From Candidatus Poribacteria bacterium (GTDB lineage Bacteria; Poribacteria; WGA-4E; WGA-3G), in assembly GCA_965215265.1 (NCBI GenBank), contig OZ244048.1, positions 4,384,001 through 4,448,000 of the forward strand: a stretch of 64,000 bases of DNA. Direction: 5' to 3'. The position numbers were made by a program, and so were the translations under genes. Below the pieces are notes generated by a model. The model was not told the origin of the DNA. It did no database searches and saw only the letters and a list, made by a program, of their open reading frames with translations. Below are positions 1 through 64,000 of the stretch, piece by piece; the stretch's first letter is position 1, and every line of letters begins with the position of its first letter.

Positions 1-153
1 GCAGAGACACATAGTCCGATTGTTTATCCAGCTGTGGTGGTGGAGCAAAGTCCACGAAAGGGACGAGCCCAACAGTTTATTGATTATCTGAAAACTGCAC
101 ACGCTATACAAATTTTTGAAAAGCATGGGTTTACTTGTCTATTATCCGAATAA
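1..153 (+). CDS. modA: Molybdate ABC transporter substrate-binding protein, C-terminal part (runs off window start)
   Basis: Frame 1 reads AETHSPIVYPAVVVEQSP...AQQFIDYLKT...IFEKHGF*, a typical ModA C-terminus; directly upstream of modB/modC. Confidence 0.85.
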   Translation, partial: AETHSPIVYPAVVVEQSPRKGRAQQFIDYLKTAHAIQIFEKHGFTCLLSE

Positions 154-206
154 GGAGCGCGGTTGTCACTATAATCTAAGTGAAGTGCACCGGTAGTATA
201 AAAAGA

Positions 207-872
207 ATGCGGATAACCCCTGCCGAACTCACCGCTCTCGTGTTATCCATTAAGGTTGCGTTGCTGAGCCTCCTCGTGATGTTGCCACCGGGCCTCCTTA
301 TAGGATGGCTTCTGACAAAACGGACGTTCCCTGCAAAGGCTTTTCTAAATACATTTGTGATGTTACCGCAAGTGCTTCCGCCGGTGGTAAGTGGCTATCT
401 GCTACTTGTCATTTTAAGCAAGCATGGATTCATAGGCAAATTTCTTTTCCAGTTTTTTGGGCTCGAGCTTGTTTTTTCTCAATCTGCGGTTATTATCGCG
501 CTATCGTTGATATCCTTTCCACTATTGGTGCGAGGTATCCTGACTGGCATGGCATCCGTGCCGTCAGAACTTGAGAATGTGGCTCGGACGCTCGGTGCTT
601 CGCCTCTTAAAGTGTTTTTTACGGTCACGTTACCCCTCGCCTCTCGTGGCATTATCGGGGGCATCATCCTCGGCTTTTCTAAAAGCCTTGGAGAATTTGG
701 TGCAACGATTATGGTAGCAGGCAACATACCCGGTAAAACACAGACAATCGCACTTGCCATTTTCAACGCCGTGCAGCTTGGAGAGGATGCTTCTGTCTAT
801 CGATTAGTTTTGATTTCAACCGTCATCGCTTTTGTTGCAATTTGGTTGGCGGAACGTTTCACCTTCCGGTAA
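207..872 (+). CDS. modB: Molybdate ABC transporter permease
   Basis: LPQVLPPVVSGY, EAA-type loop (ENVARTLGAS), SLGEFGATIMVAGNIPGKTQT; start set at ATG 207 (ORF track 180). Confidence 0.95.
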   Translation: MRITPAELTALVLSIKVALLSLLVMLPPGLLIGWLLTKRTFPAKAFLNTFVMLPQVLPPVVSGYLLLVILSKHGFIGKFLFQFFGLELVFSQSAVIIALSLISFPLLVRGILTGMASVPSELENVARTLGASPLKVFFTVTLPLASRGIIGGIILGFSKSLGEFGATIMVAGNIPGKTQTIALAIFNAVQLGEDASVYRLVLISTVIAFVAIWLAERFTFR

Positions 873-924
873 ACAGACTAAAACTGAGAGCCGCTGTTTC
901 CCTTTCAATTGTCAAAAACAAAAC

Positions 925-2073
925 ATGTCACATCCTATCAAAATCAGGTTCAACGTTTGCAAGCATCTGGGCAGTTTCACCTTACAACTCAACTGCACGC
1001 TGACGAAAAAAGTTACTGCGTTTTTGGGCAGTTCTGGAAGTGGCAAAAGCACACTTCTTAATTGCCTCAGTGGCATTCTATCTCCGGATGAAGGAGAGAT
1101 TGTCTTTGACGATAAGGTACTTTATAGTTCTGAATTGGGTATTCACCTTCCTCCGGAGAAACGCGGATTCGGTTATATATTTCAAGACGGATACCTGTTT
1201 CCCCATCTCACGGTTGCACAGAATATCCGCTATGGTGAGAAATCTGTCAGTGCGCGTGGAAAAAGTGCTTTCCGCCAGACGGCTTCAGACTTAGATAAAG
1301 TGATCGAGATTCTCGAAATCACGACGTTGCTAGGACGTTACCCTAACCAACTTTCCGGCGGTCAACGTCAACGCGTCGCGATTGCCCGGGCCTTAGCTAT
1401 GAATCCACGGTTGCTACTGATGGATGAACCTCTCGCATCGCTTGACCACGGCTTAAAAAACCGGATTTTGCCTTACCTTCGCTACGTTAAAGAGGTTTTT
1501 GATATCCCAATTCTCTATGTGACGCACGCGATTTCAGAGGCGATTGCGATTGCGGATGAGGCGTTCCTGCTCAGCGACGGAAAGATTACAGCAAGTGGTG
1601 AACCGTATCAACTCTTGGCTGCCCCATCTGCGTTGCCGATAGCGCAGTTAGCTGGTGTCGAAAACATTCTATCTTTATCTGTTGCCTTTTCAGACAAAGC
1701 GGCTGGTGTCACGGTATTGAAGATTGGCAGTCAGCAGCTCGTCATTCCATATACCACGGATGCCCCCTTACACTTTCCGTCTGGCAGCGTGGCTATAGGC
1801 GAAAACAGCCGTTCCGTGCTGGTTGCTATTCGGGCAGAGGATATTATTATTTCACTTGAACCGAATCTGCCTATTAGCGCGCGTAATATTTTAAAAGGGA
1901 CAATTCATCAGATAAACCGTGTTGAGAACAGAACATTTTTGTCGATGCTTGTTGAGGGTTACCCGTTATCTGTGAAAATTACCCATGATGCTCACGAGCA
2001 GCTTCAATTGAGCGTGGGGATGTCTTGTTATTGTGTTATCAAGGCCAATGCTATTAATCTGCTCTGGAATTAG
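925..2073 (+). CDS. modC: Molybdate ABC transporter ATP-binding protein with C-terminal TOBE domains
   Basis: Walker A GSSGSGKS, LSGGQRQR, LLLMDEP, ISARNIL TOBE motif; start set at ATG 925 (ORF track 832). Confidence 0.93.
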   Translation: MSHPIKIRFNVCKHLGSFTLQLNCTLTKKVTAFLGSSGSGKSTLLNCLSGILSPDEGEIVFDDKVLYSSELGIHLPPEKRGFGYIFQDGYLFPHLTVAQNIRYGEKSVSARGKSAFRQTASDLDKVIEILEITTLLGRYPNQLSGGQRQRVAIARALAMNPRLLLMDEPLASLDHGLKNRILPYLRYVKEVFDIPILYVTHAISEAIAIADEAFLLSDGKITASGEPYQLLAAPSALPIAQLAGVENILSLSVAFSDKAAGVTVLKIGSQQLVIPYTTDAPLHFPSGSVAIGENSRSVLVAIRAEDIIISLEPNLPISARNILKGTIHQINRVENRTFLSMLVEGYPLSVKITHDAHEQLQLSVGMSCYCVIKANAINLLWN

Positions 2074-2187
2074 GAGATTAGGGAACTAGTGGAACATCTC
2101 TAATCAGTTGGGTGCTGTAGCCTTCACGCCCGCCGAATGCCGCCCGGCACTCGGTTCTCTTACAGTGATGTACGTTCCACCTTACGC

Positions 2188-2844
2188 TTATTGCTTGCCT
2201 TGATGAGAACGCTGAAGTTCTTGCCAAAATTTATCTACCTGCTGGTGGAGTTGCTGAAGGGTGCCGCTGTTTTCTATGATAACATCGGCATACTTCAGCT
2301 TCTCTGCTAACGGCATTTGTGCGGCAATCCGGGCGTAGACCTGATTTTCGGTAAGCGGTTTGCCTTGGGCCCGGCTGCGTTCTAGAGTGCGCTGAACCTG
2401 TTTCTCTTGTGAGGCAGTGACGACTACAATCACATCTACTGTGTCGTATGCCCCGGCTTCAATGAGAAGCGGGGCATCAAGCAGAACGATGCATTCAGGA
2501 TTTTCTGTAACAAGTTGTCGTGCATGTTCGCGTGAACGTTGAATGATCAAAGGGTGTAGCATCGCATTTAACCGTTCACGCGCGGCTTTATCATTGAAAA
2601 CAAGACTGCCGAGTTTTTTTCGGCTAACATTCCCTGATTCTTCAAGGATTTTTTCGCCAAAAGTTTCAACCAGGTCATGAATTACGGGGCTGTCTGCTTT
2701 GAGGAGTTGATGGCCGACTTCGTCAGCATTAATCGGAATCGCGCCCTTTTCTGCGAGGAGTTCGGAGACGGTTGTTTTTCCGCACGCGATACCTCCTGTA
2801 ATACCGATGAGCGTCCCCCGTCTGCCTTGTCTTTGTGTATCCAT
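2188..2844 (-). CDS. coaE: Dephospho-CoA kinase
   Basis: IGITGGIACGKTTVS P-loop, DAPLLIEAG, RIAAQMP. Confidence 0.95.
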   Translation of the reverse strand: MDTQRQGRRGTLIGITGGIACGKTTVSELLAEKGAIPINADEVGHQLLKADSPVIHDLVETFGEKILEESGNVSRKKLGSLVFNDKAARERLNAMLHPLIIQRSREHARQLVTENPECIVLLDAPLLIEAGAYDTVDVIVVVTASQEKQVQRTLERSRAQGKPLTENQVYARIAAQMPLAEKLKYADVIIENSGTLQQLHQQVDKFWQELQRSHQGKQ

Positions 2845-2880
2845 GCTTACAATGAGAAATATCTTAATCTTTTCTTGATG

Positions 2881-4938
2881 CTAAAATGCAACTGTAATTC
2901 CTAAAGTTGGAACGATTGGAAAAAGTGGTTCTTCTTCGATGAGACAATCGATAATCTTACCGGTATTTTCATCTCGGATTTCACTAAGTGCATATTGATC
3001 TACGTTTGTACGGTTGTATAGGTTTAAGATTTGAAAGTACCACGTGAGTTCCCAGCGTTTATAAGGGCTCCGCTTTGTAATCCGAAAATCGAGACTATGG
3101 TATGGCGGCAGCCGTTCGGAATGAGTTTTGCCAAATTGGCGTTCACACGCGCTGCCGCCATTAGGCAGATTTACCAGGGTGTGAATCAACGGTGTGCTCG
3201 GTTCCCCGGTATAAAACCGCCAGCTGAGATAGAGGTGCCACGTCAGGGAGAGTTGGTGACTACTGCTCACTGCGAGGGAATGCCGCCTATCATACTGTCT
3301 AAAGATGGTTTCGTTGCCTGCGATTTCTTTCGCTATGCCATAGGCGTAGCCAATGCTCCACGCCCATTGATGAGATATTGCATGTGTGACAAACATATCA
3401 ATGCCTTTTGCATTTCCAGATTCCGGTGACACGAAAACCTGGTTTTGCCGTCCGAATTCTCTAAGTCGCCCCGCGAGGTTATCAAATGTGTTGTAGTAAC
3501 CTTCCACACGCATCAAGAAATTTTGAGTCGGTGTGTATTCAGCCCCGACTACGTAATGCGTTGCTTGCTCAGCGTGCCCGACTGTTTTAACACCGTCCTC
3601 TATAGGCAGGCCCATCAGATGAATCGGTTGATGGTAGATGCCCCAGGTGCCGCGCAAAATAATATTTTCCGTTGGCTGTACGGCAAGCGCCAGCCGAGGA
3701 CCTATCTCATAACGTTGGATATTCGCCGCCCGATAATTTTGAAAAAAGTAACGCCCCCCTACCTGAATCGCTAGTTTTGAAGTCGGCTGCCATTCATCTT
3801 GCAAAAATGCTGTAACTTCACTACCAGTACCCTCAAAATTGACATGGATTGACTCATATCGGTTTATGCCGGACTGCCTTTCTTGAACGTCATAATCATA
3901 CTGTCCAGCCAACCAACGCCATGAAAGCCCGCTGCGGAAGGTATGTTTTTCAAGTGCGTTCACCGTAGCTTCCGCTTTCATGCCGACAAATCCGAATTCA
4001 CGATTGTCAAAGTTAGCTTTTCCTGTTGTTCTATCTTGCCCCGCGGTGCCCGTAAAAATAAATACATCCGTCCAATTAGATGTTCCGAAGACGTGCCGCC
4101 ACTTTGTCCAAGCCGTCGCATTATCATAGCGGGAGTCCAGGTTGTTGTCCACATCATCGACGCGAATACGGTTCTTATCCCAACCGTATAACCCGTTAAC
4201 CGTGAGTGTATCTCTTGCTGTCAATTGGTAGGTGAGTTTTCCGTAGACATCGGCGTATTGCGGTTTGTATCTTTCGTCGATATCCATAAGCCCGAGAATT
4301 AAATCGACGTATCCACGGCGTGCTGAGAGCATCCAGCCGCCTTTTTGAGATAGAGGTCCCTCGAGCAGAGCCGTGGCGTTAATGAGATCCAGACCGAAAT
4401 CTGCGGAGAATTTCTGGGCGTTTGCCGCCTTTGTGGTTATGTCAAAGACACCGGACATCTTCTCTCCATATTCTGCCGGGAATCCCCCTATTAACAGTTC
4501 GGCACGCTGGATTAATCCGAGTCCAATGAGTGAGATAGCTCCTCCGAAGTCCTGGAGGTGATAAGGATTATAGAGTTCCATACCGTCTAACCTAACGGCA
4601 ATATCGTCTTTTTCTCCGCCGCGTACACTAAATCTCGCGCTGTAGTCGCTGGCAACCACACCAGGCAAGGTGTGTGCAGAACGCATCACATCATTATCAA
4701 TGAGCGGAAAACGTTCAATCTGTTTCTTAGATAGTGAGAGTCGTGCAGATGCCCCGTCATAAATCGCAAATCGTCCTGGGGTGACAACGATTTTTTTCAA
4801 TTGAATGGGCGCTGGCTGTTCTTGCAAGGTAGGCGCTTCTGAAGTTGTACTATCTTCCGCAGCAAGAGACGTAGAAATTCCGCAAAATAGGATATACAGA
4901 ATGATATATATTGAATGCTGGAAGTAGTGCGTGAGCAT
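2881..4938 (-). CDS. TonB-dependent outer membrane receptor
   Basis: Signal peptide, plug motif (LPGV...SVRGG...DG), GGFPAEYG, beta-barrel pattern, C-terminal Phe. Confidence 0.88.
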   Translation of the reverse strand: MLTHYFQHSIYIILYILFCGISTSLAAEDSTTSEAPTLQEQPAPIQLKKIVVTPGRFAIYDGASARLSLSKKQIERFPLIDNDVMRSAHTLPGVVASDYSARFSVRGGEKDDIAVRLDGMELYNPYHLQDFGGAISLIGLGLIQRAELLIGGFPAEYGEKMSGVFDITTKAANAQKFSADFGLDLINATALLEGPLSQKGGWMLSARRGYVDLILGLMDIDERYKPQYADVYGKLTYQLTARDTLTVNGLYGWDKNRIRVDDVDNNLDSRYDNATAWTKWRHVFGTSNWTDVFIFTGTAGQDRTTGKANFDNREFGFVGMKAEATVNALEKHTFRSGLSWRWLAGQYDYDVQERQSGINRYESIHVNFEGTGSEVTAFLQDEWQPTSKLAIQVGGRYFFQNYRAANIQRYEIGPRLALAVQPTENIILRGTWGIYHQPIHLMGLPIEDGVKTVGHAEQATHYVVGAEYTPTQNFLMRVEGYYNTFDNLAGRLREFGRQNQVFVSPESGNAKGIDMFVTHAISHQWAWSIGYAYGIAKEIAGNETIFRQYDRRHSLAVSSSHQLSLTWHLYLSWRFYTGEPSTPLIHTLVNLPNGGSACERQFGKTHSERLPPYHSLDFRITKRSPYKRWELTWYFQILNLYNRTNVDQYALSEIRDENTGKIIDCLIEEEPLFPIVPTLGITVAF

Positions 4939-5429
4939 TCAGTTGTACCTCGTGAAGAAATTCATCGGAGTCAACATAAACGGGCTGGTCGAACTACTTA
5001 ATTAGTGATGCATTCAGTCTATCATTTTCGGTAGCTCAAATGGCACAACCCGCTTCAACTATCTGTCCTATAAATGTAAGTATACCTTAATTGTGGGAAA
5101 AAGTCAATTTTTTCGGAAAGACACGTTTCAGTTTCCAGTTTGCTTCGTAATATGATTGGGGACTATGGATAAAACGGAACTCGAACATCGTGAAGTTGAA
5201 CCAATTCATAAACAAGGAAAAATCAAATTACGCTTGTTCATTTGGTATTTTTTTTGAAATATGCTATCCTATCAACGTTGAAAAAGTCATTTCATTGCAA
5301 AACCCTCACGAAGATGTTATGATTTCCTTAATAATCGTAACATTGCATTTTTGCATTTAGAAAGTTAAATTGCAAAAAGTGTAAAAAATTTTCTTTGAAC
5401 TCAAACCCGGACTTCAAAGTTCTACTATT

Positions 5430-7187
5430 ATGGAAAAAATACAAGCAATGACGGTAAAAGCGACATCTGCTTTAAAACAGGGGCTGACTTTCCTATGTCA
5501 GCAACAGCGTGAAGAAGGGTACTTTGAGGGACAACTCTCCTCAAGCACGTTTCCTTCGTGTGCTTATGCCTGGGTACAATTAGCTCAAGGCAAAACGGTT
5601 GAATCTCACCTTATTGAATGGTTTATGGCAAATCAGAATCAAGGTGGCGCGTGGGGATTAGACACTGCTAATATATCAAACTCCGAGGCGACGTTGTTTG
5701 TTAAATTGATTCTGGAACAGATTCATCAACGGACTTCGGACCCACGGCTTGAAAAAGTACTGGAATCAATTCCAACGCATTCGCTATCCCTCGCCCTGAT
5801 CAAATTGACTTACGCTGCTTTTAATCAGTTTGATTGGAACGAGCTCACCGTATCAGAAAAAGCATTGCCGTTGATGAAGTTAGTAAAACAATTGGCGAAA
5901 ATTCCTATGCTTCGCAAGTGGTTAAAAACGCCCCGACATCGGTTGCCCCCGGTTGCTCTGTTCAACACGTCACTATTTGAGGAATTATTCATCGCTGAGC
6001 AGCATACCCTCGTGCCGGTTTTTATCCTGATAGAACTGAATACAACAAAACGTCCTGATATGATTGCGTCGCTTCTACAGTGGTTAAAATCACACGTTTT
6101 GAGCGATGGAAGTTGGTTCCGGGTAAATTACATTACGGCTTTATCGGTTTTAGCTCTGATTGAACTTCAAGATAAATGGCAGGTTGATGACGACATTCCG
6201 GTGATGCTGGAGAAGGCCCTCGTTTGGCTTGGCTCTACCTGCAACCGTGATGGTGGTTGCCGTGAAGCATTAAATCTGAACGTTTGGGATACTGCCTTGT
6301 CGATTATTACCCTTACAGATGTTGGTACTAGAGAAGGGACGGCCAATTCTGAAGTGCATCCGTTTTCACAATCTTTGGCAGCCGCTACTGGATGGCTCGT
6401 TGCGCATCAAAATTCCGATGGCGGATGGGCATTTTCTGGGCTATCCGACAGTTCACTCCCAAGTGATGCGGACGATACTGCCTTGGCAACCCTCGCGCTA
6501 CTGCGAGCTGCAGTATCGGACGCGGACGCGGCAATTCAACGCGGTGTGGCGTGGTTAAAATGCAATCAGGGTACTGACGGGAGTTGGAGCACATACCAAC
6601 CTGGGCAAGGCGATGTTGGGTGCGTCAGCATCACTGCTCATGCAATTGAAGCATTGCTTGCCTATGGCGAAAACGAGGACGCGATTGAACGTGGCATTCG
6701 CTGGCTCCGCCGTGAAATGCATCCTGATGGCTATTGGGACGATCTTTGGTTGGCAAAGCGGACTTACGGCACCGCTCATGCTATCACTGCTTTTGTCAAG
6801 GTCGGAATGGCGGACATACCTGAAGTCGCTCGCGGCGTAAAATGGTTAGAAGGCACGCAAAACGCAGATGGAGGTTGGGGGGAAGATATGTTCGGCAACC
6901 GAACTGCCAGTACGGTGGAGCAGACAGCGTGGAGCACCTATTCACTGTTACTCGCTATGCCTGATAACCGAGCTGCCCAAAGAGGTATTGATTTTCTCTG
7001 CGAGTGCCAACGCCAAGACGGTTCATGGGAGGAGAGCTGCGTCGGTATCTATTGGGAAATTATCGGTGGCTACGCTGATCCGATTTACGCCTCTGTTTTC
7101 CCGTTGTTGGCTTTAAATCAATACATACAAGGCACCCCTTTATTCACAAAGCAGACCGAACGGAATGTGCCTTCAGACGCATCTTAA
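5430..7187 (+). CDS. Squalene-hopene cyclase-like / prenyltransferase-repeat protein
   Basis: Multiple QW repeats (QNSDGGW, QGTDGSW, QNADGGWGE, QRQDGSW), VWDTAL, DADDTA (DxDD-type) motif. Confidence 0.85.
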   Translation: MEKIQAMTVKATSALKQGLTFLCQQQREEGYFEGQLSSSTFPSCAYAWVQLAQGKTVESHLIEWFMANQNQGGAWGLDTANISNSEATLFVKLILEQIHQRTSDPRLEKVLESIPTHSLSLALIKLTYAAFNQFDWNELTVSEKALPLMKLVKQLAKIPMLRKWLKTPRHRLPPVALFNTSLFEELFIAEQHTLVPVFILIELNTTKRPDMIASLLQWLKSHVLSDGSWFRVNYITALSVLALIELQDKWQVDDDIPVMLEKALVWLGSTCNRDGGCREALNLNVWDTALSIITLTDVGTREGTANSEVHPFSQSLAAATGWLVAHQNSDGGWAFSGLSDSSLPSDADDTALATLALLRAAVSDADAAIQRGVAWLKCNQGTDGSWSTYQPGQGDVGCVSITAHAIEALLAYGENEDAIERGIRWLRREMHPDGYWDDLWLAKRTYGTAHAITAFVKVGMADIPEVARGVKWLEGTQNADGGWGEDMFGNRTASTVEQTAWSTYSLLLAMPDNRAAQRGIDFLCECQRQDGSWEESCVGIYWEIIGGYADPIYASVFPLLALNQYIQGTPLFTKQTERNVPSDAS

Positions 7188-7192
7188 GCACC

Positions 7193-7864
7193 ATGGTTTC
7201 GGTTATTATTCCAATTTTGAACGAAGAGATGATATTGGAAAAGAACCTGTCTCAACTTCAATCTGAGTTGACCAACCAGGAACTTATCCTCGTAGATGGT
7301 GGAAGCACCGATGCTTCGGTTTACATCGCGGAGAAATATGGGAGAGTGCTTCTATCTGAACAGGGACGTGCAAAACAGTTGAATGCAGGAGCAACCGGAG
7401 CAACTGGCGACATTCTTCTTTTCTTGCACGCGGATGTTTGGCTTGAACCGGGGGCGATCACTGCAGTAGAAGCTGCGATCGCTGATGGGTACGTTGGCGG
7501 AGCGTTTCGGCAAAAGATTGACGGTCATCATTTTTTGTTTCGTGTGATTGAGAGCGCCGCTAATTTTCGTGCAAAACGGTTAAAGGTATTTTATGGTGAT
7601 GGCGGCATTTTCCTTGCACGTGACGATTTTCTGAAAATCGGAGGATTTCCGGAGATACCGATTTTGGAAGAGATGGGGTTTTCGCAGGGGCTGCGGCGTT
7701 TGGGTAAGACGGTGCTGATTGAGCCGGGCATCCATATCTCCGCAAGACGCTGGGAAGCACGCGGTATTGTCCGCACAACGTTAAACAATTGGCTGATAAC
7801 GGCTCTCTATTTTTGTGGTTTCTCACCGGAGCGACTCGCGAAACTCTATCAGCACATTCGGTAG
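7193..7864 (+). CDS. Glycosyltransferase family 2 (TIGR04283-like)
   Basis: VSVIIPILNEE, VDGGSTD, GRAKQLNAGA, LLFLHAD, SARRW. Confidence 0.9.
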   Translation: MVSVIIPILNEEMILEKNLSQLQSELTNQELILVDGGSTDASVYIAEKYGRVLLSEQGRAKQLNAGATGATGDILLFLHADVWLEPGAITAVEAAIADGYVGGAFRQKIDGHHFLFRVIESAANFRAKRLKVFYGDGGIFLARDDFLKIGGFPEIPILEEMGFSQGLRRLGKTVLIEPGIHISARRWEARGIVRTTLNNWLITALYFCGFSPERLAKLYQHIR

Positions 7865-8107
7865 CGACGTTTTTATAGGTGGATAGGAGATCTCTGCGTT
7901 TTTTTTAGGAAGAGGCTTTGGCTTATGCCCTATTTCTGCTTGATTTCGCCCCGGATCCATGACGTAGATTTCCGAATTGCCATCTCGAGAGGAATTGAAG
8001 ATTCTCTAAAGCAGGAATACAGAAACCCCTAAAATCGCTTGAAGCTACCTCTTCTCAAAGACGGCATCGATATCAGCGGTGCTTCAACCCACCACTGGTA
8101 TCTGCTG

Positions 8108-8371
8108 TTAATACTTCGGGAGTTGAGTGCTAAGGCGTTTCCGTTGCACCCAAATGTGTCGAGTGTTCAGTTGGTTAAACATCGGTAGACTCCTTTCTAA
8201 TACGGATACAACCAGATGCTCAAAATCAATCAACGCGGCGAGTTCTGCCGCAACGATTTCTAACAAGCCCCGGACGTTTTCCTTGTTTTCTAATAAGCGG
8301 CGTATGCTCCGGTCGGAAAAGTTCGAAACAGACATCTCGGACAAAAAGTCGTGGATGTCCCTCTTCTGCAT
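8108..8371 (-). pseudogene. Truncated 5' duplicate of the Rpn/YhgA-like nuclease gene
   Basis: First ~54 codons plus upstream region (8210-8424) nearly identical to 9467-9681, then similarity is lost. Confidence 0.85.
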
Positions 8372-8491
8372 ATTAGACTCCTAAAACGTGTCAGCTGGCA
8401 AGTGCTTTCCTTCTCAAAACGCCTAGGGTTCCTACCTGACACCCCGACAAGAGCAGCCCGGTGCCGGCCATGGCGCTCGGCACGTGCGTTT

Positions 8492-9628
8492 CTATAGTTC
8501 TAATGCCTGTAGGAATGCTTGAAAACTGTCGGTTTTGACGGCTGTCAGCAGCAGCAGCTCGAGGTATTCGAGGTCAGAAAGCGTTTCGAGTTGCTGCGTG
8601 GCAGTGTGTATGTCACAATGAGGGAATCGCGCATTGAGGACGGCGGTTATATTTTTGATAGCATTCTGGCACGCCCCTCGCTCAATCCCTTCTTCTCGCC
8701 CTTCTTCTCGCCCTTCTTCTCGCCCTTCTTCTCGCCCTTCTTCTATGCCTCGTTCTATGCCTTGTGCCAAGCCTCGTTCGAAGAGGAATTCGGCCATTGT
8801 CTCTGCCATCGGTGCTACCTCCATATCACTCGTATGCCGGTCTACCAGTTCTATCAACTCTTCTTGCTCTTCCTTTGAACGCCGATGCACAATCAGCGAT
8901 ACCAGATACATTATCGCTTCCCGCCGCTGCCCAGAATCCGCCGCATCAAGCGCCGCCAACTGCGTCAAAGTCTCCACTAAGGCGCGGCTTATAGACGCTT
9001 TGTCTGAATCTCCTTGTTGCAGCACTCTCATCAGCCACCCGAACGGATGCGCCGCCTCTGTCAGCGTCGCCTTGTCTGTGCGGTTCAGATTCAGAAACAG
9101 GATGTCAAATCTCGGAACGAATCTAGAGAGCGCCGCGGGCAGATTCATCATCGCCTCAAGTGTCAGTGGCTTTTCCCACCGCCGCTCCCCTGTGTAAAAC
9201 ACCACGGGCAGAATCGGCGGCAATACACGCTCTCTTCTCGGCACCTTCTCGGCCGCCCACCGCCGCCGCTCTGCGTCCCAAATCAGCATCATGTAGAAAA
9301 GCACACGAAACCCCATCGTCTCATCTACCGTCGATTGATGTTCAATCAGCAGATAGATGAGCAGCTCTGCCGCACCCTCATCCGTATCACTTTTGAAGGG
9401 CACCCGATACACAATGTCTGCCTCTTGTTCTCGGAGAGTGGCGGGCAGCAGACTCCTATTCATTGGAACCAGATGCTCAAAGTCAATCAACGCGGCGAGT
9501 TCTGCCGCAACGATTTCTAACAAGCCCCGGACGTTTTCCCTGTTTTCTAATAAGCGGCGTATGCTCCGATCCGAAAAGTTCGAAACAGACATCTCGGACA
9601 AAAAGTCGTGGATGTCCCCCTTCTGCAT
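8492..9628 (-). CDS. Rpn family recombination-promoting nuclease / YhgA-like PD-(D/E)XK protein
   Basis: EADIVY, LLIEHQS, ILPVVFYTGE motifs; C-terminal (EEGR)n repeats. Confidence 0.92.
   Translation of the reverse strand: MQKGDIHDFLSEMSVSNFSDRSIRRLLENRENVRGLLEIVAAELAALIDFEHLVPMNRSLLPATLREQEADIVYRVPFKSDTDEGAAELLIYLLIEHQSTVDETMGFRVLFYMMLIWDAERRRWAAEKVPRRERVLPPILPVVFYTGERRWEKPLTLEAMMNLPAALSRFVPRFDILFLNLNRTDKATLTEAAHPFGWLMRVLQQGDSDKASISRALVETLTQLAALDAADSGQRREAIMYLVSLIVHRRSKEEQEELIELVDRHTSDMEVAPMAETMAEFLFERGLAQGIERGIEEGREEGREEGREEGREEGIERGACQNAIKNITAVLNARFPHCDIHTATQQLETLSDLEYLELLLLTAVKTDSFQAFLQALEL
8690..8743 (-). repeat. 12-bp coding tandem repeat (about 4 units) encoding EEGR
   Basis: cttcttctcgcc repeated on the + strand. 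Confidence 0.85.
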
Positions 9629-9692
9629 ATTATACTCCTAAAACGTATCAGTTGTCAAGTGCTTTTCGTCTCAAAACTCCTACTTTTTATTT

Positions 9693-9721
9693 ATGATAAC
9701 ACATCTGGGAATCATTGTCAA
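9693..9721 (-). promoter_or_regulatory. Sigma70-type promoter upstream of rpn
   Basis: Minus strand TTGACA-17 nt-TATCAT; near-identical copies at 57149-57177 and about 60505-60533. Confidence 0.7.
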
Positions 9722-9745
9722 GCAGAGAGAAATCGGTATCACCTG

Positions 9746-9799
9746 AAAAAAAAGAGGTGTGATAGCATTCGGCACACGGCCTACTCACTATCACACCTC
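9746..9799 (-). terminator. Intrinsic terminator-like hairpin
   Basis: 12-bp stem GAGGTGTGATAG/CTATCACACCTC followed by T8 on the minus strand; stem-loop repeated at 57211-57256. Confidence 0.6.
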
Positions 9800-9866
9800 A
9801 GGTTTTATCTTTCGCTGCTCATAAGCCGAGCTGCACGCAGCTCGGAAGAGGTAAAGGCGTAAAGAT

Positions 9867-9917
9867 TTAAGGCGTGACAGCCCTCGCACACCGGAACCCG
9901 AAGCTGCCGAACGCGAA
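9867..9917 (-). pseudogene. Orphan 3' end of an FGE-sulfatase (SUMF1) gene
   Basis: Reads FAFGSFGFRCARAVTP*, matching the C-terminus and 3' flank of the gene ending at 57382. Confidence 0.8.
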
Positions 9918-9983
9918 CTATTTACCACAATGTCCGCTATAAATATTCTTAATCCTGATAATTTAGACGCTCATAAACACTTT

Positions 9984-10775
9984 TTATTTGCTATCGGGTA
10001 GATAAAGGACTTCTGGCGGGATAATCTCTTCTTTTTGATCTGGTGGCCACCAAAACAATCGCAGTCCTTGTTCCCCATACCCTTGGAAATATCGGATTTC
10101 TATATCGTGTAATCCAGTGGTGAGCTCCACTGGACCATACGCAGTGGTGAAATCCTGTCTTCCGTCATTTTGTACGATACGCCTTCTTTTGACATACACC
10201 TGAGCACCATCATCGGATTGGATTTTAAAGATGTGGAGGCCGGGGTTTTCAACCAGCAGTCTCCCGCGGAACCGCATTGCGAAATCGCGGGTGTGATGGA
10301 TTCCCAGTTCGTCAAAGGGGCCTCGTCTTTGGTGCCAATTAATATTGTCTACGACAAAGGTCTTAACTGGTTTTAGCCATCTGAAATTTGGTATCGCTCT
10401 CAGGAAGCTGATGCCAGGTGTATAGACCTCCGCCTGCAAGCCATTTTGGGGGACTGCTTCTCCCATGCGTCCTGCTACCAAGGTGAGGTCGAGGATATTG
10501 ATTCTTCCGTCGCCGTTTAGATCAGGATTCGGCCTCTCATTTGCAACGGCAACCCCCCCCAACCTCGACGCAACTGCAGTCAGATCCAGGATGTTTATAA
10601 CGCCGTCGCGATTGAGATCGGAAGTCTTTAACAGATTTAAAGCGATTAACGGATCCACGGGCTTCGTTTCGGCTTTGAGAGAATCACTGTTTTCGAGATT
10701 ACCGGCGGCGTTGGGCGAAACACACAACACTGCGATAAGCAGCAAGTTCAGAATTATTACACTTTTTTTATTCAT
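9984..10775 (-). CDS. Secreted dockerin-like + PA14 domain protein
   Basis: Signal peptide, two DLNxDGxINILDL repeats, PA14 motifs (FAMRFRG, SDDGAQVYV, HDIEIRYFQ). Confidence 0.85.
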   Translation of the reverse strand: MNKKSVIILNLLLIAVLCVSPNAAGNLENSDSLKAETKPVDPLIALNLLKTSDLNRDGVINILDLTAVASRLGGVAVANERPNPDLNGDGRINILDLTLVAGRMGEAVPQNGLQAEVYTPGISFLRAIPNFRWLKPVKTFVVDNINWHQRRGPFDELGIHHTRDFAMRFRGRLLVENPGLHIFKIQSDDGAQVYVKRRRIVQNDGRQDFTTAYGPVELTTGLHDIEIRYFQGYGEQGLRLFWWPPDQKEEIIPPEVLYLPDSK

Positions 10776-10984
10776 AAAGAACTCCTTATTTTTCTTTGTC
10801 CAAATCGGAGGGGTAGAGGTGGATACCGATTCTTTGCTGATTTAAATTTAAATACATCCTCGGGTATTTTCTATGTTATTTTTCTACTAAGCAGGCGTTG
10901 TTAATCAAGTGCGGCTATGTATCTGCTGCCCATAACCACAGATACATAGCCCTTTTTTTGCCGTTTTTAATGCAACTTGGGGGT

Positions 10985-11881
10985 TTAAGGGGTAATAGCC
11001 CTTGCACACCGGAAACCGATACCGAAGATCGTGGTCTGCGGGTAACTGTTGTCGATTCTAAAGATACGCGCTTCACGATCAGATCCCCAATAGTCACCTC
11101 CGCGCACAGCGAGATCTGAGTCAAAACTTCTATAGTTCTCTATAATTTCAGCGATATTCGGGTTCGAATCAAACGGATCTTTATTCAGACACCACTCTGC
11201 CACATTGCCTGCCATGTCATACAGCCCATATCCGTTCGCCGCATAACTCCCCACAGGCGTTGTATCGCCTACATTATTACCGTAGTTCGCATCGTCCGGC
11301 GTTATCGTGTTCCCCCACGGGTATCTCTTACCAACTAATCCACCGCGGGCCGCATGCTCCCACTCTACCGCTGTTGGCAGACGCTTACCTGCCCACGCTG
11401 CATACGCCATTGCACCATACCAATTCACATTCGTCACAGGATGGTCCCCCTTACCCCAAGGATAGTCATTACCGTCCCAATCTTTGAGGTAATTACCTCT
11501 GTGGAGAGCATCCGATATATTGGCTTCTTGCCACTCGGGATTCGCCAGCACAAAAGTTTGATACTCTGCGTTCGTCACCTCGTGTGTGTCCATGTAGAAC
11601 GCGTATTCTATATGGATAGTCCGCACGTCATCTATGGTGTCCCGAGTGAACGAGCCTGCAGGAATCAGTGCCATGCCTTCGGGAGGCTCTGGTATTGTCT
11701 CGGCTGGTGGTTCTGGTTCCTCGGCTGGTGGTTCTGGTTCCTCGGCTGGTGGTTCCGGTATTTCTTCGGTTGGTGACACTACGGTCGCCAAAGTCTTTTG
11801 GTTTCTATCGCAGCTTGTGATAGAAACGCAGAGTGCCACAGCAAACAATAGGGTCAAAATCGATACAAACTTTCTATTCAT
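10985..11881 (-). CDS. FGE-sulfatase (SUMF1/CLec-fold) lipoprotein
   Basis: Lipobox-like ITSC, Pro/Glu linker, EVTNAEY, RLPTAVEWEHAARGG, NGYGLYDMAGNVAEW, GFRC; start set at ATG 11881. Confidence 0.9.
   Translation of the reverse strand: MNRKFVSILTLLFAVALCVSITSCDRNQKTLATVVSPTEEIPEPPAEEPEPPAEEPEPPAETIPEPPEGMALIPAGSFTRDTIDDVRTIHIEYAFYMDTHEVTNAEYQTFVLANPEWQEANISDALHRGNYLKDWDGNDYPWGKGDHPVTNVNWYGAMAYAAWAGKRLPTAVEWEHAARGGLVGKRYPWGNTITPDDANYGNNVGDTTPVGSYAANGYGLYDMAGNVAEWCLNKDPFDSNPNIAEIIENYRSFDSDLAVRGGDYWGSDREARIFRIDNSYPQTTIFGIGFRCARAITP
11699..11759 (-). repeat. 21-bp coding tandem repeat x3 (EPEPPAE linker)
   Basis: ctcggctggtggttctggttc repeated. Confidence 0.85.
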
Positions 11882-12239
11882 TACCACGATGCCTTTTTTC
11901 GCGTTCATCCAATCTTTCATTTCAAAATATCCTTTCGGACAATGTGTCCGTTGGCGATGCGGTTATCGCACCGGTTAGGTTCATAAAGAGTTATCGGTTT
12001 GATTGCGGGCGGGTCGGCACACAGAGGCAGCCGGAACCCCGCCCACAACACGGAGAAGTTAACATAAGTGCACTTATGGCTGTCTTTCATAAACGCGCGA
12101 AAGACAGAAGAAGGAGTGAGTGCACTTGTGTTATCAGGTAAGGTGCCGAGGCGACTGGCATACCGGCACCGTTGGCATAAGCCAACTGGGTCCGCACGCA
12201 GGTGCCCGGGGGCCCTGCAACTGAACGCCGCATGCACAA

Positions 12240-12290
12240 GAAAAAAAGCCTGCAACGGCCTCCACCGTCCGAGACGGGAGGCGTGCAGGC
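12240..12290 (-). terminator. Intrinsic terminator-like hairpin
   Basis: Nested stems GCCTGCA/TGCAGGC, GCCTCC/GGAGGC, CCGTC/GACGG followed by a T-tract on the minus strand. Confidence 0.5.
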
Positions 12291-12647
12291 GTGAGAAAGC
12301 AGCAACGAAGGTAGATTTAGATGCTGCCTTAGTTAATAAAAGGGTTAATATACGTGAAGTTAGGGGGGGGTCAATCGTCTTAACTGGGACTTAAAACACA
12401 CGACAGCACGGCATACGCACGCGTTCGTGCCAAAACTACAAACCCGCAACACGGGGCCAGGCACTCTGCTTATGGGGTAAACGGACTCTCGGTGTTTCAT
12501 CTGTTCTATTTTCCCTTGTTCTGATTCTAGTGAATGCAGTTTATTAGAAACCAACACTTTTTGTCAAACTTTCTTTTTGCCTGACTCAAAGTGTATTTTA
12601 TATTATAACACAATCAACGTTTTTTGTCAAGTCTTTTTTCAGATTTT

Positions 12648-13138
12648 TCAGATTTTTGTATACTGCAGCATATCAACATGAATTCGGAAGACGCTGTCCA
12701 CATGTTCGGGCGAAAGTGCTCGTAAACAGGCCTTCATACCCTCATGCTGACGTGTTCTACGAGAAAAAACGCTAAGTTCCGTTGTTGCACCCGGGTGAAA
12801 TTGGCGAAGAAAGGGGAGAACGCCTCCCGAATCCAGTTTCCAAACATCCCCTATATTGACGGGGAAGATGGGAGAAAGGCTTGAAATGCCGATGAACGAT
12901 ATTCCCTCATCGGATGTGCAGGGTTGAAATTGAACAGGGCTAACGCCTGTTCCCATGTCATATCCACTTGCTCAGGAGAGTGCCGTTTTATCGCGCGTTT
13001 TTTGAGTCTGTTAAACTTATCTTGTGGTAACCGGTGTAAATGATACTTTGCATCCGCTATCGCTTCCCAATGCACCTGCACACTGGATGAACTTTGCAGC
13101 GCATTGCTAAGGTCTATCATGATTTTCGCCTCTATCAC
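12648..13138 (-). pseudogene. Frameshifted, truncated gene resembling the core of selenoprotein N-like proteins
   Basis: ORFs 12851-13138 and 12648-12956 join at the G-run 12861-12864 into AFLPSSPVNIGDVW...LRQFHP...ACLRALS...VFRIH. Confidence 0.55.
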
Positions 13139-13147
13139 TAGGAGTAT

Positions 13148-13176
13148 TATCAGGAGGGCAGGTACCCTCCTGATAA
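13148..13176 (-). terminator. Hairpin downstream of secreted-protein gene
   Basis: TTATCAGGAGGG...CCCTCCTGATAA inverted repeat; no clear U-tract. Confidence 0.45.
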
Positions 13177-13195
13177 GCCTGGTTTGGTTGTGAAA

Positions 13196-14062
13196 TTAGC
13201 GAACCTGTTTGATTGAACCCCAGGTTGTCGCGAGTTTGTTCTTGGCTTCGACATCAAACGTTCCGTTTTCAGCAAGCCAGTTGTTGATGAATTCTACAAC
13301 GCCGATTCCACGGATATCCTCGTTTTCGGGCCATTCAGGCGAAGATTTCTGCCACATTGCAGCAATCATGCCGGTTCCGTCTTTGCCTGGTGTTTTGCTA
13401 ATAGCCACCGCCGGATCGGCATTATTTTTATCGGCTTCGGCAAAAATGACTAAGTCCCAATCCGAGCCGTCAAACTGTTCTACATGCCAGGGACGATCCG
13501 AACTAAAGGCTTTCATTGATGGGATGATTTGTTTGCCGAGGTCTGTCGGTTTCATAGCGCCATTCCGGGCACCGAAACTTAATCCCGGAATATCAAAGAC
13601 ATTGGCAGCACCATCAGGACCGTTATTTGGGCTACGGACTCCGCCTTCGTAGCTCATGTAGAAGATCCAATCTGCCACATTAATAACAATATTGCCTGCC
13701 TCAACGAAGTTTTCGACATTAGATCCGTCTGCATCTTTATTCGGGAACTCATAAAGTGCGCTCGGACAGGTTCCACACGCGAGAATAATCACATCTTGTT
13801 GTCCGTTGTCGGTATGTTCTACGGTCCACTTCGCGAGTGGCGAACCGTCGCCTTCTTCATCGCCGTCACCGAAATCTTCAATGCTGTTAAAGAGTGCTTT
13901 AATACCGGGATCGTTTTTAATCACTTTGACGTTTTCCGCAACAGCCTTGTCGGAAATCCAGCCTGGATTCGTTGGGCCAGAGTAGAATGCCAAATCGTTG
14001 GCTGAAACCATAGCCACACTGCTCAAGAGGGCAAAGATGGCTATACTAACATAAAGTTTCAT
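13196..14062 (-). CDS. Secreted hypothetical protein with C-terminal KLATTWGSIK tail (paralog 1)
   Basis: AAGGAGG RBS before ATG 14062, signal peptide, strong similarity to 14277-15149. Confidence 0.85.
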   Translation of the reverse strand: MKLYVSIAIFALLSSVAMVSANDLAFYSGPTNPGWISDKAVAENVKVIKNDPGIKALFNSIEDFGDGDEEGDGSPLAKWTVEHTDNGQQDVIILACGTCPSALYEFPNKDADGSNVENFVEAGNIVINVADWIFYMSYEGGVRSPNNGPDGAANVFDIPGLSFGARNGAMKPTDLGKQIIPSMKAFSSDRPWHVEQFDGSDWDLVIFAEADKNNADPAVAISKTPGKDGTGMIAAMWQKSSPEWPENEDIRGIGVVEFINNWLAENGTFDVEAKNKLATTWGSIKQVR

Positions 14063-14276
14063 GATGTTTGACTCCTCCTTTGAGAGGTTTCTCATAATCG
14101 GCAAATACGGGACTCCCGTTCACTTGCCGATTATGGTTCTGTTTCTAAGTATTAGTAGGACATTAGAATGCCCTACTCCGTATTAGTTGAAGGGTAAATC
14201 GTTATCAACGAACTGCTCTAGTTGGTACGTTTTGAAAGCGTTCCAACTAGAGCGGTTTCTTACCGTGAGTTGGGTT

Positions 14277-15149
14277 TTAGTATGCCGCTTTGATTTTTCC
14301 CCAGGTTGTTGCTACTTTATCCTGGGCTTCTACAGGGGTTGTGATACTTCCGTTTTCGATGAGCCAGTTGGCGATAAATTCAATAACGCCTGTTGCTCTT
14401 GGGTCATCGCCATCCCAATCTGGTTGTGCTTTCTGCCACATGGCTGCAATGATACCGCCATACGTTTGGTTAACCGCTACAGCAGGATCGGCAGAATTTG
14501 GGTCGTCGTTTGAAATAGCAAAAGGGGTAACTTCCCAATCGGTGCCTTCAAATTGTTCAAGGTGCCATGGGCGGTCAGACTGAAATTCCACTAACGATGG
14601 GATATATTGCTCGCCCATTTCAGTAGGAACAGCGCTCCCACCGCGGGCTCCGAAGCTTAAGCCAGGGATATCAAAGACGTTAGCGGCACCATCAGGACCG
14701 TTATTCTCGCTTCGGCTTCCGCCCTCGTAGCTCATGTACAAAATCCAATCTGCAACGTTGATAAAGACGTTCCCGTCCTCAATGAAGTTTTCGATATTGG
14801 AATCGTCTGGGTCTACGTTAGGAAATTGATAGATTGCGCTCGGTGCAGTTCCGGATGCTGCGATAAAGACATCTTGTTGCCCGTTACCGGTGTGTTCCTG
14901 CATCCATTTACCTAGGGCAGAATCGTAACCCACTTCGTCGCCATCACCGTAGTTATTAATGGTTGCAAAGATTGATTTTATCTGATCATCGTTCATAATT
15001 GTTTCAGCATTGGCAATAGCGGCATCTTGTGAGATCCACCCTGGATTTGTCGGTCCTGAATAAATTGCCAGATCTGCTGCTATTCCACGTGTCAAAGCGG
15101 TGAGCATAAGCGATAAACTAAATATCGCAATGAGAAAGAGCACACGCAT
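14277..15149 (-). CDS. Secreted hypothetical protein with C-terminal KVATTWGKIK tail (paralog 2)
   Basis: Signal peptide; shares YSGPTNPGWIS, YMSYEGG, NGPDGAANVFDIPGLSFGAR and SDRPWH with the adjacent paralog. Confidence 0.85.
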   Translation of the reverse strand: MRVLFLIAIFSLSLMLTALTRGIAADLAIYSGPTNPGWISQDAAIANAETIMNDDQIKSIFATINNYGDGDEVGYDSALGKWMQEHTGNGQQDVFIAASGTAPSAIYQFPNVDPDDSNIENFIEDGNVFINVADWILYMSYEGGSRSENNGPDGAANVFDIPGLSFGARGGSAVPTEMGEQYIPSLVEFQSDRPWHLEQFEGTDWEVTPFAISNDDPNSADPAVAVNQTYGGIIAAMWQKAQPDWDGDDPRATGVIEFIANWLIENGSITTPVEAQDKVATTWGKIKAAY

Positions 15150-15380
15150 AAATAAATTATCTCCTTATTATGTTAATGTTAATTGGCGTAACAGTTTGAG
15201 GTGTCTGTGAAGTCACTTGCAATGCAATCGCCTGAGATCTAAACAGCGACGCTTCTGTGACATTTTCAATAGATTGTGAGGAATTTGTCCTCTCAATGCT
15301 TACTGTAAATTATACGCTAAGATGCCGATAATGTCAACTCTTTTTTTTCACAAATTTGTATCTTCGGAAAAGTTGAGTGA

Positions 15381-16112
15381 CTACTGTTTAAGTTCGCCCC
15401 ACGTCACAGCAATTTTACCGTGTGGTTCAACAGCGAGATTGACTTCGCGCGGTGTATCGTAAAGGTAAAGGTTATCTATGTAATAGTGTTGGAGCTGATT
15501 GGTGTGAATTCCGAGTACCCCCTTGGGGTGAAGATTCTTCGGGTCAGTCCATTCTATAACCTTTTCTTGGACGAGTGAGCCCTGCTTTTTTATATAGAGT
15601 TCAAAGTTGTTATCATTTCCCAATAACGCCAGCGTGTACCATATTTTGGTTTCAACGGGGAATGGGAATTCGGCTCTGAGTTCACGATACTCGTTCCATG
15701 TGCCCCGGTCGTTTCCTTCGCGTTTGTACCAACGAGCTGAATTCGGGCGTCCGAATCCATCTATGGGTGTGATAATCAGTTGATAGAAGTGGTAGTCTTC
15801 ATTATTGGCGCGGAATAGGAGTTCCATCTTACTCGGGGCCGGTTTGTCTAGCAATTGAAAGTCGAGTTGGAGCCCGAAGTCTTCAAACTCTATTAATCCG
15901 TACCCGAAATCAACTTCGCCATTCCCATCTCCGGCAACCCGGTGGATTTCAAGTTTACCATCCTTTATATCCCAAGATTCGTCTTGGCCTTTCCAATAGT
16001 TGTCTTTCAATTTACCTTTAAAGTCATCTGCAACGAGGAGCGCTGCGTCGCTTACCCGGCAGAAAAACAGAATAGACATTATCAAGCAAAAGAAAATAGC
16101 AATTTTTCGCAC
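15381..16112 (-). CDS. Secreted concanavalin/DUF1080-like beta-sandwich protein with KIAVTWGELK tail
   Basis: GGAGGT RBS before GTG 16112, signal peptide, DDF...W.IKDG..., final strand YYIDNLYL. Confidence 0.7.
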   Translation of the reverse strand: MRKIAIFFCLIMSILFFCRVSDAALLVADDFKGKLKDNYWKGQDESWDIKDGKLEIHRVAGDGNGEVDFGYGLIEFEDFGLQLDFQLLDKPAPSKMELLFRANNEDYHFYQLIITPIDGFGRPNSARWYKREGNDRGTWNEYRELRAEFPFPVETKIWYTLALLGNDNNFELYIKKQGSLVQEKVIEWTDPKNLHPKGVLGIHTNQLQHYYIDNLYLYDTPREVNLAVEPHGKIAVTWGELKQ

Positions 16113-16490
16113 AATCGTTACCTCCGTTAGAATAAGCATCACTCTCTAATTACAATCGATTTTTTATCCATCTCAAACAATTATAATTGATTTTTTTTAT
16201 TGATGTCAAACGTTTTTATTTTGCAAAGAATCCACCTCTACCCGAGATGTTTTTTCAATCGGTAGCCAAGAAAGCGTGCCTGTATTCAAAGTTATGGAAA
16301 CGAGGGTTCCGCAACCAATAGTGGTAATCTGTCTATAGTGATTAAACTTTCGGAATGTGAGAGGTGCTCACTGCATTCAAAAAATCCCTCTTGCATGCTC
16401 CGGATACTGCTGACTACTTGTATCATGCCGGTTTAACAGCCCTGAGAACCGACCAGGTATCTCAAGCCTTCGCCTACCGTGCTTAAGCGA

Positions 16491-16595
16491 TTGCGAGAAA
16501 AGTGATTGAAGAATCATAACCTAGTGAGGTTCAGACGAGATTTACACACGAGTTATCAAAACATAGACGTTGATGGTACGGAGATATACAAAAAA
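16491..16595 (+). repeat. ~87-bp dispersed repeat, copy with parent-gene tail (ARKVIEES*)
   Basis: gaagaatcataacctagtgagg...cgagatttacacacg...ggagatatacaaaaaa. Confidence 0.9.
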
Positions 16596-16647
16596 CCTTC
16601 AAAGCAGCAGTCTGGTAGGCGAGATATATCAGGTACCGACGGGGTGC

Positions 16648-19578
16648 CTATTCGTTGTTTAACTTTGGATTCATTTGGCTTGGCCCGTTATTTTGCCAAT
16701 TGTCTGCCTTCTCTTTTAGTTTTTCCATATCGTCAGGATTCTTAATATCGACGATATGCGGGGTAATGATGATAACAATCTCCGCATCTTCAATAACCTT
16801 TTCCGTATTCTTAAAGAACCTGCCAATCCAGGGGATATCGCCTAAAATCGGAAGTTTATTTTCGACCTCTTTCTGTTTTTTACGAATGATGCCGCCGACA
16901 ACCAGCTGTTGTCCGTCTTTAACATCAATATAGACACTGATTGAATTGTCATCCGTTATAGGTGCGTTGAAGTCAGTAAATTCTATGAAGTTACTGGCAC
17001 TGATATTTTCGATATCGAGGCCGATAGTACGTTTTTCATCTTCGCCAGCTTGCGATTTAGCGATATAAGGTGTGAGTGAGATGTTAATCCCGACCGGTGG
17101 GTCGATGAAATCATAATTGAAGAGAGGCTGCGAGATGCCTTCCCTTAAGATGCTATTGGTATCTACGCTCTGGAGGTAAGGTATACGTCTACCGCTGCTC
17201 CATGTTGCGTTCCAGCTGTCGCGTGTCAAGAGTGAGGGTGTCGAAAGTGTCTTTACCTTATTCTCCCGGATCAGCGTGTGGAGCAGTGCCATATACTCTT
17301 TCGTTGCCAAACTGAGGTTAAATCCAGAAATCTCCCCATCCAGTCCTAATTGGCTATCCAGTTCTCCAACAAGAGGATTGCCGGGTTGAGCCGCGATGCC
17401 GAAAATCCGGTTTTCTTGGGCTGCCAATTCAATACCGAGTTTCGTTGTTTCGTCAAGTGTGACTTCAAGAATTTGTATATCGATCCAGACTTGCCCGCGT
17501 ACAAAGTCTAACTTTTTAATCAGTGCCTTGACATCCGGAAGGTAGCGTTGTAGGGTTGTGACGATGAGCGAATTGGTATCCGTTTCAGCATAAACGGTAA
17601 CCTTCCCGCGCAAGGAATTAATATCGTTTTGCTCTAATCTGCCTCCTGTAGCAAAGAACCGGGTGAAACTGAAACCGCGATTTTCGCTTGATGTTCCTTC
17701 CCAAACTTGGTCAAGTAACTGAGCGAGCTGTTCTGCATTGCCGTATTCAAGCCGGATTGTTTCTGTTATCTCTTTCTGTCCTTCCGGTGTCGGTACATCC
17801 ATTGATGCGATGAATTCAGAAATTAGGTCGAAATTACGTTGGGTTGCGGTTGACACGATAACTGCGTTGAGGGTAGGATAAGGTTCCGCTGTGACATTGC
17901 CTGCTAGTGAACCTTGTGTCTGATTGCGTTGCCGTTCTGCGAGAAAGAAAAAGAAGTTTCTCGAATTTCCTGAGCTGCCTTGGTAGACATTGTTAATCAC
18001 ATTTGCTACGTTTTCGGCGTCGGCGTATTTGAGTTTGTACATGCGGGTGCCCCATTCCTGATTAGGCATATTGACATCAAGTCTTTTGATGAGCGTATCA
18101 ATGGTTTCAAAATTCTGTGAAGCCGTAGAGATAAGTAGTGCGTTAAGTCGTGTATCTGCGACGATATGGACTTCGCCTTGCACCCCGAAGCCGCCATCTT
18201 CAGTGGGTCTCCGTTCTCTGCGCTCCCACCAAGGCCGGTCTCTATCGGCTCCAGCACTACCGCCTTCAAACAGATCTTGTAGGTCAGTTGATAGGGTTTC
18301 AGCATTGGCGAATTGTAGGAAATAGAGTTTAATCTCTTCTTGCGTCTGTTCCTGATCTAATTCGTTGATAACCTTTTCAATGATAGGAAAATTGCGCGGG
18401 TCGGAAGAGACAACGACAACATTTAACCGGTCATCATATGAGATGTTAACAGTCCCTACAATTCCTTGGAATTCGGAACTAGTGAGTCCGCGCTCCCGTC
18501 GATAGGCGCTTAGTTTGGCACGATCCCACGGATCTAGGCGTCGTCCCCGTCCTGTATTTTCTTCTCCAACGATGACTTCTTCAAGTGTTGAGGCAACATC
18601 TTCGGCGACAGCGTACTTGAGACGGAATACGCGAATCTCTGCTTGCAGATTGGGGGCAATGTCAAGTTTACGGATGAGTTCGCGGATGTAGACGAGATTG
18701 GTTTCGGATGCTTTGACGACGAGTGCATTAGAATTTTCATCTGCATAGACTTTGATGATGCCTTCAAGCATTTCAAAGTCTTCGCCTTGTTGAATAGTTT
18801 CCTTGGCTCGCGTTGGATCGCCGGCCCGTTTACTGCCAGTTGTTTTTCCTTCTTTATCTTCTTGTTCGAAGACCTGTGTGAGGGTTTGCGCAAGTGATGT
18901 CGCATTTGCGTGGGCTAAGGTTATAATCGCAATTTGTAAGGGGTATTGTTCGCCCTCATCGGCAATTTGTAAGATCTCCACAATCCGACGAATGTTTGAG
19001 GCCACATCGGTGATGACAAGCGAATTGGTGGCAGCATCAGCAAAGATAATCGCTTGTTTATTTAATAGCGGACGTAGTAAGTCGACTTGTGCGGGGGCAA
19101 CAGCATTCTCAAGTTGCACAATGTAAGTCTGGATTTCGTCTGTTTGTTCGACCTGTTCAGGATGGGGGAGGATATGCTTCACAGGGACTTTCATCACAGT
19201 CGCCTTTTCAAAAGTTGTGATGAGTAGCGTGTTATCGGTGTGGATTAACGTGAGATTATATTGGGCGAGCACAGTTTTGATTTTTTCTATTACCTCATCA
19301 AGTGTAACGTTTCTGAGATTAATGAGAGAGAATCTTTTATTTCGGATATCTTCTTCGCTCGCGATGATAGTGAGGTCTGTTTCTCGTGAGAGCCATTCTA
19401 AGAGGCCGTTAAGTTCCTGCCCCGTGAAGTTAAAGTCAAAACGGATAGCACGTCCTTCTTCATCAGTTTCAGCGACACGCATAGATGCTTGTTGCGGGTT
19501 CTGGGCAGGTGACTCAATAAGTGCACCGAACAGCAATCCTATAGAGACAAGTAAAAGAAATGAAAGTCGAACTTTCAT
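16648..19578 (-). CDS. gspD: Type II secretion secretin with expanded N-domains
   Basis: Signal peptide, N0-like domain, six Secretin_N-like repeats, QVWIDIQILEV, LPILGDIPWIGRFFK, IIITPHIV; GAGGAGG RBS before ATG 19578. Confidence 0.92.
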   Translation of the reverse strand: MKVRLSFLLLVSIGLLFGALIESPAQNPQQASMRVAETDEEGRAIRFDFNFTGQELNGLLEWLSRETDLTIIASEEDIRNKRFSLINLRNVTLDEVIEKIKTVLAQYNLTLIHTDNTLLITTFEKATVMKVPVKHILPHPEQVEQTDEIQTYIVQLENAVAPAQVDLLRPLLNKQAIIFADAATNSLVITDVASNIRRIVEILQIADEGEQYPLQIAIITLAHANATSLAQTLTQVFEQEDKEGKTTGSKRAGDPTRAKETIQQGEDFEMLEGIIKVYADENSNALVVKASETNLVYIRELIRKLDIAPNLQAEIRVFRLKYAVAEDVASTLEEVIVGEENTGRGRRLDPWDRAKLSAYRRERGLTSSEFQGIVGTVNISYDDRLNVVVVSSDPRNFPIIEKVINELDQEQTQEEIKLYFLQFANAETLSTDLQDLFEGGSAGADRDRPWWERRERRPTEDGGFGVQGEVHIVADTRLNALLISTASQNFETIDTLIKRLDVNMPNQEWGTRMYKLKYADAENVANVINNVYQGSSGNSRNFFFFLAERQRNQTQGSLAGNVTAEPYPTLNAVIVSTATQRNFDLISEFIASMDVPTPEGQKEITETIRLEYGNAEQLAQLLDQVWEGTSSENRGFSFTRFFATGGRLEQNDINSLRGKVTVYAETDTNSLIVTTLQRYLPDVKALIKKLDFVRGQVWIDIQILEVTLDETTKLGIELAAQENRIFGIAAQPGNPLVGELDSQLGLDGEISGFNLSLATKEYMALLHTLIRENKVKTLSTPSLLTRDSWNATWSSGRRIPYLQSVDTNSILREGISQPLFNYDFIDPPVGINISLTPYIAKSQAGEDEKRTIGLDIENISASNFIEFTDFNAPITDDNSISVYIDVKDGQQLVVGGIIRKKQKEVENKLPILGDIPWIGRFFKNTEKVIEDAEIVIIITPHIVDIKNPDDMEKLKEKADNWQNNGPSQMNPKLNNE

Positions 19579-19733
19579 AGAGATATTCCTCCTCAATTTT
19601 TTTTGATAGCGTTCAATGGTGATATCCACAACTTAAATCCGACCTTCAATGGCACTGCCGACTCTTCCCTGCTTGCAAGGCTAAAGTCGGCAAAAGCCAC
19701 TTTTCAGCAATCATTTGTTAAACGGAGTAGAGA

Positions 19734-20963
19734 TTAAAAAATTTGCGCAATCATAACGAGATCGACATTTAGGTTCAATTGATCTCTGTCCGCGGCCCTA
19801 CCTGCAGGCCGTTCGCGTTCTTCATTAGGACGCGTGTTCGACTGTTTATCCACAGTAATTCTTAGATCCTTGGCTGACAACCACTTCGTGTTAGTTTCAA
19901 TCAGGTGGTTTAAATTAACCAATTTTTCCATGCTGGTTTTGAACTTCATTTCAATAATGTAGTTATCAAACTGATACGTCGAGGGTGCCAAATCCAATTG
20001 CCTCAAAAGTGCTGTCCGTTGTTCCTGAATTTGTCCAACGTAATCGATGAGTGCGACAATGAATTCCTCTGCTGGTAGGGTCTCCGAAGTCAATGCCCCT
20101 TGTGTACGCAGCGATTGCGTGAGTACGTCTAGCAGTTTACTATTCGCTCTGAATTGAATTTCAACATAGGTGGGCTTCGCCCCGATGCCGAAAATGCCGG
20201 GGGTAGCAGGAGATTGGTGTTCATAAATCTGTGCTTCAAGGAAGCCGGGCCGGAAATTCGATGCCCCCAACAACTCTTGCGAAATCATTGAGAGAATAAA
20301 GTCTGCGAGTTCTATCCGCGTCTGTATAGGTATAACTTCCGGTAGTGACGCAAATTCCCGCTGTTTAATTGTCGTAGCGATTTTTTTGCTACTGTCGATG
20401 TTCTCTGTTTTTCCTTTTTCCGGGGGTTTATCTTCGCCCAGCCATGCGTTCATCAATTTTGAGAACGTGTCATCTTCAGTTTCTTGTTCCGCTTCCGCTT
20501 CTAGACTCTTTTTCTCTGCTTCCAAGTGTTTCATGTACAGATAAAGCACCAGATTCTGACGCGCCGGTGTGCCGAGTTTAACTGTCTGTTTGCTGGGTGA
20601 AGGTTTCGTCCGGAGTTGGTAATTTTGCTCAACCCCGGCGCGCTTTATCAATTCGTCAACGCGCTTTCTGATAACTGTCTCAGGATGTTCTTGATGAAAA
20701 ATGGTAAGCGGATCTGGTGTATCTTTTGACGATGCTAACCCGGTATCTTTATAAATTTCCCTTTCAATAGGCTTTAGGATTTCGGCTGCATGAACTAAAT
20801 TTTCTGCATTCGCTAAGTTTTTCTGTTTAGCATCTATGTTTTGGTTAGCAAACAGTTCGTAGAAGGCGGGGCCCCCTTGCAGCACAAGTACAATGAAGAG
20901 CACAATGCCTAAAATTCCAAGTAATATTCGGGCCTGAGGGGTTAATTCAAAATTAAATTCCAT
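19734..20963 (-). CDS. Membrane-anchored T2SS-associated protein (GspM/PilO-like position)
   Basis: N-terminal TM helix, coiled segments, C-terminal ferredoxin-like alpha/beta pattern; lies between the pilM-like gene and gspD. Confidence 0.6.
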   Translation of the reverse strand: MEFNFELTPQARILLGILGIVLFIVLVLQGGPAFYELFANQNIDAKQKNLANAENLVHAAEILKPIEREIYKDTGLASSKDTPDPLTIFHQEHPETVIRKRVDELIKRAGVEQNYQLRTKPSPSKQTVKLGTPARQNLVLYLYMKHLEAEKKSLEAEAEQETEDDTFSKLMNAWLGEDKPPEKGKTENIDSSKKIATTIKQREFASLPEVIPIQTRIELADFILSMISQELLGASNFRPGFLEAQIYEHQSPATPGIFGIGAKPTYVEIQFRANSKLLDVLTQSLRTQGALTSETLPAEEFIVALIDYVGQIQEQRTALLRQLDLAPSTYQFDNYIIEMKFKTSMEKLVNLNHLIETNTKWLSAKDLRITVDKQSNTRPNEERERPAGRAADRDQLNLNVDLVMIAQIF

Positions 20964-21220
20964 TTTTTTGTATATTTCAGCCCAATAAAGGCTGCTGCTA
21001 TTTACAACCCTGTGAAAATCTCGCTAGAGCCGCTTTATGCTATGCCTAAGGAATCTCCGATTTTTTGTATATGTTAGCCCAATAAAGGCTGCTGCTATTT
21101 ACAACCCTGTGAAAATCTCGCTAGAGCCGCTTTATGCTATGCCTAAGGAATTTCAGACGAGATTTACACACGATTAAACAAAATCATAAGCGTTGACGGT
21201 ACGGAGATATACAAAAAAAA
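20964..21220. repeat. Composite of three ~87-bp-family copies: two minus (20964-21044, 21061-21141) and one plus (21142-21220)
   Basis: 97-bp direct duplication plus a divergent plus-strand copy; ends TTTTTTGTATAT ... ATATACAAAAAA. Confidence 0.9.
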
Positions 21221-21222
21221 GA

Positions 21223-23151
21223 CTAACGATGCTTTAATTCTGGTTTTACAGACTCTTTTTTTTGCGGTGTGGTTTCGGATTGTTTTTCAGTATCCTCAGA
21301 ATTGTCGGTTGCTGAGATTTTTTCTTCAGGTCCGTTTTCATCCGAAGTTTCCGCGTCCGGAGAAGTATCCTCAGAATTCTGTTCTTCAAGCGTTTCAACA
21401 TCTGGCGGATGGATTTCAATTTCTGCTTCCGGTATTTGCCGTTCAGGCATCGGGTGACGTTTTTTAGCGAGCGTTTCAGGTGCTGAAGTGCTGAGTTTAC
21501 AATGCACTTGGACCCGGAAAATCTGTTTTCTATTCTCTGTCATTGCCGAAACTTCCCCGAGTTCAATACTCGTGAACACGTTAGAACGGTTGAGAGTGCT
21601 GAACAAAGCATTAATTGCCTGATGGGAAGCGGCCTCCAAATTAAAGGTAATCTGTGCTTTAGCAGGTTCATCCAAATTGCTGATGTTGAAATGGGTCCAT
21701 GCGATCTGAGTCCGATCTTTAAACATTTCGCTCAGGGCTTTTAAAATATCTAGTGGCGAAATGCGGTGTGTTAACAGATTCGTGAGTGCCAATTCGCGGG
21801 TGATTTGTGTCTTAGCCTGATTCATCAACGGTGTGATTTGAGCAGTGTGTGCGTTTAACATTTCTGCTCTATGCTGCTGCATTTGCTGTAAGGTGACAGC
21901 CACAAAAATAAGTCCGGCTATGGCTGTCCCACCCCACGCGCTTGTGAGCACAAGTTGACGTTTCCGGTTCGCTTGCGTATGGGTTGCTTCCACCTCTTTG
22001 GGTAAAAGCGAGACGCGTGTTGCAGGGTTCAGTGCATTGAGTGCAATGCCTAATGTGACTGCGAGGGTATCGCCCCATTCATCAAATACTTGTTGTGTCC
22101 GAGGAGCTATCATCGCAATTTCTGCTCGGTTATGAATTGCGATAGGGAGTGTCATTCCCACCTTCAGTGCCTCAACCGGATTCCAAAGGTGCGTTGGAAT
22201 ATTCAGTGTCTCTTCACAAACTTGGGTGAGTTCAAGCAGTCGTGCGCCTCCGCCGCATAACCAGAGTTCTGTGTTTCCTTCCGGTAAAGCCGCGGATTCA
22301 TATCTGCGTCTCGCTTCAGCTGCCGGTTGATTTCCCGTTTCGCGGAGTGCGGCGGCAATGGAACGTCGTAATTCACTGATAAATCGGGTTGTCCAAGCAG
22401 TTGCGGGTTCTTCACGTGCAGAAATTGTCCGCTTTTCCTGCTCTGCAGTTTCAAATTCAACGTTCAGTGCTGCCATCACACTCTCTGTCAAATGATTTCC
22501 GCCGGTCAAGAAACTCCGTGAAAACCGCAGCGAATTGCCCTGCATGAAACAGAAATCAGTCAGTTCGGCACCGATATCAACAATAATTCTATTTTGTAGG
22601 CTATTTTCCGGTGTAGAGGTAATACGTGCGGTTTCTGCAATTGCTACCATTGAAGGAACGATCGCTGATGGTGAAATTCGATGCTTTTCGAGCGGTGAGA
22701 TATATTCCTGAACAGTTGCACGGCGAGTTGAAATGAGTTCTACGGAGGTTGATTCGGCTGTCCGCCGGACATCATGGTAAGTAAAAATTGCATCTTCCAC
22801 CCGGAAAGGCAGCTCCGTTTCTGCAGCCATTGCAACCAAATTCTCAAGTTGGTCATCCGATGCATCCGGCAGGTTCGGTAAACGTTTCGTACTCACCAAG
22901 AATCGCGGGAGTGCAATAGTTACCTGCATCTTACTTCTGTTGAAAATGGCTCGCACCCCGGTCGGAATGGGATTACCTAGCGATTTCCAGATTTCGTCTA
23001 TTGCTGTGGTTACTGTTTGCTTATTCTCATTTTTAGGACGCTCTACAACGATTGCATTAACAAAATGCAGAGATGTAGCTGTTTGTTCGAGTTGCACGAC
23101 TTTAGTCGTTTTTGTGCCGATATCTATTGCGACGACCTGATTTTTTGCCAT
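21223..23151 (-). CDS. PilM/GspL-like actin-fold protein fused to TM and PilN-like domain
   Basis: VAIDIGT, IVDIGA, GGNHLT, LCGGGA actin-like motifs; SLLP then TM helix; acidic tail. Confidence 0.8.
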   Translation of the reverse strand: MAKNQVVAIDIGTKTTKVVQLEQTATSLHFVNAIVVERPKNENKQTVTTAIDEIWKSLGNPIPTGVRAIFNRSKMQVTIALPRFLVSTKRLPNLPDASDDQLENLVAMAAETELPFRVEDAIFTYHDVRRTAESTSVELISTRRATVQEYISPLEKHRISPSAIVPSMVAIAETARITSTPENSLQNRIIVDIGAELTDFCFMQGNSLRFSRSFLTGGNHLTESVMAALNVEFETAEQEKRTISAREEPATAWTTRFISELRRSIAAALRETGNQPAAEARRRYESAALPEGNTELWLCGGGARLLELTQVCEETLNIPTHLWNPVEALKVGMTLPIAIHNRAEIAMIAPRTQQVFDEWGDTLAVTLGIALNALNPATRVSLLPKEVEATHTQANRKRQLVLTSAWGGTAIAGLIFVAVTLQQMQQHRAEMLNAHTAQITPLMNQAKTQITRELALTNLLTHRISPLDILKALSEMFKDRTQIAWTHFNISNLDEPAKAQITFNLEAASHQAINALFSTLNRSNVFTSIELGEVSAMTENRKQIFRVQVHCKLSTSAPETLAKKRHPMPERQIPEAEIEIHPPDVETLEEQNSEDTSPDAETSDENGPEEKISATDNSEDTEKQSETTPQKKESVKPELKHR

Positions 23152-23192
23152 TTTTCTTGTTTCAACTCCCGAAATTGTGTTATGTTTTTCGA

Positions 23193-23419
23193 TTTTTTGT
23201 ATCTTTCAGCCCCATCAAGGGTTATGTATTGTTAAATCGTGTGTAAATCTCGTCGGAGCCTCACTAGGTTATGATTCCTCAAGAACTTTACGCGCTAACT
23301 CTTCAATCTCCGCTGGGTCGCCACCCTGATCTCGAACAGTTTTCTCCCAATCAATACTCACCCGATGAGCCGCTGGCGGGGCCCAAAAGAATTGAACCCA
23401 GTTTAGTAAGGAAATTTTG
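23193..23419 (-). repeat. ~87-bp repeat copy with the longest parent-gene remnant
   Basis: Core 23193-23277; upstream open frame ...NWVQFFWAPPAAHRVSIDWEKTVRDQGGDPAEIEELARKVLEES*. Confidence 0.85.
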
Positions 23420-24955
23420 CTAATACTGCCGCCAATATGGGATTGCCACAGTTTCCCCAGTCCGATTGATAATACCGATACACCGGGCGATGACTCTATT
23501 ATTTGCGTCAACGCCAGCGGATTCAATGCGAAAAGCGTGTGAGCGATAGGTTACCCAATCCACAATGTTCCTAAACGTCTCAAAATCAATTTCCTCAATT
23601 TCTAAAAGTTGGGATATTGCGGTGAAAGGGTTTCCTTTGATTTCTTCTGCTGTTAAATTTTGTATCTCCGGGGTGTTAGGTACTTCTTCTTCTCTCCGGG
23701 CAACAATCGCTTGTGCTTTTTCGCCATCCATTCCCGGCAAGAGTGCTAAGGTTTCCGGCGGTGCCGTATTTATATTGATTAACCCGCTAAGCGTCTCCTC
23801 ATCTTTTATGGTAACTTTATCAGCGATGCTGACAAATTCGTCTTGCGTTAACATTTTGACCTCTTTTAGCGCATCAATGTTCTGGAAATTCCCTTGTGAG
23901 TTGCGGTGTGCCACAATACGTTGGGCAATTCCCTCATCAATACCTTCAAGCGATTGAAGTGTCTCTATATCTGCAGTATTGATATTAATCTGTCCGTTTT
24001 CTGCCTGCTGCTCCTTTTCTTGGTTATCTTGTTCTTCGTTACCTTGTGTGGTAAGTCGAGCTCGGACGGAATTGAAGAGTTCATCGGAGACGGCTTGGAT
24101 GTCTACTAATGCTGCTATCTGGTCAAATTCGCGTTGTTGGATGAACGACTCCGCCTCATCTGGCGTGAAAACGGGCCCGTTATTTCCCTGAATTTGGGTT
24201 AGCTGCGAAGATTCTGCCGTATTCACGTTGACGCGCTCCTGCCCTTCTGCATCTGTATTTGTATCAATTGAATAGACTGTTGCTAAATGCACTAATCCGA
24301 TTCCACTTGTGGGGATATTTTCCTGTCTCGTGCCAGTTTCTGTTACTGGTATTGCAGTCTCTTCCTGCTGTGTAGTCGATTGGACGGGTGCCGACGAATT
24401 TTGTTGTACCCCGTAAAGCAGCTCTGCTGACATGTCATCAACGCCTGCAAGCGCACGAACGGTGCGGTATGGCTGCCCTTCCACAATGTTGTTCGCTAAT
24501 TCCTGCGTAAAGGCATCATCCGGGTTTGCCCCTATGTGTACCAACAAATTAAGGATGAGCGAAACGTCAGCCGTATTGAGGTTAATCTTTGATGCTTCGT
24601 CTATAATGTTAACGCTATAGGTTAAAAGGTTTCCGCCTTGAATACCGTCTTCAATTTGTCCCTCAATCGGTTCACCCCAATTTTCACCAAGGGCATCAAA
24701 AGGTATCTGATCGTCGCGTAGTAGAGCGAGTGCCCATTCAAAACCGGCTCTGGCAGCATAGTGAAATTTTTCGCGATGCAAGAAATTTCGCTGTGCACGC
24801 TGCTCCAAGTGAATCGAATAGAGCAGTTGTGTCGCGAGGATGGAGAGGAGTGTCAAGATCCAGAGCGTTGAAATGAGAGAGAGACCTTCCTCGTTGCTGC
24901 AGCTGCATGCCACTTTATTTTTTTTAAATATGGGCACGTATGCAGGATTTTCCAC
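23420..24955 (-). CDS. gspK: T2SS minor pseudopilin GspK-like protein with several helix-hairpin-helix repeats
   Basis: G|LSLISTLWIL leader, DEASKINLNTA, repeated ININTA...L..L.GI motifs. Confidence 0.85.
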   Translation of the reverse strand: MENPAYVPIFKKNKVACSCSNEEGLSLISTLWILTLLSILATQLLYSIHLEQRAQRNFLHREKFHYAARAGFEWALALLRDDQIPFDALGENWGEPIEGQIEDGIQGGNLLTYSVNIIDEASKINLNTADVSLILNLLVHIGANPDDAFTQELANNIVEGQPYRTVRALAGVDDMSAELLYGVQQNSSAPVQSTTQQEETAIPVTETGTRQENIPTSGIGLVHLATVYSIDTNTDAEGQERVNVNTAESSQLTQIQGNNGPVFTPDEAESFIQQREFDQIAALVDIQAVSDELFNSVRARLTTQGNEEQDNQEKEQQAENGQININTADIETLQSLEGIDEGIAQRIVAHRNSQGNFQNIDALKEVKMLTQDEFVSIADKVTIKDEETLSGLININTAPPETLALLPGMDGEKAQAIVARREEEVPNTPEIQNLTAEEIKGNPFTAISQLLEIEEIDFETFRNIVDWVTYRSHAFRIESAGVDANNRVIARCIGIINRTGETVAIPYWRQY

Positions 24956-24965
24956 TGTTTTTTCC

Positions 24966-25053
24966 TTTTTTTGTATATAGGAGCCCCGTAACGCTTTATG
25001 TTTTGTTAATGACTGTGTAAATCTCGTCGGAGGTTTTGATGTTTAGATTCAAT
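24966..25053 (-). repeat. ~87-bp dispersed repeat copy (gspJ-gspK spacer)
   Basis: Nearly identical to 25933-26019. Confidence 0.9.
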
Positions 25054-25093
25054 ATCCAGTTTGGATCGAGCTCGGTACTCCGCCTAATTCTGA

Positions 25094-26041
25094 TTAATTT
25101 GCAGCTGCGCCTGGCAAATGAACCATTGTTGATTGCGTCATCATTCCCGGCTGTGTTACGTTTTCGCCTTCTTGCAGGGTTGATGCTGTCTGCGGGCTTG
25201 AGAGATCTGCGTCTTCCCCTTGCACTGAGATTAGAATTTGAACTGCAAGCGGCGTACTTTCAGTTTCGTCCCATGAATCATACCAAGTTTCCTCGCCATC
25301 AAAGTACTTCAAATCGAAACTGACAATTCCAGAAATGAGGGCTGCGAATTGAGAAGAGATCGGTTCGCCATTTTCGTCGGTTTCAGGTGCATCTCCGGTC
25401 TCTAATAAATTTCCAATAACCAGCTGCGGGTCAAGTGCAGTGGTTGTAACCCGATAGAGGACCAGTGCCTCAGTTTGCTGCTCAGAACTCTGTTCAGTTC
25501 GGGTTGGAAGTGCTGTTTCGCCCAGCGGTATTTCATTTCCGAGGAAATAGGCAACGCGCTGTACATCACTAACGAGTGGAGACATAGAGATACTTTGGGT
25601 TCCAACGCTTTCTGCAGCCAATTGGAATAAAAAGGGATCTGGGTCTGTGTTTACTAACGTGACGAAGCTAAGTATGTCCCGGTCTCCGGATTCCATCGGC
25701 ATATCTTGTGTGTATAAAGCAAACTCCGGTTCTTCAGGCGATACCTGTATGTGTCGTAAATCGTTCACGAGTTTGTCCAACGCGACGCGACTTCTTTGGG
25801 CGGCTAACGTCTTTGTAGCAGTTCTATGGTAGACATCTACCGCTGTCTTAAAGACAAAATACGAAGTGCCTCCAAGAATAACCAGAATGCTAACAGCTAC
25901 AAGCATTTCAATAAGTGTGAAGCCCCTATCAGTTTTTTGTATATAGGAGCCCCGTAACGCTTTATGTTTTGTTAATAACTGTGTAAATCTCGTCGGAGGT
26001 TTTTGATGTTTAGATTCAATTTTTTGTAAATGCACTGTCAA
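25094..26041 (-). CDS. gspJ: T2SS minor pseudopilin GspJ-like
   Basis: RG|FTLIEMLVAV N-methylation motif; C-terminal W.DSW....PLAVQI; leader lengthened by the repeat insertion. Confidence 0.85.
   Translation of the reverse strand: MTVHLQKIESKHQKPPTRFTQLLTKHKALRGSYIQKTDRGFTLIEMLVAVSILVILGGTSYFVFKTAVDVYHRTATKTLAAQRSRVALDKLVNDLRHIQVSPEEPEFALYTQDMPMESGDRDILSFVTLVNTDPDPFLFQLAAESVGTQSISMSPLVSDVQRVAYFLGNEIPLGETALPTRTEQSSEQQTEALVLYRVTTTALDPQLVIGNLLETGDAPETDENGEPISSQFAALISGIVSFDLKYFDGEETWYDSWDETESTPLAVQILISVQGEDADLSSPQTASTLQEGENVTQPGMMTQSTMVHLPGAAAN
25933..26019 (-). mobile_element. 87-bp repeat inserted in frame in the gspJ leader
   Basis: TTTTTTGTA at 25933-25941 and 26020-26028, exactly 87 bp apart; removal restores MTVHLQKTDRG|F. 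Confidence 0.75.
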
Positions 26042-26053
26042 CCCCTGCTTCCC

Positions 26054-26479
26054 CTATCGTCCCTGCTGTTTTTGCCTATCTGCAATAAAGGTATGCATGG
26101 ACATCGAACGTGCCCCGCCGAGGTGTTGCCATGTGACGGTGACTTGAACTCTTACGACTGCTGCAACCTCTTCAGATTGTACCTCTTCAACGACAGACTG
26201 CCATTGGTACCGAGAATTGTCGCCAAATTCCCCGCTATCTTCACCGACTTCAGGGAAACCCTCCATTTCAATCTCAGCCATCCGGTATTTGATGAGGTAG
26301 AGTGCTGTGGTGCGATCGTCTGAAAGTCCCTGAGTACGGGTAGTTGACGAGAAAACTTGCGAAAGCGCAGGCAGAACCACCGATAAAATCGCCAAAGTTA
26401 CCAGAATTTCAACCAATGTAAAGCCTTGGTTACTTGTTTCATGTCGAGCCAATTCAAATGGTAGCTGATATTGTCTCAT
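26054..26479 (-). CDS. gspI: T2SS minor pseudopilin GspI-like
   Basis: QG|FTLVEILVTLAI; YQWQ...V...VRVQVTVTW. Confidence 0.85.
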   Translation of the reverse strand: MRQYQLPFELARHETSNQGFTLVEILVTLAILSVVLPALSQVFSSTTRTQGLSDDRTTALYLIKYRMAEIEMEGFPEVGEDSGEFGDNSRYQWQSVVEEVQSEEVAAVVRVQVTVTWQHLGGARSMSMHTFIADRQKQQGR

Positions 26480-26481
26480 GG

Positions 26482-26602
26482 TTTTTTGTATATCTCCTTA
26501 CCATCAACGTCTATGTAATGATAGCTCGTGTGTAAATCTCGTCTCAGCCGTTCTAGGTTATGATTCCTCGATAACTTTTCGCGCAAGCTCTTCAATCTCG
26601 AG
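26482..26602 (-). repeat. ~87-bp repeat copy with parent-gene tail (EIEELARKVIEES*)
   Basis: Ends 2 nt before the gspI ATG; weak similarity to the 23.3-kb remnant continues toward 26629. Confidence 0.9.
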
Positions 26603-26629
26603 GGTTACAACCCCGGAAGCACTTGAAGA

Positions 26630-27421
26630 TTATTCGCGAGTTTCTGCTCGAAATCCCAGCAGTTCAATATCTTCAGGCGTGAGCTGTCGAACGTGAACAC
26701 GCCCATTTGCTAACTCAACGGTGATCGACATCATCTGATTTTGCTGGTTCCGAAGATAGATCAACGTTTCCTCGGAAGTGCCGGTTGGCGAAAAATAGAC
26801 GTACTCAATCCCATCCTCTATCTGTGCAGTTCGCCCATTGTGGTTTGTTACCATGCTGGCGAATGTAACGTTCTGTTCTAAGGTTTGTGGTATTCCTAAG
26901 ATGTCACTTGTACGAGACAGTGCTTGTTGTCCACTTGCCGTAGCGGCTGCGCCTTGACGCTGCAGAGTGCCTGCTTGTGCTGTTATCACCGTAGAATTTT
27001 CTGCTTCGACGATTGAGGTCAATGGGTCCCTCGGGTTAAACGTTTCACTAGAGGCGAGCCAATAAAGTTCCCTGTCCAAATCAATGACAACAAGGTAGGG
27101 TATTCGCTCTGTAATTGCCATATCCCGTGCAAAGGTGAGCAGGTCTCGGAGGGTATAGGCAGATGCCTTCAACCGGCGCGTGGTTGCAAACCCCTTCAGC
27201 GCAGGCATGGCTATGGAGGACAGTACGGCGATAATTGCCATGACGAGCAGTAGCTCCATGATAGTAAAACCGAGCTGGCGAACGGAGGTCTGGTTACGAA
27301 CCGTGCCTCCGTTTTTATAGGAACCGTCAGTTGTTTGCGGCGGCTGTATCCCAATTGGTAATATCCGCGTCAAATTCTTCGCCTCCGACCTTACCGTCTT
27401 TTCCGAGTGAGTAGAGGTCAT
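26630..27421 (-). CDS. gspH: T2SS minor pseudopilin GspH/FimT-like (true start uncertain, overlaps gspG end)
   Basis: G|FTIMELLLVMAII, ARDMAI, YFSPTGT. Confidence 0.82.
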   Translation of the reverse strand: MTSTHSEKTVRSEAKNLTRILPIGIQPPQTTDGSYKNGGTVRNQTSVRQLGFTIMELLLVMAIIAVLSSIAMPALKGFATTRRLKASAYTLRDLLTFARDMAITERIPYLVVIDLDRELYWLASSETFNPRDPLTSIVEAENSTVITAQAGTLQRQGAAATASGQQALSRTSDILGIPQTLEQNVTFASMVTNHNGRTAQIEDGIEYVYFSPTGTSEETLIYLRNQQNQMMSITVELANGRVHVRQLTPEDIELLGFRAETRE

Positions 27422-27779
27422 AATCGTACCCAGGGCGCGTTCCGGGGTATCTATAAATGTAACTGTTGTTCCATGGATCTAGAAAAGTCTCAGCTTTAAG
27501 GTAGGGTCCGTTCCAAGTCTCGGGCGTTGGATTGGGTGCCTGCCATAAAGCAGCGAGGCCTTGTTCAGTGGTTGGGTAGGTCCCGACTTCAATCGCATAC
27601 AGCTCTAAAGCTGTTTTGATGTTTCCAATTTCAATTTTAGCTTTCGAGACACGTGCCTTTTGCGGCGCATTTACTATCTTAGGTGCGATGAACGTTGCCA
27701 AAATGCCTAAGATAACTATAACAATTGTCAATTCAATCAAGGTTAATCCTGATTGGTCTGTTCTGAGTTGCGTTAGCAT
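27327..27779 (-). CDS. gspG: T2SS major pseudopilin
   Basis: G|LTLIELTIV, YPTTEQGLAAL, WNGPYL, DPWNNSYIY, YSLGKDG, DITNW; start set at ATG 27779. Confidence 0.95.
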   Translation of the reverse strand: MLTQLRTDQSGLTLIELTIVIVILGILATFIAPKIVNAPQKARVSKAKIEIGNIKTALELYAIEVGTYPTTEQGLAALWQAPNPTPETWNGPYLKAETFLDPWNNSYIYRYPGTRPGYDYDLYSLGKDGKVGGEEFDADITNWDTAAANN

Positions 27780-27856
27780 GTAAATCACCTTTTTTCTGGG
27801 GGAGATCGACGCAACGGCGATGTGCACGTTGTGTCGCTATGTCCCTTTTAGGATAA

Positions 27857-27937
27857 TTCGTGTATTTCAGCCCGATAACGCTCTATGTTGTGTCAATGAA
27901 TGACTGTGTAAATCTCGTCGGAGATTTTCTAGGTTTT
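27857..27937 (-). repeat. ~87-bp dispersed repeat copy (gspF-gspG spacer), degenerate
   Basis: aaacctagaaaatctccgacgagatttacacag...gggctgaaatacacgaa with a 4-bp internal duplication. Confidence 0.85.
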
Positions 27938-28007
27938 AACGGTAATGGTCCTTTATTCTTTTACGGCGGTTTAGCCACATTTATTGTTATTAGAAAGACT
28001 GCGTTTT

Positions 28008-29231
28008 TTACCCGGTGAGTAATTGGTTTGCCTCAAAGATCGGCAGAATCATTGCGACAGCGATAAACCCGATGATTAAACCCATCAATAGGATTACCAG
28101 GGGACCGATAGACCCGGTTAGCCGATCGAGGCTCTTCTTAATTTCTACATCGTAGTATTCAGAAAGTTTGCTGAGCATGCTGGCCGGTTCGCCCGATTCC
28201 TCGCCGACTGCTATCATTTGTGTGACAAACTCCGGAAAATCGCTATTTCTTTCAAGTTCCCGGGCGAGTGTTGAGCCCTGCTCAACAGCTTTTTCTGCCT
28301 CAGCAACCGCATTACTGTAAACTTTATTTCCGATTGTATCTTTTGCAACTTGGAGTGCAGGCAGCATTCGCACACCGTTCTGCAAAAGGGTTGTCATCGT
28401 GCGGGTGAATCGAACAATGGCGAAGGTACTAAAAATCGAACCGACGAGGGGCAGCCGTATTTTCAGTCTGTCAAACCAGACTTGTCCTGGCTCTGTTTGG
28501 AGTACTTGCCGTATTCCAACGGCCCCGATGATAATGATAATTCCTACTATCCACCAATATTGCGTAACGACATCTGTTGTGTTAATCAGCACTTGTGTTG
28601 GAAGCGGGAGTGCTACGCCCATATCTTCAAACATCGCAGTGAATTGTGGAACAACAACAATCATGAGAATGGTAACTGCGGTGATACTTAGCGTTAAGAG
28701 AATAGCAGGATAGAAGAGAGCCGAAATAACATCATTTTTCAGAATGCGCTGACGTTCGGCAAATCCTGCCAATCGTTCAAGCACTAATCCAAGCACGCCG
28801 CCACTTTCACCGGCTTTAACCATATTGATATAGAGATTTGAGAAGACTTTAGGGTGTTGGTTCAATGCATCGTTAAACGTCGCACCATGCTCAACATCGT
28901 ATTTGACTTGTGAAACGATTCGATGGAGTGCTGGGCTCTGGATTTGGCCTAGAGTGACCTCTAACGCTCTCGGCAGTGCGACATGGGCGTTTAGCAACGT
29001 TGAAAGTTGATAAGTAAAGAATTCAACATCGGCCGATTTAACTTTGCCTCTGCCAATTTGAAGCCAACGCATGAAGCTGCTTTGCGTTTCTTCAGCTTCT
29101 TCAGCAATTTGTGTAGGCCAATAGCCCATCTGCCTTAAGCGTGAGATAAGTTCCGCTTTTGAGTCGGCTTCCAATGTATTTTTTACGGTGTCCCCGCCGT
29201 GGGTGAGTGCTTCATATCGAAAGATAGGCAT
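28008..29231 (-). CDS. gspF: T2SS inner membrane platform protein
   Basis: MVKAGESGG, ALFYP, MIAVGEESG, AMILPIF. Confidence 0.95.
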   Translation of the reverse strand: MPIFRYEALTHGGDTVKNTLEADSKAELISRLRQMGYWPTQIAEEAEETQSSFMRWLQIGRGKVKSADVEFFTYQLSTLLNAHVALPRALEVTLGQIQSPALHRIVSQVKYDVEHGATFNDALNQHPKVFSNLYINMVKAGESGGVLGLVLERLAGFAERQRILKNDVISALFYPAILLTLSITAVTILMIVVVPQFTAMFEDMGVALPLPTQVLINTTDVVTQYWWIVGIIIIIGAVGIRQVLQTEPGQVWFDRLKIRLPLVGSIFSTFAIVRFTRTMTTLLQNGVRMLPALQVAKDTIGNKVYSNAVAEAEKAVEQGSTLARELERNSDFPEFVTQMIAVGEESGEPASMLSKLSEYYDVEIKKSLDRLTGSIGPLVILLMGLIIGFIAVAMILPIFEANQLLTG

Positions 29232-29270
29232 CTATGTTTTCTCGCGCTGTAGCTTGTAGGCAGCTGCGTT

Positions 29271-29618
29271 CTTTTATATATCTCCGTACCATTAACGCTT
29301 CTGCTTTGATGGCTCGTGTATAAATCTCGTCGGAGGCTCCTGATGTTTAGATTCAATCTTTTATATATCTCCGTACCATTAACGCTTCTGCTTTGATGGC
29401 TCGTGTGTAAATCTCGTCGGAGGCTCCTGATGTTTAGATTCAATCTTTTATATATCTCCGTACCATCAACGCTTCTGCTTTGATGGCTCGTGTATAAATC
29501 TCGTCGGAGGCTCCTGATGTTTAGATTCAATCTTTTATATATCTTCGTACCATCAACGCTTCTACTTTGATGGCTCGTGTATAAATCTCGTCGGAGGCTC
29601 CTGATGTTTAGATTCAAT
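29271..29618 (-). repeat. Tandem array of four 87-bp units (gspE-gspF spacer)
   Basis: Units start at 29271, 29358, 29445 and 29532 and differ by only a few substitutions. Confidence 0.95.
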
Positions 29619-29622
29619 AATC

Positions 29623-31377
29623 CTACAGTACTTCTCCGAAATCAAGTTCGTCTTCTTGTGTCAACCGTAGTACTTCGTCAACGGTTGTAGCCCCGGCAGT
29701 GACTTTTCGCCAGCCATCCTCACGAAGGGTTTTCATGCCTAATTTCACCGCGAGCCGCCGAATGTCGCTGGTTGAGGCTTGCTTTAGTGCCGTTGCACGG
29801 AGTTCTTCACCCATGAATAGAACCTCAAAAATCCCAATTCTACCTTTATATCCTCTGCCGCTGCACTCCTTACACCCCACGGCTCTCGGAATTTTCAAAT
29901 CTGCTGGCAAATGCCCTTTGTTGGTATTAAAAATTTCGGCAATTTCGTTCGTATCGGGTTCGTACATTTCGCAACACGCCAGACAGACGCGACGGGCAAG
30001 TCTCTGCGCAATGATTCCTTCCACTGTTGAGGCCACGAGATAGGGCTCAACCTTCATATCAATAAGCCGTGTGATCGCGCCTGGGGCATCGTTGGTGTGG
30101 AGCGTACTAAAGACGAGGTGTCCTGTTAGAGCCGTGTGAATTGCCATCTCTGCAGTTTCATAATCCCGAATTTCGCCTACCAGCACCTTATCCGGGTCTT
30201 GACGTAAAATATGCCTGAGTCCGGCCGCAAAGGTAAATTCGATATCCGGATTGACCTGGATTTGGTTAATTCCTTCTAATTCGTATTCTACGGGGTCTTC
30301 AAGCGTGATAATTTTAACGTCCGGCGTGTTAATCTCTTTCAAACATGCGTAGAGGGACGTTGTTTTTCCACTGCCTGTAGGCCCTGTGGCGAGGATGATA
30401 CCGTGCGGTTTACGAATCATCCGGTGAAAGAGGGCGAGATTGTCTTCCGTTAATCCGAGTTCTGCTAAGCCAAAATCAATTGACTGCCGATCAAGAATTC
30501 TGAGCACGACACTCTCGCTGTGAAGTGTTGCGACGGTAGGGACGGTGGAGACACGGAGATCTATTTGCCGGTTACCGACGCTGCCGATTTGCCGGTTAAT
30601 TTTTCCATCTTGTGGACGGCGACGTTCAGCCACATCCATACCGGCCATAATCTTAATTCGTGAGATGATTGCAGACTGAAGATATGCCGGTGGATGTGGT
30701 TGGTCTTCTAAGACACCATCCACACGGAACCTGATTTTGAGTTGCGTCGGATACGGTTCAATGTGGATATCACTTGCCCCCATTCTAACAGCATCGATGA
30801 TCATCTGGTCAACAGCATTTATAACTGTTGGGTCTTGGCTGAGATCTTTCTCGTCAATACCGAAATCATCAATAGTTTCACGTGCAAAAATTTCGGTTTC
30901 ACCCACTGGCCCCTTAATCCCTGCGCTCATCAGACTATCTGCTGTTCGTCCATAAAATCTAACGATCGCATCATCTATTTCAGCCTCATCGGCGAGGACC
31001 GGCATAATCTGACAGTTGGTGATAAGTTGAATTTCATCAATCAATACGATGTTTAGGACATCCGCCATAGCCACTGTAAGGATATCTGAATCCAATTCAA
31101 TCGGCACAATCTTATTTCGATAGGCAAAGCCAGGGGATACTTTTTCAAGTGCTGCTTGTTCGGGCGTTATACCCTCCAATTGAATGCACGGGGTACCGGA
31201 CTCAACGCTCTTTGTAGCGAGTTCCAGAGCTTCAGGTGTTACGTGCTTCGCGAGTACTGTTGTATCAGGGGCACCACTCTCTTTAATTTCTGCTAAGATT
31301 TGTTCGTACTCTTGTTCGGAGATTAGTGTTGCCTGCCGCATCACGTCAACAAGTGAATTATTTAGAATATTTTGCAT
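29623..31377 (-). CDS. gspE: T2SS/T4P assembly ATPase
   Basis: ASDIHIEP, GPTGSGKTT, LEDPVEY, LRQDPD, STLHTND, tetracysteine motif. Confidence 0.95.
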   Translation of the reverse strand: MQNILNNSLVDVMRQATLISEQEYEQILAEIKESGAPDTTVLAKHVTPEALELATKSVESGTPCIQLEGITPEQAALEKVSPGFAYRNKIVPIELDSDILTVAMADVLNIVLIDEIQLITNCQIMPVLADEAEIDDAIVRFYGRTADSLMSAGIKGPVGETEIFARETIDDFGIDEKDLSQDPTVINAVDQMIIDAVRMGASDIHIEPYPTQLKIRFRVDGVLEDQPHPPAYLQSAIISRIKIMAGMDVAERRRPQDGKINRQIGSVGNRQIDLRVSTVPTVATLHSESVVLRILDRQSIDFGLAELGLTEDNLALFHRMIRKPHGIILATGPTGSGKTTSLYACLKEINTPDVKIITLEDPVEYELEGINQIQVNPDIEFTFAAGLRHILRQDPDKVLVGEIRDYETAEMAIHTALTGHLVFSTLHTNDAPGAITRLIDMKVEPYLVASTVEGIIAQRLARRVCLACCEMYEPDTNEIAEIFNTNKGHLPADLKIPRAVGCKECSGRGYKGRIGIFEVLFMGEELRATALKQASTSDIRRLAVKLGMKTLREDGWRKVTAGATTVDEVLRLTQEDELDFGEVL

Positions 31378-31611
31378 TTTAGCGATTCCTGTCGGCGGTT
31401 CTTATTCATATCCGTCCGCTCTTCAAGTTTTTTTATTTAGTTCGCTACAAATAAATGTGTGTTTCAGGGTTATAACTTAAGACGTTTATGGAGATTGATA
31501 AGTTTAACAAATAATGTCTAAACGCAACTGTAGATATCAGAAACTTCTAATTGCGAGAAAGGTGACCGCCGTTTTATACGGCCCTCTTGAAACCTGTCAT
31601 TCAGAAAAAGG

Positions 31612-32802
31612 CTATTTTGCCTTCTCGATTCGCCGGATTGCGGTTTTCGCAGACTTACGCACACGCGAAGAAGTATCGTTCAGTGCAATCTTCAACGCTT
31701 CTAACACTTCCGGAAGTGTAGCCCGCATTTCGCCCAGTTCATCAGCAGCGTTCCGCCGTACATCATCAGAGGTATCCGTTAGTGCTTGCAACAGTGCGGG
31801 TACAACTATGCTAACCGCGTTTCCTGATTCTCCTAGGGCACCAAGCACATCAACAATGGCCCCACGTGTTAACGCGCTTTCACTGTTCTTAAGTGCACTT
31901 GCTAACATCGGGGCAAGAGTTGTATGAGCCTGTTTACCGAGTTCAATTAGTGCGCCCTCTGCTTTCTCTCGCACAGATTTCGAACTGTCTGCTAGTGCCC
32001 CTATTAATGCAGTAAGGGTTTCAGCCGAAACGGTTTGAATATCAGACAACTCATCTATCGCATTTGTTCGCACTTTAGTGGAGTTATCACTGAGGCTTGA
32101 GATCAGAGCATCGCGTATCGTATCAGTGTTTTGGCCACTGGCGCTTGCTAGTTCGCCGATGCGCCCGAGCACATCTAGGACTTCTGCGCGTTGGCTTGAG
32201 GACCCCTTAGTCCGCACTGCGATTAACGCAGGCACGACAATCTCAATGGATGTAGATGATTGGATGCGGACATCATCTAGCTCTTCAAGTGCTTCGTCGC
32301 GAACCTTGGCAGAGGTGTCGCCCAGTGCCTTTGCCAGGCCAATAGCAGCTGCATCCGTACTTCGCCCTGCTTTTCTCTCATGTTCTCCAATCTCACCTAA
32401 CGCGTCAACAGCTTTCTCGCGGATTCGTACAGACGAATCATTGAGCATTTCAGTCAGCGCAGCGATGCCGGCACTGCCAATTTCTTCGAGGAAATCCAAA
32501 AATTGGCGTTTCACTTTGTCCGATTCGTCCGCCAACGTTGGAACAATCTGTTTGAGCAGTTCTGACTGCCATTGGGCATTGAGTCCAGCTTGCTTCGCTT
32601 TAAGTGCGTTGAATTCCTCACGGAGTTGTGCCAAACTTTCCTTTTCTGATTCCGCATGCACCGCATTAAATTGAGGTAATTGGCTAATTCCAAAACCGAG
32701 CAGTCCCCCTATGACAATCACTATTATTGATGATGTATGTTTCGCAAACGTGCCTACCAGTCTCTTATAGGACTGATTGAACTTAAACTGTTTATGGTTC
32801 AC
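31612..32802 (-). CDS. Membrane-anchored HEAT-repeat protein
   Basis: N-terminal TM, repeated L.D.S..VR..A...LG motifs. Confidence 0.85.
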   Translation of the reverse strand: MNHKQFKFNQSYKRLVGTFAKHTSSIIVIVIGGLLGFGISQLPQFNAVHAESEKESLAQLREEFNALKAKQAGLNAQWQSELLKQIVPTLADESDKVKRQFLDFLEEIGSAGIAALTEMLNDSSVRIREKAVDALGEIGEHERKAGRSTDAAAIGLAKALGDTSAKVRDEALEELDDVRIQSSTSIEIVVPALIAVRTKGSSSQRAEVLDVLGRIGELASASGQNTDTIRDALISSLSDNSTKVRTNAIDELSDIQTVSAETLTALIGALADSSKSVREKAEGALIELGKQAHTTLAPMLASALKNSESALTRGAIVDVLGALGESGNAVSIVVPALLQALTDTSDDVRRNAADELGEMRATLPEVLEALKIALNDTSSRVRKSAKTAIRRIEKAK

Positions 32803-32849
32803 TTATTGTTCCCTCCTTATTGATTTTCGCATCAAGTTTTTCCAATACG

Positions 32850-32901
32850 TCATGGTACTTTATTTTTCACGTGCTTCATGGTACTTTATTTTTCACGTGC
32901 T
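32850..32901. repeat. 26-bp tandem duplication within a probably degraded small membrane-protein gene (about 32795-33044, minus)
   Basis: tcatggtactttatttttcacgtgct x2; an upstream minus frame reads KYWILLTVFLVVIAGVLVY. Confidence 0.65.
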
Positions 32902-33408
32902 TCTTCGACTTTGTCCATCTTTATCGAGGGTTTGGGGGTATGTGTCGCGAGCCGGTAAACCAAAACACCTGCAATGACGACGAGAAACACCGTGAGAAGT
33001 ATCCAATATTTTAGAAGTCTGGTGTTTGTGCGGCGAGTCTTCATGCTCAATGCCCCTTGTATGAGATAGAACAGTGTCTATTCTATCACGGCGGCGTGGT
33101 GTCCACCAAATTGACGTAATATATTATACCCAATTCGCAAAGAATGTCAACTTTTTTGAAAAAAGGACTGCCACCGCAGCCCTCCTGATCGGCATGGGTG
33201 TGTCTGTCAGGCGAGATTTTACCAGAAACCGACACACCTTCCCTGACTTTTTCCAGATGAAACTTAAAAAATGGTGGGGAAGTGAGATTTTTCTGTGAAC
33301 GTTTCGTGTTGATTTATAGATTAATTTTTGGTAAAATACGCAGTACCCTGATACCTAACTGTGTTAAAGCAAACGAAAATTTTTAAGCGGAGGCTCAGCT
33401 ACGAAAAG

Positions 33409-33906
33409 ATGAAAACAGTTCTTATCTTGCGGCATGCGAAATCGAGTTGGAATGCTCCGGAGCTCTTTGATTATGATCGGCCGCTCAACAAGCGCGGTAA
33501 ACGAGCGGCACCCCGCATGGGGTACCATCTGCGCGAACAAGGGTTAATTCCGGACCTAATTCTGAGTTCATCGGCGAAACGTGCAAGGAAAACTGCTGCG
33601 AAGGTCGCGAAAGCTTGCGGTTACGATGGGAAACCAGAGCTACTGGATGCCTTTTATCTCGCACCGCCGGGTGTTTACTTTGAAACCTTGCAGGCACTGC
33701 CGGATACGTATCAATGCGTGATGGTAGTTGGGCATAACCCGACGATGGAAGAACTGGTTATGCACCTAACAGAGCAGATTGAACGGATGCCGACCGCGGC
33801 GCTCGCCTACGTTACGCTTCCTATAAAGCAGTGGAAAGTGCTCGATTTTGCTACAAGAGGAACCTTAGTCAACCTATGGACACCCAAAACCCTTTTTTCG
33901 GATTGA
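33409..33906 (+). CDS. sixA: SixA-type histidine phosphatase
   Basis: LRHAKS, DRPLNKRG, SSSAKRA, VGHNP, MPTA. Confidence 0.88.
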   Translation: MKTVLILRHAKSSWNAPELFDYDRPLNKRGKRAAPRMGYHLREQGLIPDLILSSSAKRARKTAAKVAKACGYDGKPELLDAFYLAPPGVYFETLQALPDTYQCVMVVGHNPTMEELVMHLTEQIERMPTAALAYVTLPIKQWKVLDFATRGTLVNLWTPKTLFSD

Positions 33907-35246
33907 GCTGCCTATCAGTCGGATTCATGCTCTTGTGTACGTTGGCATCTGCGGAAACAGCGGTGTCTACTGCAATAGACGGTCAATTTTTACCGTGGGT
34001 AGTAGCGGATGGCGCGGGGGGCGTTATAGTAATGTGGGAGGACTATCGCACGGGTAAAGATTGGGACGTTTATGCGCAGCGCGTAGATAGCAGCGGGAGA
34101 ACACGTTGGGAGTCGGATGGGTTAGCGCTCTGCATAGCGGATAGGAACCAACGTCGGTTACGAGTGATTCGGCACGAGTCGCACGCGATCGTCCTCTGGA
34201 ATGATAGGCGTGATAGAACAAATTGGGATATCTATGCTCAGGCAGTGGAGCTTGGAGGCGAGGTGCGATGGCAAAAGGATGGCGTTCCGGTCTGTACGAA
34301 CAGTGCTGACCAGTCGACTCAAGCGATTTTGAGCGATGGCGAAGGCGGTGCTATCTGTGTGTGGGAAGATGAGCGTAGAAGTTCTGAATTCCAAGATCTC
34401 TACATTCAACGGATTAATCGGGGAGGCGAACGGATGTGGGAGAAGGATGGCATTCCGGTCTTTCCATCGGACTCGTTGCAAAGCGACCCGATTCTGGTTG
34501 CTGATGGTTTAGGCGGATTTTATATTGTGTGGTGGGATGTGATTGGGTATGATGCCTGGCACATTATGGCGCATCGGCTGCGTTTAGATGGTAGCGCGTT
34601 GTGGGATGCGCCACGTCTTATCTCACCGTCGGAGGGGATGCAGGGGGAACCGCGCGTGATAGCGGATGGTACCGGTGGCATTATTGTGCTTTGGCAGGTT
34701 TATGAGAATTTTATTAACGACGAGCTCTACGCGCAGCGGGTGTCGCCGGATGGCAGCAAGGTATGGGACGAAAACGGCATTCCTGTTTGCACTGCGCCGG
34801 GCATTCAGAAGCATGCTTCGGTTTCGAGTGATGGCGTTGGTGGGTTTATCGTTGTCTGGCGCGATGAGCGTGATGTGTACTCCGACCTGTACGTGCAGCG
34901 CGTCACTGCGGACGGGAAGGTTGTGTGGCAAAAAGACGGTGTCCCGCTCTGCACCGCCGGGGGGCATCAGGACAAGCCGTTTATTGTGCAAACTGAAGAA
35001 ACTCGCTTTTTCGTAGGATGGCTGGACTACCGGGAGGATTTTGGTGATGAGAACCGTGATGCCATATACGGGCAGCAAATTGACTTAAATGGAGAGAGGT
35101 TATGGGAGGAAAACGGGCGGGCGATCTCTGTGAGTGAAGGGAGACATTATCCGCCATTTGTGGTATCTACTGGTGACGGACATTGGGCTGTGGTTTGGAG
35201 TAATAACCGACGGGATAATGGGGATATTTATCTTGAACAGTTTTGA
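33876..35246 (+). CDS. Secreted beta-propeller-like repeat protein
   Basis: Signal peptide; about 7 repeats of DG.GG....W.D.R....DIYAQR....G...W. Confidence 0.8.
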   Translation: MDTQNPFFGLSCLSVGFMLLCTLASAETAVSTAIDGQFLPWVVADGAGGVIVMWEDYRTGKDWDVYAQRVDSSGRTRWESDGLALCIADRNQRRLRVIRHESHAIVLWNDRRDRTNWDIYAQAVELGGEVRWQKDGVPVCTNSADQSTQAILSDGEGGAICVWEDERRSSEFQDLYIQRINRGGERMWEKDGIPVFPSDSLQSDPILVADGLGGFYIVWWDVIGYDAWHIMAHRLRLDGSALWDAPRLISPSEGMQGEPRVIADGTGGIIVLWQVYENFINDELYAQRVSPDGSKVWDENGIPVCTAPGIQKHASVSSDGVGGFIVVWRDERDVYSDLYVQRVTADGKVVWQKDGVPLCTAGGHQDKPFIVQTEETRFFVGWLDYREDFGDENRDAIYGQQIDLNGERLWEENGRAISVSEGRHYPPFVVSTGDGHWAVVWSNNRRDNGDIYLEQF

Positions 35247-35288
35247 GCCTGCCATGGTGTTATCAGCGGGCTGCCTTATAAACTATTT

Positions 35289-37190
35289 TCAGCGTATTTC
35301 ACTCTCTGGCTGCGATTTGATTTCAATCAGGTGCGCGTCTTCTAATCCAGTGCGTACTTCCTCGTCATAACTGGTGACAATTACCTGGTGCTCTTTAGCA
35401 AGTTGTTGAATAAAGTCTACCATTAATGCTTTTCGTTGGGCATCTAAATGGAGCGTCGGGTCGTCGAAGACGAAGAATCCGGGGTTTCCTAAAACCTTAG
35501 CGAGTGCGACTTTAAAACAGAGATATAAAAACATCTTCTCGCTGCCGCTAAGGAGCATCAAGCTTCTATCTACGCCGTCGATCGTAAGCGATGGCAGGAG
35601 GTGTTGCCGCTGTAAGTCGACGCGTCCTTTGTCGAGTGAAGAGCCGAAGAGCTGCATGTTCTGAATCCATTGATGCAGCTCGAGTTCGACGGGCTCGAGG
35701 ATTTGATGCTGTAAGGTTTGTATGGTTTTGTCAATGCCATCACATGCGAGTTCAAGGCTGAGGCGTGTCTGTTGAGCTGCCGCTGCGGCCGTATTGACGC
35801 GCTGAAGTTCTTTGTGCCGGTCCAATCGGACGGCTTCTTTCTGTTTAAGCTGGTCAAGTCGTTTGCGCTCTTTGTCGATTTGTATTTTGAGTTGACTTTT
35901 GTCTACGGGACGGCCGGTTCGATTTCTGGGCTCGTCGGTTGCTTCTGCCGCGATGCCCCTTTCGCTGAGCCGTGCTTCTAATGTGGTGAGTTCGGTTTGA
36001 ATTTTGGGGATGGTTTGGGCAAGTTGTTCCGAGCGAGTTTGACGTGTGTGCAAAAGGCGTAGTCGTTGTTCAAGTACAGTTCGTGCGTTTAATTCCTCGC
36101 TCTGTTTGTCTAAAGTTTGTTCTTGTTCGTTGAGTTGTGTTTGCAATTCGGATTTTTGGGATTCTTTTTCGTCTATAATCCGTTGTACGACTTGAGGTTC
36201 GACTTTCTGGTAACAGGTTGGACAGTGTCCGCTGTTGTCTTGGAGAAGTCTGCGTAGGGTATCACAGATAGTTTGCAGGGTTGCGATGTGTGATTTGGTA
36301 CTGCCGATTTGTTGTATGAGAGCGTCGCGTTTTGCGTTGAGTCCAGTGGAGTCGTCGATGGCATTCTGAATTGTGTGTATCATCTCGCGGAGTTCGTCGC
36401 TATTGTTAAAACCACTTAGAACTTCAGTCTGCTCGTGCGCGAGGGCTGCGAGCTGTGTTTTCAACTGGTTTTGACGTTGCGTCCATTCGGCAATTAATTC
36501 GGTGTCGCTTGTGTGCGCGCCATATTCAGCTTCTAACTTTTTTATATTTTCTTCAATTTTCTGGATTTCAGCGGTGTGTGTTTGCTGTGCGCTGAATCTT
36601 AAGCTATTTTGATGTGAACGGATGCGGTTCTCTTCGCGCTTTGCGAGTCGGCGTGCGTCAATGAACCGCTCTCGGACGGCAATGAGTGTATCAATACCGA
36701 GGAGTGTATAGAGTATATCACGTCGGGTTGCGGATTGCCGTGCGAGGAATTCAAAGATTTCGCCTTCGCGTAGAAAGGCAGTCAAGGCGAGATGTTGATG
36801 TGCGAAACCGAAGCGCTTCTGCAATTCGGTTTCAACGACTGTGACGCGTTGCTCATCAAAAAGAATCTTCCAGCGAGAGTTTTGCTGCTGCTGTTCTCTT
36901 GCACGCAGCTGGATGCGTTTGGCCGTTGCGCGAAAAAGCTGGTACTGATAGCCGTTTCGGGCGAATTGGAGTCCTGCGGTTCCGGTATATGCGTTTGCAT
37001 GCTTCATCGCAGCGGCATCAATCCGTGGCACAATCGGTTTGCCTGTTAAGGTAAAAAAGATCGTATTGACAAGTGTGCTTTTGCCACTGAAGTTGGGTCC
37101 AAAAATCAAGTTAATGCCCTCAGTCAATTCAAAATCTTGTTTTCCGTGAAAGCAACCGAAATCTCTGAGGATGATCTTCTCTATGTACAT
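35289..37190 (-). CDS. SMC/Rad50 (SbcC-like) ATPase
   Basis: GPNFSGKST, coiled coils, CPTC zinc hook, LSGSEK signature, FVFDDPT. Confidence 0.88.
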   Translation of the reverse strand: MYIEKIILRDFGCFHGKQDFELTEGINLIFGPNFSGKSTLVNTIFFTLTGKPIVPRIDAAAMKHANAYTGTAGLQFARNGYQYQLFRATAKRIQLRAREQQQQNSRWKILFDEQRVTVVETELQKRFGFAHQHLALTAFLREGEIFEFLARQSATRRDILYTLLGIDTLIAVRERFIDARRLAKREENRIRSHQNSLRFSAQQTHTAEIQKIEENIKKLEAEYGAHTSDTELIAEWTQRQNQLKTQLAALAHEQTEVLSGFNNSDELREMIHTIQNAIDDSTGLNAKRDALIQQIGSTKSHIATLQTICDTLRRLLQDNSGHCPTCYQKVEPQVVQRIIDEKESQKSELQTQLNEQEQTLDKQSEELNARTVLEQRLRLLHTRQTRSEQLAQTIPKIQTELTTLEARLSERGIAAEATDEPRNRTGRPVDKSQLKIQIDKERKRLDQLKQKEAVRLDRHKELQRVNTAAAAAQQTRLSLELACDGIDKTIQTLQHQILEPVELELHQWIQNMQLFGSSLDKGRVDLQRQHLLPSLTIDGVDRSLMLLSGSEKMFLYLCFKVALAKVLGNPGFFVFDDPTLHLDAQRKALMVDFIQQLAKEHQVIVTSYDEEVRTGLEDAHLIEIKSQPESEIR

Positions 37191-37191
37191 G

Positions 37192-37398
37192 TTATATTTG
37201 CCGTTTGTTATGGATGAGGTCGTAGAGCATTTGTGCTCTGACCTTATCTTTTCCGTGTGTCAAGGTTAATTCAAAGGCATGCACAATTGTCTGAATTTCC
37301 GGGGTACCGAGGGTTTTATATTTGGGTTCGCGAAGACTGAGATTCTCAATTTCTCTTCTATAAATGTTCAGCGTTTCGTTTTCAAGCGGTGTGTCCAT
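37192..37398 (-). CDS. Small hypothetical protein
   Basis: AAGGAG RBS before ATG 37398; fills the gap in a co-directional operon. Confidence 0.6.
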   Translation of the reverse strand: MDTPLENETLNIYRREIENLSLREPKYKTLGTPEIQTIVHAFELTLTHGKDKVRAQMLYDLIHNKRQI

Positions 37399-37453
37399 AA
37401 CTGCTCCTTTGAGATCAAGATGGCCTGTTCGTCTGCTAGTGTGGCGGTGATAA

Positions 37454-38641
37454 TCAGATTTTTGCTTTAATCTGCATAAGCCGTTCCCCGGCTTCAATCA
37501 ACAGGTTATCGGCCATGCTGAACATAAACCGGAATTTGTTTTTGCCGAGTTGGGAACGACTATAGAAACTGGAGCCGGGAACGCCGCCGACACCAATCTC
37601 TTTGACAAGCCAATGTGCAAAGGCGGTGTCATCGGGGAACCCGAAGTCGGTGATATCGGTCATGATATAGTAAGCGCCTTCTGGAGGTTGACAAGCAAAA
37701 CCGGCCTTTGTAAGAGTGTTGACGAGTCTTTTTCTATTTTTGTCATATTTTTCGACGAGTTCACGATGATAAGTTGGCGGTAAATTGAGGGCGACGACCC
37801 CTGCCTGCTGGAGCGGGTGCGGTGCGCCGACTGTTAGGAAATCGTGCATTTTGCGGATGGCATTTGTCAGTTGTGCGGGTGCGACAACATAGCCTAATCG
37901 CCATCCGGTCATTGAGTATGCTTTGCTCAGGCCGGAGACGGTGATGGTCCGCACTTGCATCTGTGGTAAGGCCCCGATGCTGATATGCGGCATGTCATCG
38001 TATATCATGTGCTCGTAAATTTCGTCGGTGATGGCGAGACAGTCGTATTCACAACACAAATCGGCGATTTCCTGGAGTTCGTGTTGTGTAAAAACCTTGC
38101 CGAGCGGGTTATTGGGTGTGTTTACGATGATTGCTTTGGTGTTAGCGGTGAAGGCCTCTTGTAGTTCATCTGGTTCGTAAGTAAAGGTGCCGGTGCTATC
38201 CGTTGCAGCAGTTTCGCGTAGTGGGACATAGACCGGGGTGGCACCAGAGATAATTGTATCTGGCCCGTAGTTTTCATAAAAGGGCTCAAAGATGATGACT
38301 TCATCGCCGGGGTTAATAACAGCGAGCAGTGCAGATAGCATGCCCTCGGTTGAGCCGCAAGTAACGGTGACGTTTTTTGCGGCGTCGGTAGGGATGTGGT
38401 TTGCTGTTGTCATTTTGTGTGCGATTGCCTCGCGAAATGCGGGTGCGCCCCAGGTGATGCTATATTGGTTGTACCCATCTTGAATTGCTGCGATGGCGGC
38501 GGCTTTGACTTCATCTGGTGGTTGGTAAGCTGGTGTGCCTTGTGAGAGGTTAATTGCGTTGTACTGCAGGCAAAGCTGCGTCATACCTCGGATAACAGAT
38601 TCGGTGAAACGTGTGGATTTGTCTGACAGTTTAAATTGCAT
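37454..38641 (-). CDS. PLP-dependent aminotransferase class I/II
   Basis: NLSQG, NTPNNPLG, DEIYE, SKAYSMTGWRLG. Confidence 0.95.
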   Translation of the reverse strand: MQFKLSDKSTRFTESVIRGMTQLCLQYNAINLSQGTPAYQPPDEVKAAAIAAIQDGYNQYSITWGAPAFREAIAHKMTTANHIPTDAAKNVTVTCGSTEGMLSALLAVINPGDEVIIFEPFYENYGPDTIISGATPVYVPLRETAATDSTGTFTYEPDELQEAFTANTKAIIVNTPNNPLGKVFTQHELQEIADLCCEYDCLAITDEIYEHMIYDDMPHISIGALPQMQVRTITVSGLSKAYSMTGWRLGYVVAPAQLTNAIRKMHDFLTVGAPHPLQQAGVVALNLPPTYHRELVEKYDKNRKRLVNTLTKAGFACQPPEGAYYIMTDITDFGFPDDTAFAHWLVKEIGVGGVPGSSFYSRSQLGKNKFRFMFSMADNLLIEAGERLMQIKAKI

Positions 38642-38647
38642 GCGGGT

Positions 38648-39193
38648 TTAGGTTTTGTAGCTCAAAATGATGCCGTCGTCCAATGGAATATCGACAGAAC
38701 AGAGGCGTGGTGTATTGAAGACGAATTCGACGTAGTCTTGCATTTCATCGCGCATTGTGACGGTATCATCAGCGACGATTAGGCCCCCGGGTCGGATTGC
38801 CGGCAGTGCCAATTCCAGGTACCTGCGATACTCGCTTTTTTCAGCATCAAGGAAGACGAGGTCGAAGGGTCCTTGACATTTTGGGATTTCGTCGAGTGCG
38901 TTTGCGACGCGTACCTCAACAATGCTGTTTAACCTTGTATCAAGCAGATTGGTTCTTGCCAGCGCTGCGCGTGCGGCATCAAATTCAAGGGTTATCAGAT
39001 TGCCGCCTGTCTCTTTGAGCGCGGTGGCGAGCCTGATAGTGGAGTACCCGTTACTTGTTCCGACTTCAAGTACATTTTGCGCGTGGATGGCCTTGAGGAG
39101 AATGGTGAGAAATTGCCCGTTCTCTGGTGCGATATTGGTGTACTGTTTCGCTGTTTTTTCGAGTCGTTTTAATATAGATTCGTAACGTTCCAT
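38648..39193 (-). CDS. SAM-dependent O-methyltransferase
   Basis: LEVGTSNGYS, FDLVFLDAEK, PGGLIVADD. Confidence 0.92.
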   Translation of the reverse strand: MERYESILKRLEKTAKQYTNIAPENGQFLTILLKAIHAQNVLEVGTSNGYSTIRLATALKETGGNLITLEFDAARAALARTNLLDTRLNSIVEVRVANALDEIPKCQGPFDLVFLDAEKSEYRRYLELALPAIRPGGLIVADDTVTMRDEMQDYVEFVFNTPRLCSVDIPLDDGIILSYKT

Positions 39194-39321
39194 TTTCTGT
39201 TTTTTTTGTCTGTCGCTATCGGATGTAGTGCGAGGACAGATATTCTAGCGGTCTTGTATCGCTGATGCGTTATCCGGATGGGATATACTTCGCGTTCTTC
39301 TTATCAAGGACGCTATAGTTT

Positions 39322-39346
39322 GGGCGGCACTGCGACAGTGCCGCCC
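39322..39346 (-). terminator. GC-rich hairpin after LamG gene
   Basis: GGGCGGCACTG-CGA-CAGTGCCGCCC; no U-tract. Confidence 0.45.
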
Positions 39347-39363
39347 TCAGCAGAATTGCTAAC

Positions 39364-40146
39364 TTAACGTAAGCGTTTAATTTGTCCCCAGGATGTGGCG
39401 AGTTTATCTTTCGGGTCAATAGCGAGGAATTCATCAGCACCCATATCCATGCTGGCTTTCACCTCATCAGCAGAGAGTGCACGATTCCAGAGCCGGACCT
39501 CATCCACCATACCGGGCCAGGCTTCCCCGGACCATGTGCCGATCTGGATGCGGCTTGTGGCTGCGGCAGGTGCGACTGGATTGTTGGAGTCCTGTGAGTG
39601 TGTGACTTCGCCATCCACGTAAATTTCAACCAACCCTTTGTTGTCGGTTGTGTGGGTGTATGCGAGATAGTACCACTTACCGGTATCCAACCCTGTTTTG
39701 TTGTCGTTAATGTCGAGGAATCCGCCGCCGCCGCCGTTTGTCCAGACCTTAATGCCGTTTGCCGGGTTCATTCCGTAGCCGAAGCCGATGTGTCTACCGC
39801 CGCCGCCCATGCGTGTGCCGAAAACGATGGCGTGTGCGCTTGGCAGCCGATCGAGATTAATCCACGCTGCTTGTGTGATTTCATCTTCGATGTGAAATGC
39901 TGCGTCGTCTTCAACTGCGACGAAATCGCTGGATGCGCCGAATTGCAGGGCTTTCCCGAACTTTCCATCCACCCACTTTGCACCGCCGTTGAGCTCGCCG
40001 GTAAATCCATTTTCGGAGAAATCTTCGGTGCGTCCGCCTTTGCCTTCATCGAGGGGCATGTATAGCACGAGTCCTTCGAGCAAGTCGGCTGTTGCATAAG
40101 TGCTAGAAGTTAAAACGAGTAACAGAACAATAAACAGATATTTCAT
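39364..40146 (-). CDS. Secreted LamG-like jellyroll protein with KLATSWGQIK tail
   Basis: DEGKG, KWVDGKFGKALQF, IYVDG, DEVRLWNRALS. Confidence 0.92.
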   Translation of the reverse strand: MKYLFIVLLLVLTSSTYATADLLEGLVLYMPLDEGKGGRTEDFSENGFTGELNGGAKWVDGKFGKALQFGASSDFVAVEDDAAFHIEDEITQAAWINLDRLPSAHAIVFGTRMGGGGRHIGFGYGMNPANGIKVWTNGGGGGFLDINDNKTGLDTGKWYYLAYTHTTDNKGLVEIYVDGEVTHSQDSNNPVAPAAATSRIQIGTWSGEAWPGMVDEVRLWNRALSADEVKASMDMGADEFLAIDPKDKLATSWGQIKRLR

Positions 40147-40271
40147 AATTTTCCTCCATTGAATAGTTATTATTTAACAGAATACCATAAACACTTTTCT
40201 GTGTCAAGTGTATCGTTTCGAACAAGTGCGTGGCATATAAGCGAAACGATAGCGTCGAGATTCTGCTGGGG

Positions 40272-41108
40272 TTATTGGAAGAGTTTCCAGCTTCTGCCGG
40301 GCAGATCTGCGCGGAAGCGTTCGACGTTCCCGCGGTCTGCCATTGTAACGTAACAGGTGCATCCGTCGGGACCGCCGAATGCGATGTTGGAACAGAGTTT
40401 TCCAGTTAATTGAACTTCTAGTAGTATTTCACCGTCTGGTGAAAGTTTAGCAACCGTGCCTTTACCGTGCCGTGTGACGTAAAGGTTGCCTTCAATGTCG
40501 CATCGCATTCCGTCCATATTGAAATCAGGGAATTGGATGAGCAACCTTTTGTTGCTGATGGTTCCTTTCTGGGAAAGGTCGTATGCCCAGATGTTGCGCT
40601 GCACCGATTCGTTGACATAGAGGGTTTTCTCGTCGGGGCTGACTTCAATTCCGTTTGTTGTGCCCATGTCTACTTCTAGGGGTGTGACGGTTCCGTCGGT
40701 GTCCACGCGCCAGAGCTGCCCTGTAGATTCGCCCCAGTTTGGGTCGCTGGCGTAGAGGATGTCGTTCGCGCCAATAGCGAGGTCATTGGGTTGATTCATC
40801 GTTGATTCGTGGGCATGCACGCTGATGTCGCGAGTTAACATATCCACTTTCAGCACGTTATGGTTCGTATAGTCGGCGATGAACATGGATCCTTCACTGT
40901 TGAAGCGGATACCGTTGCCGATGCTCCCGTCTGGCAGTTCGATAAAAACGGTGGCTGTGCCATCGGGTGAGACCTTTCCGATGGTGTGTTGACGTGCATA
41001 GTTGACAGCATAAAGGTTCCCGTCTACATCACAGGCAGGTCCCTCAATACCAGATGTAAATCCGTTGACAGGTGTAAATTCTTGGCTGAGGAAAAGAGTT
41101 TCGTTCAT
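40272..41108 (-). CDS. SMP-30/gluconolactonase/LRE family protein
   Basis: EGPA, PNDL, NGIEVSPD, DGMRCD, NIAFGGPD. Confidence 0.92.
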   Translation of the reverse strand: MNETLFLSQEFTPVNGFTSGIEGPACDVDGNLYAVNYARQHTIGKVSPDGTATVFIELPDGSIGNGIRFNSEGSMFIADYTNHNVLKVDMLTRDISVHAHESTMNQPNDLAIGANDILYASDPNWGESTGQLWRVDTDGTVTPLEVDMGTTNGIEVSPDEKTLYVNESVQRNIWAYDLSQKGTISNKRLLIQFPDFNMDGMRCDIEGNLYVTRHGKGTVAKLSPDGEILLEVQLTGKLCSNIAFGGPDGCTCYVTMADRGNVERFRADLPGRSWKLFQ

Positions 41109-41434
41109 TTGCGTGCCTCTTATGATTTTTTAAGTGCTGGTAGATGACAGCAGGTGTATGCTGTGCGTTTCGTGTCCATAATCCTGGCGGTTGTATTGAT
41201 ATTATAGTAGATTTTCCGATGATTTGTCCAACCTGAGCTAGGCGGTTGGTGCCCACTCCTCGCGTCGCCGTCTGTGAGCGAGGATGTCCGCTGATTTTCA
41301 GGAGTTACTATATTATTGTAGCAGATCTGAAAAATAAAAGTGAGAGCGATTTTACAATTTTGTCAGAAAAAAAAGCAAAATTTTTATACTATTTTTCGAG
41401 TCCTATGCCCGTGGCGTAGGACTCTTCTTTTGTG

Positions 41435-42616
41435 TTATACGACTTCCATGCGGATGCCCGGCACGAATCCCGGATATTCGCCTGCACTGAACGCCGGGTA
41501 ATAGACATCCTCGCCTGTGAAATTGTGAACAGTGACGCTGCCGTCGGCATTTGGGATATGCACTCTGCAGACGTACTCACTTTCGCGGAATAACTGCTGG
41601 GGTGTGGGTTCGGACTTTCCAACCCGGTATGCGGCTAAAGCAGATTCATCTACCGCAATGCCGAGTCCGGGTGTTTCAGCGACCTGAATTGTTCCGTCAG
41701 TTACGACGTGGCGTGTCTCAAGCAGATCGGACTCCCACAGTTCGTGGCATGTAATCGCCGGTAATTCGGCTTTGGAAAGCACAGTGCCGAGGTGTACAGC
41801 ATAAGCAGTGGTTATGCCGGTGCCGACCATCTGTAACCAAAAGGGTTGCTCGAACGATGCACAGAGGGCATTGGTGCGCCGTAGCGTGGTTACGCCGCCG
41901 CCGACAACGAACCCGCCGCAACAGCGTGCGTGTAAGCAGGATTCGTTGAAATGCTCTACGATGCGTTTTTGGATGGTTTCTTGTAGTCTTCCGGCACCGG
42001 CTACATCGGTGCCGAGGTAGAAGGGGCTCTCGTAGATGGCAACGTTCGGATGTTGGTCCAATTGCTGTAAAACCGGGGCGGCATTCTCTGCTGTTCGGAG
42101 GAAGCCGTTAAAATCGATATCGAGGCGATAGTCTTGTGGTACTGCGTTTCCGACGGCTTCTACTTGTGCGAAGATGTCGCGCCAGGGCCGTGCCTTGAGT
42201 TTAGCGGAGGTGTAGCCGCGTTTGACGGATTCTTCGACTTCAGCGACCCAATCCTCTGGTGGCATATCGATATCCCACCACGAGATGGGGCATCGTTCTC
42301 GGACTTTGGGCCCAATGAGTTGATAGACTGGTATCCCAACCGTTTTTCCGACTGCGTCAAATAGTGCCATCTGAATGCCAAAACCGATGCTATCATCGTT
42401 CATGTAGGCAAACGGGTTCTGCCCGATGAGCCGTTGGATGTTATCGGATTCATCGGCTAAATTTTCGCCATAACCGGTGGTACCGTCACTCAGTTCAAGG
42501 CGGTAGACGTAGACGCGTTCTCCGTGCGTCAATGCCCTGTGCATGTGCCGACTGACGCGTTCGCAATAGAAGGGGACATGCAACGGTATCGTTTCAATCT
42601 GTTTGATGTTAAGCAT
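41435..42616 (-). CDS. Mandelate racemase/muconate lactonizing enzyme family protein
   Basis: KLK motif, DFN, ESP, PGLGIAVD; start set at ATG 42616. Confidence 0.85.
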   Translation of the reverse strand: MLNIKQIETIPLHVPFYCERVSRHMHRALTHGERVYVYRLELSDGTTGYGENLADESDNIQRLIGQNPFAYMNDDSIGFGIQMALFDAVGKTVGIPVYQLIGPKVRERCPISWWDIDMPPEDWVAEVEESVKRGYTSAKLKARPWRDIFAQVEAVGNAVPQDYRLDIDFNGFLRTAENAAPVLQQLDQHPNVAIYESPFYLGTDVAGAGRLQETIQKRIVEHFNESCLHARCCGGFVVGGGVTTLRRTNALCASFEQPFWLQMVGTGITTAYAVHLGTVLSKAELPAITCHELWESDLLETRHVVTDGTIQVAETPGLGIAVDESALAAYRVGKSEPTPQQLFRESEYVCRVHIPNADGSVTVHNFTGEDVYYPAFSAGEYPGFVPGIRMEVV

Positions 42617-42942
42617 GAGGTGCCTCCCAATTTGTCCGTTCAATTCGGGTGAAGGTTGAAAACTTATCTTTCAAGTTTTTTACATTATAGCACGGTTAGG
42701 AAATTGTTGCGTTTCTGATAGTTACAAAATTCTTTGACTCTATTTACGGGGTGTGCTATCTTAAATGATAAAAGATGTCAACTAAACCCGGGTTCATTTA
42801 GTTTTGGACATTTTCGTGGATTTGCAGCGCCCGTCTACGGTGGTGTATTGCGATTTTAGTGTGCATTCTTAAGGGCTAACTAAATCGTTCTATCTGAAAC
42901 GTTAGTCTATAGCTTAGGGTAGAAAAAAAGCGGGATAGTATT

Positions 42943-44073
42943 ATGAGTAAAATTTCACAGGTATCGGTTTTTCCGACAGCTATCGGCATGAAAGATGTTT
43001 TCACTATCGGTACTGGATTTGTCGGTGATAGTGCGGTGGCGGGGCACCATATTTTCGTCAAAATTAAGACAGACGACGGCTACATCGGTTGGGGTGAACA
43101 GCGTGCGCTGCCTTCGTGGAGTTATGAGACGGTGGAGTCTATCACGTCAACGATTCGGTATCACCTTGCGCCGCTGCTATTAGGTCGAAATCCACTGCAT
43201 CTCAATTCAATTAACGATGAAATTTATAGTACATTAAAACCGGCTGTGAGTAACGGGCATCCTTTTGCTAAAGCTGCAGTTGATATAGCGTTGCGAGACC
43301 TCGGTGGACGGCTATTAGATGTGCCGCTGCACACCCTTTTCGGTGGGAAACGTCAGGGTACCTTGCCGCTCTGTTATGCACTGAGTATTGACACGCCGGA
43401 GATAATGGGATTGAAGGCGAAGGCATTGTCGCCTTGCACCTGTTTCAAAGTGAAAGTCGCAGGGGAGCCTGCTGTTGATGCTGAGCGTCTTCAGGCCGTG
43501 CATGAAGCAGCGCCTGATGCAACGCTCTGGATAGATGCGAATCAGTCTTATGTTCCTTCTGGCGCTGTTGAGCTGCTTAAACGGGTGTCAGACATCGACG
43601 GAATCTACTGTATGGAGCAACCGGTTGCGAGTCAAGATTGGTTTGGGATGAAGCGGGTGCGGGATAATACGTCGATGCCTATTGCGATTGACGAGGGGTG
43701 TTTTACCGATTTTGATTTGGCGAAAATTGTCAGGCTTGAATGTGCGGATGCTGTGGTGTTGAAGGTGTGTAAATCCGGCGGCTTAGAGGCGTGTCTCAAG
43801 AGTGCTCATGTGGCGGAAGCGAATTCGCTGGAGCTGCTCGGCAGCGGTTTGACAGAGGCCGGTATCGGTTTCGTGGCATCGGTTCACCTTTTTTCTACCT
43901 TAGCCTTGGTGTTACCGGCGGAATTAAACGCGCCAGCGTTTTTAGAGACGTTGGCCGTGAGCGGTATAACTATCCGTGACAATGTTGTAACGGTTCCAGA
44001 TGGTCCGGGGCTCGGCATCACAGTGGACGAAGATTACATTAAGGCACATCCGCTTAGAATTGCAGGCGTTTGA
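42943..44073 (+). CDS. Enolase superfamily, muconate cycloisomerase/dipeptide epimerase-like
   Basis: KVK, DANQ, EQP, DEG, KSGG, PGLGITVDE. Confidence 0.9.
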   Translation: MSKISQVSVFPTAIGMKDVFTIGTGFVGDSAVAGHHIFVKIKTDDGYIGWGEQRALPSWSYETVESITSTIRYHLAPLLLGRNPLHLNSINDEIYSTLKPAVSNGHPFAKAAVDIALRDLGGRLLDVPLHTLFGGKRQGTLPLCYALSIDTPEIMGLKAKALSPCTCFKVKVAGEPAVDAERLQAVHEAAPDATLWIDANQSYVPSGAVELLKRVSDIDGIYCMEQPVASQDWFGMKRVRDNTSMPIAIDEGCFTDFDLAKIVRLECADAVVLKVCKSGGLEACLKSAHVAEANSLELLGSGLTEAGIGFVASVHLFSTLALVLPAELNAPAFLETLAVSGITIRDNVVTVPDGPGLGITVDEDYIKAHPLRIAGV

Positions 44074-44115
44074 ACGTTCGTAGCACGTGGTAAGGCTTTT
44101 GAGGCCTCTCTCATC

Positions 44116-45303
44116 TTATTCGCTGCGATGTATAAAAGAAGCGATGCGGCGATGCATGAAGAGCTCTATTACGATGGCGATGCCTATTGCCACCGCACAG
44201 AGGAGGTACGGACTTTGAACACCTAATGGAGAATCCGCTGCGATACCGCCGAAAAAGGGACCGAGCAAGATACCGACACCGAGCGTCGCTTCATGCCAAC
44301 CGCTTTTGTTGCCCTTATCCTTTTGCCGGTCTAAACCGTAGTAGAGGCTGCTGAAATAAGTGAAGGCGGCAGAGATGCCGATAACGCCAAATGCACATGC
44401 CCAGAGCGGTGTGCGTTGTATCTGCCAGAGTCCAATGAAGCTCAGAATTGCGAGTATCTGCACCGTTAAGAGGGGTGCTAGCCGGTAGTGCCATCGGGTT
44501 GAGTATCTGGTGCCGAGTAGCAGAAATACCGCTGTTTGTAAGGTTCCGAGTGTTAGCATCAAGTTTCCGAACGTCTGTGTGGGAATGCCCATTTCTAATG
44601 TTAGTTTTGGGGTGATTTGCCGGAGGATGCCGAGTGCAAACCACGATGCGAAATTGGCACATCGTGCAAGGTTGAGATGGGTCGCGCGCACCGCGGGTGA
44701 GGGCGAGTCTGGCTTGAGTCGTTCGGATTCAGGTAGCGGTGTCGGCACGGAAGGTTCAGGTTTATTGAAAAAGAACGTTGCGAACGTCAGTGCGCTGAAA
44801 GCGGCGGCAAGGTAGAACGGCGTGAAGGGGTTGGCATCGTGATAGAGGTAGCCTGATGCTGTTGGCCCCAAGGTCATCCCGATGCTCCAGAAGAGATTAA
44901 AAAACATCACTCGCTGTAGCAGTATGTCTTCTGCCTCGCGTTCAGCCAACCACGCTTCGTAAGCTGGCCAAAAGAGTGCCATACTGATGCCGACAGTGGG
45001 GAAAATGAGGAGTAGATGAAAGGCGTTACGGCAAAAAGGGAGTCCGATGGAGGCGGCCCCGAGTAGCAGACATGCGGCGTAAAGGACGTGCCGCCGGCCT
45101 AGCCGGTCGGAGAGCCGCCCGAACGGGATTGCGAGAAAGACAAAAAAAGCCGTGGTTAGCGCCATTAACCCGCCGAGAAACGTTGAGGAGAGCCCCAGGT
45201 AACTGGTATAAAAAGCGGTGTTCGTCAACAAGCCACCGAACGCGAAATCTATCAGGAGTGCGGGCAGATAGACAGTCAGCAATTGACTGAGTTGAGGAAT
45301 CAT
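44116..45303 (-). CDS. MFS transporter
   Basis: GRLSDRLGRR motif A, about 12 hydrophobic segments. Confidence 0.92.
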   Translation of the reverse strand: MIPQLSQLLTVYLPALLIDFAFGGLLTNTAFYTSYLGLSSTFLGGLMALTTAFFVFLAIPFGRLSDRLGRRHVLYAACLLLGAASIGLPFCRNAFHLLLIFPTVGISMALFWPAYEAWLAEREAEDILLQRVMFFNLFWSIGMTLGPTASGYLYHDANPFTPFYLAAAFSALTFATFFFNKPEPSVPTPLPESERLKPDSPSPAVRATHLNLARCANFASWFALGILRQITPKLTLEMGIPTQTFGNLMLTLGTLQTAVFLLLGTRYSTRWHYRLAPLLTVQILAILSFIGLWQIQRTPLWACAFGVIGISAAFTYFSSLYYGLDRQKDKGNKSGWHEATLGVGILLGPFFGGIAADSPLGVQSPYLLCAVAIGIAIVIELFMHRRIASFIHRSE

Positions 45304-45380
45304 AACCTAAGGAATCTCCGACGAGATTTACACACGAGTTGTCAATATCTAAGCGTTGATGGTACGGAGATATACGAAAA
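45292..45380 (+). repeat. ~87-bp dispersed repeat copy overlapping the MFS start codon
   Basis: gaggaatcataacctaaggaatctccgacgagatttacac...ggagatatacgaaaa; nearly identical to 52615-52700. Confidence 0.9.
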
Positions 45381-45497
45381 TTCGGTGCATGAAGGGCGTT
45401 CCGTAACGGGCGCGGTCCGGAAATTCTGTCGTTCCGGAGCCGCTTACATCGCTTTTTTTGTTTGCTCTGGTAGCGTTGTGCATCTGGACGGCAGTGG

Positions 45498-46490
45498 CTA
45501 TGGTGTGACAATCTCTGCGTCAATCATGTGGTATCCAATTGCGCCTACCGGTTCAGCTTCGATTCCGATTTCGTCTTGCGTGATTCCTGTGTTGGCGGTG
45601 GCTCTGGCGTAGATTTCAACGGGCTCTGCCTTTTCTGGGACGCGCCATTCCCATTTCCAGAGCACCCAGGCCAAGGGTGTATCCTTCGCCCAAATTTCTG
45701 CTTCGTGCCAAGTTTGTCCGTAATCGACGCTGACTTCGACGGATTTGATGCCGCCGTGGTTGCCTGCATCAAACGCTGCCCCGCTCACAGTGTAAGTTTT
45801 GCCGGCGCTGATTTTCTCGTCTTCGCTTGGCGTTCCGATGAGAGTGGCTAACTTGACGGCTGCAATCGGGTCCCACCCGCGTTTTTCCCAATACCCTTCG
45901 TGTTGCGTTGCGAGTTGGATATTGACTATCCACTTCGGGTTTTTTGTGCCGTAGTGCCCGGGGTTGAGCAATCGGATTGGGAATCCGTGTTCGATCGGCA
46001 GCGGTTCGCCATTCATTTCATAAGCGAGTAGCGTGTCTTCGTGCATCGCTTTTTCTATCGGAATAGCGGTATGATATCCGTCGGCACACCGAAAAACAAC
46101 GACTTTTGCTTCCGGTTTCACGCCGAATTTTTGAAGCAGGTCGCGTAAGCGAATCCCCTTCCAAGTTGCATTGCTCATCTGCTCTGTGCCAATCGGGTCT
46201 CCGATACACTTGAGTGTTCGCATTGTCGTCACTGCGTCCATTGCGGTAATGTCCTCAAGCTGCAAAGGGGGACCTGGTTTCTGGATTAATCCGGTGACGA
46301 CTAGGTGCCAGTCTTCTTTCTCCAACACGGCGGGCTCGCCAATTTGGAGGATATAGAAATCGGCATTGGGCGTTATCAAGGTGCTCGGTTTGAGGGGTGC
46401 GGTTTGTGTGGTGTGTGCTTCTAACTGCAGCGGGAGGACGAAGCCTGCTGCACTGATTGCGCTGAGTTTTATGAAGGTTCTTCGTTTCAT
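45498..46490 (-). CDS. Tat-exported molybdopterin oxidoreductase (sulfite oxidase family)
   Basis: KRRTFIK Tat motif, Mo-ligand Cys (LKCIG), YEMNGEPLPIEHGFPIRL, KNPKW, VEVSVD. Confidence 0.92.
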   Translation of the reverse strand: MKRRTFIKLSAISAAGFVLPLQLEAHTTQTAPLKPSTLITPNADFYILQIGEPAVLEKEDWHLVVTGLIQKPGPPLQLEDITAMDAVTTMRTLKCIGDPIGTEQMSNATWKGIRLRDLLQKFGVKPEAKVVVFRCADGYHTAIPIEKAMHEDTLLAYEMNGEPLPIEHGFPIRLLNPGHYGTKNPKWIVNIQLATQHEGYWEKRGWDPIAAVKLATLIGTPSEDEKISAGKTYTVSGAAFDAGNHGGIKSVEVSVDYGQTWHEAEIWAKDTPLAWVLWKWEWRVPEKAEPVEIYARATANTGITQDEIGIEAEPVGAIGYHMIDAEIVTP

Positions 46491-46613
46491 TTTTAGGTGT
46501 AACCTTTCGGTTGAGAGTATTTAGAATTTTGCTGTGCTTGCGTGTGTAAAATCGGTTCCAAATTCTGCACGACATCGCTCCGTCAAGAAAAATCTATGCA
46601 GTGTTTTCGTGTT

Positions 46614-46802
46614 TCAACGTGTTTTGTTGGTGTGCATTCGCATGGTAATTTTGACGATGCCTCTAATCATAATGGCTGTGCCGGTTGCCAGGAATAGCGG
46701 CAACCCCCATGTCCACTTAAAGAAATAGTAGGCAATAAAAGTGGCAACCATCAAGAGAATGGCGATATTGAGAAGTGTTCTGTTCTGATACCAATTTTTC
46801 AT
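46614..46802 (-). CDS. Small two-TM membrane protein
   Basis: 62 aa ORF with two hydrophobic segments and basic ends. Confidence 0.5.
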   Translation of the reverse strand: MKNWYQNRTLLNIAILLMVATFIAYYFFKWTWGLPLFLATGTAIMIRGIVKITMRMHTNKTR

Positions 46803-46949
46803 AATTTCTTAACTGTATCTCTACGTTGTAACCGGATTTCAGATTTAGAGTTTTGCTGTCGTCCTGTGCTTGCACACTGTCCTTAGAAATGTTAGCATAT
46901 ATACACTTGAATGTCAATTGGTTCGATTGGCTTATGCAACTTCTGATAA

Positions 46950-47036
46950 TTTTTTTGTATACTGGAGCCCAATAAAGGCTGCTGCAATGGACACCCTAGC
47001 ACAAAACTCGTCGGAGGGTTCTGATGTTTTGATTCA
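46950..47036 (-). repeat. ~87-bp dispersed repeat copy (divergent subfamily)
   Basis: gaatcaaaacatcagaaccctccgacgagttttgt...gcagcagcctttattgggctccagtatacaaaaaa. Confidence 0.85.
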
Positions 47037-47187
47037 TAGCATAGAAAACCTCCGATCTATAGATGGCAGGTATAAGGTTATCTTGTCTCATGGACAGACA
47101 AAGTGGCGAGATAGGTAATATCGCGAGTCCTCGAGGGCTCGCTTTGCTACCTTTTACTCGCCACTCACTGGGAATACCTAACCTGCC

Positions 47188-47248
47188 ACGAGATTTACAC
47201 ACGAGCTATCATTACATAGACGTTGATGGTACGGAGATATACGAAAAA
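47188..47248 (+). repeat. 5'-truncated ~87-bp repeat copy
   Basis: Nearly identical to the 26482-26542 copy. Confidence 0.9.
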
Positions 47249-47264
47249 GGAATCCGCTAAAGTG

Positions 47265-48602
47265 ATGTTGCTTCGTCGTTCCTCCAAAGTTTTGCTCTCC
47301 AAAGCTGCGTGGTGTGCCTATAACACCTATCGTAAAGGGCTTCGTTACCGCCGTCGGCTTTCTCGGGCTGCGTTCTTGCTGGATGCCCCACGTGAATCGA
47401 TTTTCGCTTTTCAGCGTGAACGTCTCCAAAGACTGTTCGATCATGCTTCTGAAACGGTGCCTTATTACCAAAAACATTTGCGGCGAGGTGCGCTGGATAT
47501 ATCCGAGGTTCCGCCGCTTGAAAAAGGGACTGTTCAGACAGAACTTCCGCGTCTCTGTTCGACACTGTTTCCGGCTCGGAAACGGATCCAGAATGCTACT
47601 GGTGGTTCTACGGGTGCCCCGCTCACGTTTTATCAAGATCGGCACTATTGGAATGAACGGAATTTAAGTGTCTATTACTTTGACCGGTGGGCAGGCTGGG
47701 ATTTCGGTATGCCTCAACTGATTGTTTGGGGTTCGCGTGCGGATGTGGAAGGCGTGCAGAGCTGGAAAGTTCGTTTTAATAATTTTTGGCGGAATCAGAG
47801 TTGGCTCAATGGTTTCCGTCTGACGCAGTCAGCGATGCATTTGGCTTATGAGCAGATGGCACGTTGGCATCCTGAAACTATCCTCGCGTATCCTTCATCG
47901 CTGTATCAATACGCCAAATTTCTCTCAGAAAATGGGTTGAAGGTGCAATGGAAGTTAAAGGGCATTATTTGCTCTGCGGAGATGCTCTATGGGCATTACC
48001 GTGCGTTAACAGAAAGGGTGTTCAACACAAAGGTTTACAACCGTTATGGTGGGCGGGAAGTGGGGTTAATAGCGATGGAATGTGCTGCGGGGAGGCTGCA
48101 TATTAACTGTAGAGATGTGTATCTTGAGATTGATAGTCCGTCACCGTATACGGAGCCGGGGGAGATACTCATCACGCAACTGAACAACTATGCGATGCCG
48201 TTTATCCGGTATCGGATAGGGGACATCGGTCGGCTTTCCGAAGAGGTCTGTCCGTGTGGCAATGAATTGCCTGTTTTGGCGGAGCTGCTGGGGCGTACGA
48301 CTGCGACGTTCCGGACGAAAGCGGGAACGTTGATACACGGTGGCTATTTTACACAGCAATTCTATAACCTCGCCGGTGTCAGCCAGTTTCAATTGATTCA
48401 GGAAACCTTAGAGCAGTGTACGCTGAAACTGGTTATTAATACGGAGTGGGAGGCGGCAACAGAGTATTACATCGTTCAGAAGATTCGGGATGCACTCGGT
48501 GGCGATGTAACCGTTGCGGTGGCGTTTGTGGAAGACATTCCAGTTTCGGCATCGGGCAAACGTGCATTCACAATTTCAAAAGTCGCAAGACAAGATTCGT
48601 AG
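47265..48602 (+). CDS. Phenylacetate-CoA ligase family (CapK-like) protein
   Basis: TGGSTGAP, YPS, YGGREVG, NYAMPFIRYRIGD, SGK; the ORF-track start 47223 lies inside the repeat. Confidence 0.88.
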   Translation: MLLRRSSKVLLSKAAWCAYNTYRKGLRYRRRLSRAAFLLDAPRESIFAFQRERLQRLFDHASETVPYYQKHLRRGALDISEVPPLEKGTVQTELPRLCSTLFPARKRIQNATGGSTGAPLTFYQDRHYWNERNLSVYYFDRWAGWDFGMPQLIVWGSRADVEGVQSWKVRFNNFWRNQSWLNGFRLTQSAMHLAYEQMARWHPETILAYPSSLYQYAKFLSENGLKVQWKLKGIICSAEMLYGHYRALTERVFNTKVYNRYGGREVGLIAMECAAGRLHINCRDVYLEIDSPSPYTEPGEILITQLNNYAMPFIRYRIGDIGRLSEEVCPCGNELPVLAELLGRTTATFRTKAGTLIHGGYFTQQFYNLAGVSQFQLIQETLEQCTLKLVINTEWEAATEYYIVQKIRDALGGDVTVAVAFVEDIPVSASGKRAFTISKVARQDS

Positions 48603-48606
48603 CGAG

Positions 48607-51024
48607 TTATTGTGTGCAGATTTCACGGAGGGGTGCGTCGCGTTTTGTCCATCTGGGTATATAAGCCAAAATGAGGCCATCAATCGGGCGCGTTTTATCA
48701 GCGACGATGCCCGTGCTTTGTTCTGCGGTTACGCCCTTGGAAAGGAGTAAATAAAAGGTATCCTTTGCCCAGCCGGGGGTGGTATAGAAGTTTCCTTGCC
48801 CTTTTGAAATGACGAGTTCTGCCTGCAGCAGCATGTTCGCAAACTCAGGGGTGGCTTGATAAAGATTTGTGCCGATAGTCTTTGCGCCTGAAGAGATGAA
48901 TGTGACATCGCCAGCCATTATTGCGGTTTGGAGTTCTTCAAATTGTGGATAATTGGCTATGGTGTGCAAATCTGAGAGGGTGACATCGTTGCTGGCGTTG
49001 TCTGCTTTTCCGGCAACACAGAGCCGGTGTCCGCATTTCGCTAGTTCTTGAATGAGCGCTAAATCAAAGACGGCCTCGCCGTCGTTATCAGCGAGCCAGA
49101 GGATGTGCTTGGGTGTGCTGTCAATCACCTGTTGCTGAAATTGAGGGTAAGAGTCAATGGCAAAAGGGGTTTGAACTGCTGCTTGTAGTGCCTCCGTGAA
49201 ATAGTTCGGATTTGCTTTTAATTTTGCAATGACTCGTGCACTGCTGTAATCGATGATATTCCCTGCGACAACTAACTTCAGCCGTGTTAGCCAATCGTTT
49301 TGCCAAAAGTCTGGCAGGAGTGCCAAGGCGGTTTGACGTGCCTTGAGTTTGTCTGCGTGGTAAGGGTTTGGGTTGCCGGTGTAGAGCGCGACGATTTCAA
49401 AGATACTGCCCCAGAGTTCTTCAGGTGTGAGGCTTTCTATGAGATATGAATTATTGGCTCTTCGGAGTGCGAGGAGTGCTTTCACAGCTTCGCCGGTTAG
49501 CTGCTGCAACTGTGGTGTGCGTGTCGCGCGCGGAATGAGTTCCGCGATGCTATGTGTCTGAACGTGCTGCCGTAGATTCTGCCAATCGGGCAATTCGCGC
49601 TTCTCACCTAGGGTAAAGAGACCGGGGATATAATCCTCAGGCACGATGTCCCTAAAAACAGATGCGGGAACCCCGCTGGGCGTTTGGGCAAGTGGAACGC
49701 CTAAGGTTCTATGTGCTAAGCGTATCTCAGATGGAATGACTGTGCCATACGCCTGGATTGCTGATAATTGAACGCTGTGCCCTATCTTTACGGCATCAAA
49801 GGCGCAATTTTTAATCGAGCTGCTTGTGGAGAGTGCTTGGACGGGCCGGGCTAACGTCTCTGGGACGGGATTCGTCTCAAATATTGTATCCAGTGCGGAG
49901 ACATCTTCCAATCCGACAGCATCGCCTACCGTCGTGTTGCCGTGCAACGTGACGTTTTCAAGCCGGCAATAGTCTCCGATTTGAACGTTCTGACCGAGGT
50001 GCACTCTTCCGAGCAGATAACACCCGGTGCCGATGCCCGGTGCCTCGTTTTCCAAGGTTATTTGCGCGTCCGGATCGACGCGAACGCCTTGCTTAACGAG
50101 AGCGGAGCGGGTGTTCTCAAACAACTTGGCTTCGCCTACCAAGACGTTCGACCAACGGTTCACGCCGGAAAGCACTTGGCTTTGGTAAATGAAAGCGTTG
50201 GTTTTGAGTCCATCTTCATAACAGAGCGAGATGAGATCTACGTGGTGTAGTTCGTTGTTTCGGTTTTTGTGGGGTTTCAAGCGATGAATCCGTTCGAACA
50301 GGGCACTTTTCCGAATCAGTGTAATGCCGGTATTGGTATATGCGATGCCGCGTTCGGAGCGTCTCTGCATTTGCTGCTTTTCTGCGTTGCTCATATCGTA
50401 CCACTCTTTGGTGCAAGTGAGGCGGTCCTCGTCATCAAAGAAGAGTCCGCCCTTATCGACAACGGTCTCGGGTACTTTGCCGCAGAGCGTTACGTCTGCG
50501 CCGGAGAGGAAATGGGACAGCAAAGTCTGGCTAAAAATCGGTTTCTCTAAGAAGGGTTCATCGCCGAATGCGATGCCGACGCATTCGGCATCGGAATTGC
50601 GAAGTGCCTCGAGTGCTGCTTGCAATGCGCCGCCGGTGCCGTTCATCTCGGATTGGACGCATAAAATAGCATCTGCGCCGAACAGTTGGGCTGCTGCTTC
50701 GCGCCGTTCTGCCATCTGTGGGTTAATGACGATGATGTGGGGTAGCTGACCGGGGAGATAGCGTCGAGAGAGTTGGAGGGTGTTGTGTTGCCCGAACATG
50801 ATGTCTAATGTTTTGCTCAATCGTCCGGTGGCATCAATGCGTGTGCCTTTACCGGCGGCGAGGATTACCCACTGAGGGGTGAGTTGGCGTTTAAGCGCCT
50901 CCGCGTCAAAGTCGTCGGGTATGGTGTTAAGGAAGGTTTCTAGTGCAGAAGTGCCGATGGACATTTCTGCAAGGGTGTCGTCTATTTGACAACCGATAAC
51001 CTCTTCGAGGATGCGTGTTTTCAT
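48607..51024 (-). CDS. GlmU-like NTP transferase + left-handed beta-helix + DUF89/ARMT1-like phosphatase fusion
   Basis: ILAAGKGTR, hexapeptide repeats, GNIIDY, ADNDGEAVFD, NDVT, ISKGQGNF. Confidence 0.8.
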   Translation of the reverse strand: MKTRILEEVIGCQIDDTLAEMSIGTSALETFLNTIPDDFDAEALKRQLTPQWVILAAGKGTRIDATGRLSKTLDIMFGQHNTLQLSRRYLPGQLPHIIVINPQMAERREAAAQLFGADAILCVQSEMNGTGGALQAALEALRNSDAECVGIAFGDEPFLEKPIFSQTLLSHFLSGADVTLCGKVPETVVDKGGLFFDDEDRLTCTKEWYDMSNAEKQQMQRRSERGIAYTNTGITLIRKSALFERIHRLKPHKNRNNELHHVDLISLCYEDGLKTNAFIYQSQVLSGVNRWSNVLVGEAKLFENTRSALVKQGVRVDPDAQITLENEAPGIGTGCYLLGRVHLGQNVQIGDYCRLENVTLHGNTTVGDAVGLEDVSALDTIFETNPVPETLARPVQALSTSSSIKNCAFDAVKIGHSVQLSAIQAYGTVIPSEIRLAHRTLGVPLAQTPSGVPASVFRDIVPEDYIPGLFTLGEKRELPDWQNLRQHVQTHSIAELIPRATRTPQLQQLTGEAVKALLALRRANNSYLIESLTPEELWGSIFEIVALYTGNPNPYHADKLKARQTALALLPDFWQNDWLTRLKLVVAGNIIDYSSARVIAKLKANPNYFTEALQAAVQTPFAIDSYPQFQQQVIDSTPKHILWLADNDGEAVFDLALIQELAKCGHRLCVAGKADNASNDVTLSDLHTIANYPQFEELQTAIMAGDVTFISSGAKTIGTNLYQATPEFANMLLQAELVISKGQGNFYTTPGWAKDTFYLLLSKGVTAEQSTGIVADKTRPIDGLILAYIPRWTKRDAPLREICTQ

Positions 51025-52485
51025 TTAATCGTGTTCACCTAGTTCTGTATGGATGCGTTGAAAATGTGCGAGTGCGGTTTGTAAGTTCTCTGCGATTTCT
51101 GCGACTAAAGCCTGTGGGGGTGGGAGTTCTGTGATTTGTTCAACAGAATCGTCTTTGAGCCAAAAGATGTCAAGATTGACTTTATCGCGTTGGATGAGTT
51201 CGTCATAGGTGAATGCGCGGAAACGTTCGGTTTCAACGCGTGCGAGTCGGTTTTCCGGATGATAAGCGTCAATGAATTCGTCAAGATCAGCATCTTGCAT
51301 CGGTTTTGTCTTCAAGGTAAACCGTTTGTTGGTACGTAAGTCATAAATCCAGAGTTTGTCAGTCCAGGGTTCCTGTTGTGCGGGGCGTTTATCGAAAAAG
51401 AGGGCGTTCGCCTTGACGCCTTGTGCATAGAAGATACCGGTTGGTAACCTGAGGAGGGTGTGAACATCAAATTGGGCAAGTAGCTGCCGTCGAATTGTCT
51501 CGCCTGCCCCTGCTTCAAAGAGAACGTTGTCAGGGAAAACGACGGCGGCTCTGCCGTTCTGCTTCAAGACGGTTTTGATATGTTGAAGGAAGTTCAATTG
51601 CTTGTTTGATGTGGTTACCCAGAAGTCGTCGCGTTCATAACGGAGTGACGTTTCGCTTCGTTTGCTTGTGCCATTGCCAATTGTGATATTGCTTTTATTG
51701 CCGAAAGGGGGATTCGTTAAGATAACGTCGTAACGCATCCCGGGGTCTTTGGTGAGACTGTCGCCAGTCTCAATTGGACTTTCATTGCCGCCAATTCCAT
51801 GGAGGTATAAATTCATGACACAGAGTCGGACGTTATTGTCGACAATATCTGCGCCGCTGAAGGTATGAAACCTGAGGAATTCCTTTTCGTCACGTGTTAA
51901 CGAATAATTGTTAGCGATGTAGTCATGCGCAGCGAGAAAGAAGCCGCCGGTGCCGCACGCTGGGTCACAGATGGTTTGCCGCGGTTCGGGGTTCATGACG
52001 CGAACCATGGCTTTAATGAGTGCCCGAGGTGTAAAGTATTGCCCGGCACCGCTTTTGGTATCCTCAGCGTTTTTCTGTAGGAGCCCTTCGTAGATAGCGC
52101 CTTTTACATCCGTGGTCATGCCGCTCCAGGTTTCGGTATTGATGAGGTGTATGAGGCGTTGGAGGTTCGCGGGTTTTTGAATACGGTTTTGGGATTTTCG
52201 GAAAATGAGCCCGAGTAAGCCTGCTTTCGTGCTGAGTTCCTGAAGGATTTTCAGGTACTGTGCCTCAAGTGCCGGCCCGGTCTCGCTAAGAAGGCTTTCC
52301 CAATTTAGGCCGGTGGGGATGGTTGAGGGTTTATTGAAGGGCGGCTTGGTCTGTTCGTCGGCGAGTTTGAGGAAAAGGAGGTACGTGAGTTGTTCAACGT
52401 AATCGCCGTAGCTGACACCGTCGTCTCGGAGTACGTTACAGAAGTTCCAGAATTTCTGGACGAGTATTGTGGAGTGGTTTGGCAT
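51025..52485 (-). CDS. hsdM: Type I restriction-modification methyltransferase subunit
   Basis: YVEQLTYLLFLK, GAGQYFTPR, DPACGTGGF, NPPF. Confidence 0.96.
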   Translation of the reverse strand: MPNHSTILVQKFWNFCNVLRDDGVSYGDYVEQLTYLLFLKLADEQTKPPFNKPSTIPTGLNWESLLSETGPALEAQYLKILQELSTKAGLLGLIFRKSQNRIQKPANLQRLIHLINTETWSGMTTDVKGAIYEGLLQKNAEDTKSGAGQYFTPRALIKAMVRVMNPEPRQTICDPACGTGGFFLAAHDYIANNYSLTRDEKEFLRFHTFSGADIVDNNVRLCVMNLYLHGIGGNESPIETGDSLTKDPGMRYDVILTNPPFGNKSNITIGNGTSKRSETSLRYERDDFWVTTSNKQLNFLQHIKTVLKQNGRAAVVFPDNVLFEAGAGETIRRQLLAQFDVHTLLRLPTGIFYAQGVKANALFFDKRPAQQEPWTDKLWIYDLRTNKRFTLKTKPMQDADLDEFIDAYHPENRLARVETERFRAFTYDELIQRDKVNLDIFWLKDDSVEQITELPPPQALVAEIAENLQTALAHFQRIHTELGEHD

Positions 52486-52583
52486 AAGATGTCCTCTATG
52501 AGTTCGGTTTGGGAGCGGAGTTATTCTGTCGGTATGACGACGAGTTCATTGGCATCAGCCAATTCCTGTAGAATTTCATTCCG

Positions 52584-52700
52584 GTCTTCGAGGAACTTGC
52601 GAAAAAAGTGATTGAAGAATCATAACCTAAGTCATCTCCGACGAGATTTACACGCGAGTTGTCAATACCTAAGCGTTGATGGTACGGAGATATACGAAAA
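52584..52700 (+). repeat. ~87-bp repeat copy with parent-gene tail (VFEELAKKVIEES*)
   Basis: Same core; coding-like upstream extension. Confidence 0.9.
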
Positions 52701-52940
52701 TTTGTCAACGGGAATCGGTTTAAGATTCGCAGGTAGCGGATGTTGTTCGGTTTCTGGAATGACTTCAAGATTATTTTCATATATCCCACACTTCACTTTC
52801 AGTAAGTGAGGAGGTGCGATAGACAGAAATCTCATTAGGATGCTTTTTCGGTGGAATGAATGCTCCATATTTGACTCTGTTTTTCTGAGGAGAAAAGTTA
52901 CTTTAACATAAACTGATGATAGAATGCGTGCATTGCTAGT

Positions 52941-53336
52941 TTATTCCTGATAGATGAGGCGCAACATGAGCAAAAAATCGCGGAGTGGTGCGAGGCTTGA
53001 TAGTTTTGACAAGGAACAGGTCTCTTTAATTTTTCTATCCGCTCCTAGAGCCGCGTTATAGGTGACTTTATTGTCTCCGTATATGCTTATGATGCCGATT
53101 CCTTTTCCTTTCTCAGTGCACCATTCAAACCCGATTCCTCCGTCTTCGAGCCACATGATGTGCGGCATTGGGCTGAAAGCCTGCAGCATATTTAATAAAA
53201 AACGTGCTTGGGTGTAAGCCGATTCCGGAACAAATTCAGTCTCGCTATCCAATTTACAGGCTTCCTCAACCTCTTGGCGTATCTCTTCTAGTTGTTCTTC
53301 CACTTCTCGGGTTGTAAATTTTGCGAATGTCATCAT
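52941..53336 (-). CDS. Hypothetical protein
   Basis: 131 aa ORF overlapping the upstream stop (ATGA); EDGGIGFEW motif. Confidence 0.65.
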   Translation of the reverse strand: MMTFAKFTTREVEEQLEEIRQEVEEACKLDSETEFVPESAYTQARFLLNMLQAFSPMPHIMWLEDGGIGFEWCTEKGKGIGIISIYGDNKVTYNAALGADRKIKETCSLSKLSSLAPLRDFLLMLRLIYQE

Positions 53337-53860
53337 TGGTTATTTTTTTTACTTTTTTTCCAGATATGCACGTCATGGTGCGGGATATCAAATGGGAATT
53401 CGCCGTACTCCAGCAGCGGTGTACCGTCGGTATCTGTTTTGAAAACAAGGTGGAGTCGATGCGGCTTGACGCTGGTATCGACGCGTTCAAGGAACAGGAG
53501 TTGTGTGCCGTCGTGGGTTATGATGTTCACTTTCGTCCATGGTACGCCGTCTGCGCCGGTATATGTGCCTTCTGAGCGTGTGGTTTGATGCGGCGGGTCT
53601 GGCGGCAAGACGAAAAGAGCTCCTGCCTTAAATATAGAATTCGGATGGCTAACTTCCACGATTTGCCAAGTTCCCAGGACCGGTACCTCAACGCCGTTCT
53701 GATCGACAACCCAAGCGGTACTGTCTTCAATTTTTCCGGAGGGTTCAGTTGATGTCGGAGGTTGTAGGGCTCTCTGTGCTCGTTCGCAGGACAGAAACCC
53801 GGTGGAAAGAACGGTAATTGTAAATAGACAGATTAGTTTTTTTACTTTTCTGATATTCAC
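53333..53860 (-). CDS. Putative lipoprotein
   Basis: Basic N-terminus, hydrophobic stretch, FLSC lipobox. Confidence 0.7.
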   Translation of the reverse strand: MNIRKVKKLICLFTITVLSTGFLSCERAQRALQPPTSTEPSGKIEDSTAWVVDQNGVEVPVLGTWQIVEVSHPNSIFKAGALFVLPPDPPHQTTRSEGTYTGADGVPWTKVNIITHDGTQLLFLERVDTSVKPHRLHLVFKTDTDGTPLLEYGEFPFDIPHHDVHIWKKSKKNNQ

Positions 53861-53986
53861 GGTGTCGCCTTTCTAGGTTTTGAATGTACGTTAATTCGTT
53901 TTATTTTTGCGGGCCTGTCCGAACTATCTATAAGTTCTCTACTATTATAATGTATTTGCTAAGATTTGTCAAGATGGATTTCGCTC

Positions 53987-54060
53987 CTCATTTCCGCCCG
54001 ATTTTTAGCATGGTTGAGAATATAGTTGTTATGGGTTGCGGTTTGTGTGAGGCAGTCAAA
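53987..54060. repeat. ~73-bp direct repeat, copy 1
   Basis: Matches 60547-60619 with 2 substitutions and 1 indel. Confidence 0.9.
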
Positions 54061-54165
54061 TGCAATTTTTTCAATTCTATGGCTTTGTCAAAATCCGCTG
54101 TTGACCGAAGGCGGACTTCGCCTTGCCGCGATTGTAAATGGGAAAAAATAGTGTGTTTTTGCCCG

Positions 54166-54331
54166 ATGCCATTCACGAAAAGTTTCACGAGAGATTTTGG
54201 CGAAAGTAGACTACCAGTGCGTTCAGAAGATCCAGAATCGGTTTTTTCGTGAAACTGGCTTCTGTGGTAACTTCCGATGTTTGGCTTCAAAGTATGCCAT
54301 TCACGAAAAGTTTTACGAGAGATTTTCGCGA
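54166..54331. repeat. Two ~38-bp direct repeats 128 bp apart
   Basis: atgccattcacgaaaagtttyacgagagattttsgcga at 54166 and 54294. Confidence 0.8.
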
Positions 54332-54459
54332 GAAGCGACTTTCACACATCGTGAGCTAGCTGCCGCAGCCGCTCTGAATTTCCACCCAAAGTGCTGAAAA
54401 GGGGCTGCTGATTATGTATAGAGAAAAGAAAGCCCTCTTGCGCTTGAATAGCGAAAACC

Positions 54460-55038
54460 TTACTTGCGTATGAACATCTTGCGTGTAGCGGTGAAGTCCC
54501 CTGCGGTGAGCGTGTAGAAGTAGACACCGCTCGCTACCGGCTCACCGACGGCGTTTCTGCCATCCCAATACGCTGCGCGTGCACGAGCTCGGTAAAACCC
54601 CGCCTGCTGATGCCCGAGCGCCAGTGTTCGGACGAGCGTGCCGTGGGCGGAATAGATATGCACTGTCACGTCTGCCGGTTTTTCCAACTGATACGGCATC
54701 CACGTCTCGGGGTTGAACGGGTTGGGGAAGTTTGGCAAAAGGGCGTTCTCTTGCGGTGTGAGTGCGGCGAGGAGCTGCTCGAGGACCGCAAGCCCGCGCT
54801 GGACACCCGCGTCTGTGAGATTCAGCTGCCGTGCTTCAGTGAGCCAGTGCTGCACTTCTGCGCGCATCAGCGCCTGGCCCTGCTGTCCTGCTGCCGGGGC
54901 TGCCGGTGCTTTCCCGAATGCCGCCGCTACGAGCGTGAGATCCAGGATATTGACGAGTTCATCGGCGTTGACATCTGCACGGTTCTCGCCTGTCTCCCCG
55001 AACGCTGCGGCGACTAAAACGAGGTCTTGAATGTTCAC
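54460..55038 (-). CDS. Dockerin-like + FlgD-Ig C-terminal module (frameshifted tail of the WD40 gene)
   Basis: DVNADELVNILDL, LLPNFPNPFNPETW, YWDGRN, VASGVYFY. Confidence 0.8.
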   Translation of the reverse strand: MNIQDLVLVAAAFGETGENRADVNADELVNILDLTLVAAAFGKAPAAPAAGQQGQALMRAEVQHWLTEARQLNLTDAGVQRGLAVLEQLLAALTPQENALLPNFPNPFNPETWMPYQLEKPADVTVHIYSAHGTLVRTLALGHQQAGFYRARARAAYWDGRNAVGEPVASGVYFYTLTAGDFTATRKMFIRK

Positions 55039-56951
55039 AACCCATCGCCGTTGATGTCCTCCGCTGCAGCAGGGGCAGTAGGAGGACGGAGGTCCCAGAG
55101 CAGCACGGTGCCGTCACCACTCCCACTTGCGAGTGCACTGCCGTCTGGGCTGAACACTACGCTCCAGACAATATCCGTATGTCCAGTGAGAGTTTTAAGG
55201 GGTTCGCCTGTGGTGGCATCCCAGAGCCGAACGGTCTTGTCCCCACTCGCGCTGGCGAGATACCGGCCATCTCTGCTGAACGCTACGCTACTGACAGTCC
55301 CGGTATGCCCAGTGAGTGTTTTGACGGTTTTGCCTGTCTCCACATCCCAGAGCCGAACGGTCTTGTCCCCACTCGCGCTGGCGAGATACCGGCCATCTCC
55401 GCTGAACACTACGCTACTGACAGCCCACTTATGCCCAGTGAGTGTTTTGACGGTTTTGCCTGTCTCCACATCCCAGAGCCGAATGGTGTTGTCCCAACTC
55501 CCACTTGCGAGCGTGCGGCCATCTCCGCTGAACGCTACGCTCAAGACAGCATCCGTATGCCCGTTGAAAGTGCGTATTGTTTCGCCCGTGGTAAAATCCC
55601 ATACACGAACCGTGAGGTCCCCGCTCCCGCTAGCGAGAGACGTGCCATCTGGGCTAAACGACAAGCTACTGACAGGAGCTGCATGCCTAGTGAAAGCACG
55701 GATGTGTTCGCCTGTCTCTATATTCCACAGCCTAAAAGTCCAGTCCCCACTCGCGCTGGCGAGGTGTTCGCCAGCGAGGCTAAATGCTACGCTCAAGACA
55801 TCACGCGTATGTCTAGTGAAAGTGCGTATTGTTTCACCTGTGTTGACATCCCACAGCCGAACGGTTGCGTCCCAACGTCCTCCGCCGGTGGCGATGTGTG
55901 CGCCATCTGGACTAAACGACATGCTCCTGACAGTATGCGTATGCCCGTTGAAAGTGTGAAGGGTGTCACCTGTCTCTATATTCCAGAGCCGAACGGTCGC
56001 GTCATAACTCCCGGTAGCGATGTGTGCGCCATCGGGGCTAAACGCGACGCTCATGACGGGAGCCGTATGCCCGCTGAAAGTGTGGATTGTTTCGCCTGTA
56101 TTGACATCCCACAGTTGAACGGTCGCGTCATAACTCCCGGTGGCGATGTGTGCGCCATCGGGGCTAAACACCACGCTCATGACAATATCCGTATGCCCGT
56201 TGAAAGTGTGGATTGTTTCGCCTGTGTTGACATCCCACAGCCGAACGGTCGTGTCATAACTCCCGGTGGCGATGTGTGCGCCATCGGGGCTAAACGCGAC
56301 GCTCCTGACTAAATACTTATGTCCTTTGAAAGTATGAAGGGTGTCGCCTGTCTCTATATCCCAGAGCCGAGCACTTTTGTCCATACTTCCACTAGCAAGG
56401 TGTGTGCCATCTGGGCTAAACACCACACTCGTGACACCTGCCGTATGTCCTTTGAAAGTGCGTATTGTTTCGCCTGTGTTGACATCCCACAGCCGAATGC
56501 TTTTATCCTGACTCGCGCTAGCGAGGTGCCTGCCATCAGGGCTAAATACCACGCCCTCGACAGTCTGCGTATGCCCGTTGAAAGTGCGTATTGTTTCGCC
56601 TGTGTTGACATCCCACAGCCGAACGGTCTTGTCCCCACTCGCGCTGGCGAGAGACGTGCCATCTGGGCTAAATGCGATGCTCCAGACAACATCCGTATGG
56701 CCAATGAGCAGCTCGAGCGGTTCTTCGGTTTCCGCATTATAGAGCCAAATACCAATCCCGCCTGCTACTGCAAGACGCGACGCATCCGGCGAATACTGCA
56801 CATTTCTTATAAAGCCTTTACCGAGGCGTGCAATCGCCCCCTCCGGTAAACCCCACTGCGTCTCCGCAGGATACTGACCCGACGCAACCGGTAGGAAGGA
56901 ACTTGACACGATAAGACTTAGAAAACAGAATAACGTTAGGCGCTTTTTCAT
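55035..56951 (-). CDS. Secreted WD40-repeat protein
   Basis: Signal peptide, LPEGAIARLGKG, about 13 GH...FSPDG...LWD repeats of 126 bp. Confidence 0.93.
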   Translation of the reverse strand: MKKRLTLFCFLSLIVSSSFLPVASGQYPAETQWGLPEGAIARLGKGFIRNVQYSPDASRLAVAGGIGIWLYNAETEEPLELLIGHTDVVWSIAFSPDGTSLASASGDKTVRLWDVNTGETIRTFNGHTQTVEGVVFSPDGRHLASASQDKSIRLWDVNTGETIRTFKGHTAGVTSVVFSPDGTHLASGSMDKSARLWDIETGDTLHTFKGHKYLVRSVAFSPDGAHIATGSYDTTVRLWDVNTGETIHTFNGHTDIVMSVVFSPDGAHIATGSYDATVQLWDVNTGETIHTFSGHTAPVMSVAFSPDGAHIATGSYDATVRLWNIETGDTLHTFNGHTHTVRSMSFSPDGAHIATGGGRWDATVRLWDVNTGETIRTFTRHTRDVLSVAFSLAGEHLASASGDWTFRLWNIETGEHIRAFTRHAAPVSSLSFSPDGTSLASGSGDLTVRVWDFTTGETIRTFNGHTDAVLSVAFSGDGRTLASGSWDNTIRLWDVETGKTVKTLTGHKWAVSSVVFSGDGRYLASASGDKTVRLWDVETGKTVKTLTGHTGTVSSVAFSRDGRYLASASGDKTVRLWDATTGEPLKTLTGHTDIVWSVVFSPDGSALASGSGDGTVLLWDLRPPTAPAAAEDINGDGL

Positions 56952-57148
56952 TTGACTCTCTCCAGTCATTTTGTTTTGCCTGCATGGGTGCAAGCGGCTC
57001 TTTTTTTCGAGTTTTCCACTTGGTTCTTAAAGAAGTATACCACAGATTGTAAAAAAAGTCGATTAAGAAGCGGATGTCCTCGTTGTGCATATTATCTCCT
57101 AAAACGCGGCAGTTATCAAGTGCTTTTTTTTCAAAACTTATACTTTTT

Positions 57149-57177
57149 ATAATAACACATCCGTGAATCATTGTCAA
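57149..57177 (-). promoter_or_regulatory. Sigma70-type promoter (copy of 9693-9721)
   Basis: TTGACA-17 nt-TATTAT. Confidence 0.65.
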
Positions 57178-57210
57178 GCAGAGAGAAATCGGTATCGCCT
57201 CGAAGAGAAA

Positions 57211-57256
57211 GAGGTGTGATAGCATTCGGCACACGGCCTACTCACTATCACACCTC
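57211..57256 (-). terminator. Hairpin downstream of the triple FGE-sulfatase gene
   Basis: Identical to 9754-9799. Confidence 0.55.
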
Positions 57257-57381
57257 GGGGGTTATCTTTGGCCCATCTCGTTAAAAATTCACCCAATTTC
57301 TAACGCTTTTTTGAACTACCTGTTAAAAAAGTGTATCGATACAATCTGTATGCAGCTCGGACGGGGTAAAGGGGTAAAGAT

Positions 57382-60120
57382 TTAAGGCGTAACAGCCCTC
57401 GCACAACGGAACCCGAAGATGCCGTCCGTGAACGGTGGGGTACTCCTGCTGCGAGCGGCGACACGCACGTAGATAGGAGTAAGGAACCAACTCCCGCCAC
57501 GCAACACGCGAGATGAGGTAACATTTGTGTAGTTATCTATAATCTCATCCAGATTCGCGAGCGTACTGTCAGACACACCACTCAGCGGATTACGAGACGG
57601 AGACGCAGAATAGAAATCCACATTATACGCATCAAGACACCACTCCCACACGTTGCCTGCCATGTCATATAGCCCATACCCGTTCGCCGCATAACTCCCC
57701 ACAGCCGTTGTACCGCCTACATTACTAACGTAGTTCGCATCGTCCGGCGTTATCGTGTCCCCCCATGGGTATTTCTTACCAACTAACCCACCGCGTGCCG
57801 CATACTCCCACTCCGCCTCCGTTGGAAGACGCTTCCCTGCCCACGCAGCATAAGCCATCGCCGCATACCACGACACATTCATCACAGGATGGTCCCCCTT
57901 ACCCACTGGATAGTTATTACCTTCCCAACGGCTTAGGTAAAAACCATCATGGAGGGCATCCGGAATCCGCGTCTTCTGCCACTGCGGGTTCGCCAGCACA
58001 AAACTTTGATACTCGGCGTTCGTCACTTCGTGCGTATCCATATAGAACGCGTCCACATACACTGTATGCACAGGCTGCTCTTCACCATGGGCCTCGGCAT
58101 CGTTGCTGCCCATCTGGAACTCGCCCGCGGGAATGAGTGCCATCCCTCCCGGTGCCGGCGGCACGGAAGGAGTCACAGCCCTCGCACACCGGAACCCGTA
58201 GCTGCCATTGGTGTCCGTAGGGGTATCTCCGCGGCGATTAGCGGCACGCAGGAAGAGTGAATCAAAAGACCAGCTACCGCCGCGCAACACGCGATGAGAC
58301 TCAATATTGGTATAGTCCGCTACAATCTCAGCCAGATTCGCGAGCATACTGCCAGACACACCACTCAGCGGATTACTAGACGGAGACGCAGAATAGAAAT
58401 CCACATTATACGCATCAAGACACCACTCGTAAACGTTGCCGGCCATGTCGAACAGCCCATACCCGTTCGCAGCATAACTCCCCACAGGACGGGTGTTCCC
58501 TACATTCCTACCGTAGTTCGCACGCACAGAGGATATCGTCTTTCCCCACGGATACTTTAACCCTAGCCAACCGCCGCGCGCCGCTTTCTCCCACTCCGCC
58601 TCCGTTGGAAGACGCTTCCCTGCCCACGCCGCATAAGCCATCGCCGCATACCACGACACATTCACCACAGGATGGTCCCCCTTACGCTTAGGATACTTAT
58701 TACCGTCCCAATCGCTTAGGTAATTACCATCATGGAGGGCATCCGGAATCTGCGTCTTCCGCCACTGCGGGTTCGCCAGCACAAAACTTCTATACTCGGC
58801 GTTCGTCACTTCGTGCGTATCCATGTAGAACGCGTCCACATGCACCCTCCGCACAGGCTGCTCGTCAACATCGGCCTCGGCATCGTTGCTGCCCATCTGG
58901 AAGGTGCCACCGGGGATGAGTGCCATCCCTGCAGGTGCCTGCGGTGCGGGTGGCTCCGGCTCCAGTGCGGGTGGCTCCGGCGGTGTGGGTGGTTCCGGCG
59001 GTGTGGGGAGCTCCGGCGGCGGTTCTGCACTCACACAACGAAACCCGGCGAAGCTTTCCGTGAACGTCGGCTCCCTCTTGAACCTATCGGCGACGCGCTG
59101 GTAACGCACACCAGCACGCCAATTACCACCCCGCAACACCCGCAGTGACTTCACATTTACGCCTGTGTAGTCCGATACAATCTCAGCCAGATTCGCGAGC
59201 ATACTACCAGACACACCACGCAGCGGATTACTAGACGGAGACGCAGCATAAAATGTCTTATCCCACTCATCAAGGCACCACTCGTGAACGTTCCCGGCCA
59301 TGTCGAACAGCCCATACCCGTTCGCCGCATAACTCCCCACAGCCGTTGTATCGTCTACATTCCTATCGTAGTTCGCATCGTTCGCCGTTATCGTGTCTCC
59401 CCACGGATACTTCAGACCTGCCTCCCCACCCCGTGCCGCTTTCTCCCATTCTGCCTCCGTTGGAAGACGCTTACCTGCCCACGCAGAATATGCCATCGCC
59501 GCATACCACGACACATACGTCACGGGATGGTCCCCCTTACCCCCTGGATAGTTATTACCTTCCCAACGGTTTAGATACTTACCGCTGTGGAAGGCATCCG
59601 AAATACGCCCCTTCTGCCACTCGGGATTCGCAAGCAGAAAACTTTTATACTCAGCGTTCGTCACTTCGTGCGTATCCATATAGAACGCGTCCACATGCAC
59701 CAGATGCACAGGCTGCTCGGGATTCCGCGCATCAGCAGCATCGCTGCCCATCTGGAACTCGCCAGCGGGGATGAGCACCATCCCTGCAGGCACAGACGCA
59801 GGCGCCGCAGGCGCAGACGCCGCACCGTTAAACCCCTCTGCTACTAACGCCACGTCCCCTATATCCACTACACTATTCCCGTTCAAATCTGCCGAACTGT
59901 TACCGCGGGTTCCCAGGCGCGCCGCTACCAGGGCCAAATCCACTATATCCACACGGCCATCACCATTCACATCCGCATCACCTTTGACAGCCGAAAGCAC
60001 ACCGACATCCGCAGCCACGCTTACCCCTTGCGCACACACATCGCTCAAAACGCCCAAACTCAAAACCGTGAGAACACACGCCAACATCGACAACATCATT
60101 GACACACTTTTAGCAAACAT
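57382..60120 (-). CDS. Secreted dockerin-like + three tandem FGE-sulfatase (SUMF1) domains
   Basis: GGAGGT RBS before ATG 60120; three copies of F.MGS...EVTNAEY...RLPTEAEWE...NGYGL.DMAGNV.EW...RGG.W...GFRC. Confidence 0.93.
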   Translation of the reverse strand: MFAKSVSMMLSMLACVLTVLSLGVLSDVCAQGVSVAADVGVLSAVKGDADVNGDGRVDIVDLALVAARLGTRGNSSADLNGNSVVDIGDVALVAEGFNGAASAPAAPASVPAGMVLIPAGEFQMGSDAADARNPEQPVHLVHVDAFYMDTHEVTNAEYKSFLLANPEWQKGRISDAFHSGKYLNRWEGNNYPGGKGDHPVTYVSWYAAMAYSAWAGKRLPTEAEWEKAARGGEAGLKYPWGDTITANDANYDRNVDDTTAVGSYAANGYGLFDMAGNVHEWCLDEWDKTFYAASPSSNPLRGVSGSMLANLAEIVSDYTGVNVKSLRVLRGGNWRAGVRYQRVADRFKREPTFTESFAGFRCVSAEPPPELPTPPEPPTPPEPPALEPEPPAPQAPAGMALIPGGTFQMGSNDAEADVDEQPVRRVHVDAFYMDTHEVTNAEYRSFVLANPQWRKTQIPDALHDGNYLSDWDGNKYPKRKGDHPVVNVSWYAAMAYAAWAGKRLPTEAEWEKAARGGWLGLKYPWGKTISSVRANYGRNVGNTRPVGSYAANGYGLFDMAGNVYEWCLDAYNVDFYSASPSSNPLSGVSGSMLANLAEIVADYTNIESHRVLRGGSWSFDSLFLRAANRRGDTPTDTNGSYGFRCARAVTPSVPPAPGGMALIPAGEFQMGSNDAEAHGEEQPVHTVYVDAFYMDTHEVTNAEYQSFVLANPQWQKTRIPDALHDGFYLSRWEGNNYPVGKGDHPVMNVSWYAAMAYAAWAGKRLPTEAEWEYAARGGLVGKKYPWGDTITPDDANYVSNVGGTTAVGSYAANGYGLYDMAGNVWEWCLDAYNVDFYSASPSRNPLSGVSDSTLANLDEIIDNYTNVTSSRVLRGGSWFLTPIYVRVAARSRSTPPFTDGIFGFRCARAVTP

Positions 60121-60271
60121 CAAACACCTCCAAATCATTGAATCGTTTTTATTGCACATTACAGTCCTCCAAATGCCGCGAAACACTCGCGGCTAAAAAT
60201 ACGAGGGGTTGGAGGCGGGACCGCCGCGTCAAACGCAGACGGCACACACACCCTTACACATCTGTCTCCCT

Positions 60272-60450
60272 TTACTTCCTAATCAACATCTTCTGCGTCG
60301 CGGAGAAGTCGCCGGCGCGCAGCGTATAGAAATAGATACCACTCGCAACACGCTCACTATGCTCGTTACGCCCATCCCAATACCCCGCACGAGATTTACT
60401 CGCGTAAACGCCCGCCGCTTGAGGCCCTAACGCTAACGTCCTAACCAATA
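60272..60450 (-). pseudogene. Orphan 3' end of an FlgD-Ig-tailed secreted protein gene
   Basis: LVRTLALGPQAAGVYASKSRAGYWDGRNEHSERVASGIYFYTLRAGDFSATQKMLIRK*, paralogous to the 54460 tail; no start. Confidence 0.85.
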
Positions 60451-60546
60451 AGCTGCGTATGCTCCGGGTGGGAAAGTTCCCAAAAAAACTACTACTTTTT
60501 ATTTATGATAACACATCCGGGAATCATTTTCAAGCAAAGATAAATT

Positions 60547-60619
60547 CTCATTTCCGCCCATTTTTAGAATGGTTGAGAATATAGTTGTTATGGGTTGCGG
60601 TTTGTGTGAGGCGGTCAAA
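60547..60619. repeat. ~73-bp direct repeat, copy 2
   Basis: Matches 53987-54060. Confidence 0.9.
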
Positions 60620-60642
60620 AGAGTTGTAGGGATGTATCGCCT

Positions 60643-61947
60643 TCACGCCCGGCGGTCTATCTGATTTCCCATTCGTTCTAGCAGGCTGCTGGCGGGTTCA
60701 TCATCAGGATTTTGCGAGACCAGTTTACCAGAGAAGGCGTGCTTGAGAATCGACTGCCGCAGCCGTTCGGCGCGTCTGCTTTCTGCCGCAAGCGTCGCCT
60801 CAACCTCATCTACGATGGAGAGGTGGTGCTCAACTTCGGAGACGATGCGGCGTTGTTCCGGGAGTGAGGGGAGGGGTACAAACATTGTTTCTATATGTTC
60901 CCTTCGGAGATTATTAATGTTTATCCCGAGAGAGAGACGGGAAATCTCATTTCTATAAATAGGACTTTGGAAAAAGAGTCCGATGAATTTTCGATTAACT
61001 TCTGATGAAATTCTGACCAATCCACAAAAGGTGCCAAAACTTCCTTTGAAATCTTGATGCGCTTGAGCGGCTTTGCCGACTAGATGTTTGCTGCCACTAG
61101 ACATTGCAATGATAATATCAAATGCCTTGATGAATTGTTCAGCCTTAACTCTTCCCTGCTGAACATAAACAAGATCTTCATAGTTTAGTTGCACATTGAT
61201 ATTGTTAGCACGCAATATAGGAAGGTAGCCAGTTTTTGGAGTTTTGGAAGACTCGTTTTTCCGATAGGACACGCCACGGATAAATTCCGCAACTTCCTTA
61301 ATCTGTGTCCAGACCCACCCGTTTGGCAAATCAGACGAATGACTTTCCGCTTGAAGAGGATCCAAACGTGCTTCGCGCCATTCCTTTGTGAGTTCGCCTT
61401 CAAAGGCGGCTTTGAGGAGGGAGCGGCGATACCTTTTCACTTGTGCTTGTGCTTGTTTGAGGGCATCAACGCCTGCGTCTAATTGCGTAAACAGCGCGTC
61501 CAACTTAGCAACGATACGGCGTTGTTCCGGGAGGGGCGGAAGGGGGATTGGTGCCTTTTCTAAAAATTGGAAATGTCTTGCATATCCTTTGTTTGGAAGT
61601 GGAATCGCTTGCATAAAATAATAGAATAGCTTAGGCTCATACATTTCTTGAGGTTTAATTACTTTTATTCCGTCGGCTCCGGCGACAAAGTCAAAATTTA
61701 TATATTTGATAGTTTTGGTGTGATCTCCGAAAACTATAATAGGTAGTTGACATTCAACTCTGAGATTTTCGTTATCGGTATATCCACCGATAAAAGATAA
61801 TCCCTGATCTATAACAGGAAGTTTTCCGCTGGCTTGATAGTCTCTTTTTTTTACTTTTTTTCCGCTCACGGATACCTTATTTATGACGTGCCCAACCTGT
61901 GTCCACACCCATCCGTTTGGCAAATCATTAAAAAATGGAGTTAGCAT
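60643..61947 (-). CDS. hsdS: Type I restriction-modification specificity subunit
   Basis: Two TRDs each opened by LPNGWVWTQ and closed by PLP.LPEQRRIV; LL..AF.G.L; start set at ATG 61947. Confidence 0.95.
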   Translation of the reverse strand: MLTPFFNDLPNGWVWTQVGHVINKVSVSGKKVKKRDYQASGKLPVIDQGLSFIGGYTDNENLRVECQLPIIVFGDHTKTIKYINFDFVAGADGIKVIKPQEMYEPKLFYYFMQAIPLPNKGYARHFQFLEKAPIPLPPLPEQRRIVAKLDALFTQLDAGVDALKQAQAQVKRYRRSLLKAAFEGELTKEWREARLDPLQAESHSSDLPNGWVWTQIKEVAEFIRGVSYRKNESSKTPKTGYLPILRANNINVQLNYEDLVYVQQGRVKAEQFIKAFDIIIAMSSGSKHLVGKAAQAHQDFKGSFGTFCGLVRISSEVNRKFIGLFFQSPIYRNEISRLSLGININNLRREHIETMFVPLPSLPEQRRIVSEVEHHLSIVDEVEATLAAESRRAERLRQSILKHAFSGKLVSQNPDDEPASSLLERMGNQIDRRA

Positions 61948-62092
61948 TTGTGATTTCCTTAGCGATACCGAGCATGAAGCGGCCTCCTTCTTGCGAAGGC
62001 AGAGATGCACGGCTTCCTGTTTTGTGTAAGCGTTTTAATCCGATTAAAGCGAGGGCTTGTAAGATGCTGTCGTAGCTTATACTGTCTAGGGC

Positions 62093-63268
62093 TTATTGAC
62101 GAACTGATTTCGTTCGTTCGGTCATGATTATATTGAGTATTTCATCTGCAATGAATAAACGATTGCGCTGCTGCCCGGTTATTTCTCTGAGTTTTCGTTT
62201 TTTTACAAGATAATCAACCCCTCGCTGAGCAGTGGGAAACGGGAGTCCACTAACCTTAGAGAATTCTGCTATTGAGATAATAGGTTTTCCAATTAACCAT
62301 TCGATCAGAAAATTGACTGCTTTCGGGACCTTCGGTCCGGTTGCGAGTGTTTTGTATTCCTCTTTTAACCTGAGTAAGTTTTGGATTGTCAAGAGTGCGT
62401 CTTCTGACTGTTGACAGATTCCGTTTAAGAAAAAGGTGAGCCAGGCGTTCCAATTTCCGGATGTGCTGACATTCAAGAGTAAATCGTAATACCTCTCTCG
62501 GTGCTGCTCAAAAAAATCAGAAAGGTAGAGAACAGGACGCGATAACAAATTTTTTTCGATAAGCATAAAAATGATAAGAAGCCTGCCGATTCTTCCGTTG
62601 CCGTCAACAAATGGATGGATTGCCTCAAATTGATAATGAACAAGGGCACATTGAATCAGGAGCGGTTCCTTTGCCGGGGAATGGATATATTTTTCTAGGT
62701 CTGACAAACACTGTTGCATTTCTGGTACTGGCGGTGGGACGTAGGTTGCTTGCATCAAAGTACAACCGGGGCTGCCAATCCAGTTTTGGCTTGTGCGCAT
62801 GAACCCCGGCGTTGCATGTTCGCCACGGACCTGCTTCATTAAGATTTCGTGTATTTCGCAAAGTAGCCGGGAACTAATGGGCATCTCCTGTGCCCTTTTG
62901 ATACCATATTCCATAGCTCTAACGTAGTTGAGAACCTCCTTGACATCAGAAATTGCCGGTGGTTCCGTTTCGTCAGCTTCGAACATAAAGAGAGTATCCA
63001 AACCCGTTTGGGTATTTTCGATTCTAGAACTTGTCACGGCTTCGCGTCGAATAAACGGACTTATTAAGACATGTGGGTTCGGGAGAAGTTGAGCTATGCC
63101 GGATAATTCTCCGATTTTGTTGTTGGCTTGAGATAAAAGATTAATTAGCTCCCCGTCCAATTCTATTTTTGGTGGCAGTGGATTCGGGATAAATGCCCAA
63201 TATGCTGGCCGGGTTATACTGCGGATACATCGTCCTGCAGTTGAATTTTTGAAGTTTTCTGGATTCAT
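62093..63268 (-). CDS. Fic family protein with C-terminal HTH
   Basis: HPFVDGNGRIGR, EAVTSSRIEN; start set at ATG 63268 because the ORF-track start lies in the repeats. Confidence 0.93.
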   Translation of the reverse strand: MNPENFKNSTAGRCIRSITRPAYWAFIPNPLPPKIELDGELINLLSQANNKIGELSGIAQLLPNPHVLISPFIRREAVTSSRIENTQTGLDTLFMFEADETEPPAISDVKEVLNYVRAMEYGIKRAQEMPISSRLLCEIHEILMKQVRGEHATPGFMRTSQNWIGSPGCTLMQATYVPPPVPEMQQCLSDLEKYIHSPAKEPLLIQCALVHYQFEAIHPFVDGNGRIGRLLIIFMLIEKNLLSRPVLYLSDFFEQHRERYYDLLLNVSTSGNWNAWLTFFLNGICQQSEDALLTIQNLLRLKEEYKTLATGPKVPKAVNFLIEWLIGKPIISIAEFSKVSGLPFPTAQRGVDYLVKKRKLREITGQQRNRLFIADEILNIIMTERTKSVRQ

Positions 63269-63303
63269 TTTTTTTCCACGAATTTCGGGTAATAAAAACG
63301 GTT

Positions 63304-63416
63304 TTATTAACGTTAAACCCACTTAACGTTAATAAGAATTGTGTTATTAACGTTAAACCCACTTAACGTTAATAAGAGACGGTTTTATTAACGTTAAGCC
63401 CACTTAACGTTAATAA
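63304..63416. repeat. Three tandem palindromic units (13-bp arms, 6-bp spacer)
   Basis: TTATTAACGTTAA-RCCCAC-TTAACGTTAATAA at 63304, 63344 and 63385. Confidence 0.92.
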
Positions 63417-63485
63417 GAGACGGAACTCCGTTGCAACAGCTTTATGTTAAGTTTAGCATAAATTTGATTTGAATGCAATTCGGAT

Positions 63486-64000
63486 TTAGGAGACTAACTG
63501 TTGCGTGAGGTCCTTTAATATTGTCTCTAACTCGTGCCCGAAGAGTTGGTAGACTTTGGCTCCGTTTCCGAGTGCTGCAAAAGGTGCGTATTCAAAATCG
63601 TCGATGCGGATGTCAAGCGAGATGGCAATGTGCTCGCGTATCATCTCAAGCCATGTGTGTTGTTCCTCAGTGAGGGTCTGCGTGCTGATCCAATCTTCAA
63701 ATCGTTGGTTAACAGTTGCGGCGAAAGGCTCGAGATAGAAGTTTTCGCCGGTGGCGAACCGAATCAGAGAGATGATGTCATTAGGCTGAGTGCCGTTGCC
63801 TGTGACGCTTGTGGGAGCTTTACGTGCGTAGGCTGCCCAGAGGTTTTTCACAGTCAAGACGTAAGGGGGTTGTTTGAGTGCGTCTTCAAGTTCTTTGATG
63901 GTTTGTTCGGTGAGTGTGCCTTGGGCATTGTGGCTGTTACAGAGAATTCGGAGTGCGGGCAGTTGTTCTCTATTCTGTTGAATGAACTGTTTGAAACGGT
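63486..64000 (-). CDS. hsdR: Type I restriction endonuclease subunit R, C-terminal domain (runs off window end)
   Basis: Frame is open to the window edge; DIISLIRFA, TEEQHTWLEMIREHI, F..APF...G, typical EcoEI-R C-terminus; same strand as hsdS/hsdM. Confidence 0.85.
   Translation of the reverse strand, partial: RFKQFIQQNREQLPALRILCNSHNAQGTLTEQTIKELEDALKQPPYVLTVKNLWAAYARKAPTSVTGNGTQPNDIISLIRFATGENFYLEPFAATVNQRFEDWISTQTLTEEQHTWLEMIREHIAISLDIRIDDFEYAPFAALGNGAKVYQLFGHELETILKDLTQQLVS

Follow-up and report, generated by a model that had tools for sequence, protein, structure and literature searches.

A mosaic intergenic repeat family in a Poribacteria genome, with the type II secretion operon as one of eight dense patches

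BIME/REPIN repeats with RAYT are known, as far as the consulted sections of PMC3333891 and PMC3116915 describe them, as hundreds of intergenic copies, as inverted pairs at preferred spacings and as tandem and mosaic arrays with modules nested in modules, and their abundance is lineage-specific; all of these traits were found again in the family described here. The TnpA-REP protein cuts and rejoins single-stranded BIME DNA and was proposed as the source of mosaic and tandem units (PMC3333891, in the part consulted). CGTC-tagged REPs (Di Nocera 2013, PMC3733652, in part) consist of an unpaired tag, next to which come a stem of 8-9 bp that begins with AT, a loop of 4-5 nt and a CCA tail, and Rickettsia palindromic elements are named in the same excerpt. 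BOX elements of Streptococcus pneumoniae contain tandem units inside two terminal modules and were classed with MITEs (IS-like terminal repeats, folded RNA) (PMC3049150, in part). The ends of IS607 require GG termini together with several phased motifs (PMC6188088, in part).

A repeat of about 87 bp had been noticed in the window (the whole stretch of Poribacteria DNA that was analysed, 64,000 nucleotides) from its letters alone, and the 17 copies of this sequence-only reading were all recovered in place and strand (final model, E 3e-12 to 2e-20 or better). The counts of 13 copies in the type II secretion (T2SS) locus and of 11 of these 13 on the operon strand also held. The features, in coordinates of the window, are as follows.

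16648..31377, minus strand: host T2SS-like operon (gspE-F-G-H-I-J-K, pilM-like gene, 409-aa gene, gspD)
16511..16596, plus strand: repeat arm behind gspD, 5' extension from ~16485
20963..21047, minus strand: repeat arm, tail touching the ATG of the 409-aa gene
21060..21144, minus strand: repeat arm, left half of a divergent pair with a 35-bp centre
21134..21218, plus strand: repeat arm, right half of the divergent pair
23192..23277, minus strand: repeat arm at the gspK/pilM-like junction, extension to ~23303
24967..25052, minus strand: repeat arm at the gspJ/gspK junction
25933..26019, minus strand: repeat arm in frame within the gspJ prepilin leader, adding 26 codons
26481..26566, minus strand: repeat arm at the gspH/gspI junction, Shine-Dalgarno-like tail 2 bases before the ATG
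27857..27937, minus strand: repeat arm at the gspF/gspG junction
29269..29617, minus strand: four tandem head-plus-unit arms, 87-bp period, at the gspE/gspF junction
45297..45381, plus strand: repeat arm 5' of an MFS transporter gene
46950..47036, minus strand: repeat arm
47180..47248, plus strand: 61-bp unit with a different head, which is the tag of a second hairpin family
52617..52701, plus strand: repeat arm 5' of an hsdM-like gene, extension from ~52590

Four copies (16491, 23193, 26482 and 52590) had in common an extension of about 25 bases on the 5' side of the head, and the copy at 24967 was 99% like the one at 25933 over 71 bp. The operon was intact and collinear in 15 relatives, with the repeat missing from those loci, and the claim that no gene is destroyed holds for the T2SS genes, as all ten proteins could be aligned for most of their length to their counterparts in the 15 relatives. 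The prepilin leader of gspJ was 26 codons longer than in the same-genus relative (G001). No Rfam match at E<=1 was obtained over window positions 16000-53000. The earlier statement was that the window holds no recognisable transposase for the repeat; one ORF (8492-9628) is called Transposase_31 by Pfam, but it does not adjoin a copy.

The 17 copies are part of a family of 878 arms at 415 loci, amounting to 1.35% of the genomic DNA, which was found with the model in the whole genome (G000); the same model gave 0 matches on the reversed genome. The arms are mostly intergenic (70 of the 878 lie mainly inside genes, by rough gene calls), and the mean pairwise identity is 64% with homologous interiors. 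In the T2SS operon 8 of 10 gene junctions were occupied, compared with 10% genome-wide, and shuffled placement reached this number in only 2 of 1000 trials. This is what would be expected of a T2SS-specific regulatory or RNA-processing element, or of a T2SS-targeted insertion. However, seven other ten-junction runs with unrelated gene sets, including the rpoBC and trp regions, were equally full or fuller (8-10 of 10), and 865 of the 878 arms lie outside the operon; no conserved fold, no Rfam match and no copy in the 15 orthologous operons were found. Eight patches are equally dense, and the T2SS operon is just one of these colonised patches; therefore the targeting that had been suggested fails, and a special T2SS role is not supported; this explanation is largely refuted and highly improbable. 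Neighbouring loci were <2 kb apart in 39% of cases, compared with 13% at random, and the best-matching partner lay within 20 kb in 10% compared with 2%, which lends modest support to the local hopping also suggested.

Each arm is composed of a head of ~26 bp and a 61-bp unit that starts at a fixed anchor, the near-invariant RCGAGATTT, and ends in an A-rich tail. The 87-bp unit of the sequence-only reading is seen as a tandem period at 29269..29617, but it is really head plus unit, and genome-wide a tandem period of 61 bp is more frequent (88 neighbour pairs at 60-62 bp vs 10 at 87-88 bp). The plan of a locus is (<-)n centre (->)m, with arms directed outward from a degenerate dyad and stacked in tandem. 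Adjacent arm pairs were head-to-head in 194 cases vs 26 tail-to-tail, centres of 35, 43, 50 or 51 bp were present in 106 of 157 divergent pairs, and 232 of the 415 loci were one-sided. Single arms were without terminal inverted repeat, and for them the reported lack of a palindrome stands; it does not for divergent loci, whose inverted arms are degenerate, the copies at 21060-21144 (minus) and 21134-21218 (plus) forming a single divergent pair whose centre is a degenerate palindrome of 35 bp. Partner arms were less complementary than shuffled partners, and none of 136 opposite-arm pairs within a locus had an identity of at least 90%. Units, heads and two unrelated hairpin modules were joined at the same few points, and these joints were sharp and common to unrelated modules. 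No excess of target duplications of 2-9 bp was seen at 112 two-tailed loci, and the clean empty sites were also without duplication. RNA folding of 120 arms was no better than that of shuffles (mean z -0.33 and -0.02); positions 14:34 and 15:33 covaried as pairs, with no longer helix and no folding signal.

The family works much like known small selfish intergenic repeats. As in BIME/REPIN, whose inverted doublets are often heterodimers, partner arms were unlike each other. In contrast to the BIME/REPIN units of the consulted sections (PMC3333891, PMC3116915), the Poribacteria unit has no 20-40(60)-bp palindrome and its arms are 61-87 bp long, its invariant part is a short anchor instead of a tagged stem-loop, and its arrays grow outward from the dyad. 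Unlike in REPs, no unpaired GTAG or CGTC tag stands directly before a 5-13-bp stem, and no RAYT gene, which in REPs is flanked by the repeat, was found in G000. CGTC-tagged REPs, in the part of PMC3733652 used, share with the family the CGTC (here on the anchor's bottom strand), the pairing of unlike units into heterodimers, copies inside genes and the lack of an associated transposase gene, but here CGTC lies opposite GACG in the partner arm, and a stem-loop of that kind does not come after it. BOX elements (PMC3049150, in part) are likewise modular composites whose internal tandem units vary in number, whereas the Poribacteria tandem units are outermost, without target duplication or strong fold. 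Poribacteria literature on repetitive or intergenic repeat elements contained nothing on this family at the level of titles and abstract openings.

Several other classes were tried. A MITE of the RUP, BOX or Correia type is disfavoured by the missing target-site duplication at the 112 two-tailed loci, and a CRISPR array by the homologous interiors, which leave no unique spacers. Against a DGR variable repeat, in which variation is confined to template adenines, A and T positions were both near-invariant on one strand, and the DGR-like reverse transcriptase (RT) locus had no adjacent arm. An integron cassette array (attC) is not supported, nor is a pure form of the recombination-site reading proposed earlier: the flanked genes are ordinary ones that keep their order in relatives, and the sole match to a tyrosine recombinase (phage integrase) carries an internal stop.

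Arms entered the gene junctions after the lineage had split from the nearest sampled relative. In G001, 83 of 85 mappable loci were empty, and 2 of 85 were occupied in both genomes, so that some copies are old. The 15 orthologous T2SS loci gave 0 significant matches to the repeat, and identical occupancy of relatives was not seen. With copies genome-wide, no Rfam match and empty sites in relatives, the earlier view of a dispersed, non-autonomous, lineage-specific inserted family was upheld. Matches to the anchor pattern numbered 312 in G000, 108 in G004 (another genus) and 5 in G001, and none of the remaining 173 of the 176 genomes had more than 3; the family has expanded separately in the genus of G004. 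In these three genomes the anchor and a unit length of 61-62 bp were kept and the interiors differed. About a dozen projected G004 copies fell near a G000 locus by informal count, close to the 10% base rate, and three synteny block ends lay near loci by eye, about as expected. In conspecific populations the repeat was present at all T2SS sites covered; present-day mobility, as had been implied, was not seen, the four conspecific data sets showing no empty allele. Of the 25 loci given by the all-species scan, 23 came from two records with Poribacteria in the title, and the remaining 2 fell in other bacteria, within coding sequence. Viral contigs gave 41 single matches to a 16-base pattern, with 0 extending into an arm. 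Metagenome contigs gave no GspK relative and no full-arm match with a pattern that recovers 4 window copies; close to identical records may be missing from that set, which makes this no proof of absence.

Within 100 bp of the next start codon, 113 arms were co-directional with the gene and 10 were not, and farther away the numbers were 26 and 29; this confinement of the bias points to selection. The tails touch start codons in the T2SS operon and a -35-like box of four paralogous genes. In-frame insertions were present in the gspJ leader and, by reading of the translations, in rpoC-, glyS-, tlyA- and gcvP-like genes. This in-frame insertion is like that of Rickettsia palindromic elements, although the Poribacteria arms are not long palindromes. 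Rickettsia palindromic elements are long palindromes and are known to insert in frame into working genes. No link between strand and local GC skew was seen, the skew being too broken to mark replication direction. It is unlikely that the arms are domesticated cis-elements, kept for ribosome-binding or A-rich upstream sequence or as phased chromosome-protein sites. The touching tails, the anchor and unit length kept in three genomes with diverged interiors and the presence in all covered conspecific samples would agree with such a role, but relatives run the same T2SS operon without arms, the orientation bias is gone beyond 100 bp, TTGAC after the tail is near background (13/625 vs 1.4%) and the copy number differs ~60-fold inside one genus.

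Six methyltransferase paralogues have the left arm in common and a different head or right arm, and since paralogous loci with common flanks carry different right arms or heads, modules have been exchanged in place. Locus 312 holds species-specific versions at the same site in G000 and G001, and at two sites (the tlyA-like gene and locus 391) a short host match to the arm is repeated on both sides. Multi-copy protein families adjoining loci showed two nominal excesses (5/9 and 6/14), which reflect co-duplication and fail under 60 comparisons. The swaps, locus 312, the flanking host matches and the failure of the enzyme searches described below to find a candidate in G000 would all suit an old low-copy repeat with no dedicated enzyme, for which host recombination, gene conversion and slippage via tail or anchor microhomology were the means of spread and homogenisation. 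Conversion alone, however, cannot make new loci at clean empty sites, the sharp joints are common to unrelated modules, and no general circular permutation of arms was found (8 same-strand loci flagged, 0 with the expected pattern); we regard this explanation as rather unlikely.

Enzyme searches covered the G000 genome, which is 95% complete. No Y1 transposase, tnpB or IS110 was found in it, and no match to a RAYT-like query in a search run without positive control; a Y2 search gave 0 matches, the control also being without match anywhere. One RT, which is DGR-like, and a resolvase adjoining one locus were present. Y1 enzymes need a hairpin, and single arms have none. Y1 transposases and tnpB were present in G001 and G004; G001 had 34 Y1 and 108 tnpB matches, yet few repeats. 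None of ten Y1 loci of G001, G002, G004 and G007 was flanked by the repeat; for the three of G004, one degenerate copy lay ~1 kb from one of them. A tnpB element stands beside one G001 copy, which may be chance given the 108 matches. An IS605-end origin of the nested hairpin module was rejected, its profile having no match to IS605 ends in 1.66 Mb of G001.

That the arms are miniature substrates of a serine transposase of the IS607 family, an enzyme that works without inverted repeats and leaves no target duplication, appears very unlikely. IS607 ends (PMC6188088, in part) resemble the arms in lacking terminal inverted repeats and target duplication and in a similar short motif at the anchor, but the arms have a single motif where IS607 ends have a phased array, they lack GG termini and they do not co-occur with the transposase. 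A broken tnpA with a recognisable left end is present in G000, and 12 matches were found in the expanded G004 and 0 in G001. One left-end variant equals the anchor at 10/11 bases (noticed after the fact), and a 29-end matrix scored the anchor site at >6 bits in 36% of arms vs 0.13% of background. Only the anchor position scores, however, and one good site by chance was estimated at ~1 in 5; the clean borders of G000 sites, read by eye, are not GG, and tnpA is present in 60 of 111 family genomes, with the anchor pattern matching just once each in G060, G063 and G122, which have 11-14 matches to tnpA. Of three sequence tests of an IS607 origin, two had a negative outcome, as did the test for co-occurrence.

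The family is probably best understood as a non-autonomous mosaic repeat of intergenic regions that inserts without target duplication and behaves as the BIME/REPIN class does, without belonging to it. It would have spread partly by short-range copying, filling one operon after another. Orientation may have been random at insertion and afterwards sorted by selection close to start codons; the A-rich, often GGAG-bearing tail would be the only part tolerated there. Unlike partner arms would avoid long perfect palindromes. Cutting and joining in trans on single-stranded DNA could have been done by an HUH nuclease (Y1, IS200/IS605 or RAYT-type) since lost from the genome, leaving the family largely frozen; this is the part of which we are least sure, and it is offered tentatively. 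Alternatively, the anchor could be the joint of a new site-specific assembly system of Poribacteria in which a non-RAYT, non-DDE enzyme adds, swaps and re-edits 61-bp modules at a non-hairpin site, the enzyme being either a recombinase of the host or an IS607 serine transposase that was borrowed; both forms of this proposal are doubtful. If it were true, such a system would have filled core operons twice, rewritten ribosome-binding regions and added peptides to essential proteins.

The family says nothing special about type II secretion. Essential operons were filled without breakage: arms at start codons stand tail-first, and the one in a leader that is cleaved off keeps the reading frame. 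Small mosaic repeats with no known mover are an open problem, with CGTC-tagged REPs as the printed example, and the Poribacteria family is a testable case of it: the joint is sharp and the centres come in discrete lengths, the family has undergone two separate expansions whose interiors differ, the sister genome offers empty sites, and swaps of modules can be read from paralogous loci.

The 17 repeat copies claimed by the sequence-only reading were all found in the window at the positions and on the strands reported, with 13 of the 17 confirmed in the type II secretion (T2SS) locus and 11 of those 13 on the operon strand. The window genes around the copies were assigned by Pfam as gspE, F, G, three prepilin-type genes, gspK, a pilM-like gene and a secretin gene. 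Eight of the ten gene junctions of the T2SS operon (16648..31377, minus strand) are occupied, a level reached in 2 of 1000 shuffles, but the T2SS enrichment or targeting proposed from this density was not borne out, since seven other non-overlapping runs hold 8, 9 or 10 of 10.

A profile iterated over the genome holding the window (G000), whose chromosome is a single 4.83-Mb contig (C1), detected 878 arms (head of about 26 bp plus 61-bp unit) in 415 loci of one or more adjacent arms, and none in the reversed-genome control; the arms total 65 kb, or 1.35% of the chromosome. According to our rough gene calls (3773 genes), on which the counts of junctions, starts and intragenic arms rest, a locus is present at 390 of 3773 gene junctions and 70 arms lie mostly within genes. 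By reading of translations, on which gene names outside the window are based throughout, in-frame arms or arm pieces are contained in rpoC-, glyS-, tlyA- and gcvP-like genes and in a 2068-aa protein:
G000:C1:1094470, 4245248, 4051844, 245328 and 1078015-1082530, in-frame arms or arm pieces
Other dense runs were recognised in the same way in the rpoBC region, the trp and ilv genes and a glycosyl/sulfotransferase cluster. Neighbouring loci are less than 2 kb apart in 39% of cases versus 13% (maximum 17%) over 500 random placements, and this excess, together with the seven other dense runs, shows that patchiness is real and general across G000. The family has no special tie to type II secretion, and the T2SS operon is one such patch among several.

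Where a one-sided locus separates two genes read in the same direction, it shares their orientation in 139 cases versus 39. When divided by distance to the next start codon (rough-caller starts), the ratio is 113 co-directional versus 10 opposite within 100 bp and 26 versus 29 beyond it; because the bias is confined to the shorter distance, insertion looks orientation-blind, with orientation sorted afterwards by selection, and the 11 co-directional copies of 13 in the T2SS locus are attributed to selection near starts in a tight operon. There, the tail of one arm directly adjoins an ATG, the tail of another carries a GGAG motif ahead of the gspI start, and the gspJ leader is lengthened by 26 codons through its copy. 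The prepilin leader is cleaved off by prepilin peptidase.

Ordinary coding repeats were also noted in the window, namely a 12-bp tandem run within a Transposase_31 (YhgA-like) gene (8675-8758) and 126-bp WD40 repeats (55123-56688). Among T2SS operons of relatives, that of G015 closes with two tandem secretin genes (L024:11872-17901), that of G012 carries an IS630-like element, by reading of translation, between gspF and gspG (L018:13263-12231), and L018 and L020 hold one or two additional genes between gspE and gspF.

The invariant part of the arm is the nine-base anchor RCGAGATTT, at which the 61-bp unit begins, ending in an A-rich tail, and ahead of which the head (3' end CTCNG) usually stands. 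Adjacent arms are head-to-head in 194 pairs versus tail-to-tail in 26; anchors are 35, 43, 50 or 51 bp apart in 106 of 157 divergent pairs, with a degenerate dyad between them, and further units follow on the outer side, with a period of 60-62 bp in 88 pairs and of 87-88 bp, where the head is included, in 10. All 625 complete arms are joined to the preceding module at the anchor, this module being the usual head in 473, the tail of another unit in 110, the tag of a second hairpin family in 26 and something else in 16. This second hairpin-plus-tag family (window 47160-47185; about 290 profile matches genome-wide, about a third beside arm loci) can thus provide its tag in place of the head. A third hairpin of 34-38 bp recurs at one fixed position within the unit (38 profile matches), for example:
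G000 C1:477205, 479008, 484682 and 4340988, 34-38-bp hairpin module
Hairpins similar to it were seen in IS607 ends of G004, a genome of another genus.

Unit interiors are mosaic, with 439 distinct among 485 of equal length and only partial linkage between blocks; pairwise identity averages 64%, with a nearest-neighbour median of 95%. Single arms folded no better than shuffles and had no match in Rfam. Partner arms were less complementary than shuffled partners in the 35-, 50- and 51-bp classes (p 0.005, <0.001 and 0.003, respectively; 43-bp class, p 0.095), as expected either under an asymmetric element or under selection against long palindromes.

Fifteen orthologous T2SS loci, including that of the same-genus genome G001, gave no significant repeat match (two partial ones at E 0.3-0.4). 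In the 1.66 of 4.0 Mb of G001 compared, 83 of the 85 loci mappable on both flanks were empty and 2 occupied; a further 65 had one flank only, flanks on different stretches or no collinearity. The copy at one site occupied in both genomes has a G001-type interior. Clean sites (gspJ, loci 371, 130 and 160) are plain insertions without duplication, and no duplication excess was present at 112 two-tailed loci. Gene order between G000 and G001 is kept in blocks of roughly 5-30 kb (L113-L132), and GC skew changes sign many times along G000.

Among 176 phylum genomes, a 14-base anchor pattern occurred 312 times in G000, 108 in G004, 5 in G001 and at most 3 in any other, and 23 of 25 loci in an all-species scan fell in Poribacteria-titled records. 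Anchor, head and unit length are common to the copies of the three genomes, while the G004 and G001 copies each have interiors of their own. On these grounds the family has a long low-copy history and has expanded in two genomes, and fragmented assemblies may hide others. A single degenerate arm stands behind a clpP-like gene in another genus (L029 of G012, L031 of G108); the G000 site matching the G012 copy is empty. Four conspecific data sets, each from a different study, were compared on contigs, which lose rare variants; contigs enter the repeat at 7 of 7 loci examined in the best-covered set and wherever cover exists in the other three; among the joints listed, the four-copy array left out, none skips a copy.

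For the mobilising enzyme, no Y1 transposase, tnpB or IS110 was found in G000, and the RAYT-like G004 protein has no match there. Its one phage-integrase match is interrupted by a stop, and its reverse transcriptase sits in a DGR-like gene pair (G000:C1:1419492-1420944, L100; small Avd-like gene, then 352-aa reverse transcriptase), just downstream of an FGE-sulfatase-type ORF; FGE-sulfatase-domain genes with repeated DNA (window 10985-11920 and 57382-60186) could be remote targets. Y1 genes are present in G001 and G004 (tnpB matches, 108 and 66, respectively), and of the 10 Y1 loci inspected in G001, G002, G004 and G007 none is flanked by arms. In G001, a two-unit repeat at a site occupied in G000 too has an IS200/IS605-type element with tnpB alone immediately head-ward of it (L099:2324-3553). 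An IS607 origin was considered because of a broken serine transposase gene (tnpA) in G000 (G000:C1:4098721-4099306, L102), whose left end, made up of phased 10-bp motifs, is recognisable, many elements in G004 and an anchor-like end motif; just one site scores, borders are without GG, and no repeat expansion accompanies the 11-14 tnpA matches that some genomes hold. With this lead failed, a BIME-like route was chosen, in which arms might tentatively be supposed, at somewhat under an even chance, to have been moved in trans by a single-strand cut-and-join enzyme since lost. E. coli products of such an enzyme match the mosaic, tandem and nested forms (PMC3333891).

The repeat works like BIME/REPIN (PMC3333891, PMC3116915) but differs from them in hairpin, tag and RAYT; it lacks the duplication of MITEs (BOX, PMC3049150) and the phased motifs and GG termini of IS607 elements (PMC6188088). 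CGTC-tagged REPs were compared from PMC3733652. No description of such a repeat in Poribacteria was found by a title- and abstract-level literature search, and it is an uncatalogued small selfish repeat of known kind.

For 10% of arms, versus 2% at random, the best-matching partner is no more than 20 kb away, most partners being distant, and the gspJ copy is 99% like the one between gspJ and gspK; short-range copying thus contributes to the filling of operons. A locus lies 3' of the stop codon in six paralogous DNA methyltransferase genes, with a near-identical left arm, a mostly common right flank and a different head, right arm or unit number. Modules would appear from these loci to be swapped without moving, with joints at the anchor and the centre; such exchange would account for both the mosaicism and the species-specific interiors at old sites.

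What the first reader, a model, noticed from the sequence alone, without database searches (positions are those of the whole stretch)
23193..23419. Repeat copies carry variably 5'-truncated 3' ends of an absent parent gene under purifying selection
Seen: four copies continue upstream into a reading frame whose stop is the TAA of the element's GAATCATAAC. 23.3 kb: gag att gaa gag tta gcg cgt aaa gtt ctt gag gaa tca taa (EIEELARKVLEES*). 26.6 kb: gag att gaa gag ctt gcg cga aaa gtt atc gag gaa tca taa. 52.6 kb: gtc ttc gag gaa ctt gcg aaa aaa gtg att gaa gaa tca taa. 16.5 kb: att gcg aga aaa gtg att gaa gaa tca taa. Differences are mostly synonymous or conservative, so several diverged functional parent genes existed. 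The 3' ends are fixed (..TATACAAAAAA) while the 5' ends vary from about 150 bp of coding sequence to truncation inside the core (47188). Inference: a fixed A-rich 3' end with ragged 5' ends is expected of target-primed reverse transcription or one-ended rolling-circle transfer; decay of former full gene cassettes is the alternative. The parent protein may be the mobilising enzyme or cargo.
Basis: partly seen in the sequence, partly recalled or inferred. Interest (0 to 1): 0.82.

Follow-up and report, generated by a model that had tools for sequence, protein, structure and literature searches.

The report
Genome-wide repeat born from phage terminase gene end
A short DNA repeat present about 800 times in this bacterium is the tail end of a phage DNA-packaging gene plus the conserved stretch behind it, copied from a fixed far end to varying lengths by a mechanism that is still unknown.

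Summary
The ~85-nt repeat at 23194-23277 (-) is one of 17 copies in the window and at least 822 in the 4.83-Mb genome. Its 3' end (TAKAC-R-AAAA) is sharp; its 5' end is ragged, and about 20-25 copies run on into 8-46 codons of one reading frame. These fragments differ mainly at synonymous sites (pooled pN/pS 0.14).

The parent gene is not absent. One intact 240-aa relative, directly followed by the repeat, lies elsewhere in the genome. It belongs to a phage small-terminase (TerS) family; two distant homologues in other genomes sit directly before a large-terminase gene.

The repeat is missing from the sister species and 29 other relatives. It sits as insertions between genes of a conserved type II secretion operon.

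Reverse transcription is poorly supported. The only RT belongs to a diversity-generating retroelement, the A run is short and fixed, and no target duplications were detected. No HUH, TnpB, rve or IS110 enzyme was found.

Best reading: non-autonomous, 3'-anchored copies of the terminal module of a terS-bearing phage-like element, laid down from several diverged donors. The mechanism is unresolved.

The parts
23194..23277 (-). Repeat unit (type-1 arm): GAATCATAAC .. CGACGAGATTTACAC .. GATACAAAAAA. This is the unit of the finding.
   Evidence: nhmmer model positions 1-84, 74.2 bits; sequence read.
23269..23391 (-). 3' fragment of a terS-type gene: about 39 homologous codons (FWAPP...KVLEES) plus stop TAA at 23271-23269, which lies inside the repeat's first 10 nt. 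It directly follows the stop of the T2SS K gene.
   Evidence: tblastn and translation. 68% identical to residues 199-236 of the intact 240-aa gene. Aligns to the conserved C-terminal block of the family, with W200, G220 and P223 kept.
26483..26566 (-). Repeat unit (type-1 arm).
   Evidence: model 1-84, 67.6 bits.
26558..26599 (-). terS 3' fragment of 13 codons (EIEELARKVIEES) plus stop. Its 5' breakpoint is at ..TC|GAGATTGA.
16491..16594 (+). Repeat unit (16511-16594) preceded by about 20 nt of terS coding remnant (..ARKVIEES*; stop at 16517-16519).
52590..52700 (+). Repeat unit (52617-52700) preceded by about 27 nt of terS remnant (EELAKKVIEES*).
45297..45380 (+). Repeat unit with only about 5 nt of recognisable upstream remnant.
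20965..21217 (.). Cluster of three units filling the gap between two T2SS operon genes. Two are tandem type-2 arms on the - strand (20965-21044, 21062-21141). One type-1 arm on the + strand (21141-21217) lies head to head with them. The last A run abuts the ATG of the next gene.
   Evidence: The same gap is 8 nt in the sister genome.
24968..25050 (-). Repeat unit in a T2SS intergenic gap.
25934..26017 (-). Repeat unit in a T2SS intergenic gap.
27857..27937 (-). Repeat unit in a T2SS intergenic gap.
29272..29615 (-). Four tandem units with an 87-nt period between the T2SS E and F genes.
   Evidence: The gap is 37 nt in the sister genome.
46952..47247 (.). Head-to-head doublet. The left arm is 46952-47035 (-). 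The right arm is 47031-47055 plus 47188-47247 (+), interrupted by a nested element.
47056..47187 (.). Nested second repeat ('element B') with inverted ends TGGCAGGTATAAGG.. / ..CCTAACCTGCCA, inserted at CCGA^CGAGATT of the right arm.
   Evidence: The same kind of interruption is seen at L021 4573-4650.

Best explanation
The ~85-nt unit is the conserved non-coding module that lies directly behind a phage-type small-terminase (terS) gene. The gene's stop codon falls inside the first ~20 nt of the unit.

In this species the module has been copied at least 822 times. Copies share one sharp A-rich 3' end and reach variable distances towards 5'. They form a nested set:
- pieces of 20-30 nt;
- a 61-nt unit that starts at CGAGATT;
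- units of about 85-105 nt;
- palindromic doublets of about 170 nt;
- about 20-25 longer copies that run 20-134 nt into terS;
- one locus with the whole gene.

The long copies were laid down separately from several diverged, functional terS alleles. The donors were therefore phages or phage-like satellites of this host rather than one resident master gene. Short units also multiply inside the genome, and arrays grow by tandem duplication.

Shown: the anatomy, the copy numbers, the selection signature, the identity of the parent family, the lineage restriction, and the insertion status relative to the sister genome.

Inferred: that copying is a one-ended, DNA-level process anchored at the 3' end, like the ori-end-anchored miniatures of IS801/IS91. 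It would be driven in trans by an enzyme of the donor element that this genome does not recognisably encode.
For: Copy number and end sharpness:
- 822 hits; 754 of them end at model positions 82-84.
- The 3' boundary is sharp in 498 copies with no downstream neighbour.
- The distribution of 5' extents is continuous.

Arrangement of units:
- 104 of 128 61-nt units are stacked directly on another unit's 3' end.
- There are 163 head-to-head neighbour pairs against 18 tail-to-tail.
- Identical 105-nt units and 96-98% identical 170-nt doublets sit in unrelated flanks.
- No shared sequence extends beyond the 3' end apart from segmental duplications.

Selection and source:
- Pooled pN/pS is 0.14 with pS 0.14-0.81.
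- The adjoining non-coding core differs by only 0.152 on average. It was therefore constrained in the donors.
- All tail variants of the gene stop inside the unit's 5' end.
- Core subtypes go with tail variants.
- One fragment carries a frameshift, another an in-frame stop after an inserted base (by eye), and 2539 two amino-acid replacements in 12 codons, so some copies have decayed where they now sit.

Parent family:
- PHROG 4102 (small terminase) at 1.4e-11.
- 226 relatives among 1.84 billion representative proteins.
- 6 of 8 relatives tested match PHROG small-terminase families.
- The two homologues examined with enough flank are each followed by a Terminase_3 large subunit.

Lineage restriction:
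- No real match in any of 30 relatives, the same genus included; the only hit outside G000 is one 25-nt match in G005.
- Gaps of 37-118 nt in the sister operon hold the repeats in this genome.

Recurrent boundary:
- The same heptamer CGAGATT marks the 5' start of three fragments and of the 61-nt units.

Analogue:
- IS801 miniatures share the right end and have variable left ends set by a short motif (PMC3189936, abstract and passages read).
Against: - No donor element was seen. The single intact gene stands alone, with no large terminase in the genome by PF03354, by PF03237, or by tblastn with two relatives' TerL.
- No candidate enzyme was found: Y1_Tnp 0, TnpB 0, rve 0, IS110 0. DDE_Tnp_1 gave only decayed remnants and a false hit. 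The one integrase is broken.
- The Y2_Tnp search found nothing, but its controls were silent, so it is uninformative.
- Head-to-head doublets made of two different arm types look like the two ends of a cut-down inverted-repeat transposon. That fits a two-ended element better than a one-ended one.
- 203 of 555 copies between co-directional genes lie against the direction of the genes.
- The exact insertion junctions could not be read. The sister genome's intergenic DNA is too diverged, and short-read contigs of four runs break at every repeat.
Confidence: 0.42

Rival explanations
1. Homology-facilitated illegitimate recombination. The host already carried the repeat. Phage DNA carrying the same module behind terS entered the cell, recombined homologously within a chromosomal repeat (the fixed end), and joined illegitimately upstream (the ragged end).
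For: - It explains a fixed end inside the repeat, ragged 5' joints, several diverged selected donors and the absence of any transposase.
- The mechanism is documented as joining one homologous and one illegitimate end (PMC3240628; abstract as shown in the search listing only).
- A possible 5-nt overlap (ATTCT) lies at the 23.3-kb joint. I saw this by eye on the alignment, and it is weak.
Against: - It does not explain the roughly 800 short copies, the stacked 61-nt and 20-30-nt pieces, or identical units in unrelated flanks.
- An 85-nt anchor at 80-90% identity is short.
- No foreign DNA is ever attached to the 3' side. That would require the module to sit at a physical DNA end in the donor.
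- Three fragments share one breakpoint at CGAGATT. Random illegitimate joints would not give this.
Confidence: 0.2
2. Retroposition: target-primed or template-switching reverse transcription of the 3' end of terS transcripts.
For: - The set is nested and anchored at the 3' end, which is A-rich.
- Truncated units are stacked head to tail on the A run of earlier units. This is what insertion into A-rich tails or RT template jumps would give.
- Palindromic doublets centred on one point could come from snap-back second-strand synthesis. This last point is inference.
Against: - The only RT in the genome sits in a DGR cassette with bAvd and FGE-sulfatase-type target genes.
- Variation among 284 copies is not concentrated at A (mean conservation A 0.73, G 0.67, U 0.80, C 0.81).
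- The A run is 4-6 nt and templated-looking, not variable.
- The target-duplication signal is weak: longest shared word of 7 nt or more in 19 of 112 copies, against 66 of 560 in mismatched controls.
- Single units do not fold better than shuffles (z from -1.09 to +1.17 in 7 folds).
- No Rfam family matches in the window.
Confidence: 0.1
3. Decay: complete phage, satellite or gene cassettes once sat at these sites, and deletions left only the terS end next to the attachment-site-like repeat.
For: - Fragments from diverged selected alleles fit repeated visits by different elements.
- A terS at the far end of an island next to attR is how SaPI-type satellites are built. This is recalled, not tested here.
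- One broken integrase exists.
Against: - Fragment-bearing copies lie in tight gaps inside a conserved T2SS operon whose sister-genome gaps are 37-118 nt.
- It would need more than 20 deletions that each removed tens of kilobases, stopped inside the last 140 nt of one gene, and left the neighbours intact.
- No left-end remnant is seen upstream of the fragments.
- It does not account for pieces shorter than the unit.
Confidence: 0.1
4. The fragments are functional where they lie, for example as small peptides that mimic the TerS C-terminus, or as regulatory RNA in operons. Selection would then act on them in place.
For: - pN/pS is low.
- 352 of 555 copies between co-directional genes are co-oriented with them.
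- The 26.6-kb fragment is in frame with the stop of the upstream gene.
Against: - Lengths vary from 11 to 46 codons with no conserved start codon.
- One fragment carries a frameshift and another an in-frame stop.
- 203 of 555 copies are antisense to the flanking genes.
- There is no excess folding stability.
Confidence: 0.04

Closest known systems
IS801/IS91 one-ended transposition 'miniature' fragments (PMC3189936)
   Same: - A nested set of fragments that share one intact end.
- They extend without gaps to variable left ends marked by a short recurrent motif.
- The fragments include the 3' part of the element's gene.
- There are no terminal inverted repeats and no target duplication.
   Different: - No IS91-type (Y2 HUH) transposase was detected here, although that search was uninformative.
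- The adjoining gene is a phage small terminase, not a transposase.
- Units are far shorter (20-230 nt) and far more numerous (at least 822).
- Head-to-head doublets are common here.
REP/BIME, REPINs and bacterial MITEs such as ERIC, Correia and RUP (recalled; REPIN/MITE definitions as quoted in the introduction of PMC3189936)
   Same: - Intergenic units of about 85-170 nt in hundreds of copies.
- Often palindromic doublets.
- Lineage-specific.
- Found inside operons in either orientation.
   Different: - No RAYT (Y1_Tnp: 0 matches).
- No parental IS with matching ends and no detectable target duplication.
- One-sided raggedness, with remnants of a phage structural gene at one end.
5'-truncated non-LTR retrotransposon and SINE copies (recalled)
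   Same: - A fixed A-rich 3' end.
- 5' truncation at all lengths.
- New copies stacked in the tails of old ones.
- Differences between copy groups that reflect selection in the source genes.
   Different: - The host is a bacterium.
- No suitable RT.
- A short fixed A run.
- No clear target duplications.
Arrays of orphan immunity genes with 3' effector remnants, built by sequential displacement (PMC5361080; title and start of abstract seen in the search listing only)
   Same: Repeated arrival of diverged modules at one anchor sequence leaves 3' gene remnants with a common boundary.
   Different: Those are a few loci with whole genes. Here hundreds of dispersed non-coding units are involved.
Phage small terminase (TerS) with its pac/cos recognition site (recalled)
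   Same: - The parent protein is of the TerS type.
- A conserved non-coding module lies next to the gene, as recognition sites often do.
   Different: - Nothing here shows binding or cutting.
- No large terminase is in the genome.
- Recognition sites are not known to spread through a host chromosome.

Membership tests
Phage small terminase (TerS) - the parent gene | Significant match to TerS sequence profiles | tested here: met
   PHROG 4102 'terminase small subunit' at 1.4e-11; PHROG 309 at 3.4e-7. 6 of 8 relatives match PHROG 309 or 4102. Pfam's own TerS families stay below their cut-offs (Sf6_terminase 17.1 bits against 27; Terminase_5 16 bits against 20.3).
Phage small terminase (TerS) - the parent gene | N-terminal helix-turn-helix DNA-binding domain | tested here: met
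   HTH_23 at 2.2e-10, plus HTH_7, HTH_28 and HTH_17. There are two HTH modules, at residues about 20-52 and 80-124. The AF2 model shows the helices.
Phage small terminase (TerS) - the parent gene | Gene lies directly before the large terminase gene | tested here: not met
   In this genome the gene is followed by the repeat, not by terL. There is no TerL by PF03354, by PF03237, or by tblastn with two relatives' TerL. In two distant homologues (L025, L024) a Terminase_3 gene does follow. A third hit (L026) is a different HTH protein, and the fourth (L023) was not examined.
Phage small terminase (TerS) - the parent gene | TerS fold and ring-forming oligomerisation core | tested here: inconclusive
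   AF2 mean pLDDT is 86.4. The best Foldseek PDB matches are small terminases (3zqq, 3hef, 4dzj) and phage protein 2ao9. However E is 0.087-0.31 and the TM-score on the target is 0.23-0.43. The profile search against PDB gave no hit below E 0.0095.
Non-LTR-type retroposed copies (TPRT) | A reverse transcriptase able to act on the template | tested here: not met
   One RVT_1 match in the genome. It sits next to bAvd and FGE-sulfatase-domain genes, which is a DGR cassette.
Non-LTR-type retroposed copies (TPRT) | Variable target-site duplications and a variable A tail | tested here: not met
   Longest shared word between flanks is 7 nt or more in 19 of 112 copies, against 66 of 560 in mismatched controls. 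The A run is 4-6 nt with a sharp end.
Non-LTR-type retroposed copies (TPRT) | Fixed 3' end with 5' truncation | tested here: met
IS91-family one-ended (rolling-circle) products | Y2 HUH transposase in the genome or donor | tested here: inconclusive
   PF04986 gave 0 matches, but it also rang in none of the 14 control genomes. Donor elements were not available.
IS91-family one-ended (rolling-circle) products | Common intact end, variable other end at a short recurrent motif, no inverted repeats, no duplication | tested here: met
   Sharp 3' end. Recurrent CGAGATT starts: three fragments, and most of the 128 short units. No duplication signal. Against this, doublets behave like inverted ends.
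REP/REPIN | Cognate RAYT (Y1 HUH) gene | tested here: not met
   PF01797 gave 0 matches, while it rang in 6 of 14 control genomes.
MITE (cut-down DDE insertion sequence) | Terminal inverted repeats, target duplication, and a parental IS with the same ends | tested here: inconclusive
   Doublets have inverted outer ends (T5-6 GTATAT ... ATATAC A5-6) and move as units. No duplication was seen. No parental IS was found: rve 0, and DDE_Tnp_1 gave only IS982-like remnants, one of them itself interrupted by a doublet.

The most novel reading that the evidence does not exclude
The module behind terS is the working end of a previously undescribed kind of phage-borne mobile DNA. It copies itself into the host chromosome from a fixed 3' end by an enzyme outside the known transposase and RT families. 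That enzyme could be the terminase itself, with TerS reading the SGAGATWTAC motifs and a nuclease nicking beside them. About 800 recognition-like sites would thus be seeded across the genome and could steer DNA packaging or phage-host conflict.
Probability: 0.1. Interest if true: 0.9.

Novelty: new variant of a known kind. Interest (0 to 1): 0.66.

Why it matters
Dispersed intergenic repeats are common in bacteria, but their origin is rarely traceable. This family can be traced: its units still carry the last codons of a phage packaging gene.

The coding remnants also work as a clock and a pedigree. They show many separate arrivals from diverged, functional donors, followed by multiplication inside the genome.

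The family makes up about 1.4% of the genome (my arithmetic: 822 x 85 nt), sits inside essential-looking operons, and arose after the split from the sister species.

The genome has no recognisable transposase, HUH enzyme or suitable RT. The family is therefore a concrete test case for how one-ended, 3'-anchored copying can happen in bacteria, and for whether phage packaging functions can drive the spread of repeats.

Tried and rejected
What led nowhere, or was considered and dropped:

- Rfam at gathering thresholds on the whole window gave 0 matches.
- RNAalifold on 284 copies gave no consensus structure on either strand.
- Single-unit folds were no better than shuffles.
- Exact 19-mer scans of genome contigs and metagenome contigs gave only single chance matches in unrelated organisms (3 and 4 loci). 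Records of the window's own genome may be left out of those scans.
- Looking for phage contexts in IMG/VR failed. The family alignment was too diverged to search with. P0026, P0007 and P0006 found no confirmed relative.
- tblastn of the parent against 50,697 phage records gave one weak archaeal-virus hit.
- The DDE_Tnp_1 lead next to terS fragments at 485 kb was a false trail. The 848-aa ORF scores below the cut-off and looks like a host membrane protein.
- The reverse repeat upstream of the intact gene is not a left end of a terS-bearing element. It is part of a doublet inserted into an IS982-like transposase gene (the IS982 label is my recollection of that family's sequence pattern).
- Multi-copy gene families (Transposase_31, MgtE_N and others) are not associated with the repeats.
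- Synteny with the sister genome ends right at the repeat next to the intact gene. The 5' limit of that longest copy could therefore not be set.
- Sequencing runs: no RNA holder was listed. The contigs of four runs break at the repeats, and no empty-site allele or informative joint was seen.
- Supplementary files of papers were not opened. Those of PMC3189936 might hold the exact IS801 fragment ends.
- The number of element-B matches (579) has no chance control.
Full report
THE THING ITSELF

The stretch 23193-23419, read on the minus strand, begins just after the stop of a type II secretion K gene (23420-24955; T2SSK and HHH_3). It runs through an open frame..FWAPPAAHRVSIDWEKTVRDQGGDPAEIEELARKVLEES. 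The frame ends at a TAA inside GAATCATAAC. The stretch then continues through CGACGAGATTTACAC to ..GATACAAAAAA.

The non-coding part is a repeat. There are 17 copies in the window. In the 4,833,177-base single-contig genome there are 528 hits to a first profile and 822 to a second-round profile. That is roughly 1.4% of the genome (my arithmetic).

In the window the copies fill nearly every gap of a T2SS operon on the minus strand. The operon comprises E, F, G, pseudopilins, K, a PilM-like gene and the secretin, over 16.6-31.4 kb.

ENDS

The 3' end is sharp.
- 754 of 822 hits end at model positions 82-84.
- In 498 copies with no neighbour downstream the consensus is TA(T/G)AC(A/G)AAAA. It fades to background within one or two bases after 4-6 A.
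- Masked-flank clustering found nothing shared beyond that point, apart from segmental duplications and further very short 3'-terminal pieces of the repeat itself.

The 5' side is ragged.
- Profile starts fall at positions 1-3 in 348 copies, 4-10 in 219, 24-26 in 128, and elsewhere in 127.
- 104 of the 128 short 61-nt units sit directly on the A run of another unit.
- 7 of the 128 are not truncations. They are copies interrupted by a second nested element.

HIGHER-ORDER FORMS

- Among neighbouring copies less than 100 nt apart, 163 pairs are head to head, 18 tail to tail and 201 tandem.
- Head-to-head doublets share a central GAWTC. They are built from two different arm types.
- Doublets of about 170 nt that are 96-98% identical, and a 105-nt unit that is 100% identical, lie in unrelated flanks. 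Both forms have therefore moved as units.
- One array repeats 23 nt of host flank together with the unit. Arrays therefore also grow by plain tandem duplication.
- I saw no convincing target duplication. The longest word shared by the two flanks is 7 nt or more in 19 of 112 isolated copies, against 66 of 560 mismatched pairs. Doublet flanks show none by eye.
- 692 of 822 copies are outside crude ORF calls. Of 555 copies between co-directional genes, 352 point with the genes and 203 against.

THE CODING REMNANT

tblastn with the quoted peptide finds about 17 further places that encode 12-46 residues of the same C-terminus. It also finds other tail variants..EELVLSELEKEGYI*..EELVLKAIRDDDKEEE..EGDI* and ..LKAINGDDTEEESVDGGQ*.

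Each variant's stop (TAA, TAG or TGA) falls within the first ~20 nt of the repeat. Core subtypes go with tail variants.

Among eight fragments the pooled pN/pS is 0.14, with pS between 0.14 and 0.81 (28 pairs). In the last 11 codons of 13 copies, third-position changes number 29, against 14 first-position and 1 second-position changes.

One copy has a frameshift. Another has an in-frame stop after an inserted base (seen by eye).

So the bulk of the divergence arose while the protein was under selection. Only a little arose after the pieces came to lie where they are.

The adjoining 73 nt of non-coding core differ by 0.152 on average (45 pairs). That is far less than the synonymous sites next to them, so the core was itself constrained in the sources.

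Because pN is low while pS is high, the sources were several contemporaneous diverged alleles rather than one slowly changing resident master. This step is my inference.

THE PARENT

One stop-to-stop frame of 249 codons (G000 3557456-3558202) holds an intact 240-aa gene. It ends ..DWEKTVREQGGDPREIEEFVRSELEKEGLI*.

Its stop is followed at once by a repeat core. Then comes a second, 30-codon fragment with its own repeat. No second full-length copy exists in the genome.

What the protein looks like:
- It has two HTH modules (HTH_23 at 2.2e-10 and others).
- It matches PHROG small-terminase families (4102 at 1.4e-11).
- A scan of 1.84 billion representative proteins gives 226 relatives at E up to 0.001. 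Most are 160-200 aa and align to residues 79-236.
- 6 of 8 relatives tested match the same PHROG families.
- Among 175 other genomes of the phylum, four have a hit.
- In the two with usable flank, a Terminase_3 large-subunit gene follows directly. A third hit is a different HTH protein. The fourth was not examined.
- An AF2 model (pLDDT 86.4) finds small terminases as its best PDB matches, but only at E 0.087-0.31.

I therefore file the parent as a small-terminase-type protein by sequence profile and by the company its relatives keep. In this genome it stands without a large subunit.

WHERE THE FAMILY OCCURS

- A 118-nt query finds 37 places in this genome. It finds no real match in 30 relatives, including the only other genome of the genus. 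The sole outside hit is one 25-nt match in G005.
- The T2SS operon of that sister genome is collinear at 71-81% identity. Its gaps are 37-118 nt where this genome has 119-410 nt holding the repeats.
- One quarter of full-length copies (75 of 285) have a partner at 96% identity or more elsewhere in the genome.
- The family therefore arose after the two species split, and has been active recently.
- Contigs of four independent runs contain the junction between the K gene and the fragment (X5, X6, X9). They break at the repeats, and no empty site was seen.

MECHANISM

Enzymes looked for in the genome:
- One RVT_1, inside a DGR cassette with bAvd and two FGE-sulfatase-domain genes.
- No Y1_Tnp, TnpB, rve or IS110.
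- Y2_Tnp gave none, but its controls were silent.
- DDE_Tnp_1 gave only IS982-like remnants and a false hit.
- One broken tyrosine recombinase.

Variation among copies is not concentrated at adenines. Units do not fold better than shuffles.

Retroposition therefore has the right geometry but lacks the enzyme, the variable tail and the duplications.

Decay of whole cassettes is hard to square with tight operon gaps, and with pieces shorter than the unit.

Recombination of incoming phage DNA with resident repeats explains the long copies. It does not explain the 800 short ones. It also does not explain the shared breakpoint: three fragments start at (T)CGAGATT, the heptamer at which the 61-nt units also start. 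That heptamer resembles the terminal GGAGATATAC (seen by eye).

The closest documented behaviour is one-ended transposition of IS801. Its miniature fragments share the right end and begin at short recurrent motifs (PMC3189936, abstract and passages).

I therefore favour, at about 0.4, a DNA-level, end-anchored copying process driven from donor elements. I hold the enzyme and the chemistry to be unknown. The doublets with two different arms leave room for a two-ended inverted-repeat element as the true parent.

VERDICT

The inference of purifying selection in several parent genes is right. The parent is found and named. The proposed reverse-transcription route is unlikely. The mechanism is open.

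This is a new variant of the known kind 'dispersed intergenic repeat / non-autonomous mobile element', with an unusual and traceable phage origin.

Noticed in passing
window 47056-47187; also L021 4573-4650: A second repeat family ('element B'), about 80-130 nt, with inverted ends TGGCAGG.. / ..CCTGCCA and an adjoining TCTATAGA. It inserts into the first repeat at or near GA^CGAGATT. A 14-nt end motif matches 579 times genome-wide at up to 3 mismatches; no chance control was run.
   Followed up: partly
L002 2737-6944 (G000 1416737-1420944): A complete-looking diversity-generating retroelement: two FGE-sulfatase-domain genes, a bAvd gene and the genome's only reverse transcriptase, followed by two Transposase_31 genes.
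   Followed up: partly
G000 genome-wide (e.g. 70807-71952, 1421466-1422590): Two groups of Transposase_31 (YhgA/Rpn-like nuclease) genes with 15 and 8 near-identical members, and a 16-member family with MgtE_N domains (one representative of each scanned). None lies consistently near the repeats.
   Followed up: partly
L001 5389-6426 (G000 3553389-3554426): An IS982-like transposase gene split by a head-to-head repeat doublet. A second, 5'-truncated copy lies at G000 3346855-3347412 and a small remnant near 4468 kb.
   Followed up: partly
G000, 100-kb bins: The repeats are strongly clustered along the chromosome: 1-3 per 100 kb in some bins and 40-58 in others, notably 1.0-1.9 Mb and 4.1-4.6 Mb.
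   Followed up: no
window 55123-56688: Ten copies of a 126-nt tandem period at 67-86% identity. The stretch lies in a G+C-richer part of the window.
   Followed up: no
window 11078-11683 and 57384-59790: 300-nt and shorter repeat families shared between 11 kb and three tandem places at 57.5-59.8 kb (783-855-nt spacing). These are probably paralogous genes.
   Followed up: no
window 63298-63418: Three tandem 40-nt units, each an internal palindrome (..TTATTAACGTTAA..TTAACGTTAATAA..).
   Followed up: no
G000 4117565-4118038: The only Phage_integrase match in the genome has an internal TGA and a 195-aa open frame. No ordinary Xer-type match was reported by this search.
   Followed up: no
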